Sequence record: NZ_CP072388.1
Length of the DNA stretch: 64,000 nucleotides
Reading direction: 5' to 3' (one strand)
Origin: a plasmid
The position numbers and the translations under genes are program-made. Numbering within the stretch: the first letter of the stretch is position 1; each line of letters begins with the position of its first letter. The notes below the pieces were generated by a model. That model had not been told where the DNA came from. It searched no databases and saw nothing but the letters and a program-made list of their open reading frames with translations. This document shows positions 1 through 64,000 of this stretch, in pieces.

Positions 1-2
1 CG

Positions 3-665
3 CGGCGCAGCGGGCTGACCCGAGCCGAGACGGTGCGTCACCCGTACTTCTGGCTGGTCGCCAGCGCCGTCGCGGTCTCCGGCATGCTGACCACCGCCGT
101 CTCCTTCCACCAGATCAGCCTGCTGACCTCGCGCGGCCTGTCGCCCACCCAGGCGGCGGCCAACTTCATCCCGCAGACCGTCGCCGGGCTCCTCGCGACC
201 CTCGCCACCGGCTACCTCATCGACCGGTTCGCGCCCCGCTGGATGACCGTGGGATCCATGGTGTCCCTCGCCCTGGCCCTGTGGTGGGGCACGCACGTCA
301 GCCCTGGCTGGTCCGCCGTGCTCTTCGGCGCCCTGCTGGGCATCGCCGGCAACATGATCCGCGCCGTCGAGGCCGCCACCTTGCCCCGCTACTTCGGCAC
401 CCGGCACATCGGAGCGATCCGCGGCCTGGTGGCCTCCATCAGTGTCGGCGGCACGGCCTGCGGCCCGCTGCTGTTCGCCGCCGTCTTCGACCACCTCGAC
501 AGCTACACCCCCGCCCTGCTCGTCACCGCGGCGATCCCTATCGCCATCGCGATCTGGGCCCTAGTTGCGCCCGAACCCGACCCGCGTCGGTGGCCCAGGC
601 GCCGGTGGCGTCCGTCACGTCCAGCCACTGAGAAGGCCCCCGAGCCAAACCTGCCCTCACGTTAG
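3..665 (+). CDS. MFS transporter, C-terminal portion (5' end outside window)
   Basis: The open frame continues upstream of the first ATG/GTG to position 3. Six hydrophobic TM-like segments (e.g. LVASAVAVSGMLTTAV, IPIAIAIWALVA) typical of the second half of an MFS protein. Confidence 0.55.
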   Translation, partial: RRSGLTRAETVRHPYFWLVASAVAVSGMLTTAVSFHQISLLTSRGLSPTQAAANFIPQTVAGLLATLATGYLIDRFAPRWMTVGSMVSLALALWWGTHVSPGWSAVLFGALLGIAGNMIRAVEAATLPRYFGTRHIGAIRGLVASISVGGTACGPLLFAAVFDHLDSYTPALLVTAAIPIAIAIWALVAPEPDPRRWPRRRWRPSRPATEKAPEPNLPSR

Positions 666-837
666 GGTAGAGTTATCGGCGGCTCGGTCCTTCCCTTCTT
701 CCCGCTTTCGGGAGGGCCGAAGCCATCCACTCTTCCCCGTGCGCAGCGTCGCGTGCCCTTGTCCTGTCCATCCCCGGACCCGGTCACGTGATCTGGTCCT
801 CGGGGCGTGCGCGCCCCTGACCTCGAAGGAACGCTGC

Positions 838-2391
838 GTGTCGAACGACGTCCGCGCCACCCTGCCCGATCCCGCCCCCACGCCTCAGCCCGTCACCGGT
901 GCGCCCGAGGCGGACGAGTCCTACTCCGTGCTCGCTGCCCTGAAGTCCCCGCGCCGCCTGAAGACCGAGGTGCTCGCCGGGCTCGTCGTCGCTCTCGCGC
1001 TCATCCCCGAGGCGATCGCGTTCTCGATCATCGCCGGCGTCGACCCCCGGATCGGCCTGTTCGCCTCCTTCACGATGGCGGTCTCGATCGCCTTCCTCGG
1101 CGGGCGTCCCGCGATGATCTCCGCCGCGACCGGAGCGATCGCGCTCGTCATCGCGCCCGTCGCGCGCGAGCACGGCGTCGACTACTTCATCGCCACCGTG
1201 ATCCTCGCGGGCGTCATCCAGGTCGCCCTCGGTCTGCTCGGTGTCGCGAAGATCATGCGGTTCATCCCGCGCTCGGTCATGGTCGGGTTCGTCAACGCTC
1301 TGGCGATTCTCATCTTCCTCTCGCAGGTCCCGCACCTGCAGGACGTGCCGTGGATGGTCTACCCGCTGGTCGCCGTCGGCATCGCGATCATGGTCCTCAT
1401 GCCTCGCTGGACGAAGGTCGTCCCGGCTCCGCTCGTCGCGATCGTGCTGCTGACCGCCGCGACGGTGACGGCGGCCATCAACGTCCCGACGGTGGGCGAC
1501 GAGGGCGAGCTGCCCGACTCGCTGCCCTCGCTGTTCTTCCCGAACGTGCCGCTGACCCTCGAGACGCTGCAGATCATCGCGCCGTTCGCGCTCGCCATGG
1601 CGCTGGTCGGGATCCTCGAGTCGCTGCTCACGGCCAAGCTCGTCGACGACGTGACCGACACGCACTCGAACAAGACGCGCGAGGCCTGGGGGCAGGGCGC
1701 CGCGAACGTCATCACCGGGTTCTTCGGCGGCATGGGCGGCTGCGCCATGATCGGCCAGACCATGATCAACGTGAAGGCCTCCGGTGCGCGCACGCGCATC
1801 TCGACGTTCCTCGCCGGGGTGTTCCTGCTGATCCTCGTCGTCGGGCTCGGCGACGTCGTCGCGATCATCCCCATGGCCGCGCTGGTGGCCGTGATGATCA
1901 TGGTCGCGATCGGCACCTTCGACTGGCACTCCGTGCAGTTCGGCACTCTCAAGCGGATGCCGAAGTCCGAGACCGCCGTCATGCTCGCCACCGTCATCGT
2001 GACGGTGTGGACGCACAACCTGGCGTACGGCGTGATCGTCGGCGTCCTGGTCGCGATGGTCCTCTTCGCCCGCCGCGTCGCGCACTTCACGACCGTCACC
2101 CGCCTGGACGCATCCGACGCGGACAACCAGCGCGTCTACGCGGTCGAGGGCGAGCTGTTCTTCGCCTCCTCCAACGACCTCGTCTACCAGTTCGACTACG
2201 CCGGCGACCCGAAGCAGATCGTGATCGACATGACCAAGGCCCACGTCTGGGACGCCTCCACCGTCGCGACCCTCGACGCGATCCGCACGAAGTACGCGGC
2301 CAAGGGCAAGACCGTCACCATCGTCGGCGCCAACCCCGACACCACCGAACGCCTCGACCGGCTCGCCGGCAAGCTCGGCGCCGGACACTGA
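838..2391 (+). CDS. SulP-family anion (sulfate/bicarbonate) transporter with C-terminal STAS domain
   Basis: GTG start preceded by AAGGAA. Motifs LAGLVVALALIPEAIAFSIIAGV (SulP signature region). C-terminal STAS-like YAVEGELFFASSNDL...IVIDMTKAHVWDASTVATLD. The first 91 codons of the tracked ORF (565..) are a low-complexity extension and are not included. Confidence 0.85.
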   Translation: MSNDVRATLPDPAPTPQPVTGAPEADESYSVLAALKSPRRLKTEVLAGLVVALALIPEAIAFSIIAGVDPRIGLFASFTMAVSIAFLGGRPAMISAATGAIALVIAPVAREHGVDYFIATVILAGVIQVALGLLGVAKIMRFIPRSVMVGFVNALAILIFLSQVPHLQDVPWMVYPLVAVGIAIMVLMPRWTKVVPAPLVAIVLLTAATVTAAINVPTVGDEGELPDSLPSLFFPNVPLTLETLQIIAPFALAMALVGILESLLTAKLVDDVTDTHSNKTREAWGQGAANVITGFFGGMGGCAMIGQTMINVKASGARTRISTFLAGVFLLILVVGLGDVVAIIPMAALVAVMIMVAIGTFDWHSVQFGTLKRMPKSETAVMLATVIVTVWTHNLAYGVIVGVLVAMVLFARRVAHFTTVTRLDASDADNQRVYAVEGELFFASSNDLVYQFDYAGDPKQIVIDMTKAHVWDASTVATLDAIRTKYAAKGKTVTIVGANPDTTERLDRLAGKLGAGH

Positions 2392-2422
2392 GACGTTCTC
2401 GAACTCCCTGTGGAGGACTGAC

Positions 2423-2692
2423 ATGCACTGCTACGACTGCACCCAGATGAGCCTGGACACCCCCGCCGTCGCAACCTGCTCCAGCTGCGGCGCCGCAACG
2501 TGCGGCCCCCATACGCTGGAGTCCGCAACTACGCAGACCGTCACTACGATGGGAAACCCCACGGCGCGTACCGTCAGGACGTTGACCTGCACGAGCTGCG
2601 CGCCGCGCGAGGCCACCTCGACCATCCACCGCGCCAGCGGGCGCGCGCACGCCGGACTCCACGAGCACGTCACCGTCGCTCGCACACACTGA
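2423..2692 (+). CDS. small Cys-rich zinc-ribbon protein (DUF2180-like)
   Basis: GGAGGA 5 nt upstream of ATG. MHCYDC...CSSCGAATCGPH...CTSCAPRE gives CxxC pairs. A paralog sits at 17399. Confidence 0.5.
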   Translation: MHCYDCTQMSLDTPAVATCSSCGAATCGPHTLESATTQTVTTMGNPTARTVRTLTCTSCAPREATSTIHRASGRAHAGLHEHVTVARTH

Positions 2693-2811
2693 CCCACCAG
2701 TGGCCCGGGAGAATGCGTGCCGGGCCGCGGGTCAGCCGACGATCCCCGGTTCGTCGTGGTGACGTCCCGCGCCACGACGAACCGGCCCACACCACCTGAG
2801 CGGGGAACACC

Positions 2812-4497
2812 ATGCACACCGCACCACGAGACCTGAAGCAACCAGCCGCCCCCGCGCCCGCAGCCCTGCGCATCACACCGCTGGGTGGCGTGGGGGAGAT
2901 CGGCCGGAACATGACGGTCTTCGAGCTCGACGGGCGCCTGCTCGTCATCGACTGCGGCGTGCTGTTCCCCGAGGAGCACCAGCCCGGCATCGACGTCATC
3001 CTCCCCGACTTCGCGAGCCTGGAGAACCGGCTCGACGACATCGAGGCCATCGTGCTCACCCACGGGCACGAGGACCACATCGGCGGGGTGCCCTACCTCC
3101 TGCGCCAGCGCCCGGACATCCCCGTCATCGGGTCCGAGCTGACGCTCGCCTTCGTCGCGGCCAAGCTGACCGAGCACCGCATCGACCCCGTGCTCACCCG
3201 CGTCGAGGCGGGCGACCGGCACACCGCCGGCCCCTTCGCCCTCGAGTTCATCGCGGTCAACCACTCGATCCCCGACGGGCTCGCCGTCGCGATCCGCACA
3301 CCCGCCGGGCTCGTGCTCCACACCGGCGACTTCCGCATGGACCAGTTCCCGCTCGACGGGCGCCTGACCGACCTGCGCGCGTTCGGCCGGCTCGGCGACG
3401 AAGGCGTGGACCTGCTGCTCGTGGACTCCACCAACGCCGAGGTCCCCGGCTTCACGATCTCCGAGGCCGAGCTCACGCCGGCGATCGACCAGGTCTTCAC
3501 CACCACGCCCGGGCGCGTCATCGTGTCCAGCTTCGCCAGCCACGTCCACCGCATCCAGCAGGTCCTGAACGCCTCGCACGCCCACGGACGCAAGGTCGCG
3601 TTCGTCGGCCGGTCCATGGTGCGCAACATGCGCATCGCGCGCGAGCTCGGCTACCTCGACGTCCCGCGCGGGCTCGTCGTCGACTACACCAAGACCCGCG
3701 GCATGGCACCGGAGAAGGTCACGCTCGTGTGCACCGGGTCTCAGGGCGAACCCCTGGCCGCGCTGGCCCGCATGGCGAACGAGTCCCACGAGGTCCGCGT
3801 CAGCGAGGGCGACACCGTCCTGCTCGCCAGCTCCCTCATCCCCGGCAACGAGAACGCCATCTACGGCATCATCAACAAGCTCACCGACCTCGGCGCCAAC
3901 GTCGTCCACAAGGGCAACGCCCGCGTGCACGTCTCCGGCCACGCCAGCGCCGGCGAGCTCGTCTACTGCTACAACATCCTGCGCCCCCGCAACGTCATGC
4001 CCGTGCACGGCGAACCCAAGCACCTGCGCGCCAACGGCGCCCTCGCCGAACGCACCGGCGTCGACCCCGACCACGTCCTGATCACCCGCGACGGCGTCGC
4101 CGTCGACCTCCTCGACGGCGTCGCCCGCATCGCCGGGCAGGTCCAGGCCGACCTCGTCTACGTCGACGGGCAGACCATCGGCCATGCCACCGAGGACACC
4201 CTGGCGGAGCGCCGCCAGCTCGCGGCAGCGGGCGTCGTCACCGTCCTCGCGCTCCTGCAGCCCGGCACGACCGAGCTCGCCGAACCGCTCGAGTACCTGC
4301 ACCGCGGCTCGGTGCACAGCCAGGACAGCCTCGACAAGGCCACCCGCGCCGTGCGCAAGGCACTCTCCGACGCCGCACACCGTAACCAGACCTCCGGCGA
4401 AGAGCTCGAAGAGCTCATCGCCACCACGGTCGCACGCTCCCTCGGCCGCGACGCCCGACGCGACCCCGTCGTCATCGCCTACGCCCTCGACGCCTAG
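2812..4497 (+). CDS. rnj: ribonuclease J (metallo-beta-lactamase/beta-CASP RNase)
   Basis: ITPLGGVGEIGRNMTVFE, HGHEDHIGGVPYLL (HxHxDH), GDFRMD and LLLVDSTNAE motifs. Full-length 561 aa. Confidence 0.9.
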   Translation: MHTAPRDLKQPAAPAPAALRITPLGGVGEIGRNMTVFELDGRLLVIDCGVLFPEEHQPGIDVILPDFASLENRLDDIEAIVLTHGHEDHIGGVPYLLRQRPDIPVIGSELTLAFVAAKLTEHRIDPVLTRVEAGDRHTAGPFALEFIAVNHSIPDGLAVAIRTPAGLVLHTGDFRMDQFPLDGRLTDLRAFGRLGDEGVDLLLVDSTNAEVPGFTISEAELTPAIDQVFTTTPGRVIVSSFASHVHRIQQVLNASHAHGRKVAFVGRSMVRNMRIARELGYLDVPRGLVVDYTKTRGMAPEKVTLVCTGSQGEPLAALARMANESHEVRVSEGDTVLLASSLIPGNENAIYGIINKLTDLGANVVHKGNARVHVSGHASAGELVYCYNILRPRNVMPVHGEPKHLRANGALAERTGVDPDHVLITRDGVAVDLLDGVARIAGQVQADLVYVDGQTIGHATEDTLAERRQLAAAGVVTVLALLQPGTTELAEPLEYLHRGSVHSQDSLDKATRAVRKALSDAAHRNQTSGEELEELIATTVARSLGRDARRDPVVIAYALDA

Positions 4498-4563
4498 ACG
4501 CAGACCCCCGCGACGAGCCGAGCGAACTCCCGACGGACCCTGCGCAGCTCGAGTTACAACCTC

Positions 4564-4935
4564 TCAGCCACCGGTGGTCTCCGTGAGCGAGGTTGCCAGC
4601 TGGCTGAGCGCGCCGGGGACCAGGGAGTAGTAGGCCCATCGGCCGCGTTGCTCGCGGTGGAGCAGGCCGGCGTCGACGAGGATCTTCAGGTGGTGGCTGA
4701 CGGTCGGCTGGGCGAGGCCGATCGGCTCGGTGAGGTCGCACACGCACGCCTCGCCGCCGTCGTGCGCGGCGACGATCGACAGCAGCTGCACGCGCGTCGG
4801 GTCGCCGAGCGCCTTGAAGATGCGGGCGAGGTCGCGCGCGGTCTCGGGGTCCGCGGCGTCGCGCACGAGCGGCGCGCAGCATCCGCCTGCCGCGGGAGCG
4901 TCCGGTGCCTCGAGGGTGAGCGCGGTGGTGGTCAT
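4564..4935 (-). CDS. arsR: ArsR/SmtB-family metalloid-responsive repressor
   Basis: HTH LGDPTRVQLLSIV...QPTVSHHLKIL. Carries both an N-terminal GGCC pair and an ACVCDL motif, i.e. Cys positions of both described As(III)-binding ArsR types. Confidence 0.85.
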   Translation of the reverse strand: MTTTALTLEAPDAPAAGGCCAPLVRDAADPETARDLARIFKALGDPTRVQLLSIVAAHDGGEACVCDLTEPIGLAQPTVSHHLKILVDAGLLHREQRGRWAYYSLVPGALSQLATSLTETTGG

Positions 4936-4952
4936 GCCCTCATCTTGCCATG

Positions 4953-5009
4953 TATCGAAGTTTGTAGATACGTTGGCGTCCTATTTGTTGATCGAAGTTC
5001 GTCGATGCG
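4953..5009. promoter_or_regulatory. divergent arsR / oxidoreductase promoter with two ~20-bp direct repeats (candidate ArsR operators)
   Basis: TATCGAAGTTTGTAGATACG (4953-4972) and GATCGAAGTTCGTCGATGCG (4990-5009). The second contains the palindrome CGAA-G-TTCG. AT-richer than surroundings. Confidence 0.3.
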
Positions 5010-5020
5010 AGGAGAGTGCG

Positions 5021-6436
5021 ATGAGCGTTGAGCGTGCGGACCTGCCGGTCGTGGTGATCGGTGCGGGCCCGGTGGGGCTGGCCGCGGCGGCGCACCTGCT
5101 GGAGCGCGGTCTGGAGCCGCTGGTCCTCGAGGCGGGTGACGGCCCGGGTGCGGCGATCGCGTCGTGGGGTCATGTGCGGTTGTTCTCCCCGTGGCGGTAC
5201 GACGTCGACGCCGCAGCCCGGCGCCTGCTGGACCCGACGGGGTGGGTCGAGCCGGACCCCGACACCCTGCCGACCGGTGGGGAGCTCGTCGGGCGCTACC
5301 TGGTCCCGCTCGCCGCGACGCCGCAGATCTCCGCGCGCCTGCGCACCGGGACGCGGGTCCTGGCGGTCGCGCGCGACGGCGCGGACAAGACGCGTTCCCT
5401 CGGGCGCGAGCGGCAGGGCTACCGGGTCCGCACCGTCGGCCCGGACGGGCAGGTTCAGGACGTGCTGGCGCGCGCGGTGATCGACGCGTCAGGCACGTTC
5501 TCGACGTCGAACCCGCTGGGTGTCTCCGGTCTCCCGGCGGCGGGCGAGACGGGGGCCGCAGGGTATGTCACCGGACCGCTTCCGGACGTCCTCGGGTCGC
5601 AGCGCGACCGGTTCGCCGGCCGGGACACGCTCGTCGTCGGGATGGGGCACTCCGCGGCGAACACGCTGCTGGCCCTCGTCGAGCTCTCCGAGGCCGAGCC
5701 GGGCACCACGATCACCTGGGCGATCCGCGGCGGGTCCGCGCGGCGCCTGTTCGGCGGCGGCTCCGACGACGAGCTTCCCGCCCGCGGGCTGCTCGGCACG
5801 CGCCTGCGGGCCGCCGTGGAGGCTGGGCGCCTGACCCTGCTCACCCGGGTCTCGATCGAGCGCCTCGTCCCGGGCGGGGACACCGTGCAGGTGCTGGGGA
5901 CCGCCCGTGACGGGGCGCTGAACCTCGACGTCCACCAGATCGTCAACGCGACCGGGTTCCGCCCGGACCTCGACATGCTGCGCGAGGTGCGCCTGGACCT
6001 GGACCCGGTCGTGGAGGCGCCCACGGCGCTGGCCCCGCTCATCGACCCGAACCAGCACTCGTGCGGCACGGTGCCCCCGCACGGGGAGCAGGTGCTGTCC
6101 CACCCGGACGACGGGTTCTACCTCGCGGGCATGAAGTCCTACGGCCGCGCGCCGACGTTCCTGCTCGCCACGGGGTATGAGCAGGTGCGCTCGATCGCCG
6201 CAGCGCTGGCCGGGGACCGGACCGCGGCCGACGCGGTCGAGCTGAACCTGCCCGCGACCGGCGTCTGCTCGACCGATCTGGCCCTGGAGGCCGACGGCGC
6301 GAGCGCGGGCGGGTCGTGCTGCGGAACCGCGCCGGCCGAGCCGCAGCTGGTCACCCTCGGTGTCGGGGCGCCGGCCGGTGTCGGGTTCGCGACCGGCGTC
6401 GTGCACGGCCGGTCGGGCGACGGCCAGGACGCGTGA
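5021..6436 (+). CDS. FAD/NAD(P)-binding oxidoreductase (ars-island associated)
   Basis: GGAGAG RBS. Rossmann motif VVVIGAGPVGLAAAAHLLERGLEPLVLE and a second dinucleotide motif LVVGMGHSAANTL. Cys-rich C-terminus GGSCCG. Confidence 0.75.
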   Translation: MSVERADLPVVVIGAGPVGLAAAAHLLERGLEPLVLEAGDGPGAAIASWGHVRLFSPWRYDVDAAARRLLDPTGWVEPDPDTLPTGGELVGRYLVPLAATPQISARLRTGTRVLAVARDGADKTRSLGRERQGYRVRTVGPDGQVQDVLARAVIDASGTFSTSNPLGVSGLPAAGETGAAGYVTGPLPDVLGSQRDRFAGRDTLVVGMGHSAANTLLALVELSEAEPGTTITWAIRGGSARRLFGGGSDDELPARGLLGTRLRAAVEAGRLTLLTRVSIERLVPGGDTVQVLGTARDGALNLDVHQIVNATGFRPDLDMLREVRLDLDPVVEAPTALAPLIDPNQHSCGTVPPHGEQVLSHPDDGFYLAGMKSYGRAPTFLLATGYEQVRSIAAALAGDRTAADAVELNLPATGVCSTDLALEADGASAGGSCCGTAPAEPQLVTLGVGAPAGVGFATGVVHGRSGDGQDA

Positions 6437-6939
6437 GTCTGACCCTGCGGATCGCGACCCCCGCCGACATGGCGGGGGTCGCGCGCATCTACGACCACTA
6501 CGTGACGACGTCGACCGCGACGTTCGAGCTCACCCCACCGGGCGAGACCGTGTGGGCGGACAAGCTCGTGGCCCTGCAGGGTGCGGGCTGGCCGTTCCTG
6601 GTCGCCGACCTCGACGGCGCCGTGTCCGGGTTCGCCTACGTGGGCCCGTGGCGCCCGCGCCCGGCCTACGCCCACACGGTCGAGGACACGATCTACCTCG
6701 ACCTCGCAGCGACCGGGCGCGGGATCGGGACCCGGCTGCTCGACCAGGTGCTCACCGACGCCGCAGCGGCCGGCGCACGAGAGGTGATCGCGGTCATCGC
6801 CGACGGCGACACCGCCGCATCACTCGCCCTGCACCGTCGCGCCGGGTTCACCGACGCCGGGCGCCTGGAACGCGTGGGCCGCAAGTTCGACCGGTGGCTG
6901 GGCACGACCCTGCTGCAGAAGTCCCTGCCCCTCCCGTAA
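6433..6939 (+). CDS. GNAT N-acetyltransferase of the phosphinothricin-acetyltransferase family (ArsN1-like)
   Basis: GTG start overlaps the upstream stop. IYDHYVTTSTATFEL...GFAYVGPWRPRPAYAHTVE...GRGIGTRLL matches PAT/Bar-family signature regions. Confidence 0.75.
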   Translation: MSLTLRIATPADMAGVARIYDHYVTTSTATFELTPPGETVWADKLVALQGAGWPFLVADLDGAVSGFAYVGPWRPRPAYAHTVEDTIYLDLAATGRGIGTRLLDQVLTDAAAAGAREVIAVIADGDTAASLALHRRAGFTDAGRLERVGRKFDRWLGTTLLQKSLPLP

Positions 6940-6961
6940 CCGCCCTGCGGGCACGGCAAAC

Positions 6962-7033
6962 ATAGATCGTGCTCTATCTGTCATCCGGGCTTCCGACCTC
7001 GTTCACCACACGTTCACATAGACCGCGTTCTAT
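6962..7033. promoter_or_regulatory. pstS promoter region: PHO-box-like 11-nt direct repeats plus two copies of palindrome ATAGA-N6-TCTAT
   Basis: GTTCACCACAC/GTTCACATAGA at 7001-7022 (two GTTCAC units 11 nt apart). ATAGATCGTGCTCTAT (6962-6977) and ATAGACCGCGTTCTAT (7018-7033). Confidence 0.4.
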
Positions 7034-7085
7034 CGATCGTGTTGGTGGATGCGGGCGGGCGAAGGTCCCGCCCCGACGAGACGGG

Positions 7086-8069
7086 ATGACTTACGTGTTC
7101 AGACTTCCGCAGCGCACCGCTGTCGTGATCGGCGCGACGGGGCTGGTGCTCACGCTCGCCGCGTGTGGTGGCCAGAGCCAGGGAGCGACCGGCGATGGCG
7201 AGACATCGGGTGGCGGGCTCAGCGGGGAGGTCGTCATCGACGGCTCCTCGACGGTCGAGCCGCTGAGCTCGGCGGCGGCCACGTTGTTCCGCGACGAGGA
7301 GCCGGGTATCAACGTCACGGTCGCCACGTCGGGCACCGGTGGCGGGTTCGAGCGGTTCTGCGCCGGGGAGACCGACATCTCCGACGCCTCGCGTCCGATC
7401 AAGGACGAGGAGATCGCGGCGTGCGAGGACAACGGTGTGGAATTCACCGAGATCGTCATCGCCAACGACGGCCTGTCGGTGGTGGTGAACCCGGAGAACG
7501 ACTGGCTGGAGTGCATCACGACCGAGCAGCTCGCGACCATCTGGGGCCCAGACTCCGAGGGCACGGTGACCTCCTGGAGCCAGGTCGACCCGGAGTTCCC
7601 GGACGAGGCGCTCGCGCTGTACGGGGCGGGCACGGACTCGGGCACGTTCGACTACTTCACCGAGGCGATCAACGGCGAGGAGGGCGCGATCCGCACGGAC
7701 TACACCCCGTCGGAGGACGACAACCTCACGGTGCAGGGCGTCTCTGGCGCGGTCGGCGCGATGGGGTTCTTCGGCCTGAGCTACGCCGAGGAGAACGCCG
7801 ACTCGATCAAGCTCCTCGCCGTGGACAACGGTGACGGGTGCGTCGTCCCGTCCAAGGAGACGGTGCAGGACGGCACGTACTCGCCGCTGGGCCGCCCGCT
7901 GTTCATCTACGTCAACAACGCGAAGTACGCCGAGAACGAGGCGCTGCGTTCGTTCGTCGACTTCTACCTCGCCAACGAGGAGGAGATCGCCGCGGACGCG
8001 CTGTTCATCGACCTGACGGACGAGCAGCAGCAGACCGCGGCGGACGAGCTCGCGAGCCTGGTCGGCTGA
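7086..8069 (+). CDS. pstS: phosphate ABC transporter substrate-binding lipoprotein
   Basis: Signal peptide plus lipobox LTLAAC. VIDGSSTVEPL, TSGTGGGFERFC and LSYAEEN motifs of PstS. Confidence 0.9.
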   Translation: MTYVFRLPQRTAVVIGATGLVLTLAACGGQSQGATGDGETSGGGLSGEVVIDGSSTVEPLSSAAATLFRDEEPGINVTVATSGTGGGFERFCAGETDISDASRPIKDEEIAACEDNGVEFTEIVIANDGLSVVVNPENDWLECITTEQLATIWGPDSEGTVTSWSQVDPEFPDEALALYGAGTDSGTFDYFTEAINGEEGAIRTDYTPSEDDNLTVQGVSGAVGAMGFFGLSYAEENADSIKLLAVDNGDGCVVPSKETVQDGTYSPLGRPLFIYVNNAKYAENEALRSFVDFYLANEEEIAADALFIDLTDEQQQTAADELASLVG

Positions 8070-8080
8070 CCGGCGCCTCG

Positions 8081-9055
8081 ATGAGCACCCCTCGTTCCAC
8101 GGTGGCCGGTCCGGTGCGTGCGCCGGGCCGGCCACCGGCCCTGACCGAGCACGGCCCGGCCATCACCCGCCGGCGCGCGCGCCGCGGTGAGGCGCTGGTG
8201 CGCCTCCTGCTGCGCCTGGCGGCCTGGTTGTCGATCCTGATCACGGTCGGCATCGTGATCTCGCTGCTGACACCCGCACTGCAGTTCTTCGCCGAGGTCT
8301 CCGTCGTGGAGTTCCTCACCGGGACTCGCTGGGCGCCGCAGTTCGCCGACCCGACCTTCGGGGTCCTGCCCCTGGTCACGGCCACGGCCTGGACGACGCT
8401 GATCGCGCTGGCGGTGGCGGTCCCGTTCGGGCTGGGCGCGGCGATCTACCTTGCCGAGTACGCGCGCCCCCGCGCCCGCAAGATCCTCAAGCCGATCCTC
8501 GAGCTGCTGGCCGGCGTGCCGACCGTGGTGTTCGGCTTCTTCGCCCTGTCGTTCGTCGCCCCGACGGTGCTGCGGGACTGGCTGAGCATCGAGGTCGGCA
8601 CGTTCTCGATCCTGGCCGCCGGGCTGGTCATGGGCGTGATGATCATCCCGACCGTCGCCTCCCTGTCCGAGGACGCCATGTCCGCGGTGCCCGCCGCACT
8701 GCGCCAGGGCTCGGCCGCGCTGGGCGCCAACCGGATGCAGACCTCGCTGCGCGTGGTCTTCCCCGCGGCGCTGTCCGGGATCGTCGCCGCGGTGGTGCTC
8801 GGCATCTCCCGTGCGATCGGGGAGACGATGATTGTCGCGATCGCTGCCGGCGCCCGGCCTCAGATGGTCACCGACCCGACCATGGAGGGCGCCACCATGA
8901 CCGGGTTCATCGCCCGCATGGCCCTGGGCGACGCCCGGGTCGGGTCGCTGGAGTACAACACCCTCTTCGCCGTGGGCCTGCTGCTGTTCGCCCTGACCCT
9001 CGTGGTCAACGCGATCAGCATCCAGCTCGTGCGCCGCTTCCGCCAGGAGTACTGA
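8081..9055 (+). CDS. pstC: phosphate ABC transporter permease
   Basis: Six TM segments. EYARPRARKILKPILELLAGVPTVVFGFFAL matches the PstC EAA-loop region. Confidence 0.9.
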   Translation: MSTPRSTVAGPVRAPGRPPALTEHGPAITRRRARRGEALVRLLLRLAAWLSILITVGIVISLLTPALQFFAEVSVVEFLTGTRWAPQFADPTFGVLPLVTATAWTTLIALAVAVPFGLGAAIYLAEYARPRARKILKPILELLAGVPTVVFGFFALSFVAPTVLRDWLSIEVGTFSILAAGLVMGVMIIPTVASLSEDAMSAVPAALRQGSAALGANRMQTSLRVVFPAALSGIVAAVVLGISRAIGETMIVAIAAGARPQMVTDPTMEGATMTGFIARMALGDARVGSLEYNTLFAVGLLLFALTLVVNAISIQLVRRFRQEY

Positions 9056-9963
9056 TGGCCCTGCACACCCCCGCCGTGGCGACCCAGCAAGCTCGCCTGG
9101 CCACCGGTAACCGGTCCAAGGAACGCACCCCGACCTCGGTGCTCTTCCTGGCCCTGCTGTGGATCTCGCTGTTCGTCGCGTTCGCCACCCTCGTCGCGCT
9201 GATCGTCACGACGATCGCCCAGGGCGCCGACCGGCTCGACTCGCGCCTGTTCACCGAGTACCCGTCCTCGCGGCCCGAGGAGGCCGGGGCGCGCCCCGCG
9301 ATCCTGGGGTCGCTGTGGGTGATCGGCACCACCGCCGCCCTCGCGATCCCGCTCGGGGTCGCCGCGGCCGTGCACCTGGAGGAGTTCGCCGACCGGCGCC
9401 ACTGGTTCAACCGGTTCATCGAGCTCAACATCCAGAACCTGTCGGCCATCCCGTCGATCATCTACGGCATGCTCGCGATCGGGACCCTGGCCTTGATCGG
9501 CGTCGGGAACAAGAACATCGTGATCGGCGGCGCGCTCGCCCTGGCGCTGCTCATCCTGCCCGTCATCATCATCGCCACCCGTGAGGCGTTGCGCGCCGTC
9601 CCGCGCGAGCTGCGCCACGGGTCGCTCGCTCTAGGCGCGACCGAGCTGCAGACCACCTGGCGCATCACGTTGCCCGCCGCGGTCCCGGGCATCGCCACCG
9701 GCACGATCCTGGCCCTGTCCCGCGCGCTCGGCGAGGCCGCGCCGCTGCTGCTGCTGGGTGCCCTGGTGTTCATCTCCTTCGACCCCAACGGGCTGCTCTC
9801 GGGCTTCACCACCATGCCGATCCAGATCTATGGCTGGACCAACGCACCCCAGGCCGGGTTCCACGAGCTCGCGGCCGCGACCTCGATCCTGCTCGTGGGG
9901 ATCCTGCTGGCCATGAACGCGCTGGCCATCATCATCCGCAACCGCTACCAGCGCCGCTGGTGA
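9055..9963 (+). CDS. pstA: phosphate ABC transporter permease
   Basis: ATG overlaps the pstC stop (TGATG). Permease topology with an EAA-like loop. Confidence 0.9.
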
Positions 9964-9986
9964 GACCACCCGAGGACCACCCCACC

Positions 9987-10868
9987 ATGACCACCACCGG
10001 CACCTCCGCGAAGGCCACCATGTCCTCCAGCACCCAGATCTCCACTCGCCCCGCCCACAGCGAGCACCGCGAGATCCCTGCCGAGCCCAACCCGGTCCTG
10101 CAGTGCGAGGACGTCGACGTCTACTACGGCTCCTTCCGCGCCGTGCGCGACGTGTCCCTGGCGTTCGGGCACAACGAGATCACGGCCCTCATCGGCCCGT
10201 CCGGGTGCGGGAAGTCCACCATCCTGCGCTCCTTGAACCGGATGAACGACCTGGTCGAAGGCGCGCGCGTGACCGGGTCCGTACGGTACTGGGGCCAGGA
10301 CATGTATGGCGCCGGCGTGGACCCGATCGAGGTGCGCCGCCGCATCGGGATGGTCTTTCAAAAGCCCAACCCGTTCCCGAAGTCGATCTACGACAACATC
10401 GCCTACGGCCCGAGAGTCACGGGGATGAAGGTCGCGTCGATGGACGACCACGTCGAGCAGGCACTGACCCGCGCCGCCCTGTGGGACGAGGTCAAGGACA
10501 AGCTCAAGCAGTCCGCCTACGGCCTGTCCGGTGGGCAGCAGCAGCGCCTGTGCATCGCCCGCACGATCGCCGTCGAGCCCGACGTGATCCTCATGGACGA
10601 GCCGTGCGCGTCGCTCGACCCCATCGCGACCATGCGCATCGAGACCCTCATGACCGAGCTGCGCGACCTGTACACGATCGTCATCGTCACCCACAACATG
10701 CAGCAGGCGGCCCGCGTCGCCGACCGCACCGCGTTCTTCACCGCCGCCGTCGACGAGACCACCGGTGACCGCACGGGCGAGCTCGTCGAGTTCGACCACA
10801 CCGCGAAGATCTTCGAGAACCCGGCCGACCAGCGCACCGAGGACTACATCACCGGACGCTTCGGCTGA
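9987..10868 (+). CDS. pstB: phosphate ABC transporter ATP-binding protein
   Basis: Walker [10 protein letters not shown], signature [13 protein letters not shown], Walker B ILMDEP. A start at 9960 (GTG) is also possible. Confidence 0.9.
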
Positions 10869-10888
10869 CCACCCACCAGGAGCCGACG

Positions 10889-11644
10889 ATGACCGTCACC
10901 CTTCCCCCGCGCGGTCCCAGCACCCAGCGCGAGGCCACCGCGCTCGGGCCCCAGACCGTGCGCGCCGTCCTCGTCGACCCCACGTTCGACCCTCGCGAAG
11001 GGCTCGTGACCGCGATGCGCGAGCAAGGCATCACGCTCGAGCCCGTGAGCGACCCGCTGCGCGGCCTCGCCCGCGCCTCGCTCGCACACACCCGCGCCGT
11101 CGTGGTCAGCGCAGCGGTGGCCGACCCGATGCTCAGCGCCTTCGTCGCCGTGGTGCGCGACGAGCTCGACCTGCCCGTCCTGCTCGCCCACCGGGCCGGC
11201 GACGCCGACCGGCTCGGCGGCGCGGTGCTCGCCGGGGCCCGGCCCGTCGTCGACCAGCCCTACCAGCCCGCGCGCATGGCCGCGACCCTGCTCGGCCTCG
11301 CCGGGAACCAGGAACCAGGGATCGTGCGCGTCGGATCGCTCGAGCTCGACCCGGACGCCTACGACGCACGCCTGCACGGACGCGGCATCGACCTGAGCAC
11401 GCTGGAGTTCGAGGTCCTGCACGAGCTGGCGACCCACCCCGACCACGTGATCCCGCGCGAGCGGTTCACCCACCGCTACTGGCCGCGTTCACCCGACCCG
11501 GACGGAACCCTGGCCGCGGTCATCTCCCGCCTGCGCCGCAAGCTCGACGCCCATCACCTCGCCGGCGCCATCCACACCGTGCGCGGGATCGGCTTTCGCC
11601 TGGAGAGCGCCGTCCTCGCCGCATACTCACACCCAAACCCATAG
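10889..11644 (+). CDS. OmpR/PhoB-type winged-helix DNA-binding protein with atypical (pseudo-)receiver N-terminus
   Basis: C-terminal trans_reg_C-like domain (LELDPDAYDARLHGRGIDLSTLEFEVLHELA...TVRGIGFRLE). The N-terminal 130 aa is receiver-like but lacks the acidic DD pocket. Lies directly after pstB. Confidence 0.65.
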   Translation: MTVTLPPRGPSTQREATALGPQTVRAVLVDPTFDPREGLVTAMREQGITLEPVSDPLRGLARASLAHTRAVVVSAAVADPMLSAFVAVVRDELDLPVLLAHRAGDADRLGGAVLAGARPVVDQPYQPARMAATLLGLAGNQEPGIVRVGSLELDPDAYDARLHGRGIDLSTLEFEVLHELATHPDHVIPRERFTHRYWPRSPDPDGTLAAVISRLRRKLDAHHLAGAIHTVRGIGFRLESAVLAAYSHPNP

Positions 11645-11656
11645 ACGTCGATCTAT
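11641..11656. promoter_or_regulatory. third copy of palindrome ATAGA-N6-TCTAT
   Basis: ATAGACGTCGATCTAT overlaps the stop codon of the 10889 regulator and lies upstream of the 11666 ORF. Confidence 0.3.
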
Positions 11657-11665
11657 CATGATGGG

Positions 11666-12079
11666 GTGGCGAGCCGACTCCTCGACCGGGACGTGAGCGC
11701 GACCGTCGCCGTCGCGGCGTCGGCCGAGCAGACGTGGCGTGCGCTCCTGGTCGTCCTGGGGATCGACGCCGAGGTACCGGGTGTGCCGGCGGCCTACGGG
11801 GCCATGGCCGGGCGTGTGCGCGACGCTGTGCCGGGGGACGGCTTGGTGGTGCGTGGCCGTCTGGGCGCGCGCACGTACGAGTTCTCCGCCCATCTCGTCG
11901 CCCGCGGTGTGTGGTGCGACCTGACGGTGGACGCAGCCCCGGACGACCTTGTCGGGGCAGTAGAGGGCGGGCGCTGGCGGCACCACCTGGCCCGGCGTCG
12001 GGTCCGGCAGCTCGTGCGAGATCTGGTGACCGATGTCGCGCGCACGGCGGGTAGCGGCGCCGGTCCGGTCTCGCGCTGA
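11666..12079 (+). CDS. hypothetical protein (possible SRPBCC-fold)
   Basis: GTG-start ORF of 137 aa. Family assignment is weak. Confidence 0.35.
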   Translation: MASRLLDRDVSATVAVAASAEQTWRALLVVLGIDAEVPGVPAAYGAMAGRVRDAVPGDGLVVRGRLGARTYEFSAHLVARGVWCDLTVDAAPDDLVGAVEGGRWRHHLARRRVRQLVRDLVTDVARTAGSGAGPVSR

Positions 12080-12093
12080 GAGGCTGCCCGGCT

Positions 12094-13005
12094 TCAGGGG
12101 GTGATCTCGCGTACGAGGTCGTGCACGCGCGCGGTGATGTCGTCGACGATGCGCACGACGTCCTGAAGTGGGCGACCGGAAGGGTCCTCGACGGTCCAGT
12201 CGACGTAGCGCCGGCCAGGGAAGACCGGGCAGGCGTCGCCGCAGCCCATGGTGACCACGACGCCTGAGGCGCGCACGACCTCGTCGGTGAGGGGGCGGGG
12301 AAACTCGGTCAGCGCGTCGAGGCCGCGTCGCGCGAGCTCGGTGCGCACGACGGGGTCGATCGAGGCGGCGGGCACCGACCCGGCAGTGCGCACGCGCACC
12401 TGGTCGCCGGCGATCGAGCGCAGCACCGCGGCGGCGATCTGGGACCTGCCGGCGTTGCGCACGCACACGAACAGCACGTCCTGGCGCGGCGCGAGGCCGT
12501 GCCGGTCGAGGGTGAGGGCGGCGAGCCGGTCGGCGGCGAAGCGCGCGGTGAGCGCGGGCAGGTGGCGGCGCACGGTGGCGCGGGCGGCGAGCAGGTCGTA
12601 GCTGTCGGTGACGAACCGGGCGACGGTCTCGGGCGCGAGGACGTCGGTGTAGGTGGCGCTCAGGTCGGCGGTGATCCGTCGCAGGAGGCGGTCGTGGTCC
12701 CCGGGTGGGACGTGCGCGGCGCCGGACCGGTCCGGCGCGCCGATCGCGGCGCCGCCGAATCGGGCCAGGGCGTCCGGGGTCGGGCGGTATCGCGCGTCGG
12801 GGCCGTGTCCGACGCGGACCAGGACACCGACGTCGCTCATGGCCTGCAGGTGCGCGCCGACGGCGTCGAGGGCGCCACCGGGTCCGGCCAGGTCTCGGGC
12901 GCGGGGCTGTCCACTCGGGTCGGTGATGATCAGGGCCAGGAGCCGCAACCTGTCGGGATCGGCCATCGTGGCGGCCTGGGCGGCGCGCAGGTCGTCCGGG
13001 CTCAT
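12094..13005 (-). CDS. arsC: fusion: degenerate ArsR-like HTH + linker domain + LMW-PTP-family arsenate reductase
   Basis: C-terminal CX5R P-loop VLFVCVRNAGRSQIAA and a distal Cys (VVTMGCGDACP) typical of thioredoxin-coupled ArsC. The N-terminal HTH-like region lacks the CVC motif. Confidence 0.75.
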   Translation of the reverse strand: MSPDDLRAAQAATMADPDRLRLLALIITDPSGQPRARDLAGPGGALDAVGAHLQAMSDVGVLVRVGHGPDARYRPTPDALARFGGAAIGAPDRSGAAHVPPGDHDRLLRRITADLSATYTDVLAPETVARFVTDSYDLLAARATVRRHLPALTARFAADRLAALTLDRHGLAPRQDVLFVCVRNAGRSQIAAAVLRSIAGDQVRVRTAGSVPAASIDPVVRTELARRGLDALTEFPRPLTDEVVRASGVVVTMGCGDACPVFPGRRYVDWTVEDPSGRPLQDVVRIVDDITARVHDLVREITP

Positions 13006-13024
13006 CGGGGCACGCCCCGCCCGG

Positions 13025-13381
13025 TCAGCGCAGCAGGTCCGCGATCGCGTGCAGACGGACGGGGACGATGGAGTACCAGACCTCGCGTCCCACGGGGTCG
13101 CGGGTGACGATGCCCGCCTCGGTCATCACCTTCAGGTGGTGGGACACGGTGGGCTGGCGCAGGCCGAGCGCGCGGGTCAGGTCCGCGACGCGGGCACGGG
13201 CATCGGCGCTGTGGTGGATCAGGCTCAGCAGCTGTAGGCGGGTGGGGTCGGAGACGACCCGCAGCAGCGTGGCGGTGTCCTCGGCCTGCTCGCGGCTCAG
13301 CGTCGTGCGCAGGGCGGGCCCCGGCGCGCGTTCGGCCCGCCCCTGCAGGGGCGGGGACGACTCGCTTGCCGGGGCGCTCAC
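13025..13381 (-). CDS. arsR: ArsR-family regulator (cysteine-free)
   Basis: LQLLSLI...QPTVSHHLKVM HTH. No Cys anywhere in the protein. Confidence 0.8.
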   Translation of the reverse strand: MSAPASESSPPLQGRAERAPGPALRTTLSREQAEDTATLLRVVSDPTRLQLLSLIHHSADARARVADLTRALGLRQPTVSHHLKVMTEAGIVTRDPVGREVWYSIVPVRLHAIADLLR

Positions 13382-13403
13382 CCATCGAGGATAGCCGTCC
13401 GCG

Positions 13404-13844
13404 TCAGGCGGCCGGGGTGGGCGCGACCGGCGTGACGCCGAGCTCGCCCAGCAGGGTCAAGACACGGCCGCGGATCTCGTCGCGAATGGGGCGCACAGAC
13501 TCGATGCCCTGCCCTGCCGGGTCGGCGAGCTCCCAGTCCTCGTAGCGCTTGCCGGGGAAGATCGGGCAGGCGTCGCCGCAGCCCATGGTGATGACGACGT
13601 CGGACGCCTGGACGGCCTCGGTGGTGAGGACCTTGGGCTGCTCGGCGCGGATGTCGATGCCCTCTTCGAGCATGGCCTCGACGGCGACGGGGTTGATCTG
13701 GTCCGCCGGGGCCGAGCCGGCGGAGCGGACCTCGACGGCGCCGCCGGACAGTGCGCGAAGGTAGCCGGCGGCCATCTGGGATCGGCCGGCGTTGTGGACG
13801 CAGACGAACAGGGCTGACGGCTTCGCGGTGGTGGTGTCGGTCAT
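13404..13844 (-). CDS. arsC: arsenate reductase, LMW-PTP family (thioredoxin-coupled)
   Basis: AGGAGAA RBS. P-loop ALFVCVHNAGRSQMAAG. Downstream Cys pair ITMGCGDACP. Confidence 0.85.
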   Translation of the reverse strand: MTDTTTAKPSALFVCVHNAGRSQMAAGYLRALSGGAVEVRSAGSAPADQINPVAVEAMLEEGIDIRAEQPKVLTTEAVQASDVVITMGCGDACPIFPGKRYEDWELADPAGQGIESVRPIRDEIRGRVLTLLGELGVTPVAPTPAA

Positions 13845-13870
13845 GGCGTTCTCCTGGTTGCTGGTGGATC

Positions 13871-14881
13871 TCAGGCGATGGTCAGGGTCAGGTCGGGCAG
13901 CAGGTCGGCGAGCAGGCCCCGTACTCGCTCGTCGAGGTCGTCGCGGATCGCGGCGACCCCTGCGGGGGAGGCCAGGGCGGGGTCGCCGACGAGCCAGTCC
14001 TCGTACCTCTTGCCGGGCAGCACGGGGCAGACGTCGCCGCAGCCCATGGTGATGACGACATCGGCGGCGCGGACGGCGTCGTCGGTCAGGGGCTTGGGGA
14101 AGGCTTCGTCGTCGTCGGTGCCGAGCTCGGTCAGGGCCTCGAGCACCCCGTCGTGGATGTCGGCGGCAGGCGTGGACCCGGCGGAGCGGACCACGACGCG
14201 GTTCCCGGCGTAGTGCTGCAGCAGGGCGGCGGCGAGCTGGGAGCGTCCGGCGTTGGCGACGCAGACGAACAGCACTTGCGGTCGGGCGTCGCCGGAGCGG
14301 GTGAGGTCGGCCAGTCTCTGGCGGGCGAACCGTGCGGTGAGCGGCACCAGGTGGGCCGAGACCTTCGCCGAGCGGGCCAGGTCGGTGTAGGACTCGCGGA
14401 CCACGCGTTGCACGACGTCGAACCGGACGTCGGGAAACGCTCCGGCGAGGTCCTCGGCGAGGTGGTCGAGCGCCGGGTCGACGTCGTCCAGCCCCGCCAG
14501 GACGGCCGCACCGTGTGCAGAGCCCAGCGCGGCCGGGGCGAACGAGTCGAGCAGCGTCGTCACCGCGGCCTTGTAACCGCCGGTGATGCGGTACCAGACC
14601 CAGGTGCCGCGCCGTTCGGAGGTCAGCACGCCGACGTCGCGCAGCACCTTGAGGTGGTGCGACACGGTGGGCTGTGACACGTCGGTGAGGGCGGCGAGGT
14701 CGCACACGCACGCCTCCCCGGCGGGTGCGGTCGCGATGAAGGACAGCATCCGTAGCCGCAGCGGCTCGGCGAGGGCCTTGAGCGTGGTGGCGACGGCGCC
14801 GGCGACCTCGGTGCCGATCGCGTGGGACTCGATCTGCGGGGCGCAGTCCGGGTCCGTGACAGTCAAGGGTGTGGTGGTCAT
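13871..14881 (-). CDS. tri-domain fusion: ArsR (EACVCDL metalloid site) + linker domain + LMW-PTP arsenate reductase
   Basis: N-terminal LRLRMLSFIA...EACVCDL...QPTVSHHLKVL. C-terminal VLFVCVANAGRSQLAA...ITMGCGDVCP. ATG overlaps the acr3 stop (ATGA). Confidence 0.8.
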   Translation of the reverse strand: MTTTPLTVTDPDCAPQIESHAIGTEVAGAVATTLKALAEPLRLRMLSFIATAPAGEACVCDLAALTDVSQPTVSHHLKVLRDVGVLTSERRGTWVWYRITGGYKAAVTTLLDSFAPAALGSAHGAAVLAGLDDVDPALDHLAEDLAGAFPDVRFDVVQRVVRESYTDLARSAKVSAHLVPLTARFARQRLADLTRSGDARPQVLFVCVANAGRSQLAAALLQHYAGNRVVVRSAGSTPAADIHDGVLEALTELGTDDDEAFPKPLTDDAVRAADVVITMGCGDVCPVLPGKRYEDWLVGDPALASPAGVAAIRDDLDERVRGLLADLLPDLTLTIA

Positions 14882-15984
14882 GACCTCACCTCTTCCAGCT
14901 CGGGTGTTCGAGTCGTGGGGGCGTAGGGGTCGACGGCGAACCAGCGGCGCGCGAGCCACAGGGAGACGTAGACGAGGCCGACGAGGACGGGGACCTCGAT
15001 GAGCGGGCCGACGACGCCGGCCAGGGCCTGACCTGACGTGGCGCCGAACGTGCCGATGGCGACGGCGATCGCGAGCTCGAAGTTGTTGCCCGCAGCGGTG
15101 AAGGCGAGCGTCGTGGAGCGTGCGTAACCGAGCGCGAGCATCTTGCCGACGACGATGCCGATGCCCCACATGGCGGCGAAGTACACCAGCAGCGGCAGCG
15201 CGATGCGGGCCACGTCGAGCGGGTGGGAGGCGACGGCCTCGCCCTGCAGGGCGAAGAGCAGCACGATCGTGAACAGCAGTCCGTACAGCGCCCACGGCCC
15301 GACCTTCGGCAGGAACCGGTCCTCGTACCAGGTGCGGCCCTTGGCGCGTTCGCCGACCAGGCGGGAGGCGAACCCGGCGGCCAGCGGGACACCGAGGAAG
15401 ACGAGGACGTTGAGCGCGATCTGCCCGACCGAGACGTCGAGGCCCTGGGTGTCCAGACCGAGCCATCCGGGCAGCACGGTGAGGTAGAAGTAGCCGAGCA
15501 GCGAGAACGCGACGACCTGGAAGGCGGAGTTGATCGCGACCAGCACCGTGGCCGCCTCCCGATCCCCGCACGCGAGGTCGTTCCAGATCACGACCATCGC
15601 GATGCAGCGGGCCAGGCCGACGATGATCAGCCCTGTGCGGTACTCGGGCAGGTCGGGCAGGAAGGCCCAGGCAAGGGCGAACATCAGCGCGGGACCGACC
15701 AGCCAGTTCAGTACCAGCGAGGAGACCAGGAGCCTCTTGTCGCCGGTGACCGCGCCGACGCGGTCGTAGCGGACCTTGGCCAGGACCGGGTACATCATGA
15801 CGAGCAGGCCGAGCGCGATCGGGACCGAGATCCCGCCGACCTCCATCGCCGTGAGCACCTCGGACAGGGCGGGGACGAACCGGCCCAGGACGAGACCGGC
15901 GACCATCGCGAGGCCGATCCACAGCGGCAGCCACCGGTCCAGCGTGGACAGGCGCCCGCGCGTGGCGGTCGTGGGGTCGCTCAC
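14878..15984 (-). CDS. acr3: ACR3-family arsenite efflux permease
   Basis: ten predicted TM helices (hydropathy estimate by eye). Conserved ACR3 regions LNWLVGPALMFALAW and IVGLARCIAMVVIWNDLACGD (catalytic Cys region). GTG start overlaps the trxA stop (GTGA). Confidence 0.9.
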   Translation of the reverse strand: MSDPTTATRGRLSTLDRWLPLWIGLAMVAGLVLGRFVPALSEVLTAMEVGGISVPIALGLLVMMYPVLAKVRYDRVGAVTGDKRLLVSSLVLNWLVGPALMFALAWAFLPDLPEYRTGLIIVGLARCIAMVVIWNDLACGDREAATVLVAINSAFQVVAFSLLGYFYLTVLPGWLGLDTQGLDVSVGQIALNVLVFLGVPLAAGFASRLVGERAKGRTWYEDRFLPKVGPWALYGLLFTIVLLFALQGEAVASHPLDVARIALPLLVYFAAMWGIGIVVGKMLALGYARSTTLAFTAAGNNFELAIAVAIGTFGATSGQALAGVVGPLIEVPVLVGLVYVSLWLARRWFAVDPYAPTTRTPELEEVRS

Positions 15985-16304
15985 GCGAGGACCTCCTCGA
16001 TCTCGGCGACCAGCGCCTGCTTCGGGCGTGCGCCGACGACGGACTTCACCAGCTGGCCGTCGGAGTAGAAGTTCAGCGTCGGGATCGACACGACGCCCGC
16101 CGCCGCCACGGTCTTCGGGTTGGCGTCGGCGTCGAGCTTGGCGATCGTGAGCCTGCCCTCGTACTCCTGCGCGAGCTCGGCCAGGATCGGGGCGACCTGG
16201 CGGCACGGGCCGCACCACGTGGCCCAGATATCCACCAGCACAGGCACTTCGGAGGCCAGGACCACCTCGTCGAAGGTGTCGTCGGTGACGGTCACGGTGC
16301 TCAT
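15981..16304 (-). CDS. trxA: thioredoxin
   Basis: WCGPC active site, 108 aa, GGAGGAG RBS. ATG overlaps the trxB stop (ATGA). Confidence 0.9.
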
Positions 16305-17323
16305 CGGATCTCCTCCAGCGCCAGGGGCAGCTCGTCGGGGTTCGGGGTCTCGGGCGTGCCGGCCAGGTTCGCAAGGCCGGCGGCGTCGGCGAGCTCGGTG
16401 AGGTAGGCCTGGGCGTCCAGGGCGGCGGAGGCGCCGGTCCCGGCGGCCGTGATGGCCTGCCGGTAGGTGTGGTCGACCACGTCGCCGGCGGCGAACACGC
16501 CCGACAGGTTGGTGCGGGTGGAGCGGCCCTGGACCAGGATGTAACCGTCGTCGTCGAGGTCGACCTGGCCCTTGACCAGGTCGGTGCGCGGCTCGTGGCC
16601 GACGGCGACGAACAGGCCCGTCGCGGGCAGCTCGCGCTCGGCGCCGGTCACGGTGTCGCGCAGCGTCAGGCCCTCGACCTTGTTCTCTCCGCCGATCGCG
16701 GCGACCTCGCTGTTCCAGGCGAACTCGATCTTCGGGTCGTTCAGGGCGCGGTCGGCCATGATCTTCGACGCACGCAGCTCCCCACGGCGGTGCACGACGG
16801 TGACCTTGGACGCGAACCGGGTGAGGAACGTGGCCTCCTCCATCGCGGAGTCCCCGCCGCCGACGACCGCGATGTGCTGGTCGCGGAAGAAGAACCCGTC
16901 GCAGGTGCCGCACCAGGACACCCCGCGCCCGGACAGCCGCTCCTCCTCGGGCAGGCCGAGCTTGCGGTAGGCGGACCCGGTGGTCAGGATCACCGCCCGG
17001 GCCCGGTAGGTGTCGCCGCTGCCGGTGTGGAGCGTCTTGACCGGGCGGTCCAGCTCGAGGGACGTCACGTCGTCCCACACGATGCGCGCCCCGAACTTCT
17101 CGGCCTGGGCCCGCATGGCGTCCATGAGCTCAGGGCCTTGGATGCCGTCCGCGAACCCGGGGAAGTTCTCCACCTCGGTCGTGGTCATCAGCGCGCCACC
17201 GGCGGTGACCGAGCCGGCGACCACCACCGGCGCCAGGCCGGCACGGGCGGCGTAGATCGCCGCGGTGTACCCGGCGGGGCCCGACCCCACGATCACGATC
17301 TCCTGAACCTCTTGCATCGACAT
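16301..17323 (-). CDS. trxB: thioredoxin-disulfide reductase
   Basis: [18 protein letters not shown] motif, redox CGTCDG (CxxC), NADPH motif [10 protein letters not shown]. Confidence 0.9.
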
Positions 17324-17398
17324 GCCTCTATGTTGACACCGGTCGATGCAGCGCGCAAGGTGGATATCGATGAACGTCGATGCAACAGGAAGTGGATC

Positions 17399-17656
17399 AT
17401 GAACTGTTACGAGCACGCGCAGGAAGGCCGCGAGACGGTCGCCGTGGGGGTCTGCCCGCGCTGTGGCGCCGCGGTCTGCGCCGAGCACGCGGGGGAGTGT
17501 CGGGTCGAGATCGTTCGGAGCAACGGTGTCGGGTCGCCGACCCTCGGGCAGCACCGGGTCGTGTGCTGCGACCGGTGCCGCGCCTCTGGAGCTTGTGCCG
17601 GCGTGTGGCGGGCGGGCGTCGACGGCGCGCGTGAGCCGGCTGGTCGCGGCGTGTAG
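17399..17656 (+). CDS. small Cys-rich zinc-ribbon protein (DUF2180-like), paralog of 2423
   Basis: MNCYEH...[12 protein letters not shown]...CCDRCR. Divergent from trxB. The intergenic region carries GTCGATGCA twice. Confidence 0.5.
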
Positions 17657-17705
17657 CGCTCAGTTCACCGTGCTCGGAAGAAGCCCTGGTGGGTCGCCGG
17701 GGCGG

Positions 17706-18926
17706 TCATGCAGCGTTTGGGCGGTGCACCCCGGTCGACAGGGCGATGAGTGCCGCGAGGGCGGCGGACGCGGCAAGGACCGCGAACGTCGCCGGGTAGG
17801 AGCCGGTGGCGCCGGTGAACGCGGCGGCCGCCCAGGGCGCCAGTGCCATCGCGAGCGTGGTGGGGGCGTTGAGGATCCCGAACAAGACGCCGTACGAGCC
17901 CGATCCCCACCGGTCGCTGATCGCGGTGGACTGCAGCAGCGTGAATGCGCCGCGCGCCACGCCGAGGGCGACGGCGGCGGCGATGAGCGCGGTGGCCGGT
18001 CCGTCGAGCAGCCCGACGATGGCGATCGTCAGGGCCGAGGTGCCGAGGAGCGCGCTGGCGCGGACGGGTGGTGTGGTGCGCGCGGCGAGCGATCCGTACG
18101 CGATGCGCCCCAGGAGCTGACCCGCGCCGGACAGGCCGAGCGCCCACGCGGCCGCAGCCGCTGTCAGGCCGCGCCAGGTCAGCATCGGCACCAGATGGAT
18201 GGTGGCGGCGAACATCGCGAACGCGCCCAGCGCGGTGGCGCAGGTCAGGGCGAGGAACGCTCGAGAGCGCGCGATCGTTCGCCACCCGCCTCCGCCGTGT
18301 GCGTGCTGGGCGGTCTCGAGGGGCGGCCAGGGTGCGCGCAGGCCGATTGCGTGCGCGGGGATGGTCGTCAGGGCGAGCAGGACGGCCAGGAAGAGGTAGG
18401 TCTGGCGCCATCCCGCGTGCTGGACCAGGGCGGCGGTCAGGGGCGCGAAGATCGTGCTCGCGAGCCCTGCCACCAGGGTCAGCACGAGCAGGGCCCGGGT
18501 CCGCGCGGGCCCGTACCAGCGGGTGATCGCGGTGAACGCCGGGGCGTAGAGCACCATCGACTGGGCGACGCCGACCATGACCCAGGCGGCGAGGAACCAA
18601 CCCAGGGACGGGGCAAGCGCGACGGCGATCACGGCGACGCTCGCCAGGACGGACCCAGTGGTCATCACCGCCCGGGGACCGTGGTGATCGATGCGTCTGC
18701 CCACGAGCACGCCCGCGCCGGCTGCGACGACCAGGGCCGCGGAAAACGCGGCCGTCGCGCTGGCTGGCGACCAGCCGGTGTCGGCCGTGATGGCCGGCAA
18801 GGCGACCGGGAAGGAGTAGTACAGGACGCCCCACCCCACGACCTGGGTCAGGCACAAGGCCGCGAGGGTGCCGCGTGGGCCGGTGCGCAGACCGGCGTCG
18901 CCTCGGCCCCTCTGCGTGGTGGTCAC
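17706..18926 (-). CDS. MFS transporter (candidate ArsK/ArsJ-like efflux)
   Basis: Twelve TM segments. Start and stop overlap the upstream flavin-monooxygenase gene. Confidence 0.8.
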   Translation of the reverse strand: MTTTQRGRGDAGLRTGPRGTLAALCLTQVVGWGVLYYSFPVALPAITADTGWSPASATAAFSAALVVAAGAGVLVGRRIDHHGPRAVMTTGSVLASVAVIAVALAPSLGWFLAAWVMVGVAQSMVLYAPAFTAITRWYGPARTRALLVLTLVAGLASTIFAPLTAALVQHAGWRQTYLFLAVLLALTTIPAHAIGLRAPWPPLETAQHAHGGGGWRTIARSRAFLALTCATALGAFAMFAATIHLVPMLTWRGLTAAAAAWALGLSGAGQLLGRIAYGSLAARTTPPVRASALLGTSALTIAIVGLLDGPATALIAAAVALGVARGAFTLLQSTAISDRWGSGSYGVLFGILNAPTTLAMALAPWAAAAFTGATGSYPATFAVLAASAALAALIALSTGVHRPNAA

Positions 18927-20005
18927 GACCGAGTCAGCGTACGCACGGTGCGTGCGTGCGCGCTGACCGCCGCGGCGACGTGGGCGGCGTCGCGGTGCAC
19001 GCCGCGCAGCGTGTTCGAGGCGAACGAGCGCTGCAGCTCCAGCCCCACGAACCCCAGTCCCGGCCGGGCGAGCGAGATCCCGCCGCGCTGGCGCGGCATA
19101 CCGCGCTCGTCCAGCAAGGCCAGGTCACCGAGGTAGTCCAGCGCGGGCCGGTACCCGGTGGCCAGCACGAGGGCGTTGACGCGTTCGCGTGCCCCGTCTG
19201 CCCACACCACCCCGTCCTGGTCGACCGCGCTGAACATCGCGCGCGAGTCCACGGTGCCGTTCGCCAGCGCCTCGCGATAGCTGCCGGCGTCCAGGACCAG
19301 CGGCCCACGCACCACGCGTCGAAGCACCGCCGGGGGGAAGCGGTCGAAGCCGGTGACGCGGAACCAGAAGTGCACGTCCCGCCCCAGCGGGCGCTGGGTC
19401 GCGAACACGACGGGCTGGCGCGTCGCGAGGGTCACGTCGCTCACTTGCGCGAGCTCGTGCGCGATCTGCACCCCCGAGTTCCCGCCACCGACGACCACGA
19501 CGCGCTCCCCGGCGAACGACGAGGGATCGCAGTACTGGGCCGCGTGCACCACCCGGCCCGTGAAGTGCTCCAGCCCAGCAACGCTCGGACGCACAGGGTT
19601 GGCGAACGACCCCGTCGCCGCGATCACCCCGCTCGCGTCGAGCTCGACCCCGTCGCCCGTGCGCACCACGAACCCGGTCCCCGCCGGCTCGACCCCCACC
19701 ACCCGGGTTCCCGTCCGCACCTCGACCCCGAGGTGGTCGGCGTACCGGTGCAGGTGCTCGACCACCTCGTCCCGCGCCGGGTACCGGTCCGGGTCCCCCC
19801 CGAAGCCGAACCCGGGGAAGCCGCTGTACCGGGCCGGGGAGAACAGCCGCAGGCTGTCGTAGTACGACGGCCACGACCCCACCGGTCGGTCGCCCGCCTC
19901 CAGCACGAGCGGCTCGAGACCTCGCTCGCGCACGGCCCTGGCCGCGGCCAGGCCCGACTGGCCGGCACCGCTGATGATCACGGGGAGCGTCGTTGACGTC
20001 GTCAC
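18923..20005 (-). CDS. flavin-containing monooxygenase-like NAD(P)/FAD-binding protein (ArsO/ArsV-like)
   Basis: GTG start. IISGAGQSGLAAARAV (FAD) and a second dinucleotide site VVVVGGGNSGVQIAHEL. Sits in an ars context, divergent from arsR. Confidence 0.75.
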   Translation of the reverse strand: MTTSTTLPVIISGAGQSGLAAARAVRERGLEPLVLEAGDRPVGSWPSYYDSLRLFSPARYSGFPGFGFGGDPDRYPARDEVVEHLHRYADHLGVEVRTGTRVVGVEPAGTGFVVRTGDGVELDASGVIAATGSFANPVRPSVAGLEHFTGRVVHAAQYCDPSSFAGERVVVVGGGNSGVQIAHELAQVSDVTLATRQPVVFATQRPLGRDVHFWFRVTGFDRFPPAVLRRVVRGPLVLDAGSYREALANGTVDSRAMFSAVDQDGVVWADGARERVNALVLATGYRPALDYLGDLALLDERGMPRQRGGISLARPGLGFVGLELQRSFASNTLRGVHRDAAHVAAAVSAHARTVRTLTRS

Positions 20006-20069
20006 ATCCGTAACGTATCGATGATTCGCAATATGTCAATACGACGATGGATCGAGATACGCTCCAGGG

Positions 20070-20399
20070 ATGAGCACGCCGACAAGCCGCCCAGCGGTCG
20101 TGGAAGCTGCGCCGCTCGCGCTGGCCGAGGCGACGCACGACTTTCTCAGCGCGTTGGCGAGCCCCACACGCCAGCGTGTCCTGCTGCTGTTCGCGCGCGG
20201 CGGCGAGCTCGCGGTCGGGGAGGTGGCCGAACGTGCAGGCATCAGCCAGCCCACTGCATCCCAGCACCTGCAGATCCTGCGCCGTGGTGGCATTGTGACC
20301 TCGCGCCGCCAAGGCCGGGTCGTGCTCTACCGCGCCGACCGCGACGGCGTGGCGCGTGCGCTGAGCGACCTGCAGGCCTATCTCCAAGCGTGCTGCTGA
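20070..20399 (+). CDS. arsR: ArsR-family regulator with C-terminal Cys-Cys pair
   Basis: HTH ...QPTASQHLQIL. The protein ends ...LQACC, and has no CVC motif. Confidence 0.8.
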   Translation: MSTPTSRPAVVEAAPLALAEATHDFLSALASPTRQRVLLLFARGGELAVGEVAERAGISQPTASQHLQILRRGGIVTSRRQGRVVLYRADRDGVARALSDLQAYLQACC

Positions 20400-20426
20400 G
20401 CACCTGGAGGTCGTCGCGCCGCTCGC

Positions 20427-22955
20427 TCAGCCGTCTGGGTCCGAGCTCGCACGTTCCGCCCTGATGGCTGAGGGCGGCCCCGTAGGCGAGAGCTGGGCGA
20501 CCTCCTGCCTACGGGTTCGCAGGTGCCTGAGACTCTCTTCCAGGGCCGCAACCTCTCCGAGCCAGACTCGCTCGCGCGCCTCTCGCAGCCGGGCTTCGGC
20601 GTTCACGGTCATCTCGTCGAGGCGGCCGGCCTGTGCGGGGTCGACCTTGAGGAAGCGGCATCGGGTGCAGGCGTGCTCGTGCACGCACGGGGTGCCGTAC
20701 GGGCGGCGGCAGTCGCCGAGGGCGACCTTGCGCAGCAGGAAGTGTTGCTCGAACTCGTTCCACTCGTCGGGGGTGGCCGTGCGCAGCTCTTCCTCGGGGC
20801 GGGTGTGCCGGCGTCGCTCGACGAAGGCGTGGTGGGCCTGGATGACGTGCTCGGGGAAGACGGCTGTGTAGCCGCGGGTCGTGTCGAGGTTCAGATGCCC
20901 CAGGAGCGTGGAGACGATGTGCAGCGGGAGGCCTGCGCCGACGAGGTCGGTGGCGAACAGGCGTCTGAAGTCGTGCGGAGTGAACCGTACGGGGGTCTCG
21001 CCGTCGTGGATCCCTGCTCGGTCGGCGACCTGGTGCAGGAGCGTGCGCACGTACTGGGCGGAGAGCACGCTCTGCCGGGAGCCGATCCTGCGGGCGAACA
21101 GGTGGGGGAGCGGGTCGCTGAACACCTTCTCGTTCGGGTCGTACCGGACCGACAGGGGGACGCTCGGGCTGCCGCCGCGTGCGCGGCGTTGGACCTCGAC
21201 AAGGACCTTGACCAGGTCGGGGCTCATCGGGACGAGGCGTTCGGCGTCGGTCTTCGACGGGACGATGTGCAGCAGCGGCACGATGGTGTTGGTGGTCGGC
21301 GCGACGTAGTGCCGCAGGGACAGCTGCGTGAGCTCGAGGAGCTCTTCGATCCGCACTCCCGTCTCGCGCAACGACTCGACCACGGCCCATGCCCAGAAGC
21401 TGTCGGCCTCCAGGCGAGAGATGCACACCAGGCCGCGTTGCGCCGGTGGGATGCGGGCGTGCTCGGCGATCTCGACGATCCGGGCCCAGACCTGGTTGCG
21501 CGCAGCTCGGTTCGAGTGGAGGGGCGGGTCGTGGCGTTCGTAGGTGATGCCATCGACGGTGAACCGCTCGCCGTGACCGGCCGTGACGGCTGCGGCCAGC
21601 AGCCGGCTCCCGTCCTCTCGTAGCGCGTGGGCGGCGGCGGTGAACCGTGGAAGGTGCGGGGTGAGTGTCCGGGTACGTGCTTGCATGCGCGAGCGTCGTT
21701 GACGGTTGGCCTTCGACGCGCTCCGGGACTCGTGTCGTGGGACGGGGCAGGGCGCGACCCAGTAGGCCCAGCGTTCGGGCTCCTCGTGGGACCACTCGGC
21801 CAGGTCGCGGTAGAGCGCGCGTACCGAGAAGAACACCGACGCCACGTCGCGACGCGGGTGTCCGTCAAGAGTCGTGGCGAGCCGCTCACGCCACCGAACA
21901 GCGACCGCCGGAGCCAGACGCAAGTCGGCCTGATCCGGATTCAGGGCGAGGACCTGTCCCCAGAAGAGGCGCACCAGCCGATACGACAGGCCTTCCAACG
22001 ACCCGTAGTCCAGGCTCGCGCGCAGCTCGCCGAGGTAGTCGACCAGCAGGTCCAGAACCCCTGAGTGCGGGAGGCCGTACCGGGCGACGAGGGTCTGGAC
22101 GGAGTGCTGGCGAGAGTTCCCGGCTGCCGCCCAGGCGGCCCGTAGCGTCGGCGGTTCACCGGCGAGGGGCCCCAGCGCGACCAGGAGCTCCCAGGCCAGG
22201 TGCTCCTTGTTGTGCCGCTGGGAGGTACGCACGACGTCGGCGTAGGCGAGCAGATCGTCGCCCGTGAGCCGTCCCAGGCGCTTGCCGGTGCGGATCAGGA
22301 CTCGCGCCAGGCAGGTCTCGGCGTTGCGGCGCGCGAGCTCGGGCGCGTGCTCATAGGCGGACAGTGCCCGTAGCCGGACCATGGCGTCGGGTTCGGCGGT
22401 GTCGAGGAACCGGGCTGACGGGGCGCGCCGGTAGTGCGCGGCTCGCAGCAGCCAGGAGTAGGAGGGCCGCACCGTGCGCGCCTCGATGAGCGACATCACG
22501 GCGATCGAGACGAGCTTCCTGTGCACGCCGGTCTGGAGAGCGACGGCATCGATGCCGCCGTTCGGTGCGGCGTCCAAGCCGCTGGAGATCCACCGTTCCT
22601 CCCACGTCGATCCCGGGTGCTGGGCGAGCCAGGTCAGCACCCTGCGTACGGCACGGTCGCGGGCACGCTGAGCTTTCGGGAGCGGCTGTGAACGGCCGGA
22701 CAGGTAGGACTCGACCCAGGTGCAGGTTGCCTCCACATCGAGGGTCTGCACGTGCGCGAGCTCGTGGTCGGGCTCTCGCAGTGGCGGCAGTAGGGCGGTG
22801 TCGTAGGCGGGCCGACCGCGCGTCCTGCCGTCCTTGGAGTGCATCGGGTCCGGTGCAACGGCCGCACGAAGGACCCGGGTGCGCCGTCTCGTCTCGGCTG
22901 CCTGTGCGCGCGAGGGCAACCTCGGGTCGAGCGCCACCTCGCCGGTGCCGCTCAC
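20427..22955 (-). CDS. large tyrosine recombinase (Tn554 TnpB-like)
   Basis: C-terminal catalytic region R...HDFRRLFAT...LLGHLNLDTTRGYT (R-H-R-Y). 842 aa. GTG start overlaps the upstream recombinase stop (GTGA). Confidence 0.85.
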   Translation of the reverse strand: MSGTGEVALDPRLPSRAQAAETRRRTRVLRAAVAPDPMHSKDGRTRGRPAYDTALLPPLREPDHELAHVQTLDVEATCTWVESYLSGRSQPLPKAQRARDRAVRRVLTWLAQHPGSTWEERWISSGLDAAPNGGIDAVALQTGVHRKLVSIAVMSLIEARTVRPSYSWLLRAAHYRRAPSARFLDTAEPDAMVRLRALSAYEHAPELARRNAETCLARVLIRTGKRLGRLTGDDLLAYADVVRTSQRHNKEHLAWELLVALGPLAGEPPTLRAAWAAAGNSRQHSVQTLVARYGLPHSGVLDLLVDYLGELRASLDYGSLEGLSYRLVRLFWGQVLALNPDQADLRLAPAVAVRWRERLATTLDGHPRRDVASVFFSVRALYRDLAEWSHEEPERWAYWVAPCPVPRHESRSASKANRQRRSRMQARTRTLTPHLPRFTAAAHALREDGSRLLAAAVTAGHGERFTVDGITYERHDPPLHSNRAARNQVWARIVEIAEHARIPPAQRGLVCISRLEADSFWAWAVVESLRETGVRIEELLELTQLSLRHYVAPTTNTIVPLLHIVPSKTDAERLVPMSPDLVKVLVEVQRRARGGSPSVPLSVRYDPNEKVFSDPLPHLFARRIGSRQSVLSAQYVRTLLHQVADRAGIHDGETPVRFTPHDFRRLFATDLVGAGLPLHIVSTLLGHLNLDTTRGYTAVFPEHVIQAHHAFVERRRHTRPEEELRTATPDEWNEFEQHFLLRKVALGDCRRPYGTPCVHEHACTRCRFLKVDPAQAGRLDEMTVNAEARLREARERVWLGEVAALEESLRHLRTRRQEVAQLSPTGPPSAIRAERASSDPDG

Positions 22956-24151
22956 GGTGTCCAGCCGAGCAGCTCACGCACGGCCGCCGCGTCGTAGTCG
23001 GGCTCGACAGCAGCAGGTGGCGGCTTGGGGCGGGAGAAGTGCTCGAGCACCTTGGCCAACACGTCCTCCATCCGGGGCTGGGTGTAAATCGTCGTGGTGA
23101 AGATGTTCACGTGGCGAAGGACCGTCTGGACGTCGACCAAGGTGAATGCCGGGTCGGCCAGCAGGCGCTCGGCGGCCGTGTGCCGCAGGTCGTGCAGCGT
23201 CCAGTTCGATCCGATCCCGCGTTGCGCGCGCGAGAACATGGCCCGAGCCGCGTGGTAGGTCAGTGGTCTGAGTGCCGCCCCGGTGCGCGTCCACCAGACC
23301 CGATCGCCGGGTGCCGCCGGCTGACCTTCGCGCATGTACAGCGCCAGCCACACGAACGCGTCCGGGCTCGCCGGGACGCGTTCTGGCGCGCGGCTTCCCT
23401 TGGTGACGACGGTGATCGTGTGCTCCCCGAAGTCGTAATCTCCGTGCCGCAGCTCCAGCAGCTCGGTTGCCCGCACGCCGCTGGAGAGCCAGAACGACAG
23501 CAGCGCTCGGTCACGGTGACACGTCAGCGCGTCGAAGATCTGGTCGACGTACTCGTCAGGGATGCCGCGCCAGCCGATCCTGGGTACCCGCTGGCGGTAC
23601 GGCGCCCGGGCATGCCGGCGAAATTCACGCATCGGGTCCTGGTGGGCGTTGACGCGGCCCCTGCCGGAACGCTGGGCGGGGACAGGGTTCACCAGCGGAC
23701 CCAGATCCGCGGCGAGCGCAAAGTCGTAGAACCCGGCCAGCACCGAAAGTTGGTGGTTGATCGTGCGCGGAGCAAAGCCTGTCGCGGGACTCGCCCTGCC
23801 GGTAACCATGTTGATCTCGGCGCCACGCTCTCCGCGTCGTAACGCGGTCGCCGTCGGTGCCGCCCGTAAGTACTCCACGAAGGCGCGCACGTCGACACGC
23901 TCAGCACGCTCCCACGCCACGAGCCGCTGGTGGAGGAACCGGAACCACCGGAGCAAGTCGTAGGCGTAGCTGCGGACCGTCGCGGGACTGCAGTCCGACG
24001 CAGACAGATCACGCAGGTACAAGGAGGCTGCTGCGTGCTCGAGATCGGGGAACACGACCCGGAACGGCAGGCCGGAGTCGCACTCCACGACCCGGCCCAC
24101 GGCGCCCGTCACGCGCGACAGCGTCCCATGACGCACACCGCACGTCACCAC
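22952..24151 (-). CDS. tyrosine recombinase (Tn554 TnpA-like / XerD-like)
   Basis: N-terminal SAM-like core-binding region. Catalytic HDLRHTAAERLL...LRHVNIFTTTIYT. Confidence 0.85.
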   Translation of the reverse strand: MVTCGVRHGTLSRVTGAVGRVVECDSGLPFRVVFPDLEHAAASLYLRDLSASDCSPATVRSYAYDLLRWFRFLHQRLVAWERAERVDVRAFVEYLRAAPTATALRRGERGAEINMVTGRASPATGFAPRTINHQLSVLAGFYDFALAADLGPLVNPVPAQRSGRGRVNAHQDPMREFRRHARAPYRQRVPRIGWRGIPDEYVDQIFDALTCHRDRALLSFWLSSGVRATELLELRHGDYDFGEHTITVVTKGSRAPERVPASPDAFVWLALYMREGQPAAPGDRVWWTRTGAALRPLTYHAARAMFSRAQRGIGSNWTLHDLRHTAAERLLADPAFTLVDVQTVLRHVNIFTTTIYTQPRMEDVLAKVLEHFSRPKPPPAAVEPDYDAAAVRELLGWTP

Positions 24152-24184
24152 TCGATCTAGGAAGTTCAGTCAACGTGCCGGTGC

Positions 24185-25063
24185 GTGCTCGTGCGCGACG
24201 ACGCGGGCGTGAGCCTGTGGTCGCGGCGTGGCACCGACCTGACGGCGACGTTCCCGGAGATCGCGGCCGCGGCCGCGGAGCAGGTCGCGCCGGGGGCCGT
24301 GCTCGACGGTGAGCTCGTGGTCTGGACCGGGGGCCGGCTCGACTTCGAGGTCTTGCAGGAGCGGATGGGCCGCGGCGCGCGCAGCGCGGCCGCGCACGCC
24401 CGGCGCCGGCCCGCGTCGTTCGCGCTGTTCGACGTCCTCGCCGTCGACGGGCGCGACGTGCGCGGGCGGCCGCTGCGCGAGCGGCGCGCGCTGCTCGAGG
24501 AGGCCGCGACGTCGTGGCGCCCGCCGCTGAACCTGTCCCCGGTGACCGGCGACGTCGACGAGGCGCGCGAGTGGTTCGAGACGTACACGGTGGCCGGTGT
24601 CGAAGGCTTGGTCGTCAAGGGCGCCGGCGAGGCGTACCGGGGCGGGGAGCGGGCCTGGTTGAAGGTCAAGCACCGGGCCACGCTCGACGTCGTGTGCGCC
24701 GCGGTGATCGGCACCATGACCCAGCCGCAACAGGTCGTAGCCGGCCTGCCGATCGACGGCGAGCTGCGCATCGTCGGGCGCACCGGCCCGCTCACGCCGA
24801 CGGCGCGCCGCGCTCTCGCCGTCCACCTGCGACCGCCAGCAGGGGAGCACCCCTGGCCGGCGCAGGTGGCACCGGGTGCGTTCGGCCGGTTCAACGCCGA
24901 CCGCTCCGAACCGGTCACGCTCACGCGGGTCGAGCCGCTCGTCGTCGAGGTCAGCGCCGACGCCGCCTGGTCAGGCCGGTCTTTCCGCCACGCCCTACGT
25001 CTGCTCCGCGCCCGCCCGGACGCCGAGGTCTCCGCCGTGGAACCGCCACGTCGGGGCCAGTGA
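24185..25063 (+). pseudogene. ATP-dependent DNA ligase (LigD-like ligase domain), 5'-truncated
   Basis: Motifs GVEGLVVKGAGEAYRGGERAWLKVK (ligase motifs V/VI). The KxDG adenylation motif is absent. An in-frame stop lies at 24158-24160, immediately upstream. Confidence 0.6.
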
Positions 25064-25085
25064 TCGACCCTATGGGCTTGCGGCT

Positions 25086-25118
25086 GGGCCCCGCCCGAGC
25101 GTGCTCGGGCGGGGCCCC
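25086..25118. terminator. strong hairpin (15-bp perfect stem, 3-nt loop)
   Basis: GGGCCCCGCCCGAGC-gtg-GCTCGGGCGGGGCCC, 23 nt after the ligase stop. Confidence 0.5.
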
Positions 25119-25438
25119 GTCGCTACGGCTGTTCGCCGCCGGCTTCCGTGCCGACCGTCGAGCTCTGGCTACCGGTGATGGGGCTCAGGCACTGGGCGAG
25201 GTCCGGCGCCTGGGTGGGGCCGCCGAACCCCAGAAGCGAGAGCGCCAGGAGGACGATCGCGACGTTGCTGTAGGAATCAGCGGGCCGCTGATCAGGGGGG
25301 ATGGACATGGACACCTTCCTTGTAGGAAACGAGGGAGGTGGCCAGCCATGCGAACGCTCGCACGCAGGGAGTGGCCTCGTGGTGTGCAGCGCTCAGCGCG
25401 ACGCTGGCTGTAGTGCCGAGCACTACAGGCAGTGATGG

Positions 25439-25480
25439 GTTGAACACGTCACCGCGAGGCTTGGCCCTGACGTGTTCAAC
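25439..25480. repeat. 13-bp perfect inverted repeat with 16-nt spacer
   Basis: GTTGAACACGTCA...TGACGTGTTCAAC. A further palindrome AGTCGTCAAACGACT lies at 25492-25506. The surrounding region has no confident CDS. Confidence 0.4.
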
Positions 25481-26272
25481 ATGTCAGGATGAGTCGTCAA
25501 ACGACTGACAGCACGCATGGCTAGCCACCGAGTGAGCCGATATGCAGTTGTCGACGAGGGCCGGGTCAGTTGCAGCTGCCCGGCTCTTCGTCTGTCCGGC
25601 GGGACCTCGAAGGAGACCGGTGGAACTTCGTATGTGTAAGCCTGTCGGTGGCCCCTAGCGGACGGCTACACAGTACTTGAGTGAGCCCACCGGCTGAATG
25701 GCGTGACACCACGCTTTCGATATCGGATACGGCGTTCGACTGGTCGGAAGTGAGTGATCGTCTGCCGGGTGCCTCGCTCGGTACGTAGGTGAGCTGTCGC
25801 CCGTGGTGCACGAGGTGGTCGTCGTAGATGTGCACTTCACCCCGCCGGCCCGCACGAAGTCGCCAGGCCTAAAGGCTGGGGTGCGCTGTGACGATGCCGA
25901 GGGGCGCGTGTACGGAGCGCTGTTGAACGGCACGCCGCGGAACAGGTCGGCTGTGCGGTGGTAGTGCTGGCAGCGTCGGCGGGGATGTTGCGGATCTGCC
26001 CGATCACTCGCGCAAGGTGGTCGACGTGGCGGCCGTCCGGCATCGGCCACGAGGCCGCGGGCGGCTGCAGGCCGAGATGAGCTCGCAGGCGGCGTCCGCT
26101 CACTCGTCCCAGAAGCTCACGCCGCGCTCCTGCAGCCAGCACACACCACCTGACTCACCACGCAGGAACCACATCAGCTCGTGCGGCAGGGAGACTCCGG
26201 GTGCACGAGTTCGGCGTCTGTGTCGGAGCGCCCCGACATAGTTCGTCAGAGTCCCAACTAGGAGGCGCAGCA

Positions 26273-26458
26273 GTGATTGTCCATGGCACCTACCAAGCCG
26301 TGCCACAGCCCGGGCAGCCTGCGGACGGGCCCGTGCGCGAGGCCACCGTCGAGGCTGCCACCTACGAGGTGGCTCGTGCCATGCTCGACGAGCAGGTGCA
26401 GGACGGCGAACGACTCATCGGAATCCGGGTCGAGGGCCGCGCCGACGAGCACCCGTAG
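26273..26458 (+). CDS. small hypothetical protein (61 aa)
   Basis: GGAGG 7 nt upstream of GTG. Otherwise unassigned. Confidence 0.4.
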   Translation: MIVHGTYQAVPQPGQPADGPVREATVEAATYEVARAMLDEQVQDGERLIGIRVEGRADEHP

Positions 26459-26469
26459 GCGCGGCCGCG

Positions 26470-26763
26470 TCAGCGCCGCTCGACGGCGTCGGCCCACAGC
26501 CAGGCCCAGCCCTCGCGTCCGGCCGGGGACACGTACCTGATGTGGACCTGGCGACCGGCCCATGCGATGGCCTCGCCGTCGACGTGCGCCTCGCCGCTCT
26601 GGCGCTGGGTAATCCATGCCCGCACGGGGATGCCCTCCGGCGGCCGCACGATCGGCACGCCGCGGCGCGCGAGCTCGGGCGCCTCCTCGGCGTGGTCGCG
26701 CAGCGGCACCGTCTCGATGCCGGACGGCCACCCGCCCACCGGTGGACGTCGACGAGATCCCAC
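26470..26763 (-). CDS. hypothetical protein divergent from the ImuA-like gene
   Basis: 97-aa ORF whose start lies 13 nt from the LexA box. No recognisable family. Confidence 0.3.
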   Translation of the reverse strand: MGSRRRPPVGGWPSGIETVPLRDHAEEAPELARRGVPIVRPPEGIPVRAWITQRQSGEAHVDGEAIAWAGRQVHIRYVSPAGREGWAWLWADAVERR

Positions 26764-26773
26764 CCCCCAACGT

Positions 26774-26789
26774 TAGAACATATGTTCGA
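26774..26789. promoter_or_regulatory. LexA (Cheo-type SOS) box
   Basis: TAGAACATATGTTCGA contains GAAC-N4-GTTC, matching the Gram-positive/actinobacterial LexA consensus CGAACRNRYGTTCG. Located in a divergent promoter. Confidence 0.5.
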
Positions 26790-26810
26790 GTCAGGCCGCA
26801 TACTGGGAGG

Positions 26811-27518
26811 GTGAGTGCGACCGCCGCGGACGCGTTGGAGGTGGCTCGCGCGGCCTTGCACCGTGCCGAGCTGCGCACCGGCGTGCGCACCCTGCGCCCG
26901 GCCGTCGTCGACGTCGACGACACGCCCCGGCCCCTTGGCGCGCTGTTCGACGAGGGGCGCCTGCCCGCCGGGGCGGCGAGCGTCGTGGCCGGGTCGACGA
27001 GCCTGCTCCTGGCCCTGCTCGCGATGTCGCAGGGGCCGGCGGACTGGGTCGCGTTCGTCGGCATGCCCGACCTCGGGGTGCTCGCCGCGGCCGACGCCGG
27101 CGTCGACCTTGACCGGGTCGCGCTCGTGCCGCGCGTGGGGCACGACGGCGCGACCGTGCTCGCCGCGCTGCTCGACGGCTTCGCATACGTCGCGGTCGGG
27201 CCGGGCGTCGCGCTGACAGCGGCCGAGCGCCGGCGCCTGCTCGCCCGCGCCCGAGAGCGCGGCGCGGGGCTGGTGACCACGCGCCCGTGGGAGCAGGCCG
27301 CCGTGCGGCTCGAGGTGGCCGCGCACCGCTGGTCCGGCGTCGACCGGGGCGGGCGGTACCTGCGCCGCTGCGAGCTCGACGTCGAACGCACCACCCGCGG
27401 CGCCACCGACCGGTGGACCCTGACCCTGCCCACACCCGCCGGCCCGCTCGTCGACGCGATCGCGGGGGAGGCCCGACCCGCCCGCGCGCAGCGCGGCGCG
27501 CTGCGCCTCGTCAGCTAG
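26811..27518 (+). CDS. ImuA/SulA-like RecA-fold protein (SOS-regulated)
   Basis: GSTSLLLALLAMSQGPADWVAFVGMPDLGVLAAADAGVDLDRVALVP resembles ImuA'/SulA family cores. A LexA box is immediately upstream. GTG start abuts GGGAGG. Confidence 0.55.
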   Translation: MSATAADALEVARAALHRAELRTGVRTLRPAVVDVDDTPRPLGALFDEGRLPAGAASVVAGSTSLLLALLAMSQGPADWVAFVGMPDLGVLAAADAGVDLDRVALVPRVGHDGATVLAALLDGFAYVAVGPGVALTAAERRRLLARARERGAGLVTTRPWEQAAVRLEVAAHRWSGVDRGGRYLRRCELDVERTTRGATDRWTLTLPTPAGPLVDAIAGEARPARAQRGALRLVS

Positions 27519-27530
27519 AGCGGACGCGCG

Positions 27531-28181
27531 TCAGGCGGTGGTGTCGACGACGAGGGTGCCGGGGTGGGCGGCCGCGTACGCCTCGGCTGCGCCGACCGCA
27601 GCAGCCTTGCTGCCGTTGATGACCCGCTGGAAGTCGGTCACCAGCTTGTTCGGCATGGTGGTGTACCCCGTCACCCGCATGCTGGTGGCGTCGACCTGCC
27701 CCGCCGGGATGATGACGATGACACGGAGGCCGGCTGCGTCGAACGCGACGGCGACCTCGGTCAGCTGGTCACCCTGGGCAAACACGGCCTCCACGTCGGA
27801 GGGGGCACCGTCGATGGCGTGGGCGTCGGCGACCGCGACCTCCGGGGCCGTGCCGTCGACGACGACGCCGGTGCCGTCACCGTTCGGCGAGACATACACG
27901 CGCGCGCCCGCTGCACGGGCGGCGTCGACCAGGTCGGCCGGGACCGTCTCGCCGACGCCGGTGGGCACGACCGGCTCCGGGGCGGGCGGCTCGGTCGGCT
28001 CTGGCGACGCGGCGGGCGTGGCCTCCGCCGTCGCGGTGGGGCTCGAGGTAGCCGCCGGCTCGCCGGCGTCGGTCTCGCCCGGCCCGAGGACCAGAACTGC
28101 GGCGGCGCCTGCGGCGAGGACGCTGGCGGCGACGAGAGTGGCGGTGCGGGCACGGGCGCGGCGGGTGTTCGTGGTGCTCAT
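27531..28181 (-). CDS. membrane-anchored/secreted hypothetical protein with Pro/Ala-rich linker
   Basis: N-terminal TM/signal anchor (LVAASVLAAGAAAVLVL), then a PEPTEPPAPEP linker and a C-terminal globular domain. Confidence 0.5.
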   Translation of the reverse strand: MSTTNTRRARARTATLVAASVLAAGAAAVLVLGPGETDAGEPAATSSPTATAEATPAASPEPTEPPAPEPVVPTGVGETVPADLVDAARAAGARVYVSPNGDGTGVVVDGTAPEVAVADAHAIDGAPSDVEAVFAQGDQLTEVAVAFDAAGLRVIVIIPAGQVDATSMRVTGYTTMPNKLVTDFQRVINGSKAAAVGAAEAYAAAHPGTLVVDTTA

Positions 28182-28278
28182 CGGCGCTACCTATGCGCTG
28201 AGCAGCAGGAACACGCGGGCCCCGGACCCCGCGGCCTGGTGGGCGGCGAGCTCGCCGGGGCGTTCGTACGCTCCGAGC

Positions 28279-28605
28279 ATGCCGCGCACGCTCACGCCCG
28301 CGGAGCTCGCTGCGGAGGTTGGTGTGTCGCCGTCCGCCGTGCGGTACTGGCTGCGCCACAACGTCCCGCGCGCAGCGTCCGGGGCCTGGCATATCGACGC
28401 CGACACCGCAGCGCGCGCCCGGGCGCACTTCGCTGCGACGCAGCCTGCGCGTGCACGCACCCGCGACGTCTGCCTTGTCGCGGGATGCGGACGGATGTCC
28501 GCGGCCCGGGGGATGTGCCGGATGCACTACCAGCGGTGGTACCGAACGGGGACCGCTGCGAACACGGACACCGGCTCACAGACCGGCCCGTCGGCTGCGG
28601 GCTAG
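28279..28605 (+). CDS. HTH DNA-binding protein with C-terminal HNH-like zinc-binding motif
   Basis: AELAAEVGVSPSAVRYWL (excisionase/MerR-like HTH), then CLVAGCGRMSAARGMCRMHYQRWYRTG. Confidence 0.5.
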   Translation: MPRTLTPAELAAEVGVSPSAVRYWLRHNVPRAASGAWHIDADTAARARAHFAATQPARARTRDVCLVAGCGRMSAARGMCRMHYQRWYRTGTAANTDTGSQTGPSAAG

Positions 28606-28614
28606 GGTCGACGG

Positions 28615-29292
28615 GTGGTGATGCGACGTGTCCGGCCGATGGACTGGGGCGCCGTCGCATGGACGCTGTCCTGGTCGTTCAACCTTGCTCGAGGTTCTGG
28701 TTCACGGCGGGTGCTCGCGGTCGCGGCGTGGCCGATCTGGGTCGTAACGGTGATGTTGCTACCGGGCTTCGTTCACGCCGACCGGAAGGTCGTTGCCCGG
28801 CTGACGCGCCGCACGACTGGCGCCATGCTGTTCGGGCTCGCCCGGGTGCTCGCGTTCGCGGTCCTGGTCGGCGTCCCGGGCGGGGTCGTGCTCGGGTGGG
28901 TCTTCACGCTGGTGCCCTGGTGGCTCAGTGTGCCGCTCCTGCTGGCTGTCGCCGGGTGGGCGGGAACGGGCGCGGTCGTGGTCCTCGCGGTCCTGATGTC
29001 GCGCCTCGAGCACGTCCAGCGCGTGGAGACCGCGGCACGTCGCGCGCAGCCTTCCGCCCAGCGCAAGGCTGACCGTGCTGCGCGGCGGCGCGCCGATTGG
29101 GCGATGGACAGCGTCGCCTCTCGGCTCCCGCGCGGCGGCCTCGCCCTGGTCGGTGAGCACGCGCGCCGTACCGTGCCGTCCGGGCAGACCATCACGGCTG
29201 AGGCTGCGACGGACCAGCACGTCGCGGTGTACCGCAGATACGGGTTCGTGCCGCTGGCCACCGCGCCCTTCAAGATGCTTGCCACCGTGTAG
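28615..29292 (+). CDS. integral membrane hypothetical protein
   Basis: Four N-terminal TM helices. Starts 10 nt after the previous stop. Confidence 0.45.
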   Translation: MVMRRVRPMDWGAVAWTLSWSFNLARGSGSRRVLAVAAWPIWVVTVMLLPGFVHADRKVVARLTRRTTGAMLFGLARVLAFAVLVGVPGGVVLGWVFTLVPWWLSVPLLLAVAGWAGTGAVVVLAVLMSRLEHVQRVETAARRAQPSAQRKADRAARRRADWAMDSVASRLPRGGLALVGEHARRTVPSGQTITAEAATDQHVAVYRRYGFVPLATAPFKMLATV

Positions 29293-29647
29293 CAACTGGT
29301 TCCAGACCGTTCCCGGTGGCACCCCCGTCGCGAGCGGCCATGGCCAGCGAGCGCGAGGGAGGACCACCGGGTCGCTCGTGCAACGCTCCAGCGACGCTCG
29401 AAGCGGACAAAGGTGACATAAGGTCTATTATCGGCGTGAAACCAGTGCGCGTTGCATCTGATGCCCGAACTCGCACCGCGGTGCCGTCACGGCGTCTTCG
29501 CAGGCCAGACGGCTCGTCGGTCGCCCCCATGCCCGCATCTCCACCCAGAGCCTTCTCGCGGATCCGCTGGTCACGCAGGTTTCGTGCATCGGATGCACGA
29601 TTCCGCGGAAAGGCGACGGGCCGCCCGGCACGCAGAGCCGTGGTGGC

Positions 29648-30196
29648 TCAGGCGCCCGTAGCCGTCCTCTGATAGAGGCTCGAGGCAAGGAGGCGCGATC
29701 CGTCTGGAGCAGCAACGACCACGTCCCGCACGTGGACGAAGCCCTCGCGCTCGTAGAAGCCGCGCAGTCCGGGGTTGTGGGCGGCACAGTCCAGACGGAC
29801 CAGCGGCCGGCCCCGTTTCACGGCCTGGTCTCGCGCCCACTGCAGCAGGCGACGGCCCAGACCGGCGCCGCGCCGATGCTGGGCGACCGCAAGCCGGTGC
29901 ACATACACCGCAGGCTCGTCGTCATCGCCCCATGTCTCGCGATCGGATTCGCAGAGCACGATCATCGCAGCAAGCTTCGAACCGTCGCGCACGACGTAGA
30001 GGTCGCCCCTGTCAACGTCGGCCCTGATCACTGCGTCGGGGATGTCGTCCTGCCACTGATCGATCGACCGCGCATCCAGCCACTTTCGCGCGGCGTCGAT
30101 CAGGCCTTGCGCGGCCGCGATGTCGTCGGCGTTTCCCACCTCGACCTGCAGCACTTCGTCCCTCACAGTCTGGAGGCTAGCAACGCGCGCGAGCAT
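29648..30196 (-). CDS. GNAT-family N-acetyltransferase
   Basis: Acetyl-CoA motif VHRLAVAQHRRGAGLGRRLLQWA. Confidence 0.75.
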   Translation of the reverse strand: MLARVASLQTVRDEVLQVEVGNADDIAAAQGLIDAARKWLDARSIDQWQDDIPDAVIRADVDRGDLYVVRDGSKLAAMIVLCESDRETWGDDDEPAVYVHRLAVAQHRRGAGLGRRLLQWARDQAVKRGRPLVRLDCAAHNPGLRGFYEREGFVHVRDVVVAAPDGSRLLASSLYQRTATGA

Positions 30197-30397
30197 CCTG
30201 GTTCGAGCGGCAACGCTGGCTCATAGTCAGGTCGATGAGGGCCAGCAGCTCCCGCGACGGTGTCCATCTGCAGCAGCTCTGCGGGACGGCCCGTAGCGCG
30301 CCCTCGAGCAGACCACCGGAAGCGTGCTAGTGTCCAGGCATCACGATCAGCCCGTTGCCCTATGGCGGCGGGCTGATTTTCTTGTCTCTGGAGGCTC

Positions 30398-31408
30398 ATG
30401 GGTGAGTACACCAAGCCATGGCTCTCGCTCGACGACCAGCTAGAGAGGCTTGCGAGCCGTGGGGTCGCCGTCGACCCGCGTGATCGCGCTTCGGCTTGCT
30501 TGAGAGCTGTCGGCTACTACCGGCTCACGGGTTACCTGTACCCATTCCGCTGTTCGGAACAGGTCAAGGACGCGGACGGCAAGGTCCGGACGCGCGTCCT
30601 CAGCGGCTACCGCCCTGACACGTCCATCGCACATATCGCGCGAGTGATCGACTTCGATCGACAGTTGCGCATGCTTGTCATGGACGGCGTCGAGCGCATC
30701 GAAGTCGCCCTGCGCATGCAGGCCGGGTACGTCCTCGGCCGCCGGTCTCCGTTCGCGCATCTCAACCCCGCCACCTTCCTGACCTCGTTCGTCGAGCATC
30801 AGGTGGACGGCGAGACTGGGTGGAAGACGCAGCCGAGCAAGCACGCGCAGTGGTTACAGCGTGTCGCCCAGCGCCGCGCCAGTTCCGACGAGACGTTCGT
30901 CGCCCACTTCCGTGACGAGTACGACGGACAAATGCCGATTTGGGCGCTCACCGAGATTCTTGAGCTTGGTCAGCTCGCAACCCTGTACCGCGGCCTAAAC
31001 GAGGACGACGCTCAGGAGATCGCCGAGGCCTTCGCTGTCCCGACCAAGAAACTGATGGCGAGCTGGCTAGCGAGCCTGAACTATGTACGCAACGTGGCTG
31101 CGCATCACGCGCGCCTCTTCAACCGCAAGCTCCAGAACGCGCCGGCGCGACCGCGATTGGGGCTTGTGCCGCTGCTCGACCATCTGCGCGACGAGGACAC
31201 GCCCAAGGGCGCCTTCGGGGTGTACAACGCGCTGGCCGTGATCGCCTACATGCTGCGATCCGTTGACCGCAGTTCGGACTGGTGTCACCGGCTCGTCGAA
31301 CTGTGTGGCACCTTCCCCTCGTCGCCGGACCTCACGCTTGGGGCGCTGGGCGGCCCGCGAGAATGGACGTCGCTCAACCTGTGGGAACAGACTGGCGAAC
31401 TGCAATGA
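30398..31408 (+). CDS. Abi_2-family (AbiD/AbiF-like) abortive infection protein
   Basis: N-terminal KPWLSLDDQLERLASRGV and GYYRLTGYLYPF motifs characteristic of Abi_2. Locally lower GC. Confidence 0.7.
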   Translation: MGEYTKPWLSLDDQLERLASRGVAVDPRDRASACLRAVGYYRLTGYLYPFRCSEQVKDADGKVRTRVLSGYRPDTSIAHIARVIDFDRQLRMLVMDGVERIEVALRMQAGYVLGRRSPFAHLNPATFLTSFVEHQVDGETGWKTQPSKHAQWLQRVAQRRASSDETFVAHFRDEYDGQMPIWALTEILELGQLATLYRGLNEDDAQEIAEAFAVPTKKLMASWLASLNYVRNVAAHHARLFNRKLQNAPARPRLGLVPLLDHLRDEDTPKGAFGVYNALAVIAYMLRSVDRSSDWCHRLVELCGTFPSSPDLTLGALGGPREWTSLNLWEQTGELQ

Positions 31409-31455
31409 AGTTCTGACGGCGGCGCCCCGACCACTCGCCGGGGCGCCGCCCTTCA

Positions 31456-31665
31456 TCAGACTCGCTGGGCCATGGTGCCGCCAGGGTCCCGGCGGGCCTG
31501 GTCCTTCGAGACGAACTGCCCCGAACCTCCGTCGCGGTAGACGGTGCGGCGGTTACTGGTGCCGCTGCCGACCCGTTCAGTGACCGTCTTGCTGGGCCAA
31601 CGTGCGGCAGCCGCGTTCGAACGGAACTGGCCGGTGACGGTGCTGCGCTTGATCGAGCGACCCAT
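31456..31665 (-). CDS. small basic hypothetical protein
   Basis: 69-aa ORF convergent with the Abi gene. Weak call. Confidence 0.3.
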   Translation of the reverse strand: MGRSIKRSTVTGQFRSNAAAARWPSKTVTERVGSGTSNRRTVYRDGGSGQFVSKDQARRDPGGTMAQRV

Positions 31666-31995
31666 GGGTTCGCTCCCTTCTGGGCCTGCGGCCCGGTCAT
31701 GAAGTTCCCGGAACCGAGCCGCCCAGATCTTCCGCGTGGGAAGCAGACCTGGTTACTCTCGTGGTTCACCGCCCAGTGAGCCGCGAGAGCCCGGATCGGC
31801 ATGAGCCCGATCTGGGCTCTCCGTGCTTCAACGAGAGTCTTGCAGGTCACACCGACACGGCGCCACAAGATGTCGCTTCGTGTCGCGGTGAGCGCCCTAC
31901 ATGTTGTGGTTGCGGTCCGCTGGCTGCCCGAGGACGCCGCCGCGCATCTACACCCGACCGCATGGCCACTGCAGATCCGGGCGACGCTCTGGGCA

Positions 31996-32619
31996 TCAGA
32001 AGAACATCTGCCACAACGTCGCGATGCCCGTAACGAGGCCCGTGGCAAGCGCCGTCGCGGCGGTACCGACAAGCACTTGTCCTAGGACGCCGATAGCGCC
32101 AGCGGCGGTGCGCACGGAGCGTCCCGGACCGACCGCCTCGCGCAGGTTGGCCGGCCACCTCAGAAAGCCTGCGATCAACCCGGTGAGTCCCTTCTCGCGT
32201 TCCGAGGCGTCGGCTGCAGCCTTATTGGCAGCGCCGATAGCTGCTTCTACGGACGCGATGACCATGTCGGGCCGAAGCTGCTGCGGGTCGCGCAGACTCA
32301 TCTCCCAGTTGACGACCGGGTTCACGTCCCGCGTCATGTAGGCACCATTAGCGAGCGTGTACGTGCCGCCGTGCCGCTCGTGGACAGCGCCAGCCGCCCC
32401 CGCGGCCATTGCCACTGCCCTCCGCTTGGCCTGCCAAATACCGTGGTCGACCGCAGGAACAAGCTCCATGAACAAGCCATCGGAACGAGCTTGTGCGCTG
32501 TTCAGGAGGTCGATGTAGGCGCCCCGGAACTCAGTCAGCAGGTCTACGTCTCTAGCCCACCGCTTGCTCGGCTTCACAGTCTTGATTCTTCTGCATGGAT
32601 CTGACACACAGTCGAACAT
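31996..32619 (-). CDS. hypothetical protein with C-terminal TM helix
   Basis: ATG MFDCVSD...; ends in the hydrophobic segment VLVGTAATALATGLVTGIATLW. Lower GC. Confidence 0.35.
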   Translation of the reverse strand: MFDCVSDPCRRIKTVKPSKRWARDVDLLTEFRGAYIDLLNSAQARSDGLFMELVPAVDHGIWQAKRRAVAMAAGAAGAVHERHGGTYTLANGAYMTRDVNPVVNWEMSLRDPQQLRPDMVIASVEAAIGAANKAAADASEREKGLTGLIAGFLRWPANLREAVGPGRSVRTAAGAIGVLGQVLVGTAATALATGLVTGIATLWQMFF

Positions 32620-33066
32620 CAGGTGCCGCGCTTGATGACGATCAGCGGCAGGCTGTGCTGCCGAGGTGCGATGAGGCGTGTTCGCAGGCACCAAAGGGCG
32701 ACGGGTCTCGAGGTTCCAACCCTCGAGACCCGTCGGTCGGCACGGGCAACTACCGCCGGCAGCACCCTCCCCTGGCACTTCCAGGTAGGCACTGCCTCGC
32801 CGCCCCAACGCACCCCATCGCGCAGGGTGTCGCTGACTACCGACTCGGCCCGGAGTCCTCGATGACCGCGCGGGCCCCTTGGCCCTCAGCCACAGAGACG
32901 CTTCCTCCAGGTCGTGGATATCACGCTACAGCGGTTGTCGAGCGTTCTGCCACCATGACCTGGGCATACGTTTGAGTGCAGCAAGCCATGAGACGTCTGA
33001 GTGCGGTATGGTAGGTGGTAGTTACAGAGTCACCCCTACCTTCAAGCCCCACCCACTAGGAGCCAG

Positions 33067-34014
33067 ATGAGCGAAGTAGAGAGGACATCTAGTTCATCGC
33101 GACGCCAGAGAGCGATCGTCGCCCGCACTGGCGTCAAAGTGAGCCTCGGTGACCTCAGTCCTCCCGCTCAGGGTGAGGTCACGAAGCTGCTCGACTCGGC
33201 TCCAGGGCGCCGCATGACGACACCGGTTCGGAAGACGTTCGTGCGTACAGAGGACCCTGAGAGCCCTCCCCCCCTTGCGCAGATCGTCTCGACGCGCGGG
33301 CGAGGCGGCGCGGTGCCTCTGAAGCTGTATCTCGGACTGATTCGACGCAGTTCTGCGGCACCCTATGACTCGACAATCTCCGCTCGCCGATGGGCCGCCC
33401 TGCTAGATCTCGAGGACTATGCCCACCGGGGTGCTCGACGAGTCAACGACGCGATCAGCCGACTCCAAGAACTGCAGTTGATTGATGTAGAGACGAGCCG
33501 CGGCGCCGCCTCCACGATCACGCTTCTTCGTGAAGACGGATCAGGGGCTCCGTACCGCCCGCCTAGCGAGCAGAAGCGCTCTGGGAGGCCAGGGCGCGCG
33601 AAGGCCGCGCCTGAGCTCTATCTACAGATGCCCGACGCTCTATGGCAGGGGTACATCCAACGCATGGCTGCCCCGGAGCTCGCCATGCTGCTGATCCTTC
33701 TCGCAGAGCCCGACAGCGTTCAAGACGGGATGTGGTGGTCGATTCAGAACTTCCCCGCCTGGTACTGCATCAAGCCATCCATGCGCACCAGTGGCACCCA
33801 CGCACTCGAGAACCTCGGCTTGCTGCGCGTCACCAAGAAGATGCTCGACACGCCCCGCGGCGGCAATGGTGATGACCGCGACCGTGTGCGCAACGTCTAC
33901 AAGCTCAGGGGCGCGGCGCTCCAACCGGCCAAGACCGCCCCAGCCCCGCCTGCAGGAGCCAAGCCTTCGACACCCGCGACCAAGAAGCGGAGCCGACTCA
34001 AGAAGAAGGTTTGA
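33067..34014 (+). CDS. hypothetical protein (possible winged-helix DNA-binding/replication-associated)
   Basis: 315-aa ORF with a basic C-terminal tail (KKRSRLKKKV). Confidence 0.45.
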   Translation: MSEVERTSSSSRRQRAIVARTGVKVSLGDLSPPAQGEVTKLLDSAPGRRMTTPVRKTFVRTEDPESPPPLAQIVSTRGRGGAVPLKLYLGLIRRSSAAPYDSTISARRWAALLDLEDYAHRGARRVNDAISRLQELQLIDVETSRGAASTITLLREDGSGAPYRPPSEQKRSGRPGRAKAAPELYLQMPDALWQGYIQRMAAPELAMLLILLAEPDSVQDGMWWSIQNFPAWYCIKPSMRTSGTHALENLGLLRVTKKMLDTPRGGNGDDRDRVRNVYKLRGAALQPAKTAPAPPAGAKPSTPATKKRSRLKKKV

Positions 34015-34061
34015 GGGCGCCAACGACAGCAGCTGACGGGGCCGCCGACGAAATCTAGACG

Positions 34062-34099
34062 GATGGCGCCCACCTACGTGGCTTGAGGTGGGCGCCATC
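34062..34099. terminator. bidirectional hairpin (14-bp stem) between convergent genes
   Basis: GATGGCGCCCACCT-acgtggcttg-AGGTGGGCGCCATC. Confidence 0.5.
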
Positions 34100-34109
34100 G
34101 TGCCTTTGG

Positions 34110-34952
34110 TCAGCGCGTAAGTTCGGCGGCGTGGTCCCGGGTGTGGGCGCGGCTGCGGTTCGTGCGGGCGCGGGGCGCCGCGCCGTGTCGGGCACCGCGC
34201 AGGGTGGCGTTGGCGGAGGCCGGGAAGTTGGTGGCGGCCTCGCGCCGGGCGGTGGCCGCGGCGGCGGGGGCGTGCTTGAGCTCGTCTTCGGTGACGGGGG
34301 CGTACGCCGGCCCGTCGACGGCGCCGGTCTTGCTCGCCTCGCCGGCGTGGGTCTTGGCGGAGTCGTGGAGCCGGTCGTGCTCGACCAGGTGCTCGCGGGC
34401 GTCCTCGCGGGTGTCGTCCGCGCGCTGGGCGTCGACGTCGGCGGACGGGTCGGCCTGGGCGGCCTTGTCGCTGGCGCGCTCGTCGAGCTCGTCGGCCTCG
34501 GCGAAGTCCTCCCGGGCTTGGGCGTCCTCGCGCTGGGCGGCGGCCGCGTCGTCGAGCGCGTGCCACAGCGCGTTGGTGCGATCGGCCGGGTTGGGGTGGG
34601 CGCGGGCGACGGCGTCGACGTCGACGCCGAACCGGGCACCGACCTGCTCGCGCACGACCTGGTGGGCCTCGCGCCCGCGCGCATCGTGCGGGGCGATGGT
34701 GGAGGTGAACGTCGCGAGCTCGGCGACGTCCTGGTGGCCCGCGGTGCGCCAGAAGTCCTCGCGCCGGACCCGGTCGTAGACCATCGCGATCTGCTCGCGA
34801 TGCTCACCGGCCACGCGCGCGACCTCCTGGTGGCGCGCGGTGGCGCGGGTGGCCTGGGCACGGGCCAGCTGCTCGCGGACCTGGCCGATCGCCATCATGG
34901 TCGAGCGCACGACGCGGTCGACCTCCTGCCCGAACTCGTCCTCACTGCTCAT
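34110..34952 (-). CDS. acidic hypothetical protein
   Basis: 280-aa Asp/Glu/Ala-rich ORF, co-directional with the conjugation genes. Confidence 0.4.
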   Translation of the reverse strand: MSSEDEFGQEVDRVVRSTMMAIGQVREQLARAQATRATARHQEVARVAGEHREQIAMVYDRVRREDFWRTAGHQDVAELATFTSTIAPHDARGREAHQVVREQVGARFGVDVDAVARAHPNPADRTNALWHALDDAAAAQREDAQAREDFAEADELDERASDKAAQADPSADVDAQRADDTREDAREHLVEHDRLHDSAKTHAGEASKTGAVDGPAYAPVTEDELKHAPAAAATARREAATNFPASANATLRGARHGAAPRARTNRSRAHTRDHAAELTR

Positions 34953-34984
34953 TTGGATGCCTCCAGGGTGGGTGTCGGGTGGGG

Positions 34985-35395
34985 TTACTGCTCGGCCGGG
35001 TGGTGCGCGTCGCGGAACAACCCCGGCGGCGGGACCTCGACGGGCCAGGCGTCCGGGAGCTGACGATCCTGCACGTCGCTCAGGCGCCAGAACGGGCCGT
35101 CGGTGGCGGTGATCTCGCGCATCTCGGGGCCGAGGTAGTCGCGGAAGAACACGCTCATGCCGGTCATGCCCTCACCGCGCAGGAACTCCCAGGACCGCCA
35201 CAGCGCCTCCAGGCGCGCGACGACCTCGGTGTACTCCCACCAGCGCGGGTCCCACCGGAAGGACTTGGGGTTGCGCTTGTAGTGCGGGAGCAGCCACTCG
35301 CGCACCCACACGTCGACGTTCGGGTAGAACGTCGCGACCGGCTCGGACTCGGGCACGTCGTCCAGGTCGATCTCGACCTCGTCGAACTCGCTCAT
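34985..35395 (-). CDS. DUF4913-like protein (conjugation-associated)
   Basis: MSEFDEVEIDLDD...FYPNVDVWVREWLLPHY. ATG overlaps the coupling-protein stop. Confidence 0.55.
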   Translation of the reverse strand: MSEFDEVEIDLDDVPESEPVATFYPNVDVWVREWLLPHYKRNPKSFRWDPRWWEYTEVVARLEALWRSWEFLRGEGMTGMSVFFRDYLGPEMREITATDGPFWRLSDVQDRQLPDAWPVEVPPPGLFRDAHHPAEQ

Positions 35396-37143
35396 GCTGC
35401 CTCCCGGGCGCGCGCCGGCACGTTGGTGCGCGCGGCGCGCTGGTTCTCGTAGTGGGCCAGGCTCGCGCTGACCTTGTCGGTGTAGGGGCGGGCGCTGTGG
35501 TGGTCCAGGCGCAGCAGCGCGGCCGGCAGCCCGGAGGCGAGCAGCACCGCGCGCCCGCGCGGCAACGCGGTCAGGTCGGAGACGTCGAACAGGCGCTGGC
35601 GGGCGACCGAGGTCGAGACGGTGCGGCTGGTCTTGTTCTGCGACGCAGAGCGCTTGACGACGTCGTGGTCGCCGATCAGGTTCGACACGAACGGCAGGAA
35701 CTTGTCTTCGGAGAGCCCGGACCCGACCACGCGCACGTTCGCCGCGCTCCACAGCTTCTGCATCCCGGTCTCCCCGAACGCTTCGGCGCCCTGGGACCAG
35801 GACTGGAAGAACGCGGACACCACGATGCCGCGCGACCCGTAGTGCGAGTACAGGTCGGGCAGCTCGCGCCAGCGGCACACGTTCGCGACCTCGTCCAGCA
35901 CCGCGGTGACCGGCGGGGCCAGGCGCCCGCCCACCCCGCGCGACCCGGCGCGCTCGGCCGCCGTGAGGATTGCCATCGTCAGCGCGGCGGTGATCGCCCG
36001 CGCGGAGCCCCCGCCCTCCTTGGACACGAGGTAGACGGTGTCGGTCGAGCGGACGAAGGCGGCCGGGTCGAAGTGCGGACGCCGCCCGGTCGGGTCGGTG
36101 ATCCAGTCGGCGATCTTGCGGCTGCCCAGGACCCCGATCCAGGGCCGGACCGTGCCGTACACGCCGTCGCGCTGCTTCTCGGTGAGCTTCTGCGTCTTTT
36201 CCAGCGCGATCGCCTGCGCACCCTCGCCGTGGGCTTTGAGCAGCGCGGCCGGGTTCTCCCCGTCGCGGGCGTCGGGGTCGTTGGCCCACGCGAACACGTC
36301 CGTGATCGGCCGGCGGGCCAGGGCGGCGGCGAGGAACAGGCGCGACAGCAGTTCCTTGCCTGCGGACTCGAAGTACGCGTCCTGCTTCGCCCCGGCCGTC
36401 GTCGCGGAGGAGATGAACACGTCGGCGAGCTTCTCGGCGGTCTCGAGGTCGGTGACGAAGGACAGCGGGTTCCACCACCAGGTAGGTCGCTCGCCGATGA
36501 TGTCCTGCACGTCGTGGACCCAGCACACCCCGTGCTCGCTGCGTGGCCCGCGGGTGGCGTCGACGATGTCGGGCTTGTTCGACGTCGCCACGACCGGCCC
36601 GGTGGTCTCGAGGATTTGCGGGATGCACACGCACGAGGTCTTGCCTGCGCGCGGGCCCATGAGCCAGATCTGCACCCACTCCCACGACGCGTACAGCGCC
36701 TTGCGGGAGGGCAGGTGCGTGCCGAGGGTGACCCCGATCCCGGCGCCGTCGGCGCCGAGCCGGGCCGCGTCGCGGCGGGCCGCGCCCTCGGTGAGCTCGG
36801 TGACGTCGCGGCCGGTGGCCAGGTACCGGGCCTTGTAGTCGATGCGTGAACGCTGGCGGCCGGTGCGCAGCGCGACCGTCGCGAGCAGTGCCGCCACGGC
36901 GAGGAAGCCGGCGACGATGCCCAGGGTGATCGCGGTCTGCGCCGCGGTGAACGCGACGTCGCCGCCGAGCACCTGCGCCACGGTGTCGACCGGGTTGGAG
37001 GTGTCGCGGATCTGCGGGTTGGCCATCGCGCCGGCCCACAGCGCGCCGGCGACGATCATCAGGAGCAGGAGCAGGCCGCCGAGCAGCATCCACCCGAGGT
37101 CGTTGGTCGCCGGTTCGGCCCGCCGGTTCGCCTCGCGGGCCAT
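35392..37143 (-). CDS. type IV secretion coupling protein (TraG/VirD4 family)
   Basis: N-terminal TM anchor. Walker A GPRAGKTS, VLDEVANV (Walker B). Confidence 0.85.
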   Translation of the reverse strand: MAREANRRAEPATNDLGWMLLGGLLLLLMIVAGALWAGAMANPQIRDTSNPVDTVAQVLGGDVAFTAAQTAITLGIVAGFLAVAALLATVALRTGRQRSRIDYKARYLATGRDVTELTEGAARRDAARLGADGAGIGVTLGTHLPSRKALYASWEWVQIWLMGPRAGKTSCVCIPQILETTGPVVATSNKPDIVDATRGPRSEHGVCWVHDVQDIIGERPTWWWNPLSFVTDLETAEKLADVFISSATTAGAKQDAYFESAGKELLSRLFLAAALARRPITDVFAWANDPDARDGENPAALLKAHGEGAQAIALEKTQKLTEKQRDGVYGTVRPWIGVLGSRKIADWITDPTGRRPHFDPAAFVRSTDTVYLVSKEGGGSARAITAALTMAILTAAERAGSRGVGGRLAPPVTAVLDEVANVCRWRELPDLYSHYGSRGIVVSAFFQSWSQGAEAFGETGMQKLWSAANVRVVGSGLSEDKFLPFVSNLIGDHDVVKRSASQNKTSRTVSTSVARQRLFDVSDLTALPRGRAVLLASGLPAALLRLDHHSARPYTDKVSASLAHYENQRAARTNVPARAREAA

Positions 37144-38795
37144 CAGACCAGCACCTCTTCCGCCTCGTCGTCCTCGAGGCGGATGCTGCCCGCCTGCAGG
37201 GCGCGTTCCATCGCCGCCGCCCAGGCGCGGTTGGTGTTGTTCACGTCGTACTCGCTGGGGACCATGCGCATGACGAACGGGACCCCGGCGCGCTTGCCCG
37301 TCTTGAGAAGGAACTTCCCGCGGCCGGGCGGGACGGCGGCCTGGGACGTCTCGGGGTTCACTCCCCCGTCGGCGGACCAGTCGGTGATCATCTCCTGCTC
37401 ACGGCCGGACAGGGCGAAGACCTCCTTGAGGTTGCCCATCTCCTTGTCGGCCAGCCCGCCGAGGAACACCATCGCGGAGCGCTCGACGAAGCCCCAGGCG
37501 ATCTCCGTCAGGTGGGAGTTCGCGAGCTTGAGGTCGTTCATCGTGTGCGTGATCATCGCCTGCCCGATCGCGCGCTGGCGGTTGAGCCGGGTGAGCGCGT
37601 CGACGAAGTAGACCATCGCGTCCGACGCGCGCAGCATCCGCCACAGCTCGTCCATCACCAGGAAGTAGTGCCGCTGCGCGCGCATGCCCGCGGCCGCCAG
37701 GTGCTTGTCGGCGGCCACCATCGCCGAGCCGACCGACCAGCACACCGACTGCACCGCGGCCTGCAGCTGCAGGTCCGCGTCGTCGATGCCGGACAGGTCG
37801 TAGGCCATCGGGCGCCCGAGCTCGATGTGCTCGCTGGTCGGACGGGCGAACACGTCCCCGAACGGGCCGCTGACGCCGAGGGCCAGCAGCGCGTCCAGCA
37901 GGTCCTGCACCCGGGAGTCGTAGTGCTCGGTGTCCCCGCGACTGCTCGCGACGCGGACCAGGCGCGGGTGCCGGGAGCGGACCAGCGTGGCGAGGTCGTC
38001 GACCACCGGCATGCCGGTGTGCTCCTCGTCCAGCACGCGCAGCGCCTCGGCGACCAGGGACTGCTCGTAGTCGCGCAGCCGGGTGCCGCGCACGAGGTCG
38101 AGCAGCCCGAGCACCGTCGTGCGGCGCCTGGCGCGCATCTCCTCCAGCGCCTTGCGCCGGCGCTCCTCGTCGGGGATCTGCTCGAGCTCGCGCACGAGCG
38201 GGCCGAGGTCGAGCGGGTTGATGTTGCCCACGCCCGGTCCCAGCGCGATCACCTGCCCGCCCAGCGCGCGGATCAGGTCGACGTAGTCCGGCTTGGTGTC
38301 CGACAGGACCATCGGCGTGATCCCCCACGCCGCCAGCACCGTGACCATGCGCCGGATCAGCGAGGACTTGCCCAGGCCTGGGCGGCCGAGGACGAAGCAG
38401 GACGGGTTGAGGACCAGGTTCGCCATGAACCAGTGGATCGGGTCGGCGCAGACCGTCGACCCGTTCAGCAGGTTCGGGCCCAGCGGCACGCCGCGCACCG
38501 GGTTGCCCGACCCCGCGATGAACGGCCACAGGCCGCACACCTGGACGGTCGTGCCCTGGTACTCCGGAGCGGGCTCGATGTACGGCTCGCGTCCCGTGCC
38601 GTGGCCCGCCCAGCCGCGCCGGCCCGCGCGCCGGGACGCCTGCTCGCGCCCCTCGGCGGCCGCGTCCAAGAACTTGCCGAGGGCGCCGCGGCGTCGCGGC
38701 GCGCTCGCCGCGGATGCCCGCTTGGCACGCGCGGCGATCTGGCGTGCCTCGCGGCGGGACAGCTGCAGGCCGGTGGACTGCTCGGTGCGGTTCAC
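37143..38795 (-). CDS. conjugative transfer ATPase (VirB4/TcpF-like)
   Basis: Walker A GRPGLGKSS, Walker B FLVMDELW. Stop overlaps the coupling-protein start. GTG start overlaps the upstream stop (GTGA). Confidence 0.8.
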   Translation of the reverse strand: MNRTEQSTGLQLSRREARQIAARAKRASAASAPRRRGALGKFLDAAAEGREQASRRAGRRGWAGHGTGREPYIEPAPEYQGTTVQVCGLWPFIAGSGNPVRGVPLGPNLLNGSTVCADPIHWFMANLVLNPSCFVLGRPGLGKSSLIRRMVTVLAAWGITPMVLSDTKPDYVDLIRALGGQVIALGPGVGNINPLDLGPLVRELEQIPDEERRRKALEEMRARRRTTVLGLLDLVRGTRLRDYEQSLVAEALRVLDEEHTGMPVVDDLATLVRSRHPRLVRVASSRGDTEHYDSRVQDLLDALLALGVSGPFGDVFARPTSEHIELGRPMAYDLSGIDDADLQLQAAVQSVCWSVGSAMVAADKHLAAAGMRAQRHYFLVMDELWRMLRASDAMVYFVDALTRLNRQRAIGQAMITHTMNDLKLANSHLTEIAWGFVERSAMVFLGGLADKEMGNLKEVFALSGREQEMITDWSADGGVNPETSQAAVPPGRGKFLLKTGKRAGVPFVMRMVPSEYDVNNTNRAWAAAMERALQAGSIRLEDDEAEEVLV

Positions 38796-40294
38796 AGGTA
38801 CTCCCGGAGCTGGGCGGGGATGATCGAGTGCTCGGGCAGGATCACGCCGAGGGGCAGCGCGGCCTGGAACGCCACGGCCTGGTTGCCCAGCGCCGGGCGC
38901 AGCCGCAACCGGGCCTGGTTGCCCAGGGAAGGCACGATCTTGTCCAGGCGCGGGAACTCGTCCGAGCTCGCGCACGTCACGGTCACGATCGCGCCGAACC
39001 GCACGAGGCCGGCGCCCTGCGCCTCTTCCTCGGCCGCCTTGTTCGCGTACCGCAGCCGCGTGCGCTGACGCGCCGAGACTCGCTGCTTCTGCGAGGCGGT
39101 GAAGGTGGCGTTGTTGATCTCGGCCTCGATCACGTCGCTGGCCTCCCCCGCCGGGATCGGCCGGTAGAGCAGCGTCACCCGCTTGCGCAAGACGCCGGGC
39201 GTGGGCTCCACCAGACGCCGCAGCGCGCCGGAGAAGAACATCGACTCCGGCGCCTGCCACATCTGCCACGACTTCGAGACCGCGCGGTCGTGGAAGTACC
39301 GGTCGATCCTGTCCTCGGCGAACGTCGGCCCGGCCTCCGCCCAGGTCAGGCCCGTCCCGCCCTCGGCGCGCGCCTGCTCGACCCTCGAGGCGACCGTCGG
39401 GTCGTACGCCACGCGCGTGAAGTCGACGATGTCCTGAGCGGTGCACGCCCGCACGGACGTCCCGGCCCCGGTCTCCCAGAGCTGCGACAGCAGGACCGGG
39501 AGCCGGTTGCCGATCTCCTCGGCCATTGCCTGGGTGCCGCGGTCGCCGCCCTTGGCCTCCGGCGACTTCCCGGAGAACGTGATGGCGATGCGGGTCGCGA
39601 TCATCGGCGACGCCGTCGCGAGCTCGCCGACGAGCTCGCCGGCCACCGCGGCCGCGAACGGCTCCGCGTCCGGGGCCATGTTGCCCTGCACCATGCGGGT
39701 CAGGCGCACGCCGGAGTCGGGCGCCGTCTCGACGGTGACGCTCGCGCCGACGATCCCCTCGTCGACGCCGAGCTGGGCGAGCCAGGCGCCCCAGTGCGCG
39801 ACCTGCGAGTCGATGCGCGACTGGTCGACCAACGCGTCCCCGTCCGGGTACGCCTCGATCACCACGGTGTAGTGGGCGGCCGAGCGCAGCCGGATGAGCC
39901 CGAACCGGTTGCCGAACGCGTCCTGGTGCTCGCTGAGGGTGCTCGGTGCCATCAGGCCCGGCAGGCTGAACGTCCCGTCCGGCACCTTCCCGGCCGGGCC
40001 GGCGACGTAGAGGCTGTCGCCGCGGCGCGTCTTCGCCCGGTGCGCGGAGACCAGCATCCTGCGTGCGTAGAAGCTGCGGCCCTGGCGGGTGAAGCCCACC
40101 AGCAGCGCGGCCGCTGCCACGCCCACCGCCACGGTCACCAGCGCGGGCAGGTACCAGGCCCGCACGAGCATCAGGACGACGAGCACCACGAACGGGATGC
40201 CGAGCAGGGTCACGCCCATCGGCAGGCCGAGCACGCCCTGCCGGCTCGGGCGGGTCAGGTTGCCGTAGTGGATCCGGGTTGCTGCCTCAGTCAT
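38792..40294 (-). CDS. SCO6880-like conjugal-transfer membrane protein
   Basis: Two N-terminal TM helices plus a large soluble domain. GGAGGAG RBS. Confidence 0.6.
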   Translation of the reverse strand: MTEAATRIHYGNLTRPSRQGVLGLPMGVTLLGIPFVVLVVLMLVRAWYLPALVTVAVGVAAAALLVGFTRQGRSFYARRMLVSAHRAKTRRGDSLYVAGPAGKVPDGTFSLPGLMAPSTLSEHQDAFGNRFGLIRLRSAAHYTVVIEAYPDGDALVDQSRIDSQVAHWGAWLAQLGVDEGIVGASVTVETAPDSGVRLTRMVQGNMAPDAEPFAAAVAGELVGELATASPMIATRIAITFSGKSPEAKGGDRGTQAMAEEIGNRLPVLLSQLWETGAGTSVRACTAQDIVDFTRVAYDPTVASRVEQARAEGGTGLTWAEAGPTFAEDRIDRYFHDRAVSKSWQMWQAPESMFFSGALRRLVEPTPGVLRKRVTLLYRPIPAGEASDVIEAEINNATFTASQKQRVSARQRTRLRYANKAAEEEAQGAGLVRFGAIVTVTCASSDEFPRLDKIVPSLGNQARLRLRPALGNQAVAFQAALPLGVILPEHSIIPAQLREYL

Positions 40295-41715
40295 CGCTTC
40301 TCCTCCGTCACGTCGTCCATCGCGCCTGCGGCCGTCGCCCCGGTGTTCGCCAAGTCACCGACAACCTGCGCACCGACCCGGGTGCGGTCCGCGCTCGAGG
40401 AACCGGTCGTGGCCGTCGTCGCGCCGCTGTTGTCCGGCGCCGCTGCAGGCTGGGCACCGCTGGCACCGTTCGTCCCGGTGCTCGTCGTCTCGCTCGGCGA
40501 GGCGCCAGATCCGCTCGTCGACCCAGAGGACGCCCCGTTGCTCGAGGTCCCTGCACCGCTCGACGTACCGGGGCCGTCGCTCGCCGCGCCCGCCGGGCTC
40601 GACCCGCCGGTGCCGCTCCCGCTGCCGCCGCCCGATGGCGTGGAGCCTCCACCGCTCGCTGTTCCGCCACCGGCAGCTCCCCCGCCCGCAGCGCCGTTCG
40701 CGGCCGCCGTGGTGCCTGTGGTCGAAGCGGCGGTACCGCTCGTGGTCGCCGTGGTGCCGGCGCCCGCGGCCGCCGGTGCCGCGGCCCCGCCGGTCGCACC
40801 GATTGCGACCACCGCGGCTCCCGTGGCCACGACGCCCGCGGCGGCGGCCGCCCCGGAGAACGCCCCGGACGAACCGCCGGCGGCGACCGGGGCGATGAAC
40901 TTGATCAGCGCTGGCAGCGCGAGCGCAGCCGCCAGCAGGATGACGATCGCGAGACTGGTGACGTATATCGCGTTGGCGTTGGGGTCCAGGCCGGCAATCT
41001 GCGGCGGATCCTTGAGCATGAGGATGCCCAGCGCGTAGATCCCGCCCGCGACCGGCTTGAACAAGATGAACGCGAGCAGCCAACTCATCGCCTTGCGGAA
41101 CGCCTGGGCACCGGACTCGGAGCCAGACGCGGCCGCCAGGGTGGGCAAGAACGCGAACAGCACCAGCACCAAGGCGCCACGCACGATCATGAAAGCCACG
41201 TTCGCCAGGCTCGCCAGGAATGCCAGCAGCGCCAGGATCAGACCAGGACCGATGCCCGTGACCAGGAACAGGTCGACGCTCAGGATCCCCTGCAGCGACA
41301 TCGGATCGTCGGTCACCTGCTCGACGATCCAGGGCGCGAAGGCATCCCCGGCGGCCATCAGCGACGTGAAGCCCGTGGCGAGCACGGCGGAGACGACGAT
41401 CAGGTTCGCGATCATCCGCACCGCGCCGGCGCCGCTGCGGAACTCGTGCGTCACGGCCATGCGACCCAGCGCGATGAGGATGCCGATCAGCGCAAAAACG
41501 AACGTGTACCAGGAGAGGTTCTGCTGGATGGCCGTGACCGGCGACGCGTTCACGTCGGGCGAGGGCATGCCCAGCCAGAACGTGTTCAGCCACTCCAGGA
41601 CGGATACGGCCCCCTCCGCCATGCTCTTCACGAACGTCTCGGCGGCCGACTGCCCCCACTCGGCGATCTTGTTGCCGAGGCGGCAGTCGAAGTCGATGCC
41701 CTTGCACTCATCCAC
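40291..41715 (-). CDS. TrbL/VirB6-like polytopic membrane protein with Gly/Ser/Thr-rich low-complexity tail
   Basis: more than five predicted TM helices (estimated by eye from the hydrophobic N-terminal half). C-terminal ~200 aa of GGAAGGGTASGGGS...-type repeats. Confidence 0.6.
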   Translation of the reverse strand: MDECKGIDFDCRLGNKIAEWGQSAAETFVKSMAEGAVSVLEWLNTFWLGMPSPDVNASPVTAIQQNLSWYTFVFALIGILIALGRMAVTHEFRSGAGAVRMIANLIVVSAVLATGFTSLMAAGDAFAPWIVEQVTDDPMSLQGILSVDLFLVTGIGPGLILALLAFLASLANVAFMIVRGALVLVLFAFLPTLAAASGSESGAQAFRKAMSWLLAFILFKPVAGGIYALGILMLKDPPQIAGLDPNANAIYVTSLAIVILLAAALALPALIKFIAPVAAGGSSGAFSGAAAAAGVVATGAAVVAIGATGGAAAPAAAGAGTTATTSGTAASTTGTTAAANGAAGGGAAGGGTASGGGSTPSGGGSGSGTGGSSPAGAASDGPGTSSGAGTSSNGASSGSTSGSGASPSETTSTGTNGASGAQPAAAPDNSGATTATTGSSSADRTRVGAQVVGDLANTGATAAGAMDDVTEEKR

Positions 41716-42442
41716 CGGTGGCTCCCCACGGCGTGAAGGTCGCTAGGTCTGCCAGCACCGGCTCGAGCTGGCTCATTGAGAAGTCGCCGAGCCACGTGCC
41801 GGCAGCTTCGTCCCACACGAGCCCGAGGCGGATGGACGCCTCGACGTCGTTCTGGCGTAGCCCGAGGTCGATGACGACTCGGTCGGTCTCCACCTGCTGG
41901 AACTGGAACCCGGCGACCTGCGCGACACGGCCCGCTTCCTGACCCTTCGCCTCGAGGTCCTGGGCGCTGACCCACTGGGAACGGGCCGGGTTGTCGACGG
42001 TTGCCGACTCGGCCACCTCGACGTAGTCGGTCTCATTCAGACCGATGAAGAGATGAACGGCCGCGAACAGCGCGCCGGTCGGCGAGGGCGCGAAGCACGG
42101 CCAGGCCGAGTCGTCCGTCGCCACCGGGCCGTACTCGGGCGAGGTCGGGACCATGAAGTACCCGACGGCCTCCCAGGACGCCTCGGGTCCCGCGACCGGG
42201 ATCTCGGTTGCTGCGGGCAGGTCGCACGCGTTGCCGCTCGCGTCCGGCGTCGCCGGGGCGTCGGGGCTGTCCGCCGACATGGTCGGCGACGGGTCGGACG
42301 GCCCTGTCTGGCTGTCGTCCGACCCGCGCGACGTCCCGACGAGGGCGACGACGACGAGGACGACGATGAGCAGCAGGAAGCCCCCCGCGACCCACCACCA
42401 GACGTTGAACGGACTGGTGCTGTGGTTGTTCTCGTCGCTCAT
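41708..42442 (-). CDS. membrane-anchored hypothetical protein
   Basis: N-terminal TM WWWVAGGFLLLIVVLVVVALV. Confidence 0.5.
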   Translation of the reverse strand: MSDENNHSTSPFNVWWWVAGGFLLLIVVLVVVALVGTSRGSDDSQTGPSDPSPTMSADSPDAPATPDASGNACDLPAATEIPVAGPEASWEAVGYFMVPTSPEYGPVATDDSAWPCFAPSPTGALFAAVHLFIGLNETDYVEVAESATVDNPARSQWVSAQDLEAKGQEAGRVAQVAGFQFQQVETDRVVIDLGLRQNDVEASIRLGLVWDEAAGTWLGDFSMSQLEPVLADLATFTPWGATGG

Positions 42443-42451
42443 CGGTACTCC

Positions 42452-42724
42452 TTAGACAAAGACCCGCATGATCGCCCCGACGCCAGTCGCGAGGATGCAC
42501 ACGAGGATCGACATGACCAGGCCCTTGAACCCGTTGATCTCGCGGCCGGTGAACGCCGCGAAGGCGAGGTAGCCGGCGGAGACGAGGAACCCGGCGACGC
42601 CGAGGACGATCACGCCCCAGCTGAGCCAGTTCAGGACCGTGGTCACGCCCTCGACGCCCGGCGGCTCCTCGGGCGAGGGGTCGGGCAGGACGCTGGTTGC
42701 GAGCTGGTAGATGCGCGGTGTCAT
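42452..42724 (-). CDS. small two-TM membrane protein (possible pilin/VirB2-like)
   Basis: 90 aa with two hydrophobic helices. ATG overlaps the upstream stop. Confidence 0.4.
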   Translation of the reverse strand: MTPRIYQLATSVLPDPSPEEPPGVEGVTTVLNWLSWGVIVLGVAGFLVSAGYLAFAAFTGREINGFKGLVMSILVCILATGVGAIMRVFV

Positions 42725-43398
42725 TCGTCGTTCCCTTCGATGTTCCGTGCGTGCGCACGGATGTTCTTGATGACCTGGCGGGTGCGGATCGGTGCGCCGT
42801 GGACCACCGCCGGCTCGATGCGCCACAGCTCGTTCCATGGCAGGTGCCAGCCATGCGGCGTCATCTGCGCGAGGCGACGCGCCGCAGCACGCTGAGGTGC
42901 CGTCAGGCGAGGCCCGTCGTCCACGAGGACGAGCCCCAGCAAGGTGGAGTCGGTAAGCGTCCCGGCCGCCCACAGGCGGGCGAACCGTTCCGCGGCGCTC
43001 AGGCCGGCGTGGTGCGTCCGGGCGACAGCGAGCACGGCGAGGCTGGGCAGAGGGCGTTCCCACCCGGTGGCGACCGGCCAGCTGCGGCCGACGTCGACCG
43101 CGTCCTCGCCGAGCAGCCCGGCGAGCGTGGTCGCCCCTGCTCCCCCGTGCAGCCCCATCACGCAGATCAGCGGGCGCTCGGGGACATCCCGGCGGGGCCA
43201 GGGGTCGTCGTGCGCCACATCGACCGGCGGTGCCGATTCAGGCCGCGAGGGCCCGGCCAGCGCGATCTGCTCGCCCAGCACCTCGTCGACCTCGGGCTGC
43301 GGTTCGACGTCCGACTGCGGCGCCATCGGCGCGGCGACGAACGGGTTCTGGACTGGCGGGTCGACCGCCTGTGACCTGCGTCGAAACAAGCTGTGCAC
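42721..43398 (-). CDS. hypothetical protein with degenerate ParA/CpaE-like P-loop
   Basis: VMGLHGGAGATTLAGLLG resembles KGGxGKTT but lacks the Lys. Confidence 0.4.
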   Translation of the reverse strand: MHSLFRRRSQAVDPPVQNPFVAAPMAPQSDVEPQPEVDEVLGEQIALAGPSRPESAPPVDVAHDDPWPRRDVPERPLICVMGLHGGAGATTLAGLLGEDAVDVGRSWPVATGWERPLPSLAVLAVARTHHAGLSAAERFARLWAAGTLTDSTLLGLVLVDDGPRLTAPQRAAARRLAQMTPHGWHLPWNELWRIEPAVVHGAPIRTRQVIKNIRAHARNIEGNDE

Positions 43399-43500
43399 CC
43401 CCTTCTCAACTGGCTACAACCAGATTATGGCACAATTTCATCACGTTGCGCTAGGGTATGATCAGATCGTGAACCGACACAGGAAAGGCGGGGCCGGCGG

Positions 43501-43992
43501 ATGCGACTGAGGCGGTCTGCAGCGGTGATCGCGAGCTTTCTCGTGCTCGGCGCGTGCTCGGCACCGGAGGCGGCGACCGAATCCCCGCCCGCCGCGACCG
43601 CGTCCGAAGCGGCGACTGACGGGCCGGCCCCTTCGGGCGAGCCGTCTGCGCCCGACGTCGTCAGCGCGCCGGACAGCGAAGCCGCGGTGGAGGTCGCGGT
43701 GGCCGCGATGACGGACTTCACTGCACGCGATCGCCCATACGAGGCGTGGTGGGCGGAGTTCAGCGCGCACCTGACGCCCGAGGGCATGCAGGCGTACGAG
43801 TTCACGGACCCGGCTCGCGTCCCCGCATCGGGCGTCGCCGACGCCGGGCAGTTCGCCGGCGGTCCCGACGGCACGAGTGCCGCCGTGCTCGTGGGTACGG
43901 ACGTCGGGCAGTACCGCGTCGAGCTCGTGCGTCAGAGCGTCCTTGACGCCTGGCTGGTCGACCGGCTCACGCCGCCGCAGGAGGCGTCGTGA
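43501..43992 (+). CDS. lipoprotein
   Basis: Signal peptide with lipobox LVLGAC. Confidence 0.55.
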   Translation: MRLRRSAAVIASFLVLGACSAPEAATESPPAATASEAATDGPAPSGEPSAPDVVSAPDSEAAVEVAVAAMTDFTARDRPYEAWWAEFSAHLTPEGMQAYEFTDPARVPASGVADAGQFAGGPDGTSAAVLVGTDVGQYRVELVRQSVLDAWLVDRLTPPQEAS

Positions 43993-45083
43993 AGCGCGCG
44001 CTCGGGGGGTCGCTCGCGTTCGTCTTCTTCTTGCCGATCCTCTTGCTGGTGGTCATCGGCGGCGGTGGGTGCGCCCCCGCCGTTGCGAGCGGCGAAGCGG
44101 TGAGCGTCGACGTCGACGCGGTCGTCGACCAGGAGCTGCAGGGGCTCTCGGGCGACCCGCAGGTCCGCGCCGACCAGCTGCGCAACGCGGCGCTGATCAT
44201 GAACGCCGCTCAGGCGCTCTCCCTGCCCGTGAAGGCGCAGGCGATCGGTGTGATGACCGCGATGGGCGAGTCGTCGTTGATCAACGTCGACTACGGCGAC
44301 GACCGCCACGGTGTGACGAACCCGGATGGGACGCCGACGTGCAGCCTGGGCCTGTTCCAGCAGCAGTGGTGCCTGGGATGGGGCACCCGCGAGCAGGTCA
44401 TGGACCCCACGTACGCGGCGACGAAGTTCTACGAGCGGCTGGTCGCCGTCGAAGGCTGGCAGGACCTGGCCCCGACGATCGCGGCGCACCGAGTTCAGCG
44501 CAACGCCGACCCGTTCCACTACGAGAAGTACTGGACCGACGCGAACGCCATCGTCGCCGCGCTCACCGGCCTCGAGATCGACCCCACCGGCGAGAGCCCG
44601 TCCAGCTGTGCCGTCGACACCGCCGCGGGCTCCGGGGACTACCCCACCGACGGCGGCCCGGGCGCCTGGGGAGGGCACTCCAACGGCCGGATCCCGGGCA
44701 GCGCGATGAAGGTGTTGCCCTGGGCGAGCGGTCACTACCTGCGCGCGGATGCGACCGACGCGCTCACCGCGCTCAACAACGTCTACCAGGCGCAGTTCGG
44801 GCGCCCGCTGTCGATCACCGACGCCTACCGCGACTACGACACCCAGGTGCGTCTCAAGGCGCAGAAGGGCGGCATGGCGGCCACGCCCGGCACGTCGAAC
44901 CACGGCTGGGGGCTGGCCGTCGACCTCGGCGGTGGCATCAACCGGTTCGGCACACCGCAGCACCTATGGATGAAGCAGAACGCGCCCGCCTACGGCTGGA
45001 TCCTGCCGAGCTGGGCCGACCAGGGCGGGGTCAACCCCGAGCCGTGGCACTGGGAGTACTGGGGAGTTGCAGATGCCGCTTGA
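43989..45083 (+). CDS. secreted cell-wall hydrolase with C-terminal M15-family peptidase domain (T4SS-associated)
   Basis: Signal/TM. SNHGWGLAVDL and D..H motifs of peptidase M15 (VanY-like). Confidence 0.7.
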   Translation: MKRALGGSLAFVFFLPILLLVVIGGGGCAPAVASGEAVSVDVDAVVDQELQGLSGDPQVRADQLRNAALIMNAAQALSLPVKAQAIGVMTAMGESSLINVDYGDDRHGVTNPDGTPTCSLGLFQQQWCLGWGTREQVMDPTYAATKFYERLVAVEGWQDLAPTIAAHRVQRNADPFHYEKYWTDANAIVAALTGLEIDPTGESPSSCAVDTAAGSGDYPTDGGPGAWGGHSNGRIPGSAMKVLPWASGHYLRADATDALTALNNVYQAQFGRPLSITDAYRDYDTQVRLKAQKGGMAATPGTSNHGWGLAVDLGGGINRFGTPQHLWMKQNAPAYGWILPSWADQGGVNPEPWHWEYWGVADAA

Positions 45084-46524
45084 TCCGAAGACCGTGCCGG
45101 CCTTCCCGGTGGTCAACCTCGCGATGGCCGTCGACGGCGCCGTGACCGTCGATGGGCGCCCGGTCGAGGTCGCCCCGGGACAAACTCCCGCCGCTGCCGG
45201 CGTCGCGGCCGTGGCCGAGCTCGTGCGCGAGCAGGACCTGGGTGCGGTGCGCGTGCGCGCCGCCGCACCCGAAGGGGTCTTCCAGATGGTGGTCTCCGCC
45301 GACGGCGAGGCCATCGACACGACTCCCCCACCGCCTGCCCCACGCGGCCCCCGGCCGCGCCTGCTCCTGGGCATCGGCGCGGCCGCCGGGTGCGTCGTCG
45401 TACTCGGCGCGGCGACAGTCGGCGTCCTGGCGATCGCCGACGAGGCCGACCAGCCCCCGGCACAGACCCAGACCGCTACGCCCGAGCCGCTACCCGGCGC
45501 CGGCGCCAACCTGCCGGTCGCGACTCCCCCGGGCTTCGCGAGCCGGGCTACCTGGGCCGTGCCGGTGGACCCGCGCTCGACGCCGCTGGTCCGCGACGAC
45601 GGCTCGGTCGTCGTGACCACGCCGTCGGGCGACCTCAACATGCTCGACCCCGCTACCGGGCGCACGCGGTGGACCGGGACGGGCGCGCGGGGCGCTCTGG
45701 CGCTGAGCGAGGTCCAGGGCCGGCACGTCGTCGCCGCCACGTCCTCGTCCGAGCTGCACCTGTGGCCCCTCGACGTCACCGACCCCGCCCGCACCCCCGC
45801 CGTCGACCTCCCGCTGACCGCCCGCCGCGCCGAGGTCACCCACCTCGGATCCAGCCCGCTGGTCACCCTCGAGAACCAGACCGTTGCGGTGTTCGACGGC
45901 GAGGGCCTGGTGCGCCGCGACGTTCCGGTCGGCGCCGACCCGGTCCTCGCCCGCCACGACGGGATCGTGGCGGTCGGCGACGACGCCTGGTGGCTCATCA
46001 CCGCCGACGCCGATCCCGTGCGCCACGCCCTCCCGCGCCCCGACGGCGCCAGCGGCGCCCCGCTGGCCGTGTCTGCCGCCGACGACGCCACCCTGGTCAT
46101 CACCTGGCCGGTCGCCGGGCCGACGGACCTGGCCGCGCTCGTCGACATCGCCACCGGCCGCATCACGGCCCAGGCAGCCGTCGACGACGCGGCGATCGGT
46201 GCCGACGACGTCCCGCTGCACGATCCGACCGGGCAGACCATGACGCTCGGGACGCTGTTCGTCGACTACTCCCCCGAGCCGGCGATCCTCGAGCTCCCCG
46301 ACATCACGCCGACCGCGGTCCACGGACACACGATCCTTGGCACCGTCGGCCGCGCCGCGGCCGTCCTGGAGGCCGGGGACGACGAGCCCCGCATCTACGA
46401 CGAGTCCACCTCGGCGACCGCACCCCTCGCTGTCACCGACGACTACGCCTACGTCATGGCCGACAAGGTCGACCAGACGCTCCTGTACGCAGTACCCCGA
46501 ACCGACGAAGGGACGAACCCATGA
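45073..46524 (+). CDS. membrane-anchored hypothetical protein (beta-propeller-like repeats possible)
   Basis: GGGGAG RBS. Single TM (LLLGIGAAAGCVVVLGAATVGVL). Confidence 0.5.
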   Translation: MPLDPKTVPAFPVVNLAMAVDGAVTVDGRPVEVAPGQTPAAAGVAAVAELVREQDLGAVRVRAAAPEGVFQMVVSADGEAIDTTPPPPAPRGPRPRLLLGIGAAAGCVVVLGAATVGVLAIADEADQPPAQTQTATPEPLPGAGANLPVATPPGFASRATWAVPVDPRSTPLVRDDGSVVVTTPSGDLNMLDPATGRTRWTGTGARGALALSEVQGRHVVAATSSSELHLWPLDVTDPARTPAVDLPLTARRAEVTHLGSSPLVTLENQTVAVFDGEGLVRRDVPVGADPVLARHDGIVAVGDDAWWLITADADPVRHALPRPDGASGAPLAVSAADDATLVITWPVAGPTDLAALVDIATGRITAQAAVDDAAIGADDVPLHDPTGQTMTLGTLFVDYSPEPAILELPDITPTAVHGHTILGTVGRAAAVLEAGDDEPRIYDESTSATAPLAVTDDYAYVMADKVDQTLLYAVPRTDEGTNP

Positions 46525-47879
46525 TCAACGTCGTCGTCCACGCTGACGGCAGCGGCGGCCACGTCGAGCTGCCCGACGAGACCGTTCCCCTCGCACCGGG
46601 GAACCCCGCCGACGTCCAGCAGCGCGCCGTCAGCGTGCTCCTGCGCCACTCCGCGAAGGAAGGCCGACCCGTCACCGTCAAGGCCGTCGACGCCAGCGGC
46701 GCCAGACACCTACGCGTGACCCCGGACGGGCGCGTCGAGCCCGTGCGGAACCTCGACACCCCGCCCGCGCCCGCACCGTCTCCCGAGCAGGCCGACAACC
46801 CGGCGCCGCCCAGCCGCGACGAGTCGCCGGCGCCCGACGTCGACGCCGCCCCCACCACGCCGGCACCCGAGCCGACCCCCACCCTCGGCAGCGGCGACGA
46901 GCTCGCCCCCGCCGTCGAGCCCGGCCCGCCTGACCCCGCGGCGGCCGAGCCCATGACCCGCCGCGCCCGCAAGTCGTTCCTCACCGTCGCTCAGGCCGAG
47001 CAGCCCGCCATGAAAGGGCTGCGGGGAGCGATGACGCGCGCAGGCATCCGCATGGCACCCAGCGAAGCCGAGCGCATCGAGCGCGCCAACGTCCGCGCGG
47101 TCTCCCAGCACTGGCCCGGACCCCGGACCATCGCCGTCGTCAACGGCAAGGGCGGCGCAAGCAAGACGCCGACCACCGTCCTGCTCTCCGCGGTGTTCGC
47201 CCTCAACGGCGGCGCCGGCGTCGTGGCCTACGACAACAACCAGACCCGCGGCACTCTCGGCTGGCGCACCGAACAGGGCCCGCACGAGGCGACCCTGCTC
47301 GACATGCTCCCCCGCGCCACCCACCTGCTCGGCACCAGCGCGCAGTCGGCCGACCTCGCCCACTACGTGCACCACCAGACCCACGACCGCTACGACGTCC
47401 TGCGCTCCCAGCCCATGATGCTCGCCGACCAGCAGCGCCTGGGCGTCGACGACTTCGACGCCGTCCACGCCGTGCTCAAGAAGTACTACCGGCTCATCTT
47501 CGTCGACTCCGGCAACGACGAGTCCGACCCGCTGTGGCTGCGCATGATCGACCACGCCGACCAGCTCGTCGTCGCCACAACCACCCGAGCGGACATCGCC
47601 GAAGCCGGCGCCCTGCTGCTCGAAGCCCTGGCCGACCGCGACGAGCGATCGGCCGCCCTGGCTGCCGGCGCCGTCGTCGTCGTCAACCAGGCCAACGAGA
47701 AGGGCGGTCAGCACGAGGCCGACCAGATCGCCGACGGGTACCGAACGATCGCCCGCCAAGCGGTCACCATCCCCTACGACAAGGCGATGGTCGACGGACA
47801 CCTGCAGTTCTCGACGCTGCGCCCGACCACACGACGTGCTTGGCTTACGGCGGGGGCTGCAGTAGCGCGGGGCCTATAA
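46521..47879 (+). CDS. ParA/MinD-family P-loop ATPase with N-terminal extension (TadZ/CpaE-like)
   Basis: Deviant Walker A VNGKGGASKTPTT. ATG overlaps the upstream stop. Confidence 0.7.
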   Translation: MINVVVHADGSGGHVELPDETVPLAPGNPADVQQRAVSVLLRHSAKEGRPVTVKAVDASGARHLRVTPDGRVEPVRNLDTPPAPAPSPEQADNPAPPSRDESPAPDVDAAPTTPAPEPTPTLGSGDELAPAVEPGPPDPAAAEPMTRRARKSFLTVAQAEQPAMKGLRGAMTRAGIRMAPSEAERIERANVRAVSQHWPGPRTIAVVNGKGGASKTPTTVLLSAVFALNGGAGVVAYDNNQTRGTLGWRTEQGPHEATLLDMLPRATHLLGTSAQSADLAHYVHHQTHDRYDVLRSQPMMLADQQRLGVDDFDAVHAVLKKYYRLIFVDSGNDESDPLWLRMIDHADQLVVATTTRADIAEAGALLLEALADRDERSAALAAGAVVVVNQANEKGGQHEADQIADGYRTIARQAVTIPYDKAMVDGHLQFSTLRPTTRRAWLTAGAAVARGL

Positions 47880-47918
47880 CCCGCACAATGAGCATCAGCC
47901 GCACGCATAGAACGGACC

Positions 47919-48230
47919 GTGACTCACGTGCCCGCGACCCACGACGAGGACATCGACGCCCTCGGGCAGATCGCCCGCAGCGCCGATCGCACGGCCGTCG
48001 TGCGCCATCTGAGCACGCACCCCGGTGACTACTTCGGAGCCATCCACAAGGCCACCGGCATCTCCGTCGGAAGCCTCGGCAAACACCTACGCGACCTCGA
48101 AGCCGCCGGCATCATCGTCGGCGACCTCCCCCTCGAGCAGCGCAAGGGCCGCACCGTGCGCTACCACGTCGACGACAAGCGCCTGCGGACGCTCGTCAAG
48201 AAGCTCGAACGGCGCTTGCTGGGCCAGTGA
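47919..48230 (+). CDS. winged-helix transcriptional regulator (ArsR/MarR-like)
   Basis: IHKATGISVGSLGKHLRDLEAAGII HTH. Confidence 0.55.
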   Translation: MTHVPATHDEDIDALGQIARSADRTAVVRHLSTHPGDYFGAIHKATGISVGSLGKHLRDLEAAGIIVGDLPLEQRKGRTVRYHVDDKRLRTLVKKLERRLLGQ

Positions 48231-48570
48231 CACCAAGGGCTCTGCGGGACGGCAAGCAGTGCGCCGTCACCTCCGCTCGCCAGGCCGCTCGGGCTTCAAC
48301 GCGACCGGCGCCGGGGAAGCAAGCGTGCACCCGAGGGTGAGAGAGGACGACACACGCCTCGCAGGCGCGCATGGCCGCCGCGGAAACACCCTCCGCTTCT
48401 TCGGCATGCCTGACGTGGCGTCCAGCGCGCGGTATCACTGTGATCGCGATCGCAGTAGGCGCCCAGGGACGTACACGTTCAGGCGCCCATCGTCACGAAC
48501 ACGCGGCGGGCGACACGCCGACACGCCAGTTGCAGAATTCGTCCGGATTCAGGAAGTCGTGTGGTTGAGT

Positions 48571-49044
48571 ATGCCCATGACGATCTCCACGGGACGACCG
48601 AGCAAGGGTGACAGGGACCAGTTCCTGCTCGAGCTCCCCGTCGCCGCCGCGGACATCCTTCGACGCAACGCCGACGCCCTGCAGATGCCCCACGGCGAGT
48701 ACATCGCCGCGGTCCTCGCCGAGCAGGTGGGCATGCCCTGGCTCGCACCTGTCGAGACGCGAGCACCGTATGCCGGCCGCATTCAGGAGATGCTCGACGA
48801 AGTCGGAGTGAAGGCGTGGGACACCGCTCCTGCCTCCGGTTGGGCCGAGACCATCAAGTTCACGACGCGTCCCGCGCGGCCCATCGGAGATCTCGTCCGT
48901 TCACGCTCGCGCGTGCAGGGCATGACGTACAAGGAGTACATCGTCGCGGCAGTCATGGCGTGGCACGGCATCACGCGTGATGCCGACCCTGCGTTGGCGC
49001 CCCGTTCGCGCTACGCCCGGGAGGCGATGCGCCAACCCGCATAA
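48571..49044 (+). CDS. hypothetical protein with internal duplication
   Basis: Two related segments (...EYIAAVLAEQVGMPW / ...EYIVAAVMAWHGI). Followed by a strong terminator. Confidence 0.4.
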   Translation: MPMTISTGRPSKGDRDQFLLELPVAAADILRRNADALQMPHGEYIAAVLAEQVGMPWLAPVETRAPYAGRIQEMLDEVGVKAWDTAPASGWAETIKFTTRPARPIGDLVRSRSRVQGMTYKEYIVAAVMAWHGITRDADPALAPRSRYAREAMRQPA

Positions 49045-49048
49045 GAAA

Positions 49049-49076
49049 GTGGCCCGTCCCTTGCGGGACGGGCCAC
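49049..49076. terminator. hairpin, 12-bp perfect stem
   Basis: GTGGCCCGTCCC-ttgc-GGGACGGGCCAC. Confidence 0.5.
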
Positions 49077-49194
49077 CAGATCGAACCACTTCCGGCGACT
49101 TGCTTGGCGGCTGGAAACCGGAGCGGTTCTCTACCTAAGAACAGGAGCCATCATACCCACCGCCCCGACGGGGCGCGATTTCGCCTACACCGGC

Positions 49195-50994
49195 GTGTCG
49201 TCGCCAACCGTTTCCGAGCTCTCGCAGGCGAGCCATGCGCACCCGCGCGCAGGCTCGCCCGACGAGCAGTGGGCGGACACCGCGCACCTCCTTGCAGGGT
49301 GCGACCGGGTGCGCATCGGCACGATCCGCGCTGATCGCAGCGTCGACTACCCCACCCGCGGCGAACGTAAACTCACACTCGCGCGTCCGACGGCACCGGC
49401 CGCGGTCCGCGTCTACGGTGATGACGGCTGCTGCCGCGCCCTGTTCCTCGACCTCGACGCCAAGGGCCGCCACGGTGCGGTCGACGTAGCCCGAGACGGA
49501 GCAGTGCTGCAGCGCATCCTCGCCGTTGCCGGGCTGCGTACCTTCGTCGACATCGCCCCGACCGGTGGTCGTCACATCTACGTCCCCCTCGCCAAGCGTC
49601 TGCCGTTCGAGGTTGCTCGCGAGCTCGTCGAGGCGCTTGCCCGGCACGCGCCCACGCTCGATCCAGGCCCGCACCGCAGCGTGCGCACCGGGTGCATCCG
49701 CACGCCAGGATCCACGCACGGCGCCGGCGGCCACCAAGTCCTGACCAGCAGCCTCTCGAGCGCTGTCGACGTCCTCAAGCGACCCAACCCACCCACCGCC
49801 ATTGCAGAGCTCCGCGGCATGCTCGCCGGCGACATTGCCGCGGTCCGCGCTCAGCGCGACGACCTGACAATCGTCTCTGCGCCCACCTCTGACCAGCCCG
49901 GTGCACCCGGCACGCTCTCCGCCCGTGTCGTCGCGATCGCCCGCAACGGGCTCTGGGACGTCGGCCGCTACGACTCGCCATCCGCTGCACGCCAGGCGGT
50001 CATCACGGCCTGCGTGCGTGCCGGCTGGGACATCACCGATGTGCAGCGTCGACTCAACGATGGCACATGGCCGGCTCTCGCGGGCATGTACGCCCGGTAC
50101 TCCCCCGCACGGCGCCCCGTGTCCCTGCGGGCCGACTGGCTCAAGGCGAGGGCGTACATCGCCTGTACGCCTCAAGACCCGAAAACCAGCAGTGACGTGC
50201 AGAAAGACAGTGTGCACATCTCCAACACAAGCGCTCTTCTGTCACAGGGGGGCGACGACCACGGCTGGATCCGAACCTGGCGGGCTGCGGTCTCCACCTA
50301 CGAGACGGTGCGTCTTCCCGGTAGGCACTGGTACACGGCACGGTTTCTTCTCCGTGCGATCGGAGAGGCTGCACACAAGACCGGCAGCAGGTACGTCGGA
50401 TTCGGCTGCAGATCGCTCGCTGAAGCCTGCGGAGCCGACTACACGACGGTGTCAGTCTTACTGCACGAACTCCAGCGTGCTGGCTGGATCGACCTGATCG
50501 AGTCCGCGCGCGGCGAGACAGCAGACCTGTACGAGCTCACCCTCCCCCACGATCTCCGCGGCCGGTCGGACGAACTGCGCTGGCAGCGTGGCAAGGTGTA
50601 CTCGCTTCGGCCGGCCTTCCGCGAGCTCGGCCACGTCAGTGCTTTCGTCTTCGAGGCCGTTGAGCAGGGCAGGGCCTCCTCCATCACGGAACTTGTCGCC
50701 ATCACCGGGATCTCGCGACGAGCTGTTCACACCAGCATTGACCTGCTCACCGCCTGGGACCTCGTCGAACGCACAGACGAGGGCCTGCGAGCCTTCCCGG
50801 AGCGCCTCGGGCGTGTCGCCGAGCACCTCGGCGCCTTCGAGGCGATCTACGAGCAGATGCGCCGTCACCGCGCACAGCGGGCCACCTGGCGGGCCTGGCT
50901 CGCGCGGTTCGAGGGCCACTGGGATGAGGGCGAGCACTGGGACGAACTCCACTCCCCCGCGGCCGAGACCCTCTTCGCGACGGAGGTGGCCTGA
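49195..50994 (+). CDS. replication protein with N-terminal primase-polymerase (PrimPol/AEP) domain
   Basis: AEP motifs ALFLDLDAK (DxD) and IAPTGGRHIYVPL (sGxGxH-like). 599 aa. Confidence 0.65.
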   Translation: MSSPTVSELSQASHAHPRAGSPDEQWADTAHLLAGCDRVRIGTIRADRSVDYPTRGERKLTLARPTAPAAVRVYGDDGCCRALFLDLDAKGRHGAVDVARDGAVLQRILAVAGLRTFVDIAPTGGRHIYVPLAKRLPFEVARELVEALARHAPTLDPGPHRSVRTGCIRTPGSTHGAGGHQVLTSSLSSAVDVLKRPNPPTAIAELRGMLAGDIAAVRAQRDDLTIVSAPTSDQPGAPGTLSARVVAIARNGLWDVGRYDSPSAARQAVITACVRAGWDITDVQRRLNDGTWPALAGMYARYSPARRPVSLRADWLKARAYIACTPQDPKTSSDVQKDSVHISNTSALLSQGGDDHGWIRTWRAAVSTYETVRLPGRHWYTARFLLRAIGEAAHKTGSRYVGFGCRSLAEACGADYTTVSVLLHELQRAGWIDLIESARGETADLYELTLPHDLRGRSDELRWQRGKVYSLRPAFRELGHVSAFVFEAVEQGRASSITELVAITGISRRAVHTSIDLLTAWDLVERTDEGLRAFPERLGRVAEHLGAFEAIYEQMRRHRAQRATWRAWLARFEGHWDEGEHWDELHSPAAETLFATEVA

Positions 50995-51002
50995 GATGAG
51001 GG

Positions 51003-51125
51003 CCGAGGCCCCAGCGATCTTCATTCATGAACACAGACATGAACCACGTCATGAACCGTGTTCGCCAGTCATGACTTCATGCATTCATGCAAACATGCAC
51101 AACCAGGCGTCCGCCGGACACCCTG
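51003..51125. repeat. AT-rich iteron cluster (TTCATGCAT-type) upstream of parA
   Basis: CATTCATGAACA...GTCATGAACC...TTCATGCATTCATGCAAACATGCAC. Confidence 0.5.
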
Positions 51126-51147
51126 GACGACTTGAGAGAGGTACGCG

Positions 51148-51924
51148 ATGACGACGACGACCGCGCTCGGAAACCAGAAGGGCGGTGTCGGGAAGACCAC
51201 GGTGTCGCTGTGTCTGCTGAGCGAGCTCGCTCGTCTCGGCAGGTCATGTCTGCTGATCGACCTCGATCAGCAGATGTCTGCGTCCTCGACCGTGGGCGCG
51301 GAGGGCGACATCACGATCGAGGACGTCCTGCGCGCGAAGGCTCCCGCGCACCTGTCCGATGCGATCGAGAAGTCGCAGTGGGAGGGGATCGACGTCGTTC
51401 CGGGCTCCGACACCATCCAGACCCTTGAACGTGACCCCGACGTCATGGCCGCCTTCCGTCTCCAGAAGGTCCTTCGAGACAACGCCGACCTGCTCTCCAA
51501 GTACGACGACATCATCATCGACCTGCCACCGGATCTGGGGACCTGTACGGTCTCCGGCCTCCTCGCGGCCGACCAGGTCGTCGCCGTGACGATCCCGGAG
51601 CCGTGGAGTTCCGAAGGCCTCGACCGATTCCTCACTACGCTCGAGGGGATCCGCCAGGGGCCTCACCCCTCGTTGACCCTGTTCGGCGTCATCGTGAACA
51701 TGGTCCGCCGCACCAACGAGCACCGGTACCGCATCGCCGAGTTGAACGACTCCGTGGGCGGGCTCGTCATGAACCCGGTGATCCCGCAGCGCGTCGCCGC
51801 GGCGGAGGTCGCAAGCGAGCAGCTGCCGCTGCACGAGCTGAAGAACGAGGGCGCAAAGGTCCTATCAGACCTGTTCGCTGAGCACGCCAGGGCGCTGGCC
51901 GAGGGCCGGAAGGGGAAGAACTGA
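51148..51924 (+). CDS. parA: ParA partition ATPase
   Basis: Deviant Walker A GNQKGGVGKTTVS, GAGAGG RBS. Confidence 0.85.
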   Translation: MTTTTALGNQKGGVGKTTVSLCLLSELARLGRSCLLIDLDQQMSASSTVGAEGDITIEDVLRAKAPAHLSDAIEKSQWEGIDVVPGSDTIQTLERDPDVMAAFRLQKVLRDNADLLSKYDDIIIDLPPDLGTCTVSGLLAADQVVAVTIPEPWSSEGLDRFLTTLEGIRQGPHPSLTLFGVIVNMVRRTNEHRYRIAELNDSVGGLVMNPVIPQRVAAAEVASEQLPLHELKNEGAKVLSDLFAEHARALAEGRKGKN

Positions 51925-52535
51925 TGCCGAAGCCGCGAATGTCGAAGAGAACAGCTCTCGACGTCGTCCTCGGTCAGCCGGCGCCTGTCGCGGCGCCGGA
52001 GTCCGGAAACGGGACGAGCACAACCACCGCTGTGGTCGAGCCTGAGCAGAGGGACGAAGGGCCAACGTCTGACGAGGCCGAAGGAACCGAACCCGAGCCC
52101 GCGCCCACAGCGGATGGCGCCCCGTCGGCAGAGAGCACAACGCTCGTTACGCCGGATCAGGACGAGACGGCGGAAGTTGAGGACGGCCAGCGCGAGACCA
52201 GCGAGACGGACGAGGCAGGCGAACCCGCTGAGTCGGCCGAGCCTGAACCGCTGCCCACCCCGGAGCCGGGGCCACGCCAGGCGGCGTCGAAGGCTCGACC
52301 TCGCAGGCATGCTCCGGCTGCCCCCTCTCTCGAGGAGTCTGACCCCCGATTTCAGCCGGTGCTCGGACGCAACGATGATGCTGCGCTCGTGCCGTTCTCG
52401 ACCCGCCTTACCCCAGATCTACGTCGCCGGCTCAAGCTCTACTCCGCGGTGTCGGGCGAGTCCACGACCAGCCTGACCAACCGCGCGCTCGACTACATGC
52501 TCGAGGTGGCCGAACGCAAGGTCGGCATGCGCTGA
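51924..52535 (+). CDS. ParG-like ribbon-helix-helix centromere-binding protein with acidic disordered N-terminus
   Basis: ATG overlaps the parA stop. C-terminal RHH VPFSTRLTPDLRRRLKLYSAVSGESTTSLTNRALDYML. Confidence 0.6.
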   Translation: MPKPRMSKRTALDVVLGQPAPVAAPESGNGTSTTTAVVEPEQRDEGPTSDEAEGTEPEPAPTADGAPSAESTTLVTPDQDETAEVEDGQRETSETDEAGEPAESAEPEPLPTPEPGPRQAASKARPRRHAPAAPSLEESDPRFQPVLGRNDDAALVPFSTRLTPDLRRRLKLYSAVSGESTTSLTNRALDYMLEVAERKVGMR

Positions 52536-52551
52536 GTCATCCCGTCCATGT

Positions 52552-52586
52552 CTGAGGGCCCTGCGTCGATCGCGCGGGGCCCTCAG
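52552..52586. terminator. hairpin after the partition operon
   Basis: CTGAGGGCCC-N15-GGGCCCTCAG. Confidence 0.45.
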
Positions 52587-52599
52587 CCTTTGCGCAGGC

Positions 52600-53030
52600 G
52601 TGTGTGAAGTCATGAATGCATGAAGTCATGAGTACCGCGGTCCCAGCCGCGCCCAGCACCGTTCATGAAAGCATGCATGAATGCATAAACTCGCGAGCCC
52701 ATCGTTGGGCCGGCGTACATCCACCACCCGGACAGTTCATGCATGCCTTCATGAAAGCAGGAACGAATGAATGCATGATCCCGTGACCACTTTGCGTGCG
52801 TCGGTGAAAGTATGAAGTAGTTCACGCATTCATGTACCACTTCATGCATGACTGCATGTGTTGATGAAGCAAGTCATGAAGCCATTCATGTTTACATGCA
52901 TTCATGCATGACGTCATGAACGCATGAATGCATGAACGGTTCTCCTGCGAGCTGTTGGTTCGGGCGACCATGCATGAATGCATGAATGCATGCATGCGTT
53001 CATGCAGTTCACACTGCCTCGCCTGCCTTG
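52600..53030. repeat. ~430-bp AT-rich array of >10 copies of ATGCATGAA / TTCATGCAT in both orientations (candidate centromere/iteron region)
   Basis: e.g. TCATGAATGCATGAAGTCATGA, CATGAACGCATGAATGCATGAA, CCATGCATGAATGCATGAATGCATGCATGCGTTCATGC. GC far below flanks. Confidence 0.6.
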
Positions 53031-53136
53031 TCCTCGTTGGCGCAGTCGCGGGACAACCGAGATTAGAAGCTCCACGTGAGTGGGGCACAGCTCGTATGTG
53101 CGCACCTAGGCTGACATCGATAGAGCGGGAGGTGCG

Positions 53137-53667
53137 ATGGTCGAGCGTGGATCCTGCCGCACGTGCGGCGTGGAAACTGTCCGCCTGAGGTGCTTCGACG
53201 GCACTGTGCGGACATTCCACGCGCGAGAAGCCGCCAATCCCGATCTCGACGAGTCTCAGCGCTGGTACTACACGGCCACGCGCGGAGCGATCAGCGGCGC
53301 CGACGCGTCCTCGCCACCCAACAGGCCGTACCTAACCCTTCACCAGTGCCTGCGCACACGCGCCGGCTTCGGCGAGTCCACCAGAAACGAGGCCGGCACG
53401 ATCCGTGCCGCCGACGCAGTCGCGCTCCGTACGGATGTCCCCACGGTCAACGACTCGGCGCTGAGCCTCACCGGCTACCGCTGGACGTACCGATGGCCGT
53501 CCCACTGGGCGCACATCATCGCAGGCCGAGCACCCCAGGCGCTGTGCGGCGCCACCGTCCTGGTGCCCGAGGAGATGAGCGAGAGGGAACGCGCGCGGAT
53601 CTCGACGATGCACGTGTGCCCACGGTGCGTGCAGACGAACGCCCGCCACGAACGAACACGTCGCTAG
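53137..53667 (+). CDS. zinc-ribbon-containing hypothetical protein
   Basis: CRTCG near the N-terminus and CPRC near the C-terminus. Confidence 0.45.
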   Translation: MVERGSCRTCGVETVRLRCFDGTVRTFHAREAANPDLDESQRWYYTATRGAISGADASSPPNRPYLTLHQCLRTRAGFGESTRNEAGTIRAADAVALRTDVPTVNDSALSLTGYRWTYRWPSHWAHIIAGRAPQALCGATVLVPEEMSERERARISTMHVCPRCVQTNARHERTRR

Positions 53668-53728
53668 GGGAGCACGCGCATCGACGCCGTGTGCGAAGAT
53701 CTACAACGAATGCAAAGACTGCAAAGGA

Positions 53729-54868
53729 GTGCGAACGGTGGCGCGTAACCCGTTCAAGCCCACAGCGGGCGCCACACCGCCCCTGCTCGTCGGGCGTGAT
53801 GACGACCTCGAGGAGTTCGCTGAATCCCTGGACGACGGACCAGGCGCGCCCGGACGACTGACGATCTTCACCGGCGCCCGCGGCGTCGGCAAGACCGTGA
53901 TGCTCACCGAGGTCGCCGACACCGCGCTCCAGCGAGCCTGGGTGACGATCGCCGAGACCGCCACGCCCGGCCTCATCGACCGCCTCTCGGCAGCCACCTC
54001 GATGCTCTCGCGCGAGCACGATCCGACCAGCCACCGCGGCCGCAGCATCACCGGTGTCACCCTGCCGGTCGTAGGTGGAGGCCTCACCTTCAGCCAGGCA
54101 CCTGCCGTCGTCACGGCGTGGCGCGACGAGCTCGGGGGAGTGCTCGACGCACTCGAGAACCACGGCACCGGACTGCTCGTCACGATCGACGAGGTCCACC
54201 ACGTCGCACGCGAAGACCTTCGCGCACTCGCCGCAACGTTCCAGCACCTGGTACGCGAAGACCGCAACGTCGCCCTCGCCTTCGCCGGTCTCCCGTCGTC
54301 GGTCTCCGACCTGCTCAACGACGACGTCCTGACCTTCCTGCGCCGCGCCACACCCGTCCACCTGGAAGACGTCGCCCTCGACGACGTCAAGACCGCCCTG
54401 CGCACCACCATCACCGACAGCGGACGCACCATCACCGACACCGCCCTCGACGCCGCCGCACAAGCCACCGGCGGCTACCCCTTCATGATCCAGCTCGTCG
54501 GCTACCACGTATGGCGCAAAGCCAGCAGCGACACCATCGACGAAGCCGCCGTCGCACTCGGCATCCCAGCCGCCCGCAAGCGACTCGGCTCCACCGTCCA
54601 CGCCACGGCCCTCGCCGACCTGTCCGACGTCGACCGCACCTATCTGCTCGCCATGGCACAAGACGACGGCCCCTCCCGCACCGGAGTCATCGCGAAGCGA
54701 CTACGCGTCAGCGACTCCTACGCCCAGGTCTACCGCGGCAGACTCCTCGACGCCGGCATGATCGAGACAACCAGACGCGGCTACGTCGACTTCGCCATCC
54801 CCTACCTGCGCGAATACCTCCGCGAGCACGCCGCCCAGTACGAGATGGCAAACCGCCCCGAGAACTGA
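53729..54868 (+). CDS. AAA-type ATP-binding protein (Arch_ATPase-like) with C-terminal winged helix
   Basis: Walker A GARGVGKT, Walker B LLVTIDEVHHV. Confidence 0.65.
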   Translation: MRTVARNPFKPTAGATPPLLVGRDDDLEEFAESLDDGPGAPGRLTIFTGARGVGKTVMLTEVADTALQRAWVTIAETATPGLIDRLSAATSMLSREHDPTSHRGRSITGVTLPVVGGGLTFSQAPAVVTAWRDELGGVLDALENHGTGLLVTIDEVHHVAREDLRALAATFQHLVREDRNVALAFAGLPSSVSDLLNDDVLTFLRRATPVHLEDVALDDVKTALRTTITDSGRTITDTALDAAAQATGGYPFMIQLVGYHVWRKASSDTIDEAAVALGIPAARKRLGSTVHATALADLSDVDRTYLLAMAQDDGPSRTGVIAKRLRVSDSYAQVYRGRLLDAGMIETTRRGYVDFAIPYLREYLREHAAQYEMANRPEN

Positions 54869-54936
54869 CCTGTACCCCGCCAGCGCGCCCTGTCGCCGCG
54901 CAGCGCGCGCTGCGGGCCACCACCCAAGGAGCAGAC

Positions 54937-55098
54937 ATGACCCTCGACGTCAACTACCCGCCTACTCACCACCCAGCCGTAGCCGTCCCTGAGCGCCAAG
55001 ACGTCGAGCAGTCCCTGCTCGCCCACCTCCCTCAGCCCACAACGCCAGCCATCGGAGACCTGACCTGGCCAGGCCTCGAGGCACCCGAGAGCCTCTAG
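54937..55098 (+). CDS. small hypothetical protein (53 aa)
   Basis: AAGGAG RBS 6 nt upstream of ATG. Confidence 0.3.
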   Translation: MTLDVNYPPTHHPAVAVPERQDVEQSLLAHLPQPTTPAIGDLTWPGLEAPESL

Positions 55099-55267
55099 CC
55101 GAACGACTGATCGACGCCCTCGCGCTCACCCGAGCACGAGGGCATCGTCGTTCCCGGACGCGGCCGATGGCCGAATGGGGGAGCGCTGAGGTGAGGTAGT
55201 GCCCGTCTTCGACCTCGGCTGGGCGCACGGAGATCGAAAGCGTCCTAGCTCGCAAGGAAGCGCACGG

Positions 55268-55510
55268 TTACCCGCGGTGCTTCTCAACGTTGCGATACAG
55301 GTCGAGCAGTTCCTGCACGTCGCGTTCCTCCGCGCGCCGACGAACGTCCGGACCAGACACCCGGAACGCACACCAAGCGATCACGGCGACGTAGACGAAC
55401 AAGCCCGCCACGAGCACGAGCCACTCACCGCTGTCACCGACGACCTCGTCCATGCGCTCGACCGTACCGCCCCCCTCACCCAGCTCACCGACGACCCAGG
55501 GAAGAGACAA
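55268..55510 (-). CDS. small membrane hypothetical protein
   Basis: One TM (LVLVAGLFVYVAVIAWCAF). Confidence 0.3.
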   Translation of the reverse strand: MSLPWVVGELGEGGGTVERMDEVVGDSGEWLVLVAGLFVYVAVIAWCAFRVSGPDVRRRAEERDVQELLDLYRNVEKHRG

Positions 55511-55528
55511 GTCGGCGGCCGAGACTCG

Positions 55529-55880
55529 TGGTGGAGCTCGGCAGGGTGCGTGGTGCGCCGGCCGGTGGCCGGCCCGATCTGTGGCCGCTGCGCGGCCCGG
55601 TGCTTTCCCGCGCTGCGCGCGGGGAAGTCGTCCCCTCCTGGCTCTCCATCATCGCCCGCGCGACCCTGCGCGCAACCCGCTCGACTACGTCGCCGGCCCG
55701 TCGCCGAAACTCGTCGCCCGGCGCTCCTTCGTCGCTTCATCCGGGCGACGAGCCCCGTCGTCGGACCGTACCGCGGGTTGCACTCCGGGCCGCTTATGCG
55801 GGCGTTGATTACGGAGCCAGGAGGGGGCGAAAAACGGTCGGGACCACCCGCCACCCGCCACCTGGCAGGAAGGAGCCCCC
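55529..55880 (+). repeat. leader/promoter module A, copy 1 (diverged)
   Basis: Shares GCCGCTGCGCGGCC..CCCGCGCTGCGCGCGGGG..TCGTCCCCTCCTGGCTCTCCATCATCG..CGCGCGACCCTGCGCGCAACC...GATTACGGAGCCAGGAGGGGGCGAAAAACGGTCGGGACCACC with copies at 57144 and 61244. Ends at the start codon of the DUF4192 gene. Confidence 0.6.
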
Positions 55881-56915
55881 GTGGCTCACCAGCCCGCACT
55901 CCGCGCCCGCACCGTCGCCGACGTGCTCGCCTACATCCCCGCGTGCATCGGGTACACCCCGACCGAGAGCATGGTCGTCGTCGCCCGCCGGTCGAGCACC
56001 GGCACCGTCGGCCTGGTCGCTCGCGCGGACCTGTCCGACGTCACGCCCGAGACGGCCGACATGCTCGCCGTGCACGTCGCCAACGACCGCGCCGCGTCCG
56101 CGATCATCGCCCTGTACACCGAGGACCGCGAGCAGGCCGACCGCACCCTCGCGGGCATGACCGAGGCCCTGCACGGCCAGGCCGTCGACGTGTACGACGC
56201 CGTGCAGGTCAGCGCCGACGGGTACGTCGACCTCCACGCGCCGCACCCGGTCGTGCGCCCGCTGTCGGACGTGACCTCGAGCGTGCTCGCCGCCGAACTG
56301 GTCGCCTCCGGCGTCGCCCCGGCGCGTGACCGCGCCGGGCTGCTGCCCGGCGCGGCCGACGAGGCCGCCCAGGACCTCGCCCGCAGTGCGGCCGCCAAGC
56401 ACGCCGCCAAGACGCGCGACGAGCAGACCACCCACGCGCTCGCCACGTGGCGACTCGCGCTCAGCGGCCTGGTCGACGGCCCCGCGATCTACGGCGAACT
56501 CGCGCAGATGCTCACGCACATCAAGGTCCGTGACGCCGCCCTGCTGACCGCCGTCCCCGACGTCGACCCGGACACCGTGACCCAGGTTGTCACCGGGCAG
56601 AACCCGGACGACGACGCCGTGGGCCGCGCGATCGCCGCGATGGTGGACCCGAAGGTCGGCGTCCAGCCCGGTGAGGCCGCCGACGCCGCGCGCGATCTGC
56701 TCGCGCAGATCATCGCGCACGTGCCCACCAGCGCCGCCGCGTGGACGCTGTGGGGCTTCCTCACGTGGTGGACCGGGCAGAACGGCATCGCGGGCGACGC
56801 CATCGACCGCGCGCTCAGCGTCGACGACGGCTATCGCCTGGCCCTGATGCTGCGGGCCGTGCTTCGGGCGGGCCTGCCGCCCGCATGGGTCGTGCGCGAG
56901 CGCGACGCGCAGTGA
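55881..56915 (+). CDS. DUF4192-family protein
   Basis: N-terminal VLAYIPACIGYTPTESMVVV matches the DUF4192 start region. Confidence 0.65.
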   Translation: MAHQPALRARTVADVLAYIPACIGYTPTESMVVVARRSSTGTVGLVARADLSDVTPETADMLAVHVANDRAASAIIALYTEDREQADRTLAGMTEALHGQAVDVYDAVQVSADGYVDLHAPHPVVRPLSDVTSSVLAAELVASGVAPARDRAGLLPGAADEAAQDLARSAAAKHAAKTRDEQTTHALATWRLALSGLVDGPAIYGELAQMLTHIKVRDAALLTAVPDVDPDTVTQVVTGQNPDDDAVGRAIAAMVDPKVGVQPGEAADAARDLLAQIIAHVPTSAAAWTLWGFLTWWTGQNGIAGDAIDRALSVDDGYRLALMLRAVLRAGLPPAWVVRERDAQ

Positions 56916-56924
56916 CACCCGGCG

Positions 56925-57045
56925 CGCGGCCCGTGGGACAGCCCCGCGGGCCGCGCGCCCTCCGCGCGGGGTGCTGCCCGTACCGGCCCATCGAGGGCCG
57001 GCACGAGCACCGGGGAGCTGCCGCCCCCCGGACCCCCGCCTCATC
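56925..57045 (+). terminator. module B copy 1: tandem hairpins
   Basis: CCGCGCG-ccctc-CGCGCGG and GCCGGCCC-atcga-GGGCCGGC. A copy lies at 58910. Confidence 0.45.
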
Positions 57046-57143
57046 CCGACGCGCGTCCCAGCAGACCGCACCGAACCAGCCACCAGCGCCAGGCCGGGGA
57101 GCGGCCCGTGGCCGATGGGGGAGTGCCGGTAGCGGGTGCGCCT

Positions 57144-57495
57144 GGTGGAGCTCGGCCAGGTGCGTGGTGCGCCGGCCGGTGGCCGCCCCGATTCGGTGGC
57201 CGCTGCGCGGCCTGGTGTTCTCCCGCGCTGCGCGCGGGGGAGTCGTCCCCTCCTGGCTCTCCATCATCGACCGCGCGACCCTGCGCGCAACCGACCTCGC
57301 TGCGCGTCCCGGCCCGGCGAAACTCGGCGGCCTGCGGTCGCTGCGCTCCCTGAGCTCGGCCGGCGAGCCCCGCCGTTCCGGGACCGGTCGGTTGCGCTCT
57401 GGGCCGCTTGTGCGGTCGGTGATTACGGAGCCAGGAGGGGGCGAAAAAACGGTCGGGACCACCGGCCACCCACCTGCTGGCGGGAAGGGGCACCC
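57144..57495 (+). repeat. leader/promoter module A, copy 2
   Basis: Near-identical to copy 3 over ~300 bp. Ends at the ATG of the ParB-domain gene. Confidence 0.6.
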
Positions 57496-58902
57496 ATGAC
57501 CACCGACACCACGGCCACTCAGGCCGAGACGACCACCACCGCCGACGGCGCGGAGTTCGCCCACGTCGACCCGCGCACCCTGGTTGTCGGCGTGAACGTG
57601 CGCGCCGACGCCGACCTCACGCCCGCGTTCGTCGGCTCGATCAAGCAGCACGGAGTCCTGCAGCCCGTGCGCGTGCGCCGCGACGACGACGGCACGCTCG
57701 TCGTCCTGCACGGCCAGCGCCGCACCCTGGGCGCGATCGAGGCGGGCCAGGCGACGATCCCCGCGTACATCGTGACCAGCAGCGGCGAGGGCGCGCAGCG
57801 CATCGTGGAGCAGTTGGCCGAGAACGACCATCGCGAGGACATGCGCGACAGCCACCGCACCGCCGCCTACCGTCAGCTCTCGCTCGAGTTTGGGCTGAGC
57901 GCGGCGCAGATCGCCAAGCGCACCGGCACGAAGAAGGCCGTCGTCCAGGCCACGCTCACCGTGGCCGAGTCCCAGGTCGCCGCCGCCGTGCAGGCCAAGT
58001 ACGACCTGCCGCTGGATGTGGCCGCCGCCCTGGCGGAGTTCGACGACGACACTGAGACCGTCAAGAACCTGACCGCCGTCGCGGTCAAGGAGCCTGGCCG
58101 CTTCGCCCACGAGGCTCAGCGCGCGCGTGACGAGCGCCAGCGCGCCGCCGAGGTCGCCGCCGCCCGCGAGACCCTGACCGCACAGAACGTGACCGAGGTC
58201 GAGCGCCCCGACTACAACGACGCCAAGGTCCAGCACCTGGCTCGACTCAAGCCCACCAACGACGACCCGAACGGCACCGACCTGACCCCCGAGGCGCACG
58301 CCGAGTGCCCCGGTCACGCGGCGTACATCGCCGCGCAGTGGAACCGCGTCGAGATCGTCTACGTCTGCACGAACTGGCGCACCCACGGCCACGCCGACCG
58401 CTACGGCACCACCAGCACCCAGCGCACCGGACCGATGAGCGAGGCCGAGAAGGCCGAGCGCAAGCAGGTCATCGAGAACAACAAGGCGTGGAAGTCCGCC
58501 GAGACCGTGCGCCGGACCTGGCTCGCGGAGTTCGCCCAGCGCAAGACCGCCCCCAAGGGCGCCGCCGAGTACATCGCCCACGCGATCGCCACCGAAACCC
58601 ACACCCTGCGACGCGCAGGAGAGCGCGGACACACACTGGCCAGCGAATGGCTCGGCATCAAGACCGAGACCAGCCCGTACCCGACCGGACGCGGCCTGGC
58701 CGACCTCATCGCCAAGGCCACCCCCAGCCGCGCCCAGCACATCGCGCTCGTCCTCGCCCTCGCCGCACGCGAGGCCGAGACCGGCGTGCAGACCTGGCGC
58801 CGCGAAGGCGCCGAACAGACCTACCTCAGCGCACTCGAAACCTGGGGCTACACCCTCAGCGACGTCGAGCAGATCGCCCGAGGCCAGGCGCCCACCGAGT
58901 AG
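57496..58902 (+). CDS. ParB/Sulfiredoxin-domain (ParB-like nuclease) protein
   Basis: N-terminal ParB N-domain VVGVNVRADADL...IKQHGVLQPVRVRRDDDGTLVVLHGQRRTLGA. Confidence 0.75.
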   Translation: MTTDTTATQAETTTTADGAEFAHVDPRTLVVGVNVRADADLTPAFVGSIKQHGVLQPVRVRRDDDGTLVVLHGQRRTLGAIEAGQATIPAYIVTSSGEGAQRIVEQLAENDHREDMRDSHRTAAYRQLSLEFGLSAAQIAKRTGTKKAVVQATLTVAESQVAAAVQAKYDLPLDVAAALAEFDDDTETVKNLTAVAVKEPGRFAHEAQRARDERQRAAEVAAARETLTAQNVTEVERPDYNDAKVQHLARLKPTNDDPNGTDLTPEAHAECPGHAAYIAAQWNRVEIVYVCTNWRTHGHADRYGTTSTQRTGPMSEAEKAERKQVIENNKAWKSAETVRRTWLAEFAQRKTAPKGAAEYIAHAIATETHTLRRAGERGHTLASEWLGIKTETSPYPTGRGLADLIAKATPSRAQHIALVLALAAREAETGVQTWRREGAEQTYLSALETWGYTLSDVEQIARGQAPTE

Positions 58903-58909
58903 CACCCAG

Positions 58910-59028
58910 CGCGGTCCGTGGGACAGACCCGCGGGCCGCGCACCCGGGTGCGCGCGCTGCCTGCGCCGGCCCATCGAGGGCCGGCGCAGACACCGGGGAG
59001 CTGCCGCCCCCCGAACCCCCGCCTCGGC
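58910..59028 (+). terminator. module B copy 2: tandem hairpins
   Basis: GCGCGCAC-ccgg-GTGCGCGC and GCCGGCCC-atcga-GGGCCGGC. Confidence 0.45.
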
Positions 59029-59192
59029 ATGAGTACCGGATCAGAAGAACGCCACCGTGGCCGACGGTCGAGATTTCAACGAGGAACTTCCGAGCCTACG
59101 TGCGGCTGCCGTGATGACCAGGTGCGATTGGCCTCGAGGTGGCCGGATTCCGCGCTTTCATCGTCTGGGTCGGTTGCATAGAACCCGAACGC

Positions 59193-60542
59193 TCATGGCG
59201 ACGAGAGGGTCGCGACTCGCCAGTTGAGGCTATTTGCGACTTCGTAGACGGAGGCTGCGAATCCGTACGGGCTGCATCCGCGGCCGTTCGGCTGCGCAGC
59301 AGGGACCCCGTTGCAGTTGTCCAGGACCCACTCCTCGTCTTCGAACCAGTAGATCCCCGAGATGACGCCCAGAGCGCGTGGTCGGAAGCCCGCGTCGACG
59401 GAAACCAAGTCGAACACGGGGCCACCGCTGTCTCCGCTGCCCCACAGCGGTTCGCCGAGTTGGTTGACGATACGAGCGACCTTTGCGCTGGTGATGTCGG
59501 TGTCCTCATACTCGACGAAATAGTCGGTTTCGACGACCTGCCCACCGCAGGTCATGCCGGAGTACGATCCCGAGCTGCAGACCTCTTGTCCGAGAAGATA
59601 GCCAGTGGAGACTGCCTCCACGCCGACGTACTGGGTGCTCGTGTACTCGCCGATGTACATGTAGGGGTTCGACCAGTCCTGCGTCAGGACGGCGCCGTCG
59701 AGGCTTGTGAGCCGGTGCGTCATGTTGCCGTAGTGGTAGGCCATGAGGCCGCCTTCAGACATGGCGGTACGGACCCATTGGGAGTTGATCGGACCGCAGT
59801 GGGCGGCGGTGACCATCCCGTAGTCGCCGGTGACCTTGTGTCGGGTGGCGAAAGCGGTGCTGCAGTTGCCACGGAGGTAGCCGTCCTGGAACCGGCTTAT
59901 CCGGGCGCCGCCCAAGTGCAGGTTGTCGGACAGTCGGGCGGGGTTGTTCTGGACGTTCTCGTTGACGCGCACCGGCACGCCGGCGATCTCGCTCAGCTCG
60001 TTGGCTACTTCGTCGCGATCGGGGCTCGCGCTGCGGCGTGCACCGGTTGACGTGCTCTGGTCAAGGTCCACATAGACGCCAGAGGCGTCGGCGTTGACGC
60101 CCGCGCCGGCGACCTTTGCACCGCCCACCTCGGTGCCGGGAAGACTTGCCGCGGCCCGGCGGAGGTCTCCAGGGAGGTACGGGGCGGCAGTAACCGCCAA
60201 GTTCTCCGACGGCGTCAGGTCAGCTGGGACGTCCCCGTACCACGCGACAGACAGGTGGGACCGGTCGTCCGAGATGGCGAGCGTGCCGAGGCGGTCGTCG
60301 GAGCCGTAGCGCTTCCTGATCTCGTCGGCCTTGGCGGCCACAACCTCGGGAATGGCGGGCGTGTGAAGGTGCTGCGCCAGGTCAGACGGGTCGAGGACTG
60401 ACCGTTGATCGACGGGGCCCTGTACATCGGGCTCAGGCGGCGGGACGGGCGAGTTCGTCGCGTGTGCAGCGATCCCCCCGCACAGAGAGAGCGAGACGGC
60501 GGCGACGAGCGCATAGCTGCCGCGTTGCAGCCTGGACTTCAT
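59193..60542 (-). CDS. secreted S1-family (chymotrypsin/streptogrisin-like) serine protease with pro-region
   Basis: Signal peptide. TAAHCG (His) and GDSGGPV (Ser) motifs. Low GC. Confidence 0.8.
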   Translation of the reverse strand: MKSRLQRGSYALVAAVSLSLCGGIAAHATNSPVPPPEPDVQGPVDQRSVLDPSDLAQHLHTPAIPEVVAAKADEIRKRYGSDDRLGTLAISDDRSHLSVAWYGDVPADLTPSENLAVTAAPYLPGDLRRAAASLPGTEVGGAKVAGAGVNADASGVYVDLDQSTSTGARRSASPDRDEVANELSEIAGVPVRVNENVQNNPARLSDNLHLGGARISRFQDGYLRGNCSTAFATRHKVTGDYGMVTAAHCGPINSQWVRTAMSEGGLMAYHYGNMTHRLTSLDGAVLTQDWSNPYMYIGEYTSTQYVGVEAVSTGYLLGQEVCSSGSYSGMTCGGQVVETDYFVEYEDTDITSAKVARIVNQLGEPLWGSGDSGGPVFDLVSVDAGFRPRALGVISGIYWFEDEEWVLDNCNGVPAAQPNGRGCSPYGFAASVYEVANSLNWRVATLSSP

Positions 60543-60550
60543 GTTTCCCC

Positions 60551-61003
60551 CTACGTTGTCGTATGCGGTACCGCTTTGCCATTAACGAGAACCTCGACAG
60601 CGTCGTCGACGGAATTCTCGACCGGGATCTCCACAACGTGACTAAAAGGAACGCTATCCGCGGTGCAGCTCATGTTGTTGCTGCGCGCCATCTCGAGAGC
60701 GAGAGTTGTCGATCCTTGCCAAGCGATCCCCACCGGGATCGCTGGGCAGCTGGAACTACCCCAGGACGTGACCGTGAGCGTCGGCGGCTCGGCGGTCGGG
60801 TCGATGACTACATTCGACTGCCCCTCCGGCGGTGGCCTGAGCGTCGAGTCCTCGGTGGGAAACGAGTCGACAGCGATCGAGACAGCGGGCACGCCAGTCC
60901 TGGATGCGGGAGGCGGGTCACTAGAGGGCGCCGCACAGCCGGTGATGACGCCAACGACGAGCAACCCAGTGAAAAGCACCGGCACGTAGGCGGCTCGCCT
61001 CAT
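60551..61003 (-). CDS. lipoprotein, co-transcribed upstream of the protease
   Basis: Lipobox VITGCA. 9-nt gap to the protease start. Confidence 0.5.
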   Translation of the reverse strand: MRRAAYVPVLFTGLLVVGVITGCAAPSSDPPPASRTGVPAVSIAVDSFPTEDSTLRPPPEGQSNVVIDPTAEPPTLTVTSWGSSSCPAIPVGIAWQGSTTLALEMARSNNMSCTADSVPFSHVVEIPVENSVDDAVEVLVNGKAVPHTTT

Positions 61004-61243
61004 TGACTATCCCCCAAAGTCAAGGTGGTGGAAGGAGAGTGCCATAAGTTCGGATGGTCGACAAGGGTCGGGCGCGCGGTCCGTGCTCGGCCGCGAACGA
61101 GTAAGGGGCACGTTGAGCGTCTGAGCGTGGCGAGACTCAGCCGCGTCGCTCGCCGAAGATCAGGGTGCTCGAGGGCGCGTTCTTGCGCGGTGCAGGGGCA
61201 CGGCAGATCCCTGCGCCTTGAGGCCCGCTGCGCGGGCTGTTCG

Positions 61244-61539
61244 TGCCGCTGCGCGGCCCGGTGTTGTCCCGCGCTGCGCGCGGGGGAGTCGTCCCCTCCT
61301 GGCTCTCCATCATCGACCGCGCGACCCTGCGCGCAACCGACCTCGCTGCGCGTCCCGGCCCGGCGAAACTCGGCGGCCTGCGGTCGCTGCGCTCCCTGAG
61401 CTCGGCCGGCGAGCCCCGCCGTTCCGGGACCGGTCGGTTGCGCTCTGGGCCGCTTGTGCGGTCGGTGATTACGGAGCCAGGAGGGGGCGAAAAACGGTCG
61501 GGACCACCGGCCACCCACCTGCTGGCGGGAAGGGTCACC
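61244..61539 (+). repeat. leader/promoter module A, copy 3
   Basis: See copies 1 and 2. Ends at ATG 61540. Confidence 0.6.
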
Positions 61540-61929
61540 ATGACCACCAACTCCGCGCACGTCTTCGGTGAGCCGATCCACGTCTACACCCGCGCCCGGG
61601 CCCTGGCCGACGGCGTCCTGGTCGACGCCGGGCCGCTGGCCGGTGAGGCAGGGTTCCGCTGGCCCGTCGCGCTCACCCAGGCGGCTCACGCCGAGGCTGT
61701 CACCTGGAACCCCGAGCACGGCCCCGGGCAGGACGAGACCGGCCGACTGTGGGACGTGCTCTGGCTCGCCACCATCGCGGCCCGCGCGGGCCGCTCCCGG
61801 TTTACCGTGGCCCGCGTCCCCAATCTCCCGGGCCAGGACGAGGCCCAGGGCCTCGACCTCGTGCTCCACGTCGGCCCCGGCGACACGGGCGAACCGGTCG
61901 TGACGATCAGCCTCCCCGGCGAGGACTGA
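61540..61929 (+). CDS. hypothetical protein (mobile-element associated)
   Basis: 129-aa ORF preceded by module A and GGGAAGGG. Confidence 0.5.
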   Translation: MTTNSAHVFGEPIHVYTRARALADGVLVDAGPLAGEAGFRWPVALTQAAHAEAVTWNPEHGPGQDETGRLWDVLWLATIAARAGRSRFTVARVPNLPGQDEAQGLDLVLHVGPGDTGEPVVTISLPGED

Positions 61930-62004
61930 CCGCCACCGCGGCGGGCCAGCAGCGGCCCGCCGCGGCCCCACGCCCGACCGGCCCCGGCCCACGAAGGGAC
62001 CACC

Positions 62005-62337
62005 ATGACCACCGAGCACCAGACCATGCGCCAGCGCGTGGCCGCCATCAACTCCCACCCCGCCGAGCTCGAGCCCGAGCAGCGCGCCGCGCTCGAGGAG
62101 CGCGTCCGTCGCCGCCTGCCCGGCTACCCCGACCAGTACGTCATCCAGTACGCGAACGGCGATGCCGATTTCGCGCTCTGGCTCGCCCTGGTCGACGTCC
62201 GGCTCATGCGCCGAATCTGGCTCACCCACCGCGCTATCGCGGACCGCCCCTGGCGCGAGGACTACGACGCGGGCCGCGACCCCATCGACGCCGCCGACGA
62301 GGCGGCCGAGGAGGAAGCCGGCCACCACTTCGACTGA
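62005..62337 (+). CDS. hypothetical protein
   Basis: 110-aa ORF with an acidic C-terminus. Confidence 0.4.
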   Translation: MTTEHQTMRQRVAAINSHPAELEPEQRAALEERVRRRLPGYPDQYVIQYANGDADFALWLALVDVRLMRRIWLTHRAIADRPWREDYDAGRDPIDAADEAAEEEAGHHFD

Positions 62338-62487
62338 ACCACCAGCGGGCCGGGCGCAAGAACGCCCGGCCCGCCCCTCACCTGAGGTATACATACAGAT
62401 GCGCTAGATGTATACTTGAGGTGTTGGAAGGGCACGCAACGGCCGGAGACCACCGGCCACCCGGCACCAACGCAAAGGAGGGCCCTC

Positions 62488-62769
62488 GTGGCTCAGCACA
62501 CCATCGCCGCCCAGGACGCGAGCCGCGCGTCGTTCGAGGCCAGCATCGAGGCCGCCAAGCGCCACGCGCGGGAGACCGGCGAGGACCTGTACGACGTGCT
62601 GGATCGGATGGACCGCAACGACGCGAGCGTCGTCCCGGCGATCCACCCCCTGATCAGCGCCGACAAGGCCCACCTGGCCCAGCGCATGCGCGGCGCCCTG
62701 TGGATCGATCCGACCGGACGCCGCACCTACACCCCGCCCGCGCGCACCCTGGGCGAGCTGCTCGCCTGA
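62488..62769 (+). CDS. hypothetical protein
   Basis: AAGGAGG RBS 6 nt before GTG. Preceded by an AT-rich palindrome. Confidence 0.5.
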   Translation: MAQHTIAAQDASRASFEASIEAAKRHARETGEDLYDVLDRMDRNDASVVPAIHPLISADKAHLAQRMRGALWIDPTGRRTYTPPARTLGELLA

Positions 62770-62849
62770 CGTGCCCGGTGGGTCGGGAAGGAGACTTCCC
62801 GGCCCACCGGCTGGCCCACCCAGAACCGCACGCGAGCAGGAGAGCGCCC

Positions 62850-63791
62850 ATGCTGACCATCACCCACACCCGCGAGGCTGGAACCCTTATCGACGGGACC
62901 GAGCGCGGCGACGGAACGAACGTCATCCTCAAGGCCAACGGCTGGCGGTTCAGCCGCAGCCTGGCCGGTTGGTTCATCCCGCAGTCGCGGGACCGCGCCG
63001 TCAAGGCGTGGAAGATCAACGCGACCGCGGCCGCGCTGCGCGAGGCCGGCCACACGGTCGAGGTCCACGTCGACGACACCGCCCGCCCGGCCGCCGTCGT
63101 CGAGGCCGACAAGATCGCCCGACAGGCCGACCGCACCGCGGCCCTGGCCGCCAAGGCTGACCGCAAGACCGCCGCCGCCGATGCCGCCTACGCCCGGCAC
63201 GAGGCCGCCGTCGAGCGGCTGCCCGAGGGAGGGGAGCCGATCAAGATCGGCCACCACTCCGAGAAGCGCCACCGCCGCGACACCGAGCGCGCATGGTCCA
63301 CGCTCGGCACCGCCGTCCACGCCCAGCGCGACGCCGAGGACGCCCAGGAGGCAGCGGCGACCGCCGCCGCGACGACCGGCGCCCGGTACAACCCCGTCAC
63401 CGTCGGGAACAGGATCGACCGGCTGGCCGCACAGATCCGCAAGTACGAGCGCGAGCTGGTCGCGCCGGTCTACGACCTCGACACCGGATACCGGCCCGCG
63501 ACCGAGCACGAGCAGGCCCGGCGCCGTCGACGCCTCGAGCCGGCCATCGCCGAGACCCGCGACAACCTCGCGCACTGGCAGGACGTGCGCGCCCAGCAGA
63601 TCGCCGACGGCACCGTCACCGCATACGGGCCGCACAACGTCGCCAAGGGCGACGAGGTCAAGATCGGCCACTGGTGGCGACGCGTCGCCCGCGTCAACGC
63701 CAAGTCCGTGAGCGTCGAGACCGACTACTCCTGGACCGACCGCGCCCCGTGGCACGAGGTCACCGACCACCGCCCGGCCCAGGCCACGTGA
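62850..63791 (+). CDS. DUF3560-family protein
   Basis: GWRFSRSL...GHHSEKRHRRD motifs. Confidence 0.6.
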   Translation: MLTITHTREAGTLIDGTERGDGTNVILKANGWRFSRSLAGWFIPQSRDRAVKAWKINATAAALREAGHTVEVHVDDTARPAAVVEADKIARQADRTAALAAKADRKTAAADAAYARHEAAVERLPEGGEPIKIGHHSEKRHRRDTERAWSTLGTAVHAQRDAEDAQEAAATAAATTGARYNPVTVGNRIDRLAAQIRKYERELVAPVYDLDTGYRPATEHEQARRRRRLEPAIAETRDNLAHWQDVRAQQIADGTVTAYGPHNVAKGDEVKIGHWWRRVARVNAKSVSVETDYSWTDRAPWHEVTDHRPAQAT

Positions 63792-63859
63792 CCGACAGCC
63801 AGGGCGGGCCGCACCCGGCCCGCCCTGGCCCAGCCCGTACCGACACCAGGAGAACCGCC

Positions 63860-64000
63860 ATGACCACCGCCACCGCACCCCGAACCCGTAGGCTCACCCG
63901 TGCACGCCGCGCCGCCGTGGGGGACTTGCCGCCCCCCACACCCCCCGCCTCCGGCGCGGCTCACCACCGCCTGCAACCCCGAGGTGCCCTTCCCATGACC
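63860..64000 (+). CDS. hypothetical protein, 3'-truncated by window end
   Basis: ATG ORF running off the window. Confidence 0.3.
   Translation, partial: MTTATAPRTRRLTRARRAAVGDLPPPTPPASGAAHHRLQPRGALPMT

Follow-up and report, generated by a model that had tools for sequence, protein, structure and literature searches.

A dense composite arsenic island with a predicted phosphate importer of its own in high-GC plasmid DNA

The interval 4564–20399 of the window, by which we mean the whole 64,000-nucleotide stretch of plasmid DNA analysed (NZ_CP072388.1), is a dense composite arsenic island in which ars genes cluster far beyond chance; its interpretation as a whole is supported in part. Taken jointly, we consider it highly probable that this is a discrete, horizontally transferred island of 15.8 kb (approximately 4579–20413), composed of four regulated modules and including a phosphate-uptake operon, pst, that is probably derepressed by arsenic. 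Arsenic-resistance blocks of this type are already widespread among high-GC Gram-positive bacteria (Micrococcales and other Actinobacteria).

As the DNA of the window is about 71% G+C, coding frames were picked by codon-position GC and then tested with Pfam and NCBIfam; all the genes named in a preliminary description of the interval were recovered in this way at their positions. Neither promoters nor terminators could be called in the high-GC DNA, so that operon limits were predicted from spacing. About 5 kb, around a third of the interval, had been left out of that description (pstSCAB, an OmpR-type regulator gene, orf137 and a DUF2180 gene), together with the common operator system and the mobile context.

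Extent, mobility and kin of the island

Sequence comparison places the nearest relatives of the island in Cellulosimicrobium. The whole block 4579–20413 is 87–89% identical to a block of Cellulosimicrobium funkei, the flanks differ on both sides and colinearity stops at 20413, while the individual modules recur in dozens of genomes. Just outside the conserved block, two adjacent genes encode tyrosine recombinases of 842 and 399 aa (20427–24151, minus strand, Phage_integrase), and farther right are found a ligase gene and genes for an Abi protein (Abi_2, 30500–31408) and a T4SS coupling protein (TraG-D_C/T4SS-DNA_transf, 35392–37143). From these comparisons, the 16-kb arsenic block appears to be transferable and to have moved horizontally as a unit.

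The linear plasmid pHZ227 of Streptomyces reportedly carries an arsRBOCT cluster, described by Wang et al. in 2006. As in pHZ227 and pFRL3, the island combines on a mobile replicon arsR, acr3, an arsO-type FMO gene, an LMW-PTP arsC, trxB (arsT) and trxA, and it also has in common with the Streptomyces plasmid clusters a DUF2180 gene, a GNAT gene, a gene for a 470-aa FAD oxidoreductase and pstSCAB with a response-regulator-like gene. In contrast, gene order differs, pFRL3 has no full-HTH ArsR-ArsC fusions, and the island FMO shares no more than about 37% identity with the protein annotated as ArsO.

Core operon and its sensor-reductase fusions

Module 1, on the minus strand, is the predicted core detoxification operon trxB-trxA-acr3-arsRC1-arsC(-arsR-arsRC2). 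It starts with trxB (16301–17323), for an ArsT-like thioredoxin reductase with a CxxC at 138/141 (TIGR01292, 393.7 bits, cut-off 343), followed by trxA (15981–16304), for an ArsX-like thioredoxin with CGPC (TIGR01068, 109.9 bits, cut-off 96.8), and acr3 (14878–15984), for a 368-aa ACR3 arsenite efflux permease (TIGR00832, 426 bits, cut-off 283). The start codon of acr3 is a GTG which overlaps the trxA stop. All three junction overlaps reported previously can be read straight from the sequence (ATGA for trxB/trxA, GTGA for trxA/acr3 and ATGA for acr3/arsRC), and the dedicated Trx/TrxR pair is, as had been proposed, translationally coupled through overlapping codons with acr3 and an ArsR-ArsC fusion. 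Divergent from trxB lies a gene (17399–17656, plus strand, GC3 0.85) for a small Cys-rich DUF2180 protein, with 9 Cys in 85 aa (PF09947, 27.2 bits, cut-off 22.2). It represents an indel, inserted here at 17394–17701 and missing from C. funkei, and is found also in Streptomyces ars clusters.

ArsRC1 (336 aa; 13871–14881, minus strand; HTH_5, PF21234 and LMWPc matches) is composed of an ArsR domain (Cys13 and C58-V-C60), a three-helix dimerisation bundle and an LMW-PTP ArsC domain (Cys207, 281 and 285); genome contigs contain at least 523 of its relatives. Its residues 138–324 match 3T38, the structure of the thioredoxin-dependent LMW-PTP arsenate reductase Cg_ArsC1' of Corynebacterium glutamicum, with 184.9 bits. 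The standalone LMW-PTP type ArsC (146 aa; 13404–13844, minus strand; LMWPc, 71.6 bits), which carries a CX5R loop and, in GCGDACP, a pair of Cys, has the same best solved relative (144.6 bits). Equivalents of C88, C162 and C166 (catalytic-residue numbering of PMC6514093) are kept in all three LMW-PTP domains of the island, as judged by Cys alignment. The ArsC domains score under the NCBIfam equivalog cut-offs for pI258-type and Synechocystis-type ArsC. With 3T38 as best solved relative and the three catalytic Cys retained, these PTP-like domains are of the arsenate-reductase type claimed for them, and not generic phosphatases. The island proteins resemble Cg_ArsC1' in joining an N-terminal three-helix bundle (PF21234) to an LMW-PTP domain with CX5R and C88/C162/C166; unlike it, two of the three copies bear an extra N-terminal ArsR DNA-binding domain, and the standalone ArsC is devoid of the bundle.

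Downstream are encoded a Cys-free ArsR/SmtB regulator of 118 aa (13025–13381, minus strand; NF033788, 75 bits, cut-off 55) and ArsRC2, a second ArsR-ArsC fusion of 303 aa (12094–13005, minus strand; PF21234 and LMWPc matches) paralogous to ArsRC1 (45% identity by BLASTP). ArsRC2 comprises a Cys-free, diverged ArsR-like HTH and a three-helix bundle, and its LMW-PTP arsenate-reductase domain is intact (Cys181, 255 and 259). Its N-terminal domain gave no Pfam HTH_5 match and a weak NCBIfam match; it is a diverged ArsR fold, 39% identical to the ArsRC1 HTH (E 6e-10), with an altered recognition helix where the conserved QPTVSHHL motif is lost. The island thus holds the five ArsR domains with four Cys signatures announced in the preliminary description (CC+CVC, C+CVC, none, none and terminal CC). 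This diversity of sensors may reasonably be taken to point to inorganic, organo- and pentavalent arsenical inputs. The two Cys-free domains are, however, unable to bind arsenicals through thiolates.

The missing Cys ligands in both sensors, together with the loss of QPTVSHHL and of Pfam recognition of the ArsRC2 HTH, could mean that the genes for the Cys-free ArsR and for ArsRC2 are decaying copies of working sensor genes, with no role of their own. We regard this as quite improbable, since comparison of the window with C. funkei shows purifying selection on both: the Cys-free ArsR is strongly conserved, with 6 aa differences in 119 and codon-position differences of 7/2/29, and the latter are 20/20/91 for ArsRC2. 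Moreover, three more genomes (related loci L017, L031 and L052) keep the pair next to pst and the atypical regulator, and every catalytic residue of the ArsRC2 reductase domain is retained.

The gene order trxB-trxA-acr3-arsRC-arsC is kept in more than 20 Micrococcales genomes and also on a Microbacterium plasmid. The cluster of Microbacterium sp. A33 is reportedly that of Achour-Rokbani et al. from 2010, in AEM 76:948. As far as it is presented in later papers, it reads arsT-arsX-ACR3-arsRC2-arsC1 (PMC6514093, PMC6205960); the trx-acr3-arsRC design had been published for this strain. In both cases the operon opens with thioredoxin reductase and thioredoxin and also includes ACR3, an ArsR-ArsC fusion and an extra ArsC, in the same order. 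Compared to the A33 cluster as summarised there, the island adds two genes in the same orientation, those of the Cys-free ArsR and ArsRC2, as well as pstSCAB, the atypical regulator and another two modules under ArsR control.

In the mechanism that we propose, arsenate would be reduced by three thioredoxin-coupled LMW-PTP reductases of Cg_ArsC1' type, recycled by the operon's own Trx/TrxR with NADPH, and the resulting arsenite would be exported by ACR3. The ArsR moiety of ArsRC1 would repress through the palindromes located at the trxB start and across it; binding of As(III) at the Cys13/58/60 site would lift this repression.

Flavoprotein, acetyltransferase and exporter modules

Module 3 is predicted to pair the four-Cys ArsR1, in divergent orientation, with a flavoprotein whose tail carries a conserved Cys triad and with a PAT-family acetyltransferase coupled to the latter. 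ArsR1, an ArsR/SmtB repressor (4564–4935, minus strand; HTH_5; NF033788, 99.7 bits, cut-off 55), has an N-terminal Cys19-Cys20 (GGCC) and Cys64/Cys66 (CVCDL). The divergent pair that it forms with the FAD/NAD(P)-binding oxidoreductase gene (471 aa; 5021–6436, plus strand; Pyr_redox_3, DAO and NAD_binding_8 matches) is kept in more than 30 loci. This oxidoreductase is a member of an uncharacterised ars-linked family with four invariant Cys, conserved in sets of 31 and 37 homologs: C348 (HSCGT), C416 (TGVC) and a vicinal C433-C434 in a flexible C-terminal tail. Its AF2 model (pLDDT 64) gave YpdA/Bdr, TrxR-like FNR and FMO as best fold matches. An assignment as ArsO was ruled out by a score of 44.9 bits on the ArsO model, for a cut-off of 425. 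Its stop overlaps (GTGA) the start of the gene for a Cys-free, 168-aa PAT-family GNAT N-acetyltransferase (6433–6939, plus strand). The latter had been described as ArsN1-like: it belongs to the PAT family but lies under the curated ArsN1 cut-offs, with 123.6 bits for ArsN1b (cut-off 210), 76.5 for ArsN1a (170) and 112.7 for PPT-acetyltransferase (300). Among solved structures, phosphinothricin acetyltransferases come closest to it, PpArsN1 (5JTF) reaching 60 bits only.

Module 4 would associate an ArsR ending in Cys-Cys, divergently, with an FMO-like enzyme and an MFS exporter. This terminal-CC ArsR (20070–20399, plus strand; NF033788, 82.2 bits) has Cys108/109 as its last two residues, a feature of the subfamily that all 27 homologs sampled across many actinobacterial genera retain. 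The FMO-like flavoprotein gene (360 aa; 18923–20005, minus strand; FMO-like and Pyr_redox_3 matches), always divergent from it in Occultella, Streptomyces, Kribbella and Micromonospora, overlaps through a GTGA the start of the MFS transporter gene (406 aa; 17706–18926, minus strand; MFS_1 match). The FMO and MFS pair of the preliminary description is present, but the FMO falls below the ArsO cut-off (232.6 bits versus 425) and the transporter below that of ArsK (172.4 versus 400). The FMO was accordingly rejected as an ArsO equivalog, although it is related to ArsO. MFS orthologues of 42–73% identity occur in ars clusters of other genomes.

In Shewanella putrefaciens, an ArsR is described as MAs(III)-selective through Cys101-Cys102 (Chen et al. 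2017, as cited in PMC6514093). The terminal-CC ArsR likewise has a vicinal pair near the C-terminus as its sole Cys and a putative organoarsenical-type detoxification gene as partner; unlike in the Shewanella protein as cited, the pair forms the last two residues, and the partner is FMO-like instead of arsP, arsH or arsI.

With all four proteins of modules 3 and 4 (GNAT, FMO, MFS and FAD oxidoreductase) below the cut-offs for ArsN1, ArsO and ArsK, an arsenical can be named only as their putative substrate. The two modules could instead provide general xenobiotic, redox or herbicide (phosphinothricin-type) resistance, with ArsR-family regulators sensing another metal, sulfur species or oxidants. 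In line with this are the GNAT score on phosphinothricin acetyltransferase, nearly equal to that on ArsN1, the many ligands sensed by ArsR/SmtB members and the only two Cys of the terminal-CC ArsR. We nevertheless find it unlikely, because both modules occur within arsenic clusters of Occultella, Microbacterium, Streptomyces, Kribbella, Micromonospora and Pseudonocardia, ArsR1 has the classic As(III) ligand set (CVC and N-terminal CC) and the tail of the oxidoreductase retains a motif of three thiols such as is typical for As(III) sites. Modules 3 and 4 probably handle trivalent or organic arsenicals.

Shared operators and the phosphate-uptake operon

A 16-bp palindrome, AT(A/C)GA-N6-TC(G/T)AT, is present at every promoter region of the island except that of FMO/arsR-CC. 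The window contains 9 sites versus 1.76 expected; 7 lie inside the island, all of them intergenic. In 1.56 Mb of related loci, 95 exact sites were found versus about 0.5 expected from base composition, and they partition by regulon: in the ATCGA-N6-TCGAT class, 24 of 30 adjoin arsR1 or FAD-oxidoreductase starts. The palindrome was ascribed to ArsR-type proteins by position and enrichment only.

Two putative operators belonging to the ATCGA-N6-TCGAT class occupy the arsR1/FAD-oxidoreductase divergent promoter region (4954–5006), at 4954–4969 (1 mismatch) and 4991–5006. The pstS promoter region (6962–7033, plus strand) includes ATAGATCGTGCTCTAT (6962–6977) and ATAGACCGCGTTCTAT (7018–7033). Another candidate, ATAGACGTCGATCTAT (11641–11656), is located 10 nt 5′ of orf137 and overlaps the stop codon of the atypical regulator. 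Upstream of the core operon, a hybrid site ATAGAGGCATGTCGAT (as on the minus strand, 17316–17331) spans the trxB ATG, and ATCGATGAACGTCGAT (17366–17381) lies in the trxB/DUF2180 divergent region. The site over the trxB start codon is kept in related loci L008, L018, L023 and L031.

Based on its coding sequences, the island carries a complete phosphate transporter of its own, pstSCAB (7086–10868, plus strand). It encodes the phosphate-binding lipoprotein PstS (7086–8069; TIGR02136, 279 bits, cut-off 206.6; lipobox LAAC in the translation), the permeases PstC (8081–9055; TIGR02138, 264 bits, cut-off 196) and PstA (9055–9963; TIGR00974, 244 bits, cut-off 193) and the ATPase PstB (9960–10868; TIGR00972, 385 bits, cut-off 343), whose start is uncertain, the C. 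funkei orthologue (gene call of locus L084) having 293 aa from a later start codon. Next comes an atypical OmpR/PhoB-family regulator gene (10889–11644, plus strand; Trans_reg_C, 56 bits), found 3′ of pstB in at least 8 ars-linked pst operons. The protein gave no Response_reg match in Pfam. Aligned with what we take to be the PhoB sequence, it shows a winged-helix DNA-binding domain and a pseudo-receiver without the phospho-acceptor Asp, Thr and Lys. The following orf137 (11666–12079, plus strand; 137 aa, GC3 0.85) encodes a hypothetical protein with no family match in Pfam or NCBIfam. It is called independently in C. funkei (66% aa identity, codon-position differences 28/28/53) and is probably a real but fast-evolving gene.

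Upstream of pstS, 11-nt direct repeats GTTCACCACAC-GTTCAC (7001–7017), the sole such pair in the window, resemble the PHO box (consensus in PMC2275107) and are abutted by ATAGACCGCGTTCTAT. The fusion of repeats and operator is also seen 5′ of the island pstS in L084, L017, L031 and L052, with variants in L018, L002 and L023, and the combination occurs at pstS promoters of at least 6 genomes. Genes for pst, the atypical regulator and ars are further linked on Streptomyces and Pseudonocardia plasmids. Because the operator abuts PHO-box-like repeats and this is conserved in other actinobacteria, the importer probably belongs to the arsenic regulon.

Alternatively, pstSCAB and its regulator gene could form an ordinary phosphate-starvation operon lying amid ars genes, under host PhoR-PhoP only. 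The repeats fit the first 6–7 positions of the Streptomyces PhoP consensus, and all four Pst proteins pass generic equivalog cut-offs. In addition, As(V) did not induce the pst genes on the chromosome of Rhodococcus BCP1 (PMC6514093), so that arsenic control of pst is not general. To this reading we give a low probability: the operon sits within a block moving as a unit, with ars genes on both sides, and is present on ars-bearing plasmids; its promoter has two palindromes otherwise found at arsC, arsRC and trxB starts (at least 6 genomes), and its own regulator is, according to the PhoB alignment, not phosphorylatable. The operon may all the same answer also, or only, to host PhoP.

Arsenic control of pst, predicted for this island, has been measured in Agrobacterium tumefaciens 5A, where ArsR1 represses the island pstS1/phoB1 and arsenite derepresses pst1 via ArsR independently of phosphate (Kang et al. 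2012/2016; PMC7965956, PMC3834237). There too, the island carries, next to ars genes, a second pst operon, which has a PhoB-family regulator of its own. In contrast to strain 5A, the present island comes from a different phylum and has no aio (arsenite oxidase) genes, its regulator is without the phospho-acceptor Asp, and its operator abuts PHO-box-like repeats.

Module 2 would be an island-borne, high-affinity importer, pstSCAB, with a phosphorylation-independent OmpR-type regulator. Since the pstS promoter joins PHO-box-like direct repeats to an ArsRC-class palindrome, phosphate uptake is probably derepressed by arsenic. Such derepression would keep phosphate entering the cell by a selective route despite competition by arsenate.

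Composition and limits of the island

The window is about 71% G+C, which made raw ORF lists useless (104 ORFs in 19 kb). Reading frames were picked by third-position GC, then checked against Pfam and NCBIfam. All the genes named in the preliminary description were found where it had placed them: three free-standing arsR genes (4564-4935 and 13025-13381, both (-), and 20070-20399, (+)), two arsR-arsC fusions (arsRC1, 13871-14881, and arsRC2, 12094-13005, both (-)), a standalone arsC of the LMW-PTP type (13404-13844, (-)), acr3 (14878-15984, (-); TIGR00832 426.4 bits vs a cut-off of 282.8, model positions 1-326/327), trxA (15981-16304, (-)) and trxB (16301-17323, (-)), both above equivalog cut-off, a PAT-family GNAT (6433-6939), a 471-aa FAD oxidoreductase (5021-6436) and an FMO (18923-20005) with its MFS partner (17706-18926).

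Roughly 5 kb midway through the interval was absent from that list. This segment carries a pstSCAB phosphate importer (7086-10868), an OmpR-family regulator whose C-terminus is a winged-helix DNA-binding domain, Trans_reg_C (10889-11644), and an orphan 137-aa ORF, orf137 (11666-12079). The four importer genes follow the order S-C-A-B, and each product scores above its curated cut-off (PstS 279.1 bits vs 206.6, PstC 264.3 vs 196.5, PstA 244.3 vs 193.5 and PstB 385.1 vs 343.2). Considered as possible ars genes, 10889-11644 and 11666-12079 instead proved in domain searches to be this OmpR-type regulator and the orphan ORF. A small Cys-rich DUF2180 gene (17399-17656, (+)), divergent from trxB, had also been omitted; a literature search on this family gave nothing relevant. 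For orf137, no homologs were detected outside close relatives, and codon-position differences to the C. funkei copy (28/28/53) suggest that it is weakly constrained. The 64-kb window contains no tRNA gene and no Rfam family, and scans for sigma-70 promoters and intrinsic terminators gave nothing usable in 71% G+C DNA.

The limits previously proposed for the island coincide almost exactly with a block colinear with C. funkei contig BCSK01000059 (4579-20413, 87-89% identity), the sole exception being a 308-bp indel bearing DUF2180. More generally, matches to Cellulosimicrobium proteins are at 84-93%. The left flank is RNase J in the window (2812-4497, (+)) and FMO plus DUF2306 in C. funkei. To the right, the window carries two tyrosine recombinases (20427-24151), an ATP-dependent DNA ligase domain protein (24185-25063, (+)), an Abi_2 abortive-infection-like protein (30500-31408, (+)) and a TraG/VirD4-type T4SS coupling protein (35392-37143, (-)), while C. 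funkei carries a TniA/B/Q transposition module and a mer operon. Such different flanks around a colinear block mark it as a horizontally moved unit in different mobile contexts. Searches for att-like direct or inverted repeats, comparing 4498-4600 with 20395-20470 and elsewhere, returned 8-nt chance matches alone, and no terminal repeats were found at the block ends. The genes between 24 and 42 kb suggest an integrative conjugative element or a plasmid-derived region.

Several other observations concern these flanks. The recombinases, both (-) with overlapping stop and start codons, differ in size: the larger (842 aa) has a long N-terminal extension, and the smaller has 399 aa. A similar large-plus-small pair flanks the ars/pst island of Pseudonocardia alni pPaSha1 (related locus L002, 1122-6064). 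Several large ORFs without family match (37143-42442) share the orientation of the T4SS coupling gene. Just left of the island and RNase J lies a SulP/STAS anion transporter gene (565-2391, (+)), which also adjoins equivalent islands in Streptomyces pFRL3 (L001, 18749-20239) and metagenome contig L092; from this recurrence, SulP may be a loosely associated accessory. In C. funkei (L091, 11675-19089), TniA (Mu-type), TniB, TniQ and a resolvase are followed by merR-merA-merB, the arsenic block being joined to a mercury-resistance transposon. GC falls to 0.64-0.66 at 30-34 kb and 50-54 kb of the window. Three dispersed copies of a direct repeat of ~300-360 bp (83-97% identity) lie at 55529-55883, 57143-57513 and 61245-61557, together with a further 120-bp repeat pair (56924-57042 and 58909-59025).

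Core operon, arsenate reductases and ArsR sensors

The genes trxB, trxA, acr3, arsRC1 and arsC lie on one strand; three of their junctions overlap by 4 nt, and 26 nt separate arsRC1 from arsC. Reading of the sequence gave ATGA, GTGA and ATGA for the overlaps, exactly as claimed; additional GTGA overlaps occur at two junctions, FAD oxidoreductase/GNAT and FMO/MFS. As judged by the three stop/start overlaps, the proposal that reductant supply is built into the efflux operon holds. The gene order is that of the arsTX-ACR3-arsRC-arsC operon type of Microbacterium A33, whose arsTX-ACR3-arsRC2-arsC1 cluster, as summarised in two reviews (PMC6514093, PMC6205960), corresponds to the core operon. Over 20 Micrococcales genomes and one Microbacterium plasmid keep the order (trxB-trxA)-acr3-arsRC-arsC, and at least 523 relatives of the ArsR-ArsC fusion are encoded on genome contigs.

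All three LMW-PTP domains retain a CX5R(S/T) loop with its nucleophilic Cys (CVHNAGRS, CVANAGRS and CVRNAGRS) and an aligned distal Cys pair, GCGD(A/V)CP. Alignment thus places the three catalytic cysteines of the Corynebacterium glutamicum thioredoxin-dependent arsenate reductase Cg_ArsC1′, numbered C88, C162 and C166 (PMC6514093), in 3/3 domains, the distal pair being the equivalent of C162 and C166. The structure of this enzyme, 3T38, is the nearest solved relative (185 bits for ArsRC1 and 145 for standalone ArsC), with scores far exceeding those of the mycothiol-dependent Cg_ArsC2 (3RH0) and of generic phosphatases. Its three-helix dimerisation bundle (PF21234) is also present in both fusions. 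All three domains miss the NCBIfam ArsC equivalog cut-offs (174 bits for TIGR02691, 158 for TIGR02689 and 215 for NF010053), the best being standalone ArsC with 89.4 bits on TIGR02689; these models describe Firmicutes and cyanobacterial enzymes, and the actinobacterial clade is nearer to 3T38. Judging from the best match and the conserved residues, we regard the three domains as true ArsC domains of the arsenate-reductase type, as initially described, rather than generic phosphatases. Their thioredoxin-type, 3T38-like character would explain why the operon carries its own thioredoxin and thioredoxin reductase.

Four Cys signatures are distributed over the five ArsR-type domains, as anticipated: CC plus CVC, C plus CVC, none, none and a terminal CC. 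Four domains exceed the 55-bit cut-off of the ArsR/SmtB winged-helix model NF033788: ArsR1, encoded by 4564-4935 (99.7 bits), ArsRC1 (88.7), ArsR-CC, the terminal-CC protein encoded by 20070-20399 (82.2), and the Cys-free ArsR (75.0). The N-terminal domain of ArsRC2 matches neither NF033788 nor HTH_5 and shows a weak Rv2640c_fam match (E 1.4e-4). ArsRC2 is nevertheless a full-length paralogue of ArsRC1 (45% identity; 39% over 64 aa of the HTH, E 6e-10), with a diverged recognition helix; in the alignment of its HTH, all cysteines and the recognition-helix motif are lost. At least three Cys thiolates for As(III) are available in ArsR1 (C19, C20, C64, C66) and ArsRC1 (C13, C58, C60), in contrast to the Cys-free ArsR, ArsRC2 (0 Cys in the domain) and ArsR-CC (2 Cys). 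Codon-position differences between the Cellulosimicrobium-type copies (7/2/29 for the Cys-free ArsR and 20/20/91 for ArsRC2 against C. funkei; 2/4/30 for ArsC) show that the Cys-free ArsR and ArsRC2 are kept by selection.

The terminal Cys-Cys occurs in 27/27 sampled ArsR-CC homologs, from Cellulosimicrobium, Oerskovia, Occultella, Kribbella, Streptomyces, Micromonospora, Nocardioides, Jiangella and others. As in the window, its gene lies inside an arsenic cluster and diverges from one for an FMO-like protein in Occultella, Streptomyces, Kribbella and Micromonospora. By analogy with the MAs(III)-selective Cys101/Cys102 ArsR cited in PMC6514093, a trivalent arsenical of methylated or aromatic type would be a fitting ligand for this two-thiol site. 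Such sensor-to-ligand assignments are putative for all the ArsR types.

Operator classes and the pstS promoter

We searched for a 16-bp palindrome, AT(A/C)GA-N6-TC(G/T)AT, allowing at most 1 mismatch in the window. Nine sites were observed vs 1.76 expected, a number reached in 0/100 shuffles. Seven of the nine belong to the island, and every one of these is intergenic. One pair separates arsR1 from the oxidoreductase gene and another precedes pstS; a single site lies 5′ of orf137, and two lie 5′ of trxB, one of which spans the ATG. Among 83 related loci (1.56 Mb), 95 exact sites were found vs ~0.5 expected from base composition, most of them within 200 nt upstream of ars or pst gene starts.

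In these loci the sites fall into classes. The ATCGA/TCGAT class is found beside arsR1 or oxidoreductase starts in 24/30 cases, whereas ATAGA/TCTAT sites lie beside arsC, arsRC or pstS starts in 28/42 cases and never beside arsR1. Hybrid operators are located at trxB, acr3 or arsRC operon starts. This sorting argues for two ArsR-type regulons and puts pstS in that of the ArsRC type. The presumed pairing of proteins with operators is ArsR1 with ATCGA-N6-TCGAT, and ArsRC1 with ATAGA-N6-TCTAT and the hybrid sites. ArsR-CC probably reads another operator, since the palindrome is absent from the AT-rich intergenic region that separates its gene from the divergent FMO gene (20006-20069). Candidate ArsR-CC operators in this region include ATCGATGATTCGCAATATGTCAATACGACGATGGATCGA.

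The core-operon site at 17316-17331 (ATAGAnnCATGTCGAT) spans the trxB ATG, a geometry kept in four other genera (related loci L008, L018, L023 and L031). This position suggests that the transcript has no leader, or a very short one, and that the repressor covers its start.

The regulator encoded next to pstB showed no Response_reg match in Pfam. Aligned to PhoB, the protein and its ars-linked homologs carry substitutions at the Asp, Thr and Lys columns. Its receiver-like N-terminus thus lacks the phospho-acceptor Asp, the Thr and the Lys and is presumably non-phosphorylatable.

Directly 5′ of the second pstS operator are two 11-nt direct repeats, GTTCACCACAC-GTTCAC (7001-7017), a pair occurring once in the window. 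Their agreement with the PHO-box unit of Streptomyces PhoP, G(G/T)TCAYYYR(G/C)G (PMC2275107), covers its conserved initial 6-7 positions. The fusion of repeats and palindrome is found 5′ of island pstS in C. funkei, an Actinomycetota MAG, Microbacterium thalli and Agromyces lapidis, and in variant form in Microbacterium sp., Leucobacter and a Pseudonocardia plasmid. In the simplest reading, the repeats would serve an OmpR/PhoB-type activator, for which both the PhoP of the host and the non-phosphorylatable regulator of the island are candidates, and an ArsR-type repressor would gate the promoter, so that arsenic would de-repress a selective phosphate importer. Arsenic gating has been shown experimentally for pst1/phoB1 in the arsenic island of Agrobacterium tumefaciens 5A (PMC7965956; PMC3834237). 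Arsenic control of the island pstS is a prediction; if true, the PHO-box-like repeat, the ArsRC-class operator and the regulator would form a dedicated arsenic-gated switch for phosphate uptake. The arrangement itself is kept across Actinobacteria.

Accessory enzymes and significance of the island

Three enzyme or transporter names were considered for the accessory genes. The GNAT clearly belongs to the PAT family, as proposed, but its ArsN1-like label does not reach equivalog cut-offs (ArsN1b 123.6 bits vs 210, ArsN1a 76.5 vs 170; PPT acetyltransferase 112.7 vs 300). The FMO stays below the ArsO cut-off (NF040505, 232.6 bits full length vs 425); the same model gives 44.9 bits on the FAD oxidoreductase. 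Similarly, the MFS transporter does not qualify as ArsK (NF033733, 172.4 bits full length vs 400), although ArsK is its best-scoring family.

The FAD oxidoreductase belongs to a very large family (8000/8000 scored candidates at E <= 1e-20), with best matches in Cellulosimicrobium (93% identity). Four cysteines are invariant among its homologs (31 close and 37 more distant): C348 in HSCGT, C416 in LPxTGVC and two vicinal cysteines on a flexible C-terminal tail whose sequence otherwise varies, frequently as ...SCCS at the extreme C-terminus (SCCS-COOH in many homologs). We found no close solved structure. The AlphaFold model is mediocre (pLDDT 64, below 50 in the Cys-bearing regions) and not informative for the tail; its fold matches, with low TM-scores, are the bacillithiol-disulfide reductase YpdA, TrxR-like ferredoxin reductases and FMOs. 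This model places the protein in the TrxR-like/FMO two-dinucleotide-binding superfamily and resolves it no further. A literature search for an ars-linked enzyme of this kind gave nothing relevant. The Cys tail recalls those of MerA and insect thioredoxin reductase, which serve as swinging-arm redox or metal-binding elements. The protein may plausibly be a flavoenzyme that uses its thiol tail on an arsenical: a trivalent arsenical may be caught on the tail and oxidised, or a pentavalent organoarsenical reduced, an activity for which we know of no bacterial enzyme. That the flavoprotein is a new arsenic enzyme and, jointly, that the pstS promoter and regulator constitute an arsenic-gated phosphate-uptake switch is a tentative proposal that we consider rather doubtful as a whole.

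Over 30 loci carry the arsR1/oxidoreductase pair, frequently together with the GNAT gene or an MFS gene; the flavoprotein is always found in company with ArsR1. A unit of Cys-free arsR, arsRC2, the atypical regulator and pstBACS is found in three further genomes, and the same gene set as in the window, including pstSCAB, the regulator, DUF2180, GNAT and oxidoreductase, in Streptomyces pFRL3 and Pseudonocardia pPaSha1.

Taken by itself, the island is nothing unusual: composite arsenic islands with a built-in thioredoxin system and ArsR-ArsC fusions are already published and widespread in Actinobacteria. It is of value as a compact example with well-defined limits. Most useful among what is new are a phosphate importer linked to arsenic and preceded by a promoter of composite structure, the division of the operators into two classes, and a number of conserved protein families. 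Sharp block edges and changing flanks document the spread of the island, and the operator classes sort it into separate regulons. The strongly conserved ars-linked families (Cys-tailed flavoprotein, terminal-CC ArsR with FMO, DUF2180 and pseudo-receiver regulator) are leads bearing on arsenic and organoarsenical biochemistry. To our knowledge, phosphate import in the arsenic response has been demonstrated experimentally in Agrobacterium only; here it belongs to the actinobacterial arsenic response in physical and probably also in regulatory terms.

Follow-up and report, generated by a model that had tools for sequence, protein, structure and literature searches.

Predicted dual control of an arsenic-island pstSCAB operon by ArsR-type operators and PhoB/PhoP-type repeats

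In this work, we analysed a 64,000-nucleotide stretch of the plasmid record NZ_CP072388.1 (the window), and we propose that the segment 6962-7033 is a dual-input control region of the pstSCAB copy residing in its arsenic island. The comparison of related loci makes it fairly probable that the palindromes of this region are operators of an ArsR-type repressor, and that its direct repeats are the site of the pst operon's own non-phosphorylatable PhoB-like regulator and/or PhoP. The first-pass annotation had ascribed the palindromes to this regulator and the repeats to PhoP, an assignment of sites to proteins that should probably be reversed.

The pst genes were called from NCBIfam bit scores against the curated cut-offs, which all four genes exceeded:

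7086..8069, + strand: pstS, phosphate-binding lipoprotein (TIGR02136, 279 bits, cut-off 207; Pfam PBP_like_2); start at ATG 7086 or the conserved GTG 7095; lipobox LAAC
8081..9055, + strand: pstC permease (TIGR02138, 263 bits, cut-off 196); start at ATG 8081 or GTG 8198
9055..9963, + strand: pstA permease (TIGR00974, 244 bits, cut-off 193)
9987..10868, + strand: pstB ATPase (TIGR00972, 385 bits, cut-off 343); start taken from an orthologous gene call
10889..11644, + strand: Asp-less, cysteine-free regulator of the OmpR/PhoB type (pseudo-receiver and winged helix), closing the pst operon

The surrounding DNA carries ArsR genes, Trx-type ArsC genes, Acr3, TrxR, an ArsO-like monooxygenase and an ArsN-like GNAT. 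The pstSCAB genes thus form a bona fide, complete Pst system inside the ars island, just as the first-pass annotation had stated.

The only Pfam match of the regulator is Trans_reg_C, and its AlphaFold model (pLDDT 83.5) shows a full (beta-alpha)5 receiver followed by a winged helix, with PrrA, PhoP, MtrA and VanR as the best Foldseek matches. According to the alignment, the phospho-acceptor Asp is replaced by Ser, the conserved Thr by Ala and the conserved Lys by Gln, which bears out the earlier description of a PhoB-like protein whose receiver lacks the acidic pocket. The phospho-Asp is missing in 11 of 11 module orthologues, as well as in about 65 best full-length representatives from 1.84 billion proteins. 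Family members show (D/E)-P-D behind strand 1, carry Ser, Ala or Asn in place of the acceptor Asp and Ala or Gly in place of the Thr, and keep the DNA-binding residues R214, R216, R232 and G233 invariant; judged from the sequences, the family is under clear purifying selection. Its gene directly follows pstB in every locus with enough flank, and no orthologue was found among PLSDB plasmids, where the best matches (<38% identity) were ordinary response regulators.

The control region of pstS and the related elements comprise the following:

6962..6977, no strand: Pal1, candidate distal palindromic operator, ATAGATCGTGCTCTAT, exact match
6979..6984, + strand: DR1, TGTCAT, distal PhoB/PhoP-type half-site abutting Pal1
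7001..7011, + strand: DR2, 11-nt repeat unit GTTCACCACAC
7012..7022, + strand: DR3, 11-nt repeat unit GTTCACATAGA, sharing 5 nt with the Pal2 left arm
7018..7033, no strand: Pal2, candidate proximal palindromic operator, ATAGACCGCGTTCTAT, exact match adjoining the presumed core promoter
7053..7073, + strand: GC-rich hairpin in the pstS 5' leader, GGGCGGG-cgaaggt-CCCGCCC
11641..11656, no strand: Pal3, ATAGACGTCGATCTAT, exact match covering the stop codon of the regulator

Within the 72 bp of 6962-7033 the order is Pal1, GTTCA-type repeats in an 11-bp phase, and Pal2. The direct repeat GTTCACCACACGTTCAC occupies 7001-7017, its second unit abutting and overlapping Pal2, and DR3 lies in the 11-bp phase with DR2 and 33 bp from DR1. 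Positions 1-7 of DR2 match the PhoP repeat consensus G(G/T)TCAYYYR(G/C)G (PMC2275107), and the resemblance of the GTTCAC repeats to this consensus agrees with the PHO-box-like 11-nt direct repeat noticed in the first pass. The Pal1-to-Pal2 alignment is gap-free in ten loci (Cellulosimicrobium x2, Isoptericola, Williamsia, Aeromicrobium x2, Cellulomonas and Streptomyces x3) and in L031, that is, in 11 loci of six genera. Column identity is 0.90-0.92 in the palindrome arms (0.90 for Pal1 as against about 0.5 in the spacers, 0.92 for Pal2), 0.78-0.86 in the three repeats (0.80 for DR1, 0.86 for DR2) and 0.42-0.57 in spacers and flanks. The Pal2 16-mer is identical across Cellulosimicrobium, Isoptericola and Williamsia; DR1 appears as (G/T)TTCAT or TGTCAT at -39..-34 in nine loci. 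Of the six tabulated loci outside Streptomyces, five have DR2 as CGTTCACC and Isoptericola has CGTTCATC. Pal1 is found at -56 from Pal2 in 10 of 11 ArsR-linked loci. These 56 bp between the centres make about 5.3 helical turns, so that the two operators do not lie on one helix face, which counts against the model. A search of 6850-7150 for a sigma-70-like -35/-10 pair gave none, as would suit a promoter that depends on an activator. A leader hairpin, different in sequence, is present at the same position in 10 of 10 loci examined, and the hairpin at 7053..7073 has no Rfam family match.

The exact pattern ATAGA-N6-TCTAT occurs in the 64-kb window three times, at 6962, 7018 and 11641, and nowhere else, with none expected and no match in any of 100 dinucleotide-preserving shuffles; the earlier view that three copies are unlikely to be due to chance is thereby confirmed. 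Furthermore, the wider class AT(A/C/T)GA-N6-TC(A/G/T)AT marks every ars promoter of the window. With up to one mismatch, ATMGA-N6-TCKAT gave nine matches in the window vs. 1.8 expected, seven of them in the intergenic DNA of ars or pst genes. All 30 strict sites tabulated for the window and related loci (about 235 kb together) fall in ars/pst promoter regions, roughly 0.14 being expected from base composition. The ars promoters and ArsR-type genes concerned are:

4564..4935, - strand: canonical As(III)-type ArsR, 123 aa, with an N-terminal CC and a CVC motif; recognition helix A-QPTVSHHLKIL
4954..5006, no strand: two related palindromes 37 bp apart, ATCGAAGTTTGTAGAT at 4954 and ATCGAAGTTCGTCGAT at 4991, in the divergent arsR/flavoprotein promoter
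12094..13005, - strand: fusion of a weak ArsR-like winged helix, a three-helix bundle and a thioredoxin-type arsenate reductase (ArsC1'-like), transcribed towards the pst operon
13025..13381, - strand: module ArsR, 118 aa, cysteine-free (Pfam HTH_5); recognition helix LR-QPTVSHHLKVM
17316..17381, no strand: two related palindromes, ATCGACATGCCTCTAT at 17316 and ATCGATGAACGTCGAT at 17366, heading the long ars operon on the minus strand, whose last gene is the module ArsR

The module ArsR (best PDB match CgArsR, 6J0E) is most likely the protein bound to the palindromes. It always travels with the pst module: its close relatives (at least 52% identity in the genome contigs searched) lie beside pst genes in seven cases out of seven. 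In its clade the recognition helix is always LR-QPTVSHH(L/M/V)(K/R)VM and the pst promoters favour ATAGA; ATCGA or ATTGA is found in the promoters of the canonical ArsR clade, whose helix is (A/S/G)-Q(P/S)T(V/I)SHH(L/M)K. Hybrids of the two, e.g. ATAGA...TCGAT, are common, which a single operator class would lead one to expect. The canonical ArsR (4564-4935), with a recognition helix nearly identical to that of the module ArsR, may cross-bind the pstS palindromes. In Aeromicrobium, Streptomyces, Isoptericola and Cellulosimicrobium, a site of the class also stands in the promoter of the module ArsR gene itself or at the start of its operon, and ATCGACATGCYTCTAT heads the ArsR-containing operon of both Isoptericola and strain BIT-GX5; such placement is consistent with autoregulation. 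Outside Streptomyces the module ArsR has no cysteine, which makes the three described As(III) thiolate sites impossible and leaves an arsenite-triggered release unexplained.

To see which protein accompanies which site, we compared loci and plasmids. The palindrome class is present in arsR promoters of Rathayibacter, Paenarthrobacter, Agreia, Clavibacter and Arthrobacter plasmids; on four of the six actinobacterial plasmids examined the sites are paired 37 bp apart, and a fifth bears a three-site cluster. The paired arrangement of the 4954/4991 type thus recurs on plasmids, as it does in other genera, and the plasmid stretches examined around these promoters contain no pst genes. Loci L029 and L030 have pstSCAB and the Asp-less regulator and keep the 11-bp-spaced GTTCAC repeats, with no ArsR within 6 kb and no 5-6-5 palindrome at pstS. 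In L027 the ArsR recognition helix differs (MT-QPAISHHLR) and the palindromes read ATAAA-N6-TTTAT and ATAAG-N6-TTTAT, 55 bp apart around a perfect GTTCACCGCCCGTTCACC; the arms are altered symmetrically, while the repeats and the regulator type are unchanged. L033 has a divergent ArsR and no recognisable palindrome. Taken together, the plasmid promoters, L029/L030 and L027 suggest that the palindrome goes with ArsR and the repeats with the regulator encoded by the pst operon, in tests resting on few, related loci (two lacking ArsR, one with altered palindromes, and L033).

These comparisons make it quite unlikely that the palindrome is the operator of a head-to-head dimer of the Asp-less regulator, with the GTTCAC repeats as ordinary PHO boxes for global PhoP. 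Every locus with ATAGA-type sites at pstS also encodes the regulator, and the two occur together at each pstS promoter of the ArsR-linked module, so that co-occurrence alone does not separate the two proteins; moreover, the stop codon of the regulator falls within the third copy, the repeats agree with the PhoP consensus, and an 11-bp half-site spacing would suit two winged helices. However, the regulator exists without ArsR and palindrome in L029/L030, the class occurs without such a regulator on plasmids and marks the 4954/4991 and 17316/17366 promoters, and in L027 the arms changed along with the ArsR helix and not with the regulator subtype, and on these grounds a role of the palindrome as the regulator's operator is not supported. 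In solved DNA complexes, OmpR/PhoB-family proteins bind direct repeats head to tail, and two such complexes (1GXP and 5ED4) are among the regulator's structural matches; inverted-repeat binding has been reported for some atypical members, e.g. HP1043. Of the earlier claim, the genuine, conserved regulatory site persists, but not its attribution to this regulator.

Given ArsR at the palindromes, the repeats may be pure PhoP sites, with the Asp-less regulator being a degenerate paralogue, a PhoP antagonist at the repeats or a regulator of other targets. This we regard as unlikely, even though the GTTCAC core matches the footprinted S. coelicolor PhoP consensus, in the Streptomyces locus L010 a divergent phoX, a classical member of the Pho regulon, has the control region in common with pst, and in S. 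lividans an ars-linked binding-protein gene and an arsR gene, perhaps homologous to those of the module, are induced only by arsenate plus low phosphate (PMC4943196). A mere bystander hardly explains the purifying selection, the invariant DNA-binding residues and the fixed linkage to pstB, and it is in the loci of Streptomyces, the genus with the best-known PhoP, that DR2 departs most from the consensus. Very improbable, in our opinion, is binding of the palindromes by the fusion protein as an arsenate sensor, by itself or paired with the cysteine-free ArsR in a heterodimer. The fusion (Pfam PF21234 and LMWPc; NF046112) adjoins the regulator in nine loci with sufficient flank, always accompanies the module in non-Streptomyces loci, retains an intact reductase domain (CX5R and GCGDAC; residues 98-300 match PDB 3T38, E 1e-55), and would explain the arsenic response of a Cys-less ArsR system. 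Yet its helix-turn-helix (residues 12-81) matches ArsR_Rv2640c far under the cut-off (22 bits vs. 155), DAVGAHLQAM, its putative recognition helix, does not resemble the QPTVSHHLK of ArsR proteins at palindrome-bearing promoters, and the Streptomyces locus L009 has palindromes with no fusion within 10 kb.

The stop codon TAG (11642-11644) indeed lies inside Pal3 (11641-11656), as had been noticed; the palindromes do not bracket the operon as then described, since two belong to the pstS promoter and the third precedes a separate gene:

11693..12079, + strand: small hypothetical gene of no family; conserved GTG 11693, longest ORF from 11666

This gene (GC3 0.83) has no Pfam or NCBIfam match, its conservation starts at GTG 11693, and its identity between strains is 53% as against 85-97% for the neighbouring genes. 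Among the genera compared it was found only in Cellulosimicrobium. Pal3 is kept in the second Cellulosimicrobium strain, and its right arm plus CAT forms a -10-like TATCAT (11654-11659). Neither a Pal3-type site nor the intervening gene was seen in loci of other genera, which makes the bracketing an accident of gene order. Pal3 probably targets the small gene and would be the operator of a separate promoter for this Cellulosimicrobium-only insertion.

The closest known parallel is A. tumefaciens 5A, where ArsR1 represses the ars-island pstS1 and phoB1 by binding two sites between them (PMC7965956). There too, a second pst operon and a PhoB-type gene reside in an arsenic island, an ArsR repressor has two sites in the pstS control region (here predicted from sequence), and arsenic switches expression on independently of the main Pho/Pst locus (here proposed) (Kang et al. 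2012, 2016; Rawle et al. 2021). In contrast to the present module, which lacks PhoU and a kinase, the PhoB1 locus has phoU; the ArsR1 motifs found there are not 12-2-12 palindromes, whereas clean 5-6-5 palindromes at a fixed 56-bp spacing are found here, together with a regulator devoid of phospho-Asp and an ArsR devoid of cysteine. As in Streptomyces PHO boxes, built of 11-nt direct repeat units (Sola-Landa et al. 2005, 2008), the GTTCAC cores are exactly 11 bp apart, lie just upstream of pstS around position -35 and are joined by further, weaker in-phase units; unlike in those boxes, the repeats are flanked and overlapped by repressor-type palindromes, unit positions 8-11 are off consensus, and the same operon encodes an additional non-phosphorylatable PhoB-like protein. 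A full receiver plus winged helix with phosphotransfer impossible or unneeded is shared with HP1043/HsrA, ChxR, RitR, JadR1, GlnR and CosR, and HP1043 (2HQR), RitR (5U8K), GlnR (8HIH) and CosR (8UVK) are among the regulator's structural matches. However, no specific sequence relationship to these proteins is detectable (the best PDB sequence match is PrrA, 27% identity), and the family is set apart by its own motifs and fixed place after pstB. The module ArsR shares the ArsR/SmtB winged-helix fold with R773 ArsR, AfArsR and CgArsR, and may resemble them in autoregulation, judging by the same-class sites at its own promoter or operon head; it differs in the lack of any cysteine outside Streptomyces.

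What the analysis shows are the sites and how well they are kept, their distribution among the loci and the folds of the proteins; from these we infer the protein bound at each site, the sign of the control and the inducing signal. A dimer of an ArsR/SmtB-family protein, likeliest the cysteine-free ArsR (13025-13381), would repress pst from the two 16-bp palindromes, and the half-sites at 6979, 7001 and 7012 would form a binding array for an OmpR/PhoB-type activator, namely the product of the operon's last gene (10889-11644). With Pal2 running into both the proximal repeat and the presumed core promoter, and Pal1 directly adjoining the distal repeat, a bound repressor would exclude the activator. 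Because its receiver is not phosphorylatable, the regulator could drive and self-amplify pst without PhoR or PhoU once the repressor has left; global PhoP control of the repeats is possible, and PhoP may share them with the Asp-less regulator. ArsR-controlled pst is known from Agrobacterium, and the actinobacterial version proposed here would be new. If the model is true, arsenate competing with phosphate would switch on a phosphate-selective, high-affinity importer whatever the phosphate status of the cell.

The pst module and the ars genes lie together in an arsenic island of the window, which has a G+C content of 70.6%.

Features of the arsenic island and its surroundings (window coordinates)
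1-20000, arsenic island, holding the pst module, the ars genes, and also a SulP transporter and RNase J
4564-4935, minus strand, canonical ArsR, divergent from a flavoprotein gene
4954 and 4991, palindrome pair in the divergent promoter region of the canonical arsR and the flavoprotein gene
6316-6939, ArsN-like GNAT acetyltransferase, immediately upstream of Pal1
6962-6977 and 7018-7033, palindromes Pal1 and Pal2 at the pstS promoter
10889-11644, OmpR/PhoB-type regulator
11641-11656, palindrome Pal3
12094-13005, minus strand, ArsR-like/ArsC1' fusion (303 aa)
13025-13381, minus strand, ArsR of the pst module (module ArsR, 118 aa)
Long minus-strand ars operon: TrxR, thioredoxin, Acr3, ArsR-ArsC fusion, ArsC, module ArsR and the 303-aa fusion
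17316 and 17366, palindrome pair heading the long ars operon, where it overlaps the start of TrxR and a divergent promoter with TTGACA
After the long ars operon, ArsO-like monooxygenase
20427-24151 and 35392-37143, both minus strand, two adjoining tyrosine recombinase genes and a TraG/VirD4-type coupling protein gene
24185-25063, gene with an ATP-dependent DNA ligase domain

Because the two tyrosine recombinases and the TraG/VirD4 coupling protein are encoded beyond the island, we conclude that it abuts an integrative, conjugative-type element. The GNAT protein resembles arsinothricin or phosphinothricin N-acetyltransferases, scoring below all curated cut-offs (ArsN1b, 123 bits vs. a cut-off of 210).

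The first-pass annotation had placed a full high-affinity phosphate transporter, pstSCAB, amid the arsenic genes, and profile comparisons support this prediction for all four components, the binding protein, two permeases and the ATPase. Each exceeded its curated NCBIfam cut-off: PstS with 279 bits against 207 (TIGR02136), PstC with 263 against 196 (TIGR02138), PstA with 244 against 193 (TIGR00974) and PstB with 385 against 343 (TIGR00972). PstS falls into the TIGR02136 subfamily and stays below the TIGR00975 equivalog (33 bits, cut-off 205).

The control region of pstS spans 72 bp. The palindrome ATAGA-N6-TCTAT occurs exactly three times in the window (6962, 7018 and 11641), and no shuffled sequence contained even one match, so that the earlier judgement that three copies are unlikely by chance holds. 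Between Pal1 and Pal2 lies GTTCACCACACGTTCAC (7001-7017), and the direct repeat units GTTCACCACAC and GTTCACATAGA occupy 7001-7022. The PHO-box-like repeat suspected here before is thus recognizable from its sequence, with two 11-nt units bearing a G(G/T)TCAY core upstream of a putative phosphate-regulated gene. Both the 11-bp geometry and the core agree with the consensus of the PhoP direct repeat units (PMC2275107). Such repeats were present in all 15 of the pstS promoters examined that were free of insertion damage. The upstream regions of pstS were aligned with Pal2 as the anchor (position 0), and the alignment from Pal1 to Pal2 was gap-free in ten loci and in an eleventh, L031.

Arrangement of the aligned pstS control regions (relative to the first position of Pal2)
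-56 to -41, Pal1
-39 to -34, (G/T)TTCAT or TGTCAT
-18 to -11, CGTTCACC
-6 to -1, GTTCAC-like
0 to 15, Pal2

Column identity among nine non-redundant loci was 0.90-0.92 in the palindrome arms, 0.78-0.86 in the three repeats and 0.42-0.57 in the spacers and flanks, and the starts of the repeats (-39, -17 and -6) keep an 11-bp register. Neither an intrinsic terminator nor a consensus sigma-70 promoter was detected at 6850-7150 or 11450-12150, and the lack of a sigma-70-type -35/-10 pair is what one would expect of an activator-dependent promoter. Downstream of Pal2, the pstS 5′ leader carries a GC-rich hairpin (7053-7073) ahead of the ribosome-binding site, with counterparts at the same position in the related loci L001 and L005-L011. 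It is present in 10 of the 10 orthologous loci examined and differs in sequence, which means that the structure is conserved and the sequence is not; no Rfam family matched 6800-12200, this hairpin included, at E up to 1. A further PHO-box-like repeat with one mismatch, GTTCACGATCTGATCAT, was noted on the minus strand at 43458-43474, within the stretch separating a DUF6668 gene from the next one.

The palindrome is not confined to pst operons. A relaxed pattern, ATMGA-N6-TCKAT, which varies the third and fourteenth positions and was searched with up to one mismatch, added the site pairs 4954/4991 and 17316/17366. All 30 of the strict sites tabulated from about 235 kb (the window plus related loci) lie in ars or pst promoter regions, with about 0.14 expected from base composition. 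Plasmid-borne arsR promoters of Rathayibacter, Paenarthrobacter aurescens (pTC2), Agreia, Clavibacter and Arthrobacter have this class as well; on four of these plasmids the sites are exactly 37 bp apart, like 4954/4991, and Agreia has a three-site cluster. The plasmid stretches examined contain no pst genes, and no orthologue of the regulator was found on any plasmid in the collection, the closest protein being a generic response regulator of less than 38% identity. Inverted repeats of this class stand at ars promoters, including arsR's own, in the window (4954/4991 and 17316/17366), in related loci (L006, 9970; L007, 9931; L010, 9800) and in the plasmid loci L013, L014 and L016-L018. As judged from sequence, the class has the features typical of an autoregulatory ArsR operator; the literature searched yielded no published operator or footprint for these actinobacterial ArsR proteins. 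At the divergent promoters of canonical arsR genes in many Actinomycetota, both chromosomal and plasmid-borne, ATYGA-N6-TCRAT pairs are spaced by exactly 37 bp (window, 4954-5006; L006, 19706-19758; L007, 6567-6619; and, on plasmids, L013, 5930-5982; L014, 4330-4382; L017, 3875-3927; L018, 2330-2382). This pair looks like a conserved candidate ArsR operator pair, of which no description was found in the literature searched.

The regulator encoded last in the pst operon combines a PhoB-like winged helix (Pfam Trans_reg_C, E 3e-15) with a receiver devoid of the acidic pocket, as the first-pass annotation had described it. Its AlphaFold model (pLDDT 83.5) comprises five beta-alpha units and a winged helix, and by this predicted fold it is a complete OmpR/PhoB-type protein. 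The top Foldseek match was PrrA (E 1.5e-13, 228 columns), with further matches to PhoP, MtrA, VanR and GlnR and to the atypical HP1043, RitR and CosR. The phosphorylation site expected of OmpR/PhoB response regulators (Asp, acidic pair, Thr/Ser and Lys) is lost: the acceptor residue is S74, with S, A or N at this place in the 11 module orthologues and G, C, H, T or V as additional variants in the wider set of representatives, the conserved Thr and Lys are replaced by A100 and Q123, and D30, followed by Pro, is all that is left of the acidic pair. Pfam Response_reg gave no match to this protein, and it falls far below the PhoB equivalog (TIGR02154, 57 bits vs. a cut-off of 296). It contains no cysteine and shares 93% identity with a protein of Cellulosimicrobium funkei, which places the DNA in that genus or close to it. 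Atypical OmpR-family regulators lacking the aspartate are a known kind. An exhaustive search of 1.84 billion representative proteins delineated a compact family of 14 clusters at E up to 1e-30; the acceptor Asp is missing from all of the approximately 65 best full-length representatives, and the genes directly follow pstB wherever the flank sufficed. Neither a histidine kinase gene, in any locus examined, nor PhoU was found in the module. Asp-less PhoB-like regulators also follow pstB in two loci unrelated to arsenic (L029 and L030); the family is tied to pst operons at large rather than to arsenic islands.

Which protein recognizes which site can be approached by comparing loci. The first-pass annotation proposed the palindrome as a candidate operator of the OmpR-type regulator. 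The phyletic pattern and covariation disfavour it, and we rejected it as the leading model. L029 (among radA, disA and carD) and L030 (with selenium genes, and a chromate transporter following) have a regulator-linked pst locus and no ArsR within 6 kb; their pstS promoters retain GTTCAC repeats at 11-bp spacing and lack a 5-6-5 palindrome, while the plasmids present the reverse, palindromes at arsR promoters in the absence of the regulator. In L027, a locus with arsR downstream of the regulator, the ArsR recognition helix reads MT-QPAISHHLR vs. LR-QPTVSHHLKVM, and the promoter carries ATAAA-N6-TTTAT and ATAAG-N6-TTTAT, 55 bp apart, flanking a perfect GTTCACCGCCCGTTCACC; the palindrome arms are thus altered symmetrically together with ArsR, and the repeats and the regulator subtype are unaltered. 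All members of the module ArsR clade have Arg before QPTVSHH, and their pst promoters favour ATAGA; the canonical ArsR clade has Ala, Ser or Gly there, with ATCGA or ATTGA in its promoters. The frequent occurrence of hybrid sites requires that a single protein type accept both half-sites. Moreover, a site of the palindrome class marks the module ArsR's own promoter in L006, L007 and L010, and the operon head where this gene is the tail of a long operon (window, 17316; L001, 13842). Two loci carried no weight in the palindrome comparison: L033, whose ArsR is divergent and which has no recognizable palindrome, and L032, with an IS element directly upstream of pstS. Taken together, these comparisons favour the palindrome as the predicted ArsR operator and the repeats as the predicted site of the OmpR/PhoB-type protein; as the loci are few and related, we infer this assignment rather than prove it.

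The module ArsR has an ArsR-type winged helix-turn-helix (Pfam HTH_5, E 2e-12; NF033788, 75 bits, cut-off 55) and lacks the As(III) cysteine triad in each of its forms (CVC in helix 3, N-terminal CC plus C, or C-terminal cysteines). No cysteine at all is found in the proteins of the window, Isoptericola, Williamsia, Aeromicrobium, Cellulomonas and two metagenome loci. The CVC position reads RVA, RVV or RVT outside Streptomyces, and CVC or CVA is kept solely in the Streptomyces orthologues. With cysteines missing in five genera, none of the described modes of As(III) binding is available to the proteins outside Streptomyces. In the co-transcribed fusion, a thioredoxin-type arsenate reductase domain matching C. 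glutamicum ArsC1' (3T38, E 1e-55) is preceded by a weak ArsR-like helix-turn-helix and by the three-helix bundle PF21234. This fusion constantly accompanies the Cys-less ArsR and may act as an arsenate sensor; another possibility is that the module is cross-regulated by the Cys-containing canonical ArsR, whose recognition helix is almost identical.

The third palindrome requires a separate explanation. It had been proposed that the palindromes bracket the pst operon, and we considered all three acting as one unit (looping or termination); this was rejected, since a third copy is confined to loci with an additional small gene inserted. Pal3 and the ORF following it (11693-12079) are restricted to Cellulosimicrobium; Pal3 is absent from Isoptericola, Williamsia, Aeromicrobium, Cellulomonas and Streptomyces, and in other genera the regulator gene runs directly into the convergent ArsC1' fusion gene. 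The ORF has no Pfam or NCBIfam match even at E up to 1 and shows 53% identity between two Cellulosimicrobium strains, with 85-97% for its neighbours. Its conservation starts at the GTG at 11693, and an indel lies within the 36 nt that follow Pal3. The right arm of Pal3 together with CAT gives TATCAT (11654-11659), a plausible -10 element. Pal3 is best read as the candidate operator of a third regulated promoter, which would make its overlap with the stop codon of the regulator gene incidental.

The arrangement recurs across genera. Eight relatives of the module ArsR were found in a species-level genome collection; seven (52-75% identity), in Williamsia, two Aeromicrobium, Cellulomonas and three Streptomyces, adjoin pst genes, and the eighth, 34% identical and from a Rhizobiaceae MAG, does not. 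Six of the seven loci also have the regulator, the seventh (L011) ending at a contig edge. Two further loci come from Isoptericola and from a second strain of Cellulosimicrobium. In the non-Streptomyces loci, pstSCAB and the regulator gene face arsR in convergent orientation, with the ArsC1'-type fusion gene after arsR; the Streptomyces loci instead have arsR on the regulator's strand, downstream of it. On the Isoptericola jiangsuensis chromosome (L001), the module begins 73 bp downstream of a tRNA-Thr gene (5826-5901) with no other ars genes around, which suggests that the seven genes move as a unit. In Streptomyces sp. NPDC006385, pstS and a divergently oriented gene for the alkaline phosphatase PhoX (L010, 498-2606) have a common control region, so that in this species the module is connected with the classical Pho regulon. 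A link to the Streptomyces arseno-organic (bisenarsan) cluster, in which the genes for an ABC transporter and ArsR respond to arsenate plus low phosphate (PMC4943196), was considered and dropped: no PEP-mutase, AroA or PKS genes appear in the flanks of L009 and L010. A metagenome scan for additional pstS promoters returned solely copies truncated by insertions or contig ends. On three metagenome contigs (L020, 3881-6910; also L019 and L021), an ORF of about 1009 aa replaces the pst genes and removes the first 52 codons of the regulator, and in L032 (601-2193) a DDE transposase lies directly upstream of pstS, the palindromes and repeats being gone.

The sites, their rigid arrangement and phyletic distribution and the protein architectures are matters of observation. 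In the mechanism that we propose, each palindrome would be occupied by an ArsR dimer. Pal2 shares 5 nt with the proximal repeat and borders the presumed core promoter, and Pal1 abuts the distal repeat, so repressor and activator should exclude each other. Once the repressor is off, the OmpR/PhoB-type activator would bind the phased repeats and recruit RNA polymerase; PhoP, for which a PHO box had been proposed earlier and whose gene lies outside the window, may use the same repeats. As the activator gene is the last in the operon and its receiver is non-phosphorylatable, derepression would be self-amplifying without PhoR, PhoU or phosphate starvation, which would make physiological sense when arsenate competes for uptake. 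We regard as improbable a stronger version, in which the seven genes (pstSCAB, the Asp-less activator, the Cys-free ArsR and the ArsC1' fusion) would form a self-contained, kinase-free arsenate-versus-phosphate decision circuit, the fusion or its reaction product releasing ArsR and the pseudo-receiver reading the transporter state from PstB in place of PhoU and PhoR.

Arsenate gets into cells via phosphate transporters, so the control of phosphate uptake is half of arsenic resistance. To our knowledge, Agrobacterium is the only case in which ArsR has been shown to control a second pst operon. In A. tumefaciens 5A, ArsR1 binds two sites and represses pstS1 and phoB1 of the ars island, and arsenite induces both genes independently of the main Pho locus (PMC7965956); this strain is the precedent for ArsR-type control of ars-island pst genes. 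In Proteobacteria, arsenic islands are known to contain pst and pho genes, and ArsR to control them (PMC3834237, PMC7965956); the former paper does not mention Actinobacteria. The literature searched yielded no description of an actinobacterial pst-ars module, of the fixed palindrome/repeat/palindrome promoter, of an Asp-less PhoB-like family dedicated to pst operons or of a cysteine-free ArsR. The 16-bp candidate operators and 11-bp repeats are defined enough for binding assays, and the promoter is a candidate arsenic-responsive element for biosensors in high-GC Gram-positive hosts. The regulators are candidates for a family of PhoB-like activators that work without a kinase and are dedicated to pst operons. 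Overall, the data indicate an independent actinobacterial solution, carried on mobile DNA in at least six genera, in which a precisely fixed promoter architecture is combined with two regulators that each lack the chemistry defining their family, a response regulator without the aspartate and an ArsR without cysteines.

Follow-up and report, generated by a model that had tools for sequence, protein, structure and literature searches.

A conserved ArsR, flavin monooxygenase and MFS transporter trio as a candidate accessory module for detoxification of trivalent arsenicals

The window analyzed here, a 64,000-nucleotide stretch of plasmid DNA, contains a small ArsR-type repressor gene that diverges from a pair of overlapping genes for a flavin-containing monooxygenase (FMO) and an MFS transporter (Table 1). 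The best explanation for this arrangement is that the three genes form an accessory part of a large arsenic island of a Cellulosimicrobium-like actinobacterium. From sequence and context, the trio could well be an ArsR-regulated accessory detoxification module for trivalent, probably methylated arsenic, a reading that we hold with middling confidence; it seems to add one more member to a type of system that is already known. Gene anatomy, family relationships, the conserved gene pairs and operator, and the arsenic context were all observed directly, whereas inducer, substrate, transport direction and repression itself are discussed below as predictions.

Table 1. Features of the ArsR-FMO-MFS module and a related flavoprotein gene in the window
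Feature	Position	Strand	Basis
ArsR/SmtB-family repressor, 109 aa	20070-20399	+	ORF and sequence
Divergent promoter region, FMO start codon to arsR start codon, 64 bp	20006-20069	.	Sequence
Probable ArsR operator, imperfect inverted repeat	20017-20048	-	Conserved block in intergenic alignment
-35-like hexamer TTGACA, putative FMO-MFS promoter	20034-20039	-	Sequence; conserved in homologous loci
-10-like hexamer TACGTT, putative FMO-MFS promoter	20012-20017	-	Sequence; conserved in homologs
Class B flavin-containing monooxygenase (FMO), FMO-2 clade, 360 aa	18923-20005	-	Pfam, NCBIfam
MFS transporter, distant ArsK relative, 406 aa	17706-18926	-	Pfam, NCBIfam
flavo475 flavoprotein (second flavoprotein family), 465 aa	5039-6436		Family member in 64-kb window

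We take the three genes to be real because the FMO gene has a GC3 of 0.93 and each of the proteins has hundreds of homologs. The divergent orientation of arsR, the intergenic region and the overlap of the two operon genes all agree with the original prediction. In the overlap, the FMO stop codon (TGA) and the MFS start codon (GTG) share the nucleotides GTGA at 18923-18926, by which translation of the transporter is predicted to be coupled to that of the FMO. A trxB-trxA-ACR3-arsRC-arsC operon of classical type directly adjoins the module; besides ACR3, the island has ArsRs of the As(III) type that carry a CVC motif. Membership of the FMO-MFS pair in the trxB operon is ruled out by a convergent DUF2180 gene (17399-17656) that lies in between. 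Two tyrosine recombinase genes start 27 bp past arsR and are followed by conjugation genes, so the region appears to be mosaic. When 12000-24200 was searched against plasmids by megablast, only the trxB/ACR3/arsC core found matches, at about 77% identity, and the FMO-MFS-ArsR part was unmatched.

ArsR has exactly two cysteines, C108 and C109, which are its last two residues (...DLQAYLQACC). As in SpArsR-type repressors, both the CVC motif and a third cysteine equivalent to Cys102 of AfArsR are absent from the whole 109-residue protein; the open reading frame thus confirms the extent, the lack of CVC and the LQACC ending first read from this gene. Cellulosimicrobium has an annotated protein of identical sequence. 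The sequence matches NCBIfam HTH_metalloreg at 82 bits (cut-off, 55) and Pfam HTH_20/HTH_5, with a weak match to BigR, a sulfite sensor, as well. An AF2 model (pLDDT, 90) has the canonical α1-α5 plus wing layout, with α5 spanning residues 91-108 and the cysteine pair at its end. All Foldseek matches to the model were ArsR/SmtB proteins, the lowest rmsd being to AfArsR (6j05), and the predicted fold is accordingly that of an ArsR/SmtB winged helix. In the alignment with the AfArsR-type ArsR of pC6.5c (...YLVDECCADAKC; tail ...ECCADAKC), C108 and C109 fall on its CC, which makes the vicinal pair at the C-terminal end of α5 equivalent to Cys95/96 of AfArsR. As aligned, then, the repressor is an AfArsR-lineage protein minus the third cysteine, an arrangement that agrees with the earlier comparison of its terminal pair with methylarsenite-selective ArsRs.

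The terminal pair is present in all 120 of the closest ArsR homologs, in the pattern ...YLxxCC, and 62 of the 120 have no other cysteine. About half of the CC-ending ArsRs have an extra N-terminal cysteine; in these sister proteins it could serve as a third ligand, and we count this against selectivity for methylarsenite (MAs(III)). A contig search with ArsR had as its sole return one contig of 933 bp. For the R773 ArsR, two of the three cysteines are enough for a response to As(III), and two thiols alone therefore do not exclude As(III) as an inducer. Loss of the third cysteine is reported to make SpArsR selective for MAs(III) (PMC11868830, PMC13236881). By analogy, the ArsR studied here may be selective for organoarsenicals.

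An alignment of 19 ArsR-FMO intergenic regions, the 64-bp region and 18 related ones, contained a single strongly conserved block. In the module it is an imperfect inverted repeat on the minus strand, with arms and spacer ATCGTCGTAT-TGACATATTGCG-AATCATCGAT (family consensus, ATCGTCATTT-N12-AAATGACGAT), and it provides the sole exact match in the window to the pattern ATCG-N6-TGACA-N13-CGAT. This block is probably the operator, to which ArsR would bind. The -35-like hexamer straddles the border between the upstream arm and the spacer. Sixteen nucleotides past it is the -10-like hexamer, conserved as TAYGTT/TATGAT in homologous loci and located 6 nt ahead of the GTG start codon of the FMO gene. 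From these positions we infer the start of FMO-MFS transcription; given so short a distance between the -10 element and the GTG, the mRNA would be leaderless or nearly so. A strict consensus scan of 17300-20500 for promoters and terminators called nothing, and the FMO-MFS promoter was recovered solely by phylogenetic footprinting. Similarly, a repeat search of the intergenic region returned no repeat because the operator arms are imperfect.

Motifs resembling those of other ars promoters had also been predicted in this region. That resemblance comes down to one 9-mer, TCATCGATA, which contains ATCGATG and is common to the module (20016-20024) and the trxB promoter (17365-17373); these are its two copies in the 64 kb, compared to 0.08 expected by chance. 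The other motif, ATCGAGATACG, was not above chance in the window (6 near-matches versus 11 expected), with none of the near-matches in ars promoters. AGATACG occurs at chance level, and both TCGTCGATG and CATCGAY are common within coding sequence and hence uninformative.

The FMO matches Pfam Pyr_redox_3 (7.8e-34) and FMO-like (2.6e-18). It contains the motifs G13AGQSG18 for FAD, F148TGRVVHAAQY158, the FMO signature, and G173GGNSG178 for NAD(P)H; residues G13, G15, G18, G150, H154, Y158, G173, G175 and N176 are invariant across 46 homologs. With two GxGxxG motifs and FxGxxxHxxxY, it belongs by motif content to the class B FMOs. Its solved relatives are 4usr, 4usq, 4c5o and 4a9w, with E values of 4e-49 to 1e-46 over residues 5-350. 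A role as a disulfide reductase was rejected, since the single cysteine is not conserved and there is no CxxC. In the homolog alignment there is no conserved cysteine able to hold an arsenical, which we count against an arsenical substrate; oxidation of trivalent arsenicals by the FMO is nonetheless what analogy with other ars flavoenzymes would suggest.

Its best named family is ArsO (NCBIfam NF040505; 232.6 bits; E, 8.5e-69), but this score is well under the cut-off of 425, and the founding ArsO scores 554.1. Other members of the clade that we call FMO-2 score 243 to 265 bits on the same model, and three of these are named "ArsO family" in NCBI records. The FMO shares 37% identity with the founding ArsO and 58% with the neighboring second FMO on the same plasmid, pSSFR1, and FMO-2 and ArsO form discrete clades. 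Assignment of the FMO to ArsO was rejected on these grounds, and sequence comparison makes FMO-2 a paralogous clade, sister to ArsO. The description of the enzyme as ArsO/ArsV-like therefore survives as to the nearest named family but not as to membership. The FMO groups with ars-associated FMOs and not with CzcO or Baeyer-Villiger enzymes, the outcome on which the original prediction had staked its reading of this gene.

For the transporter, which matches Pfam MFS_1 at 1.6e-29, the best NCBIfam family by a wide margin is ArsK (NF033733; 172.4 bits; E, 1.2e-50). The alignment runs end to end, from pump residues 19-396 to positions 3-384 of the 388-position model, although the score is under the cut-off of 400. 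The pump shares 33% identity with an annotated ArsK across 345 aa (E, 2e-34), and tblastn against plasmid-borne ArsK genes gave 34 to 41% identity over the N-terminal half. By these comparisons it is a distant ArsK relative. Its single conserved cysteine, C25, is in the first transmembrane helix and is kept in 97% of homologs. The homolog in C. funkei uses a downstream TTG start; because the alignment to ArsK starts at pump residue 14, we favor the GTG.

The association of this FMO clade with arsenic genes was examined in 80 genomes (80 species) carrying FMO-2, with ArsC/ACR3 (counted within 10 kb), true ArsO or a divergent ArsR as arsenic markers. At least one marker was present at 74 of the 80 loci and none at 6. 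ArsC/ACR3 was found in 53 genomes, a divergent ArsR beside FMO-2 in 46 and a same-strand adjoining MFS gene in 31; 49 loci had no adjacent transporter. True ArsO co-occurs with FMO-2 at 24 loci, including that of the FR-008 plasmid, and flavo475 is present at 57. The association recurs in four phyla. Together with the cysteine pair of the 120 ArsR homologs, the survey establishes the proposed module as a genuine conserved unit linked to arsenic.

The partners of FMO-2 vary. A Pseudomonas plasmid has an ArsR(...FCCPGSQP)-FMO-MFS trio amid ars genes, and among the 46 divergent ArsRs, 21 carry additional cysteines in a tail (CCPP..C). In Streptomyces, the partners of FMO-2 are CVC-type ArsRs. In Stenotrophomonas and Paenibacillus, FMO-2 homologs of 42 to 48% identity adjoin MarR proteins with the cysteine spacing of MarR_ars, Cys-Cys...Cys at a distance of 120 residues, which matches AdMarR (C37 to C157). 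The MFS protein beside FMO-2 in Paenibacillus lautus was rejected as a homolog of the pump, to which it is unrelated; the pump partner of FMO-2 is therefore not always of the same family.

One can picture the module working as follows. An ArsR dimer on the inverted repeat would cover the -35 element and spacer and repress the leaderless FMO-MFS operon. A trivalent arsenical would then bind the thiols of C108 and C109 at the end of α5 and release the repressor; with only two thiols per subunit, ligands that need two-fold coordination, for example methylarsenite or aromatic As(III) compounds, would fit best. With NAD(P)H, FAD and O2, the FMO would form a flavin hydroperoxide, which could oxygenate a soft As(III) or Sb(III) center to a far less toxic pentavalent form. 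The cotranslated ArsK-like pump would expel the substrate in its trivalent form or the product in its pentavalent form.

It is possible, though we think it rather unlikely, that the trio is instead a general unit for inorganic As(III) and Sb(III) with no organoarsenical selectivity. The two-cysteine ArsR would then sense As(III) or Sb(III) between subunits or with the third ligand perhaps supplied by a hydroxyl or mycothiol; the MFS protein would be a second ArsK-like arsenite/antimonite pump, and the FMO would oxidize Sb(III) or otherwise help. The position of the module directly beside the trxB-trxA-ACR3-arsRC-arsC operon, and the 9-mer that the two promoters have in common, are in keeping with this. 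In many lineages, moreover, FMO-2 is paired with three-cysteine or CVC-type ArsRs, which places the clade under the control of As(III)-type sensors as well. As(III) and Sb(III) are the inducers of MarR_ars (bioRxiv 10.1101/2021.08.12.456183), which adjoins FMO-2 in two plasmids, and ArsK is reported to export both of these in addition to organoarsenicals (Shi et al. 2018, cited in PMC11719878; PMC13641113). However, the island is already equipped with ACR3 and CVC-type As(III) ArsRs, which would make another inorganic system superfluous, and oxidation of As(III) to As(V) in a cell expressing ArsC would be a futile cycle. Furthermore, the sole characterized two-cysteine ArsR of such a layout is unresponsive to As(III) (PMC11868830).

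Could the FMO lack any role with arsenic itself? It might support the transporter or redox balance, much as CzcO helps the exporter CzcD, or oxygenate a sulfur or thiol compound formed under arsenic stress, with ArsR sensing thiol oxidation at its cysteine pair. The closest solved relatives of the FMO are generalist small FMOs that oxidize thioethers or act as Baeyer-Villiger enzymes, and the weak BigR match of ArsR points the same way, as do homologs annotated "putative oxidoreductase CzcO" or "flavoprotein involved in K+ transport"; CzcO is an FMO that aids cation export (PMC12607644). Yet ArsO scores 233 bits against at most 133 for any other named family, nearly all FMO-2 loci carry an arsenic marker, and the clade is so often found without an adjacent transporter that it is not an obligate pump accessory. 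Two adjacent cysteines also make a poor disulfide switch but are a classic As(III) ligand, and we consider this alternative improbable. Far less probable still is the chance placement, next to ars genes, of a monooxygenase and efflux pair for xenobiotics that has nothing to do with them. The recombinases and conjugation genes of this mosaic, mobile island would allow for it, but it is effectively refuted by the neighborhood statistics: the ars association recurs across 80 species in four phyla, and an arsenical-type cysteine pair is found in every one of the 120 ArsR homologs.

A more speculative proposal, toward which we are doubtful, is that FMO-2 represents a fourth, uncharacterized family of ars flavoenzymes in several phyla, separate from ArsO, ArsV and ArsZ, that acts with flavo475 and the ArsK-like pump against arsenic-based antibiotics. 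In Bacillus cereus, FMO-2 lies beside the arsinothricin-resistance gene ArsN1, a linkage that hints at targets such as methylarsenite or trivalent arsinothricin precursors. The AfArsR site would then be naturally truncated in the ArsR that stops at CC. If FMO-2 is such a family, the CC-stop, CC-plus-tail and N-terminal-Cys ArsRs would form an evolutionary series in As(III) versus organoarsenical selectivity.

If, on the other hand, the mechanism favored here is right, an ArsR-regulated module for trivalent, probably methylated arsenic, then an oxidize-and-export route dedicated to trivalent organoarsenicals is present in many Actinobacteria and on plasmids of Pseudomonas, Bacillus and Paenibacillus. 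Its proteins are currently annotated just as "flavin-containing monooxygenase" and "MFS transporter," and under such generic names it would escape surveys of arsenic cycling. The compact ArsR subfamily (109 aa) is a candidate methylarsenite biosensor, and its natural two- and three-cysteine variants on one scaffold make the evolution of selectivity directly testable. Recognition of ArsO and FMO-2 as distinct, co-occurring paralogs should also help with the long-standing question of what ArsO-like enzymes do.

Among known systems, ArsV and ArsW likewise combine an NAD(P)H-dependent flavin monooxygenase with a permease in an ars island. Described from Paracoccus sp. SY, with ArsV studied in Achromobacter sp. 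As-55 too, they work jointly: ArsV oxidizes MAs(III), Rox(III) and Sb(III) (bioRxiv 10.1101/2021.08.12.456183), and ArsW extrudes the methylarsenate product (PMC10080717). The regulator in the present module is an ArsR and not a MarR, whereas arsV adjoins a marR-type regulator, as do the FMO-2 homologs in Stenotrophomonas and Paenibacillus; a monooxygenase gene next to MarR_ars or ArsR in an ars island is thus a trait of FMO-2 as well. Given its MarR_ars-type neighbors, FMO-2 may be the ArsV family, a likeness drawn from gene neighborhood. The assignment is ambiguous because the same MarR_ars-type protein in Paenibacillus also adjoins flavo475, which is equally possible as a candidate for ArsV or ArsZ.

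ArsO of the Streptomyces sp. FR-008 arsRBOCT operon is like the FMO in fold, length, class B motifs and ars-operon context, but its identity to the FMO is low, and the two clades remain discrete even where they co-occur on the FR-008 plasmid. ArsO is still without an assigned function (PMC12607644, PMC13641113), which we count against the role suggested here for the FMO. ArsK, an exporter of trivalent arsenicals (PMC13641113) that in Agrobacterium tumefaciens GW4 handles As(III), Sb(III), Rox(III) and MAs(III), is also an MFS protein of ars islands. In Rhizobium rhizogenes, too, the genes for an ArsR ending in a CC-bearing C terminus and for a flavoprotein precede arsK, the flavoprotein gene overlapping it by 4 nt. 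That flavoprotein belongs to the flavo475 family, however, and is 30% identical to the FMO; ArsK also has a glycine where the actinobacterial pump clade has its conserved TM1 cysteine.

The small bacterial class B FMOs of known structure (4a9w/4c5o from Stenotrophomonas maltophilia, 4usr and 4usq), about 357 to 361 aa long, are homologous to the FMO over their full length (E, 1e-49 to 1e-47). They are generalist oxygenases of thioethers and ketones and are not known to have a link with arsenic.

With AfArsR and its type 2 As(III) site (Cys95/96/102), the repressor shares the winged helix and a vicinal cysteine pair that ends the dimerization helix, although AfArsR-type proteins are only about 34% identical to it. 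With SpArsR, the MAs(III)-selective repressor of Shewanella putrefaciens 200, it shares the absence of the third cysteine of that site. It differs from both in stopping right at the CC, with no tail whatsoever, whereas its sisters keep a cysteine-bearing tail (CCPP..C) or gain an N-terminal cysteine.

The module of a two-Cys ArsR, a flavin monooxygenase (FMO) and an MFS pump lies within a large arsenic island (see the table). The three ORFs of the original prediction sit exactly where it placed them, and an ArsR without CVC and ending in CC, the overlap of the FMO and MFS genes, and the 64-bp gap were all borne out. The overlap is the GTGA at 18923-18926, in which the FMO stop codon shares bases with the GTG that opens MFS, and the repressor is assigned to the ArsR/SmtB regulators (Pfam, NCBIfam). 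A Cellulosimicrobium-like actinobacterium is the host: its ArsR matches a Cellulosimicrobium protein at 100% identity and its FMO one of C. funkei at 96%. On the minus strand, trxB, trxA, ACR3, an ArsR-ArsC fusion (CVC), ArsC, a second ArsR and an ArsC-like fusion lie downstream; the plus strand upstream holds pstSCAB and a response regulator. Because a DUF2180 gene stands between MFS and trxB, FMO-MFS is a separate two-gene operon, whose end that gene marks.

Both unusual ArsC-type fusions fall within 12094-15000, and their layout resembles that of the arsRC2 fusions reported from Microbacterium. On the other side (20427-25063 and 35392-37143 for the whole set), a pair of tyrosine recombinases, 842 and 399 aa long, starts 27 bp past arsR, followed by an ATP-dependent DNA-ligase domain, apparently N-terminally truncated, and then a TraG/VirD4-type coupling protein. 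This arrangement suggests that, within a conjugative element, the ars island received a recombinase element at its edge.

Features of the module and its surroundings (window positions)
Feature	Position	Strand	Description
ArsR	20070-20399	+	109 aa; C-terminus DLQAYLQACC; C108 and C109 the sole Cys; no CVC motif
FMO	18923-20005	-	360 aa; Pyr_redox_3/FMO-like flavoprotein (Pfam, NCBIfam)
MFS pump	17706-18926	-	406 aa; MFS_1 transporter (Pfam, NCBIfam)
arsR-FMO intergenic region	20006-20069		64 bp, between divergent start codons
Inverted repeat (candidate ArsR operator)	20017-20048	-	19-region alignment
-35 of FMO-MFS promoter	20034-20039	-	TTGACA, conserved block
-10 of FMO-MFS promoter	20012-20017	-	TAYGTT-type, conserved block
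DUF2180 gene	17399-17656	+	85 aa, small, Cys-rich; convergent with MFS, divergent from trxB
trxB/DUF2180 divergent promoter	17315-17382		Four CATCGAY copies; perfect inverted repeat TGCATCGAC-N20-GTCGATGCA
ArsC-type fusion	12094-13005	-	N-terminal region, MSMEG_6209-type three-helix dimerisation domain, ArsC-like phosphatase domain
ArsR(CVC)-three-helix-ArsC fusion	~13871-14881	-	
ArsR of second possible unit	4564-4935	-	N-terminal GGCC pair and CVC motif; divergent from flavo475
flavo475 of second possible unit	~5039-6436	+	Pyr_redox_3; 55% identical to protein preceding arsK on Rhizobium rhizogenes pC6.5c
GNAT of second possible unit	6316-6939	+	Top family arsinothricin-resistance ArsN1b, 123 bits, below 210-bit cut-off

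The C-terminus YLxxCC is found in all 120 closest homologues of the repressor; 62 of these have no further Cys and 56 have one extra near the N-terminus. The pair lines up with its counterpart in an AfArsR-type ArsR (...YLVDECCADAKC) from Rhizobium rhizogenes, the first gene of an arsR-flavoprotein-arsK operon. In an AF2 model (pLDDT 90), alpha5 spans residues 91-108 with CC at its extreme end, and the solved structure with the lowest rmsd is AfArsR 6j05 (1.4 Å, 83 columns), whose As(III) ligands are Cys95/96/102 according to the literature. The two-Cys layout is that of SpArsR, the MAs(III)-selective repressor, here in an extreme case in which the chain stops directly after the pair. Among the 46 divergent ArsRs next to homologous FMOs, the chain ends in CC in 25 and goes on as CCPP..C..C in 21, and therefore two-Cys and three-Cys forms occur on one scaffold. 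The latter (L007, L012, L013, L017, L019 and 16 other loci; ArsR at ~9640-9950, just upstream of FMO) come from Nonomuraea, Planobispora and relatives and carry a Pro-rich tail with one to three more Cys (e.g., LRACCPPSAECG); this tail-bearing ArsR is a three-Cys sister form of the window protein.

The FMO has the class B hallmarks, both dinucleotide-binding motifs and FxGxxxHxxxY, all invariant among homologues, and its nearest solved structures are small bacterial FMOs. Its top named family is ArsO, at 233 bits against a 425-bit cut-off (NCBIfam); the founding ArsO, from Streptomyces FR-008, scores 554 bits and is 37% identical to it. The score and identity rule out that the window FMO is ArsO itself. 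Closer, at 58% identity, is another FMO whose gene directly neighbors that of ArsO on the FR-008 plasmid. A survey of 80 genome loci retrieved with its clade, FMO-2, resolved three discrete flavoprotein families: FMO-2 (83 genes; identity 55-73% with the window FMO, 35-42% with ArsO), true ArsO (25 genes) and flavo475 (58 genes, roughly 465 aa). A divergent ArsR of the window subfamily is present in 46 of the loci, a same-strand MFS gene adjoining FMO in 31, ArsC or ACR3 no more than 10 kb away in 53, true ArsO in 24 and flavo475 in 57.

On the FR-008 plasmid pSSFR1 (L001, 9973-13335), an unremarked second unit adjoins the classical arsRBOCT: FMO-2 and then a CVC-type ArsR, divergent from a flavo475 gene that overlaps an MFS transporter. 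Thus, all three families occur on the plasmid that defined ArsO, a protein to which 2025-2026 reviews (PMC12607644, PMC13641113) still assign no function.

Among NCBIfam families the pump matches ArsK best by a wide margin, end to end (172 bits, E 1e-50; below the 400-bit cut-off). It is 33% identical to an annotated ArsK, and its closest plasmid homologues outside Actinobacteria are annotated ArsK genes. A Cys of transmembrane helix 1 is 97% conserved across the actinobacterial clade, a hint that the substrate binds thiols and would thus be trivalent. Where MFS starts is ambiguous (18855-18926): as annotated, the homologue from C. funkei is shorter by 23 codons (383 aa), as would result from a start at an in-frame TTG at about 18855-18857. 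Since ArsK homology reaches upstream of this TTG, we favor the GTG.

Alignment of 19 ArsR-FMO intergenic regions gave a sole conserved block, ATCGTCATTT-TGACATATCGCG-AAATGACGAT-ATGTT, a 10-nt inverted repeat enclosing the -35 and abutting the -10. We infer that ArsR binds this repeat. The FMO GTG is 6 nt past the -10, which makes a leaderless mRNA probable. The predicted likeness to other ars promoters stood in part: the 9-mer TCATCGATA (2 occurrences, 0.08 expected) is shared by the FMO promoter with the trxB promoter only, making cross-regulation of the trxB/DUF2180 and FMO promoters possible, but the GGATCGAGATACG half fell away, as it is no more frequent than chance predicts. The perfect repeat in the trxB/DUF2180 promoter is probably the operator of one CVC-type ArsR.

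Relatives also occur outside Actinobacteria. On a plasmid of Pseudomonas shirazica, ArsR(...FCCPGSQP)-FMO-2(46%)-MFS(30%) stands amid arsC and arsR genes. FMO-2 adjoins MarR proteins in Stenotrophomonas rhizophila and Paenibacillus urinalis, with the Cys spacing described for MarR_ars, which regulates arsV (bioRxiv 10.1101/2021.08.12.456183). ArsV oxidizes MAs(III), Rox(III) and Sb(III), with ArsW as partner permease (PMC10080717). Given these neighbors, FMO-2 may be the ArsV family; however, in Paenibacillus the same MarR lies upstream of flavo475, and flavo475 could itself correspond to published ArsZ or ArsV. A Bacillus cereus D17 plasmid (L088, 1808-9002) has ArsR-flavo475-FMO-2-ArsN1, with FMO-2 between flavo475 and ArsN1, then RNase J, USP and SulP. 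Window 565-6939 mirrors it (SulP, RNase J, ArsR, flavo475, ArsN1-like GNAT) and includes a second possible organoarsenical unit at 4564-6939.

In the best-supported reading, to which we give about an even chance, a trivalent arsenical derepresses an ArsR-controlled FMO and pump. We imagine that ArsR would repress FMO-MFS via the inverted repeat until a trivalent arsenical on the two terminal thiols frees it from DNA, methylarsenite or an aromatic As(III) compound being the best match for such a site. The FMO would oxygenate the As(III) or Sb(III) center to the pentavalent form, and the pump would export either substrate or product. The main rival, that the module acts on inorganic As(III)/Sb(III), is possible though rather doubtful; in its favor, other lineages pair FMO-2 with ArsRs of As(III) type, and ArsK and MarR_ars also handle inorganic species. 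That the FMO is a CzcO-like helper or a sulfur-compound oxygenase is improbable; clustering with CzcO or Baeyer-Villiger enzymes was looked for and not seen, in keeping with the ars-type FMO originally proposed. Chance adjacency of FMO-MFS to ars genes seems very remote indeed; only six of the 80 loci lack ArsC/ACR3, true ArsO and divergent ArsR alike.

What is new here is that ArsO and FMO-2 are distinct, co-occurring paralogues, that there is an ArsR subfamily with a CC terminus and a third Cys in sister proteins, and that the module is widespread yet unannotated. The architecture of an ArsR-controlled oxidase and pump is already known, and every part has close functional precedent: SpArsR and AfArsR for the repressor, ArsO and ArsV for the monooxygenase, and ArsK and ArsW for the pump.
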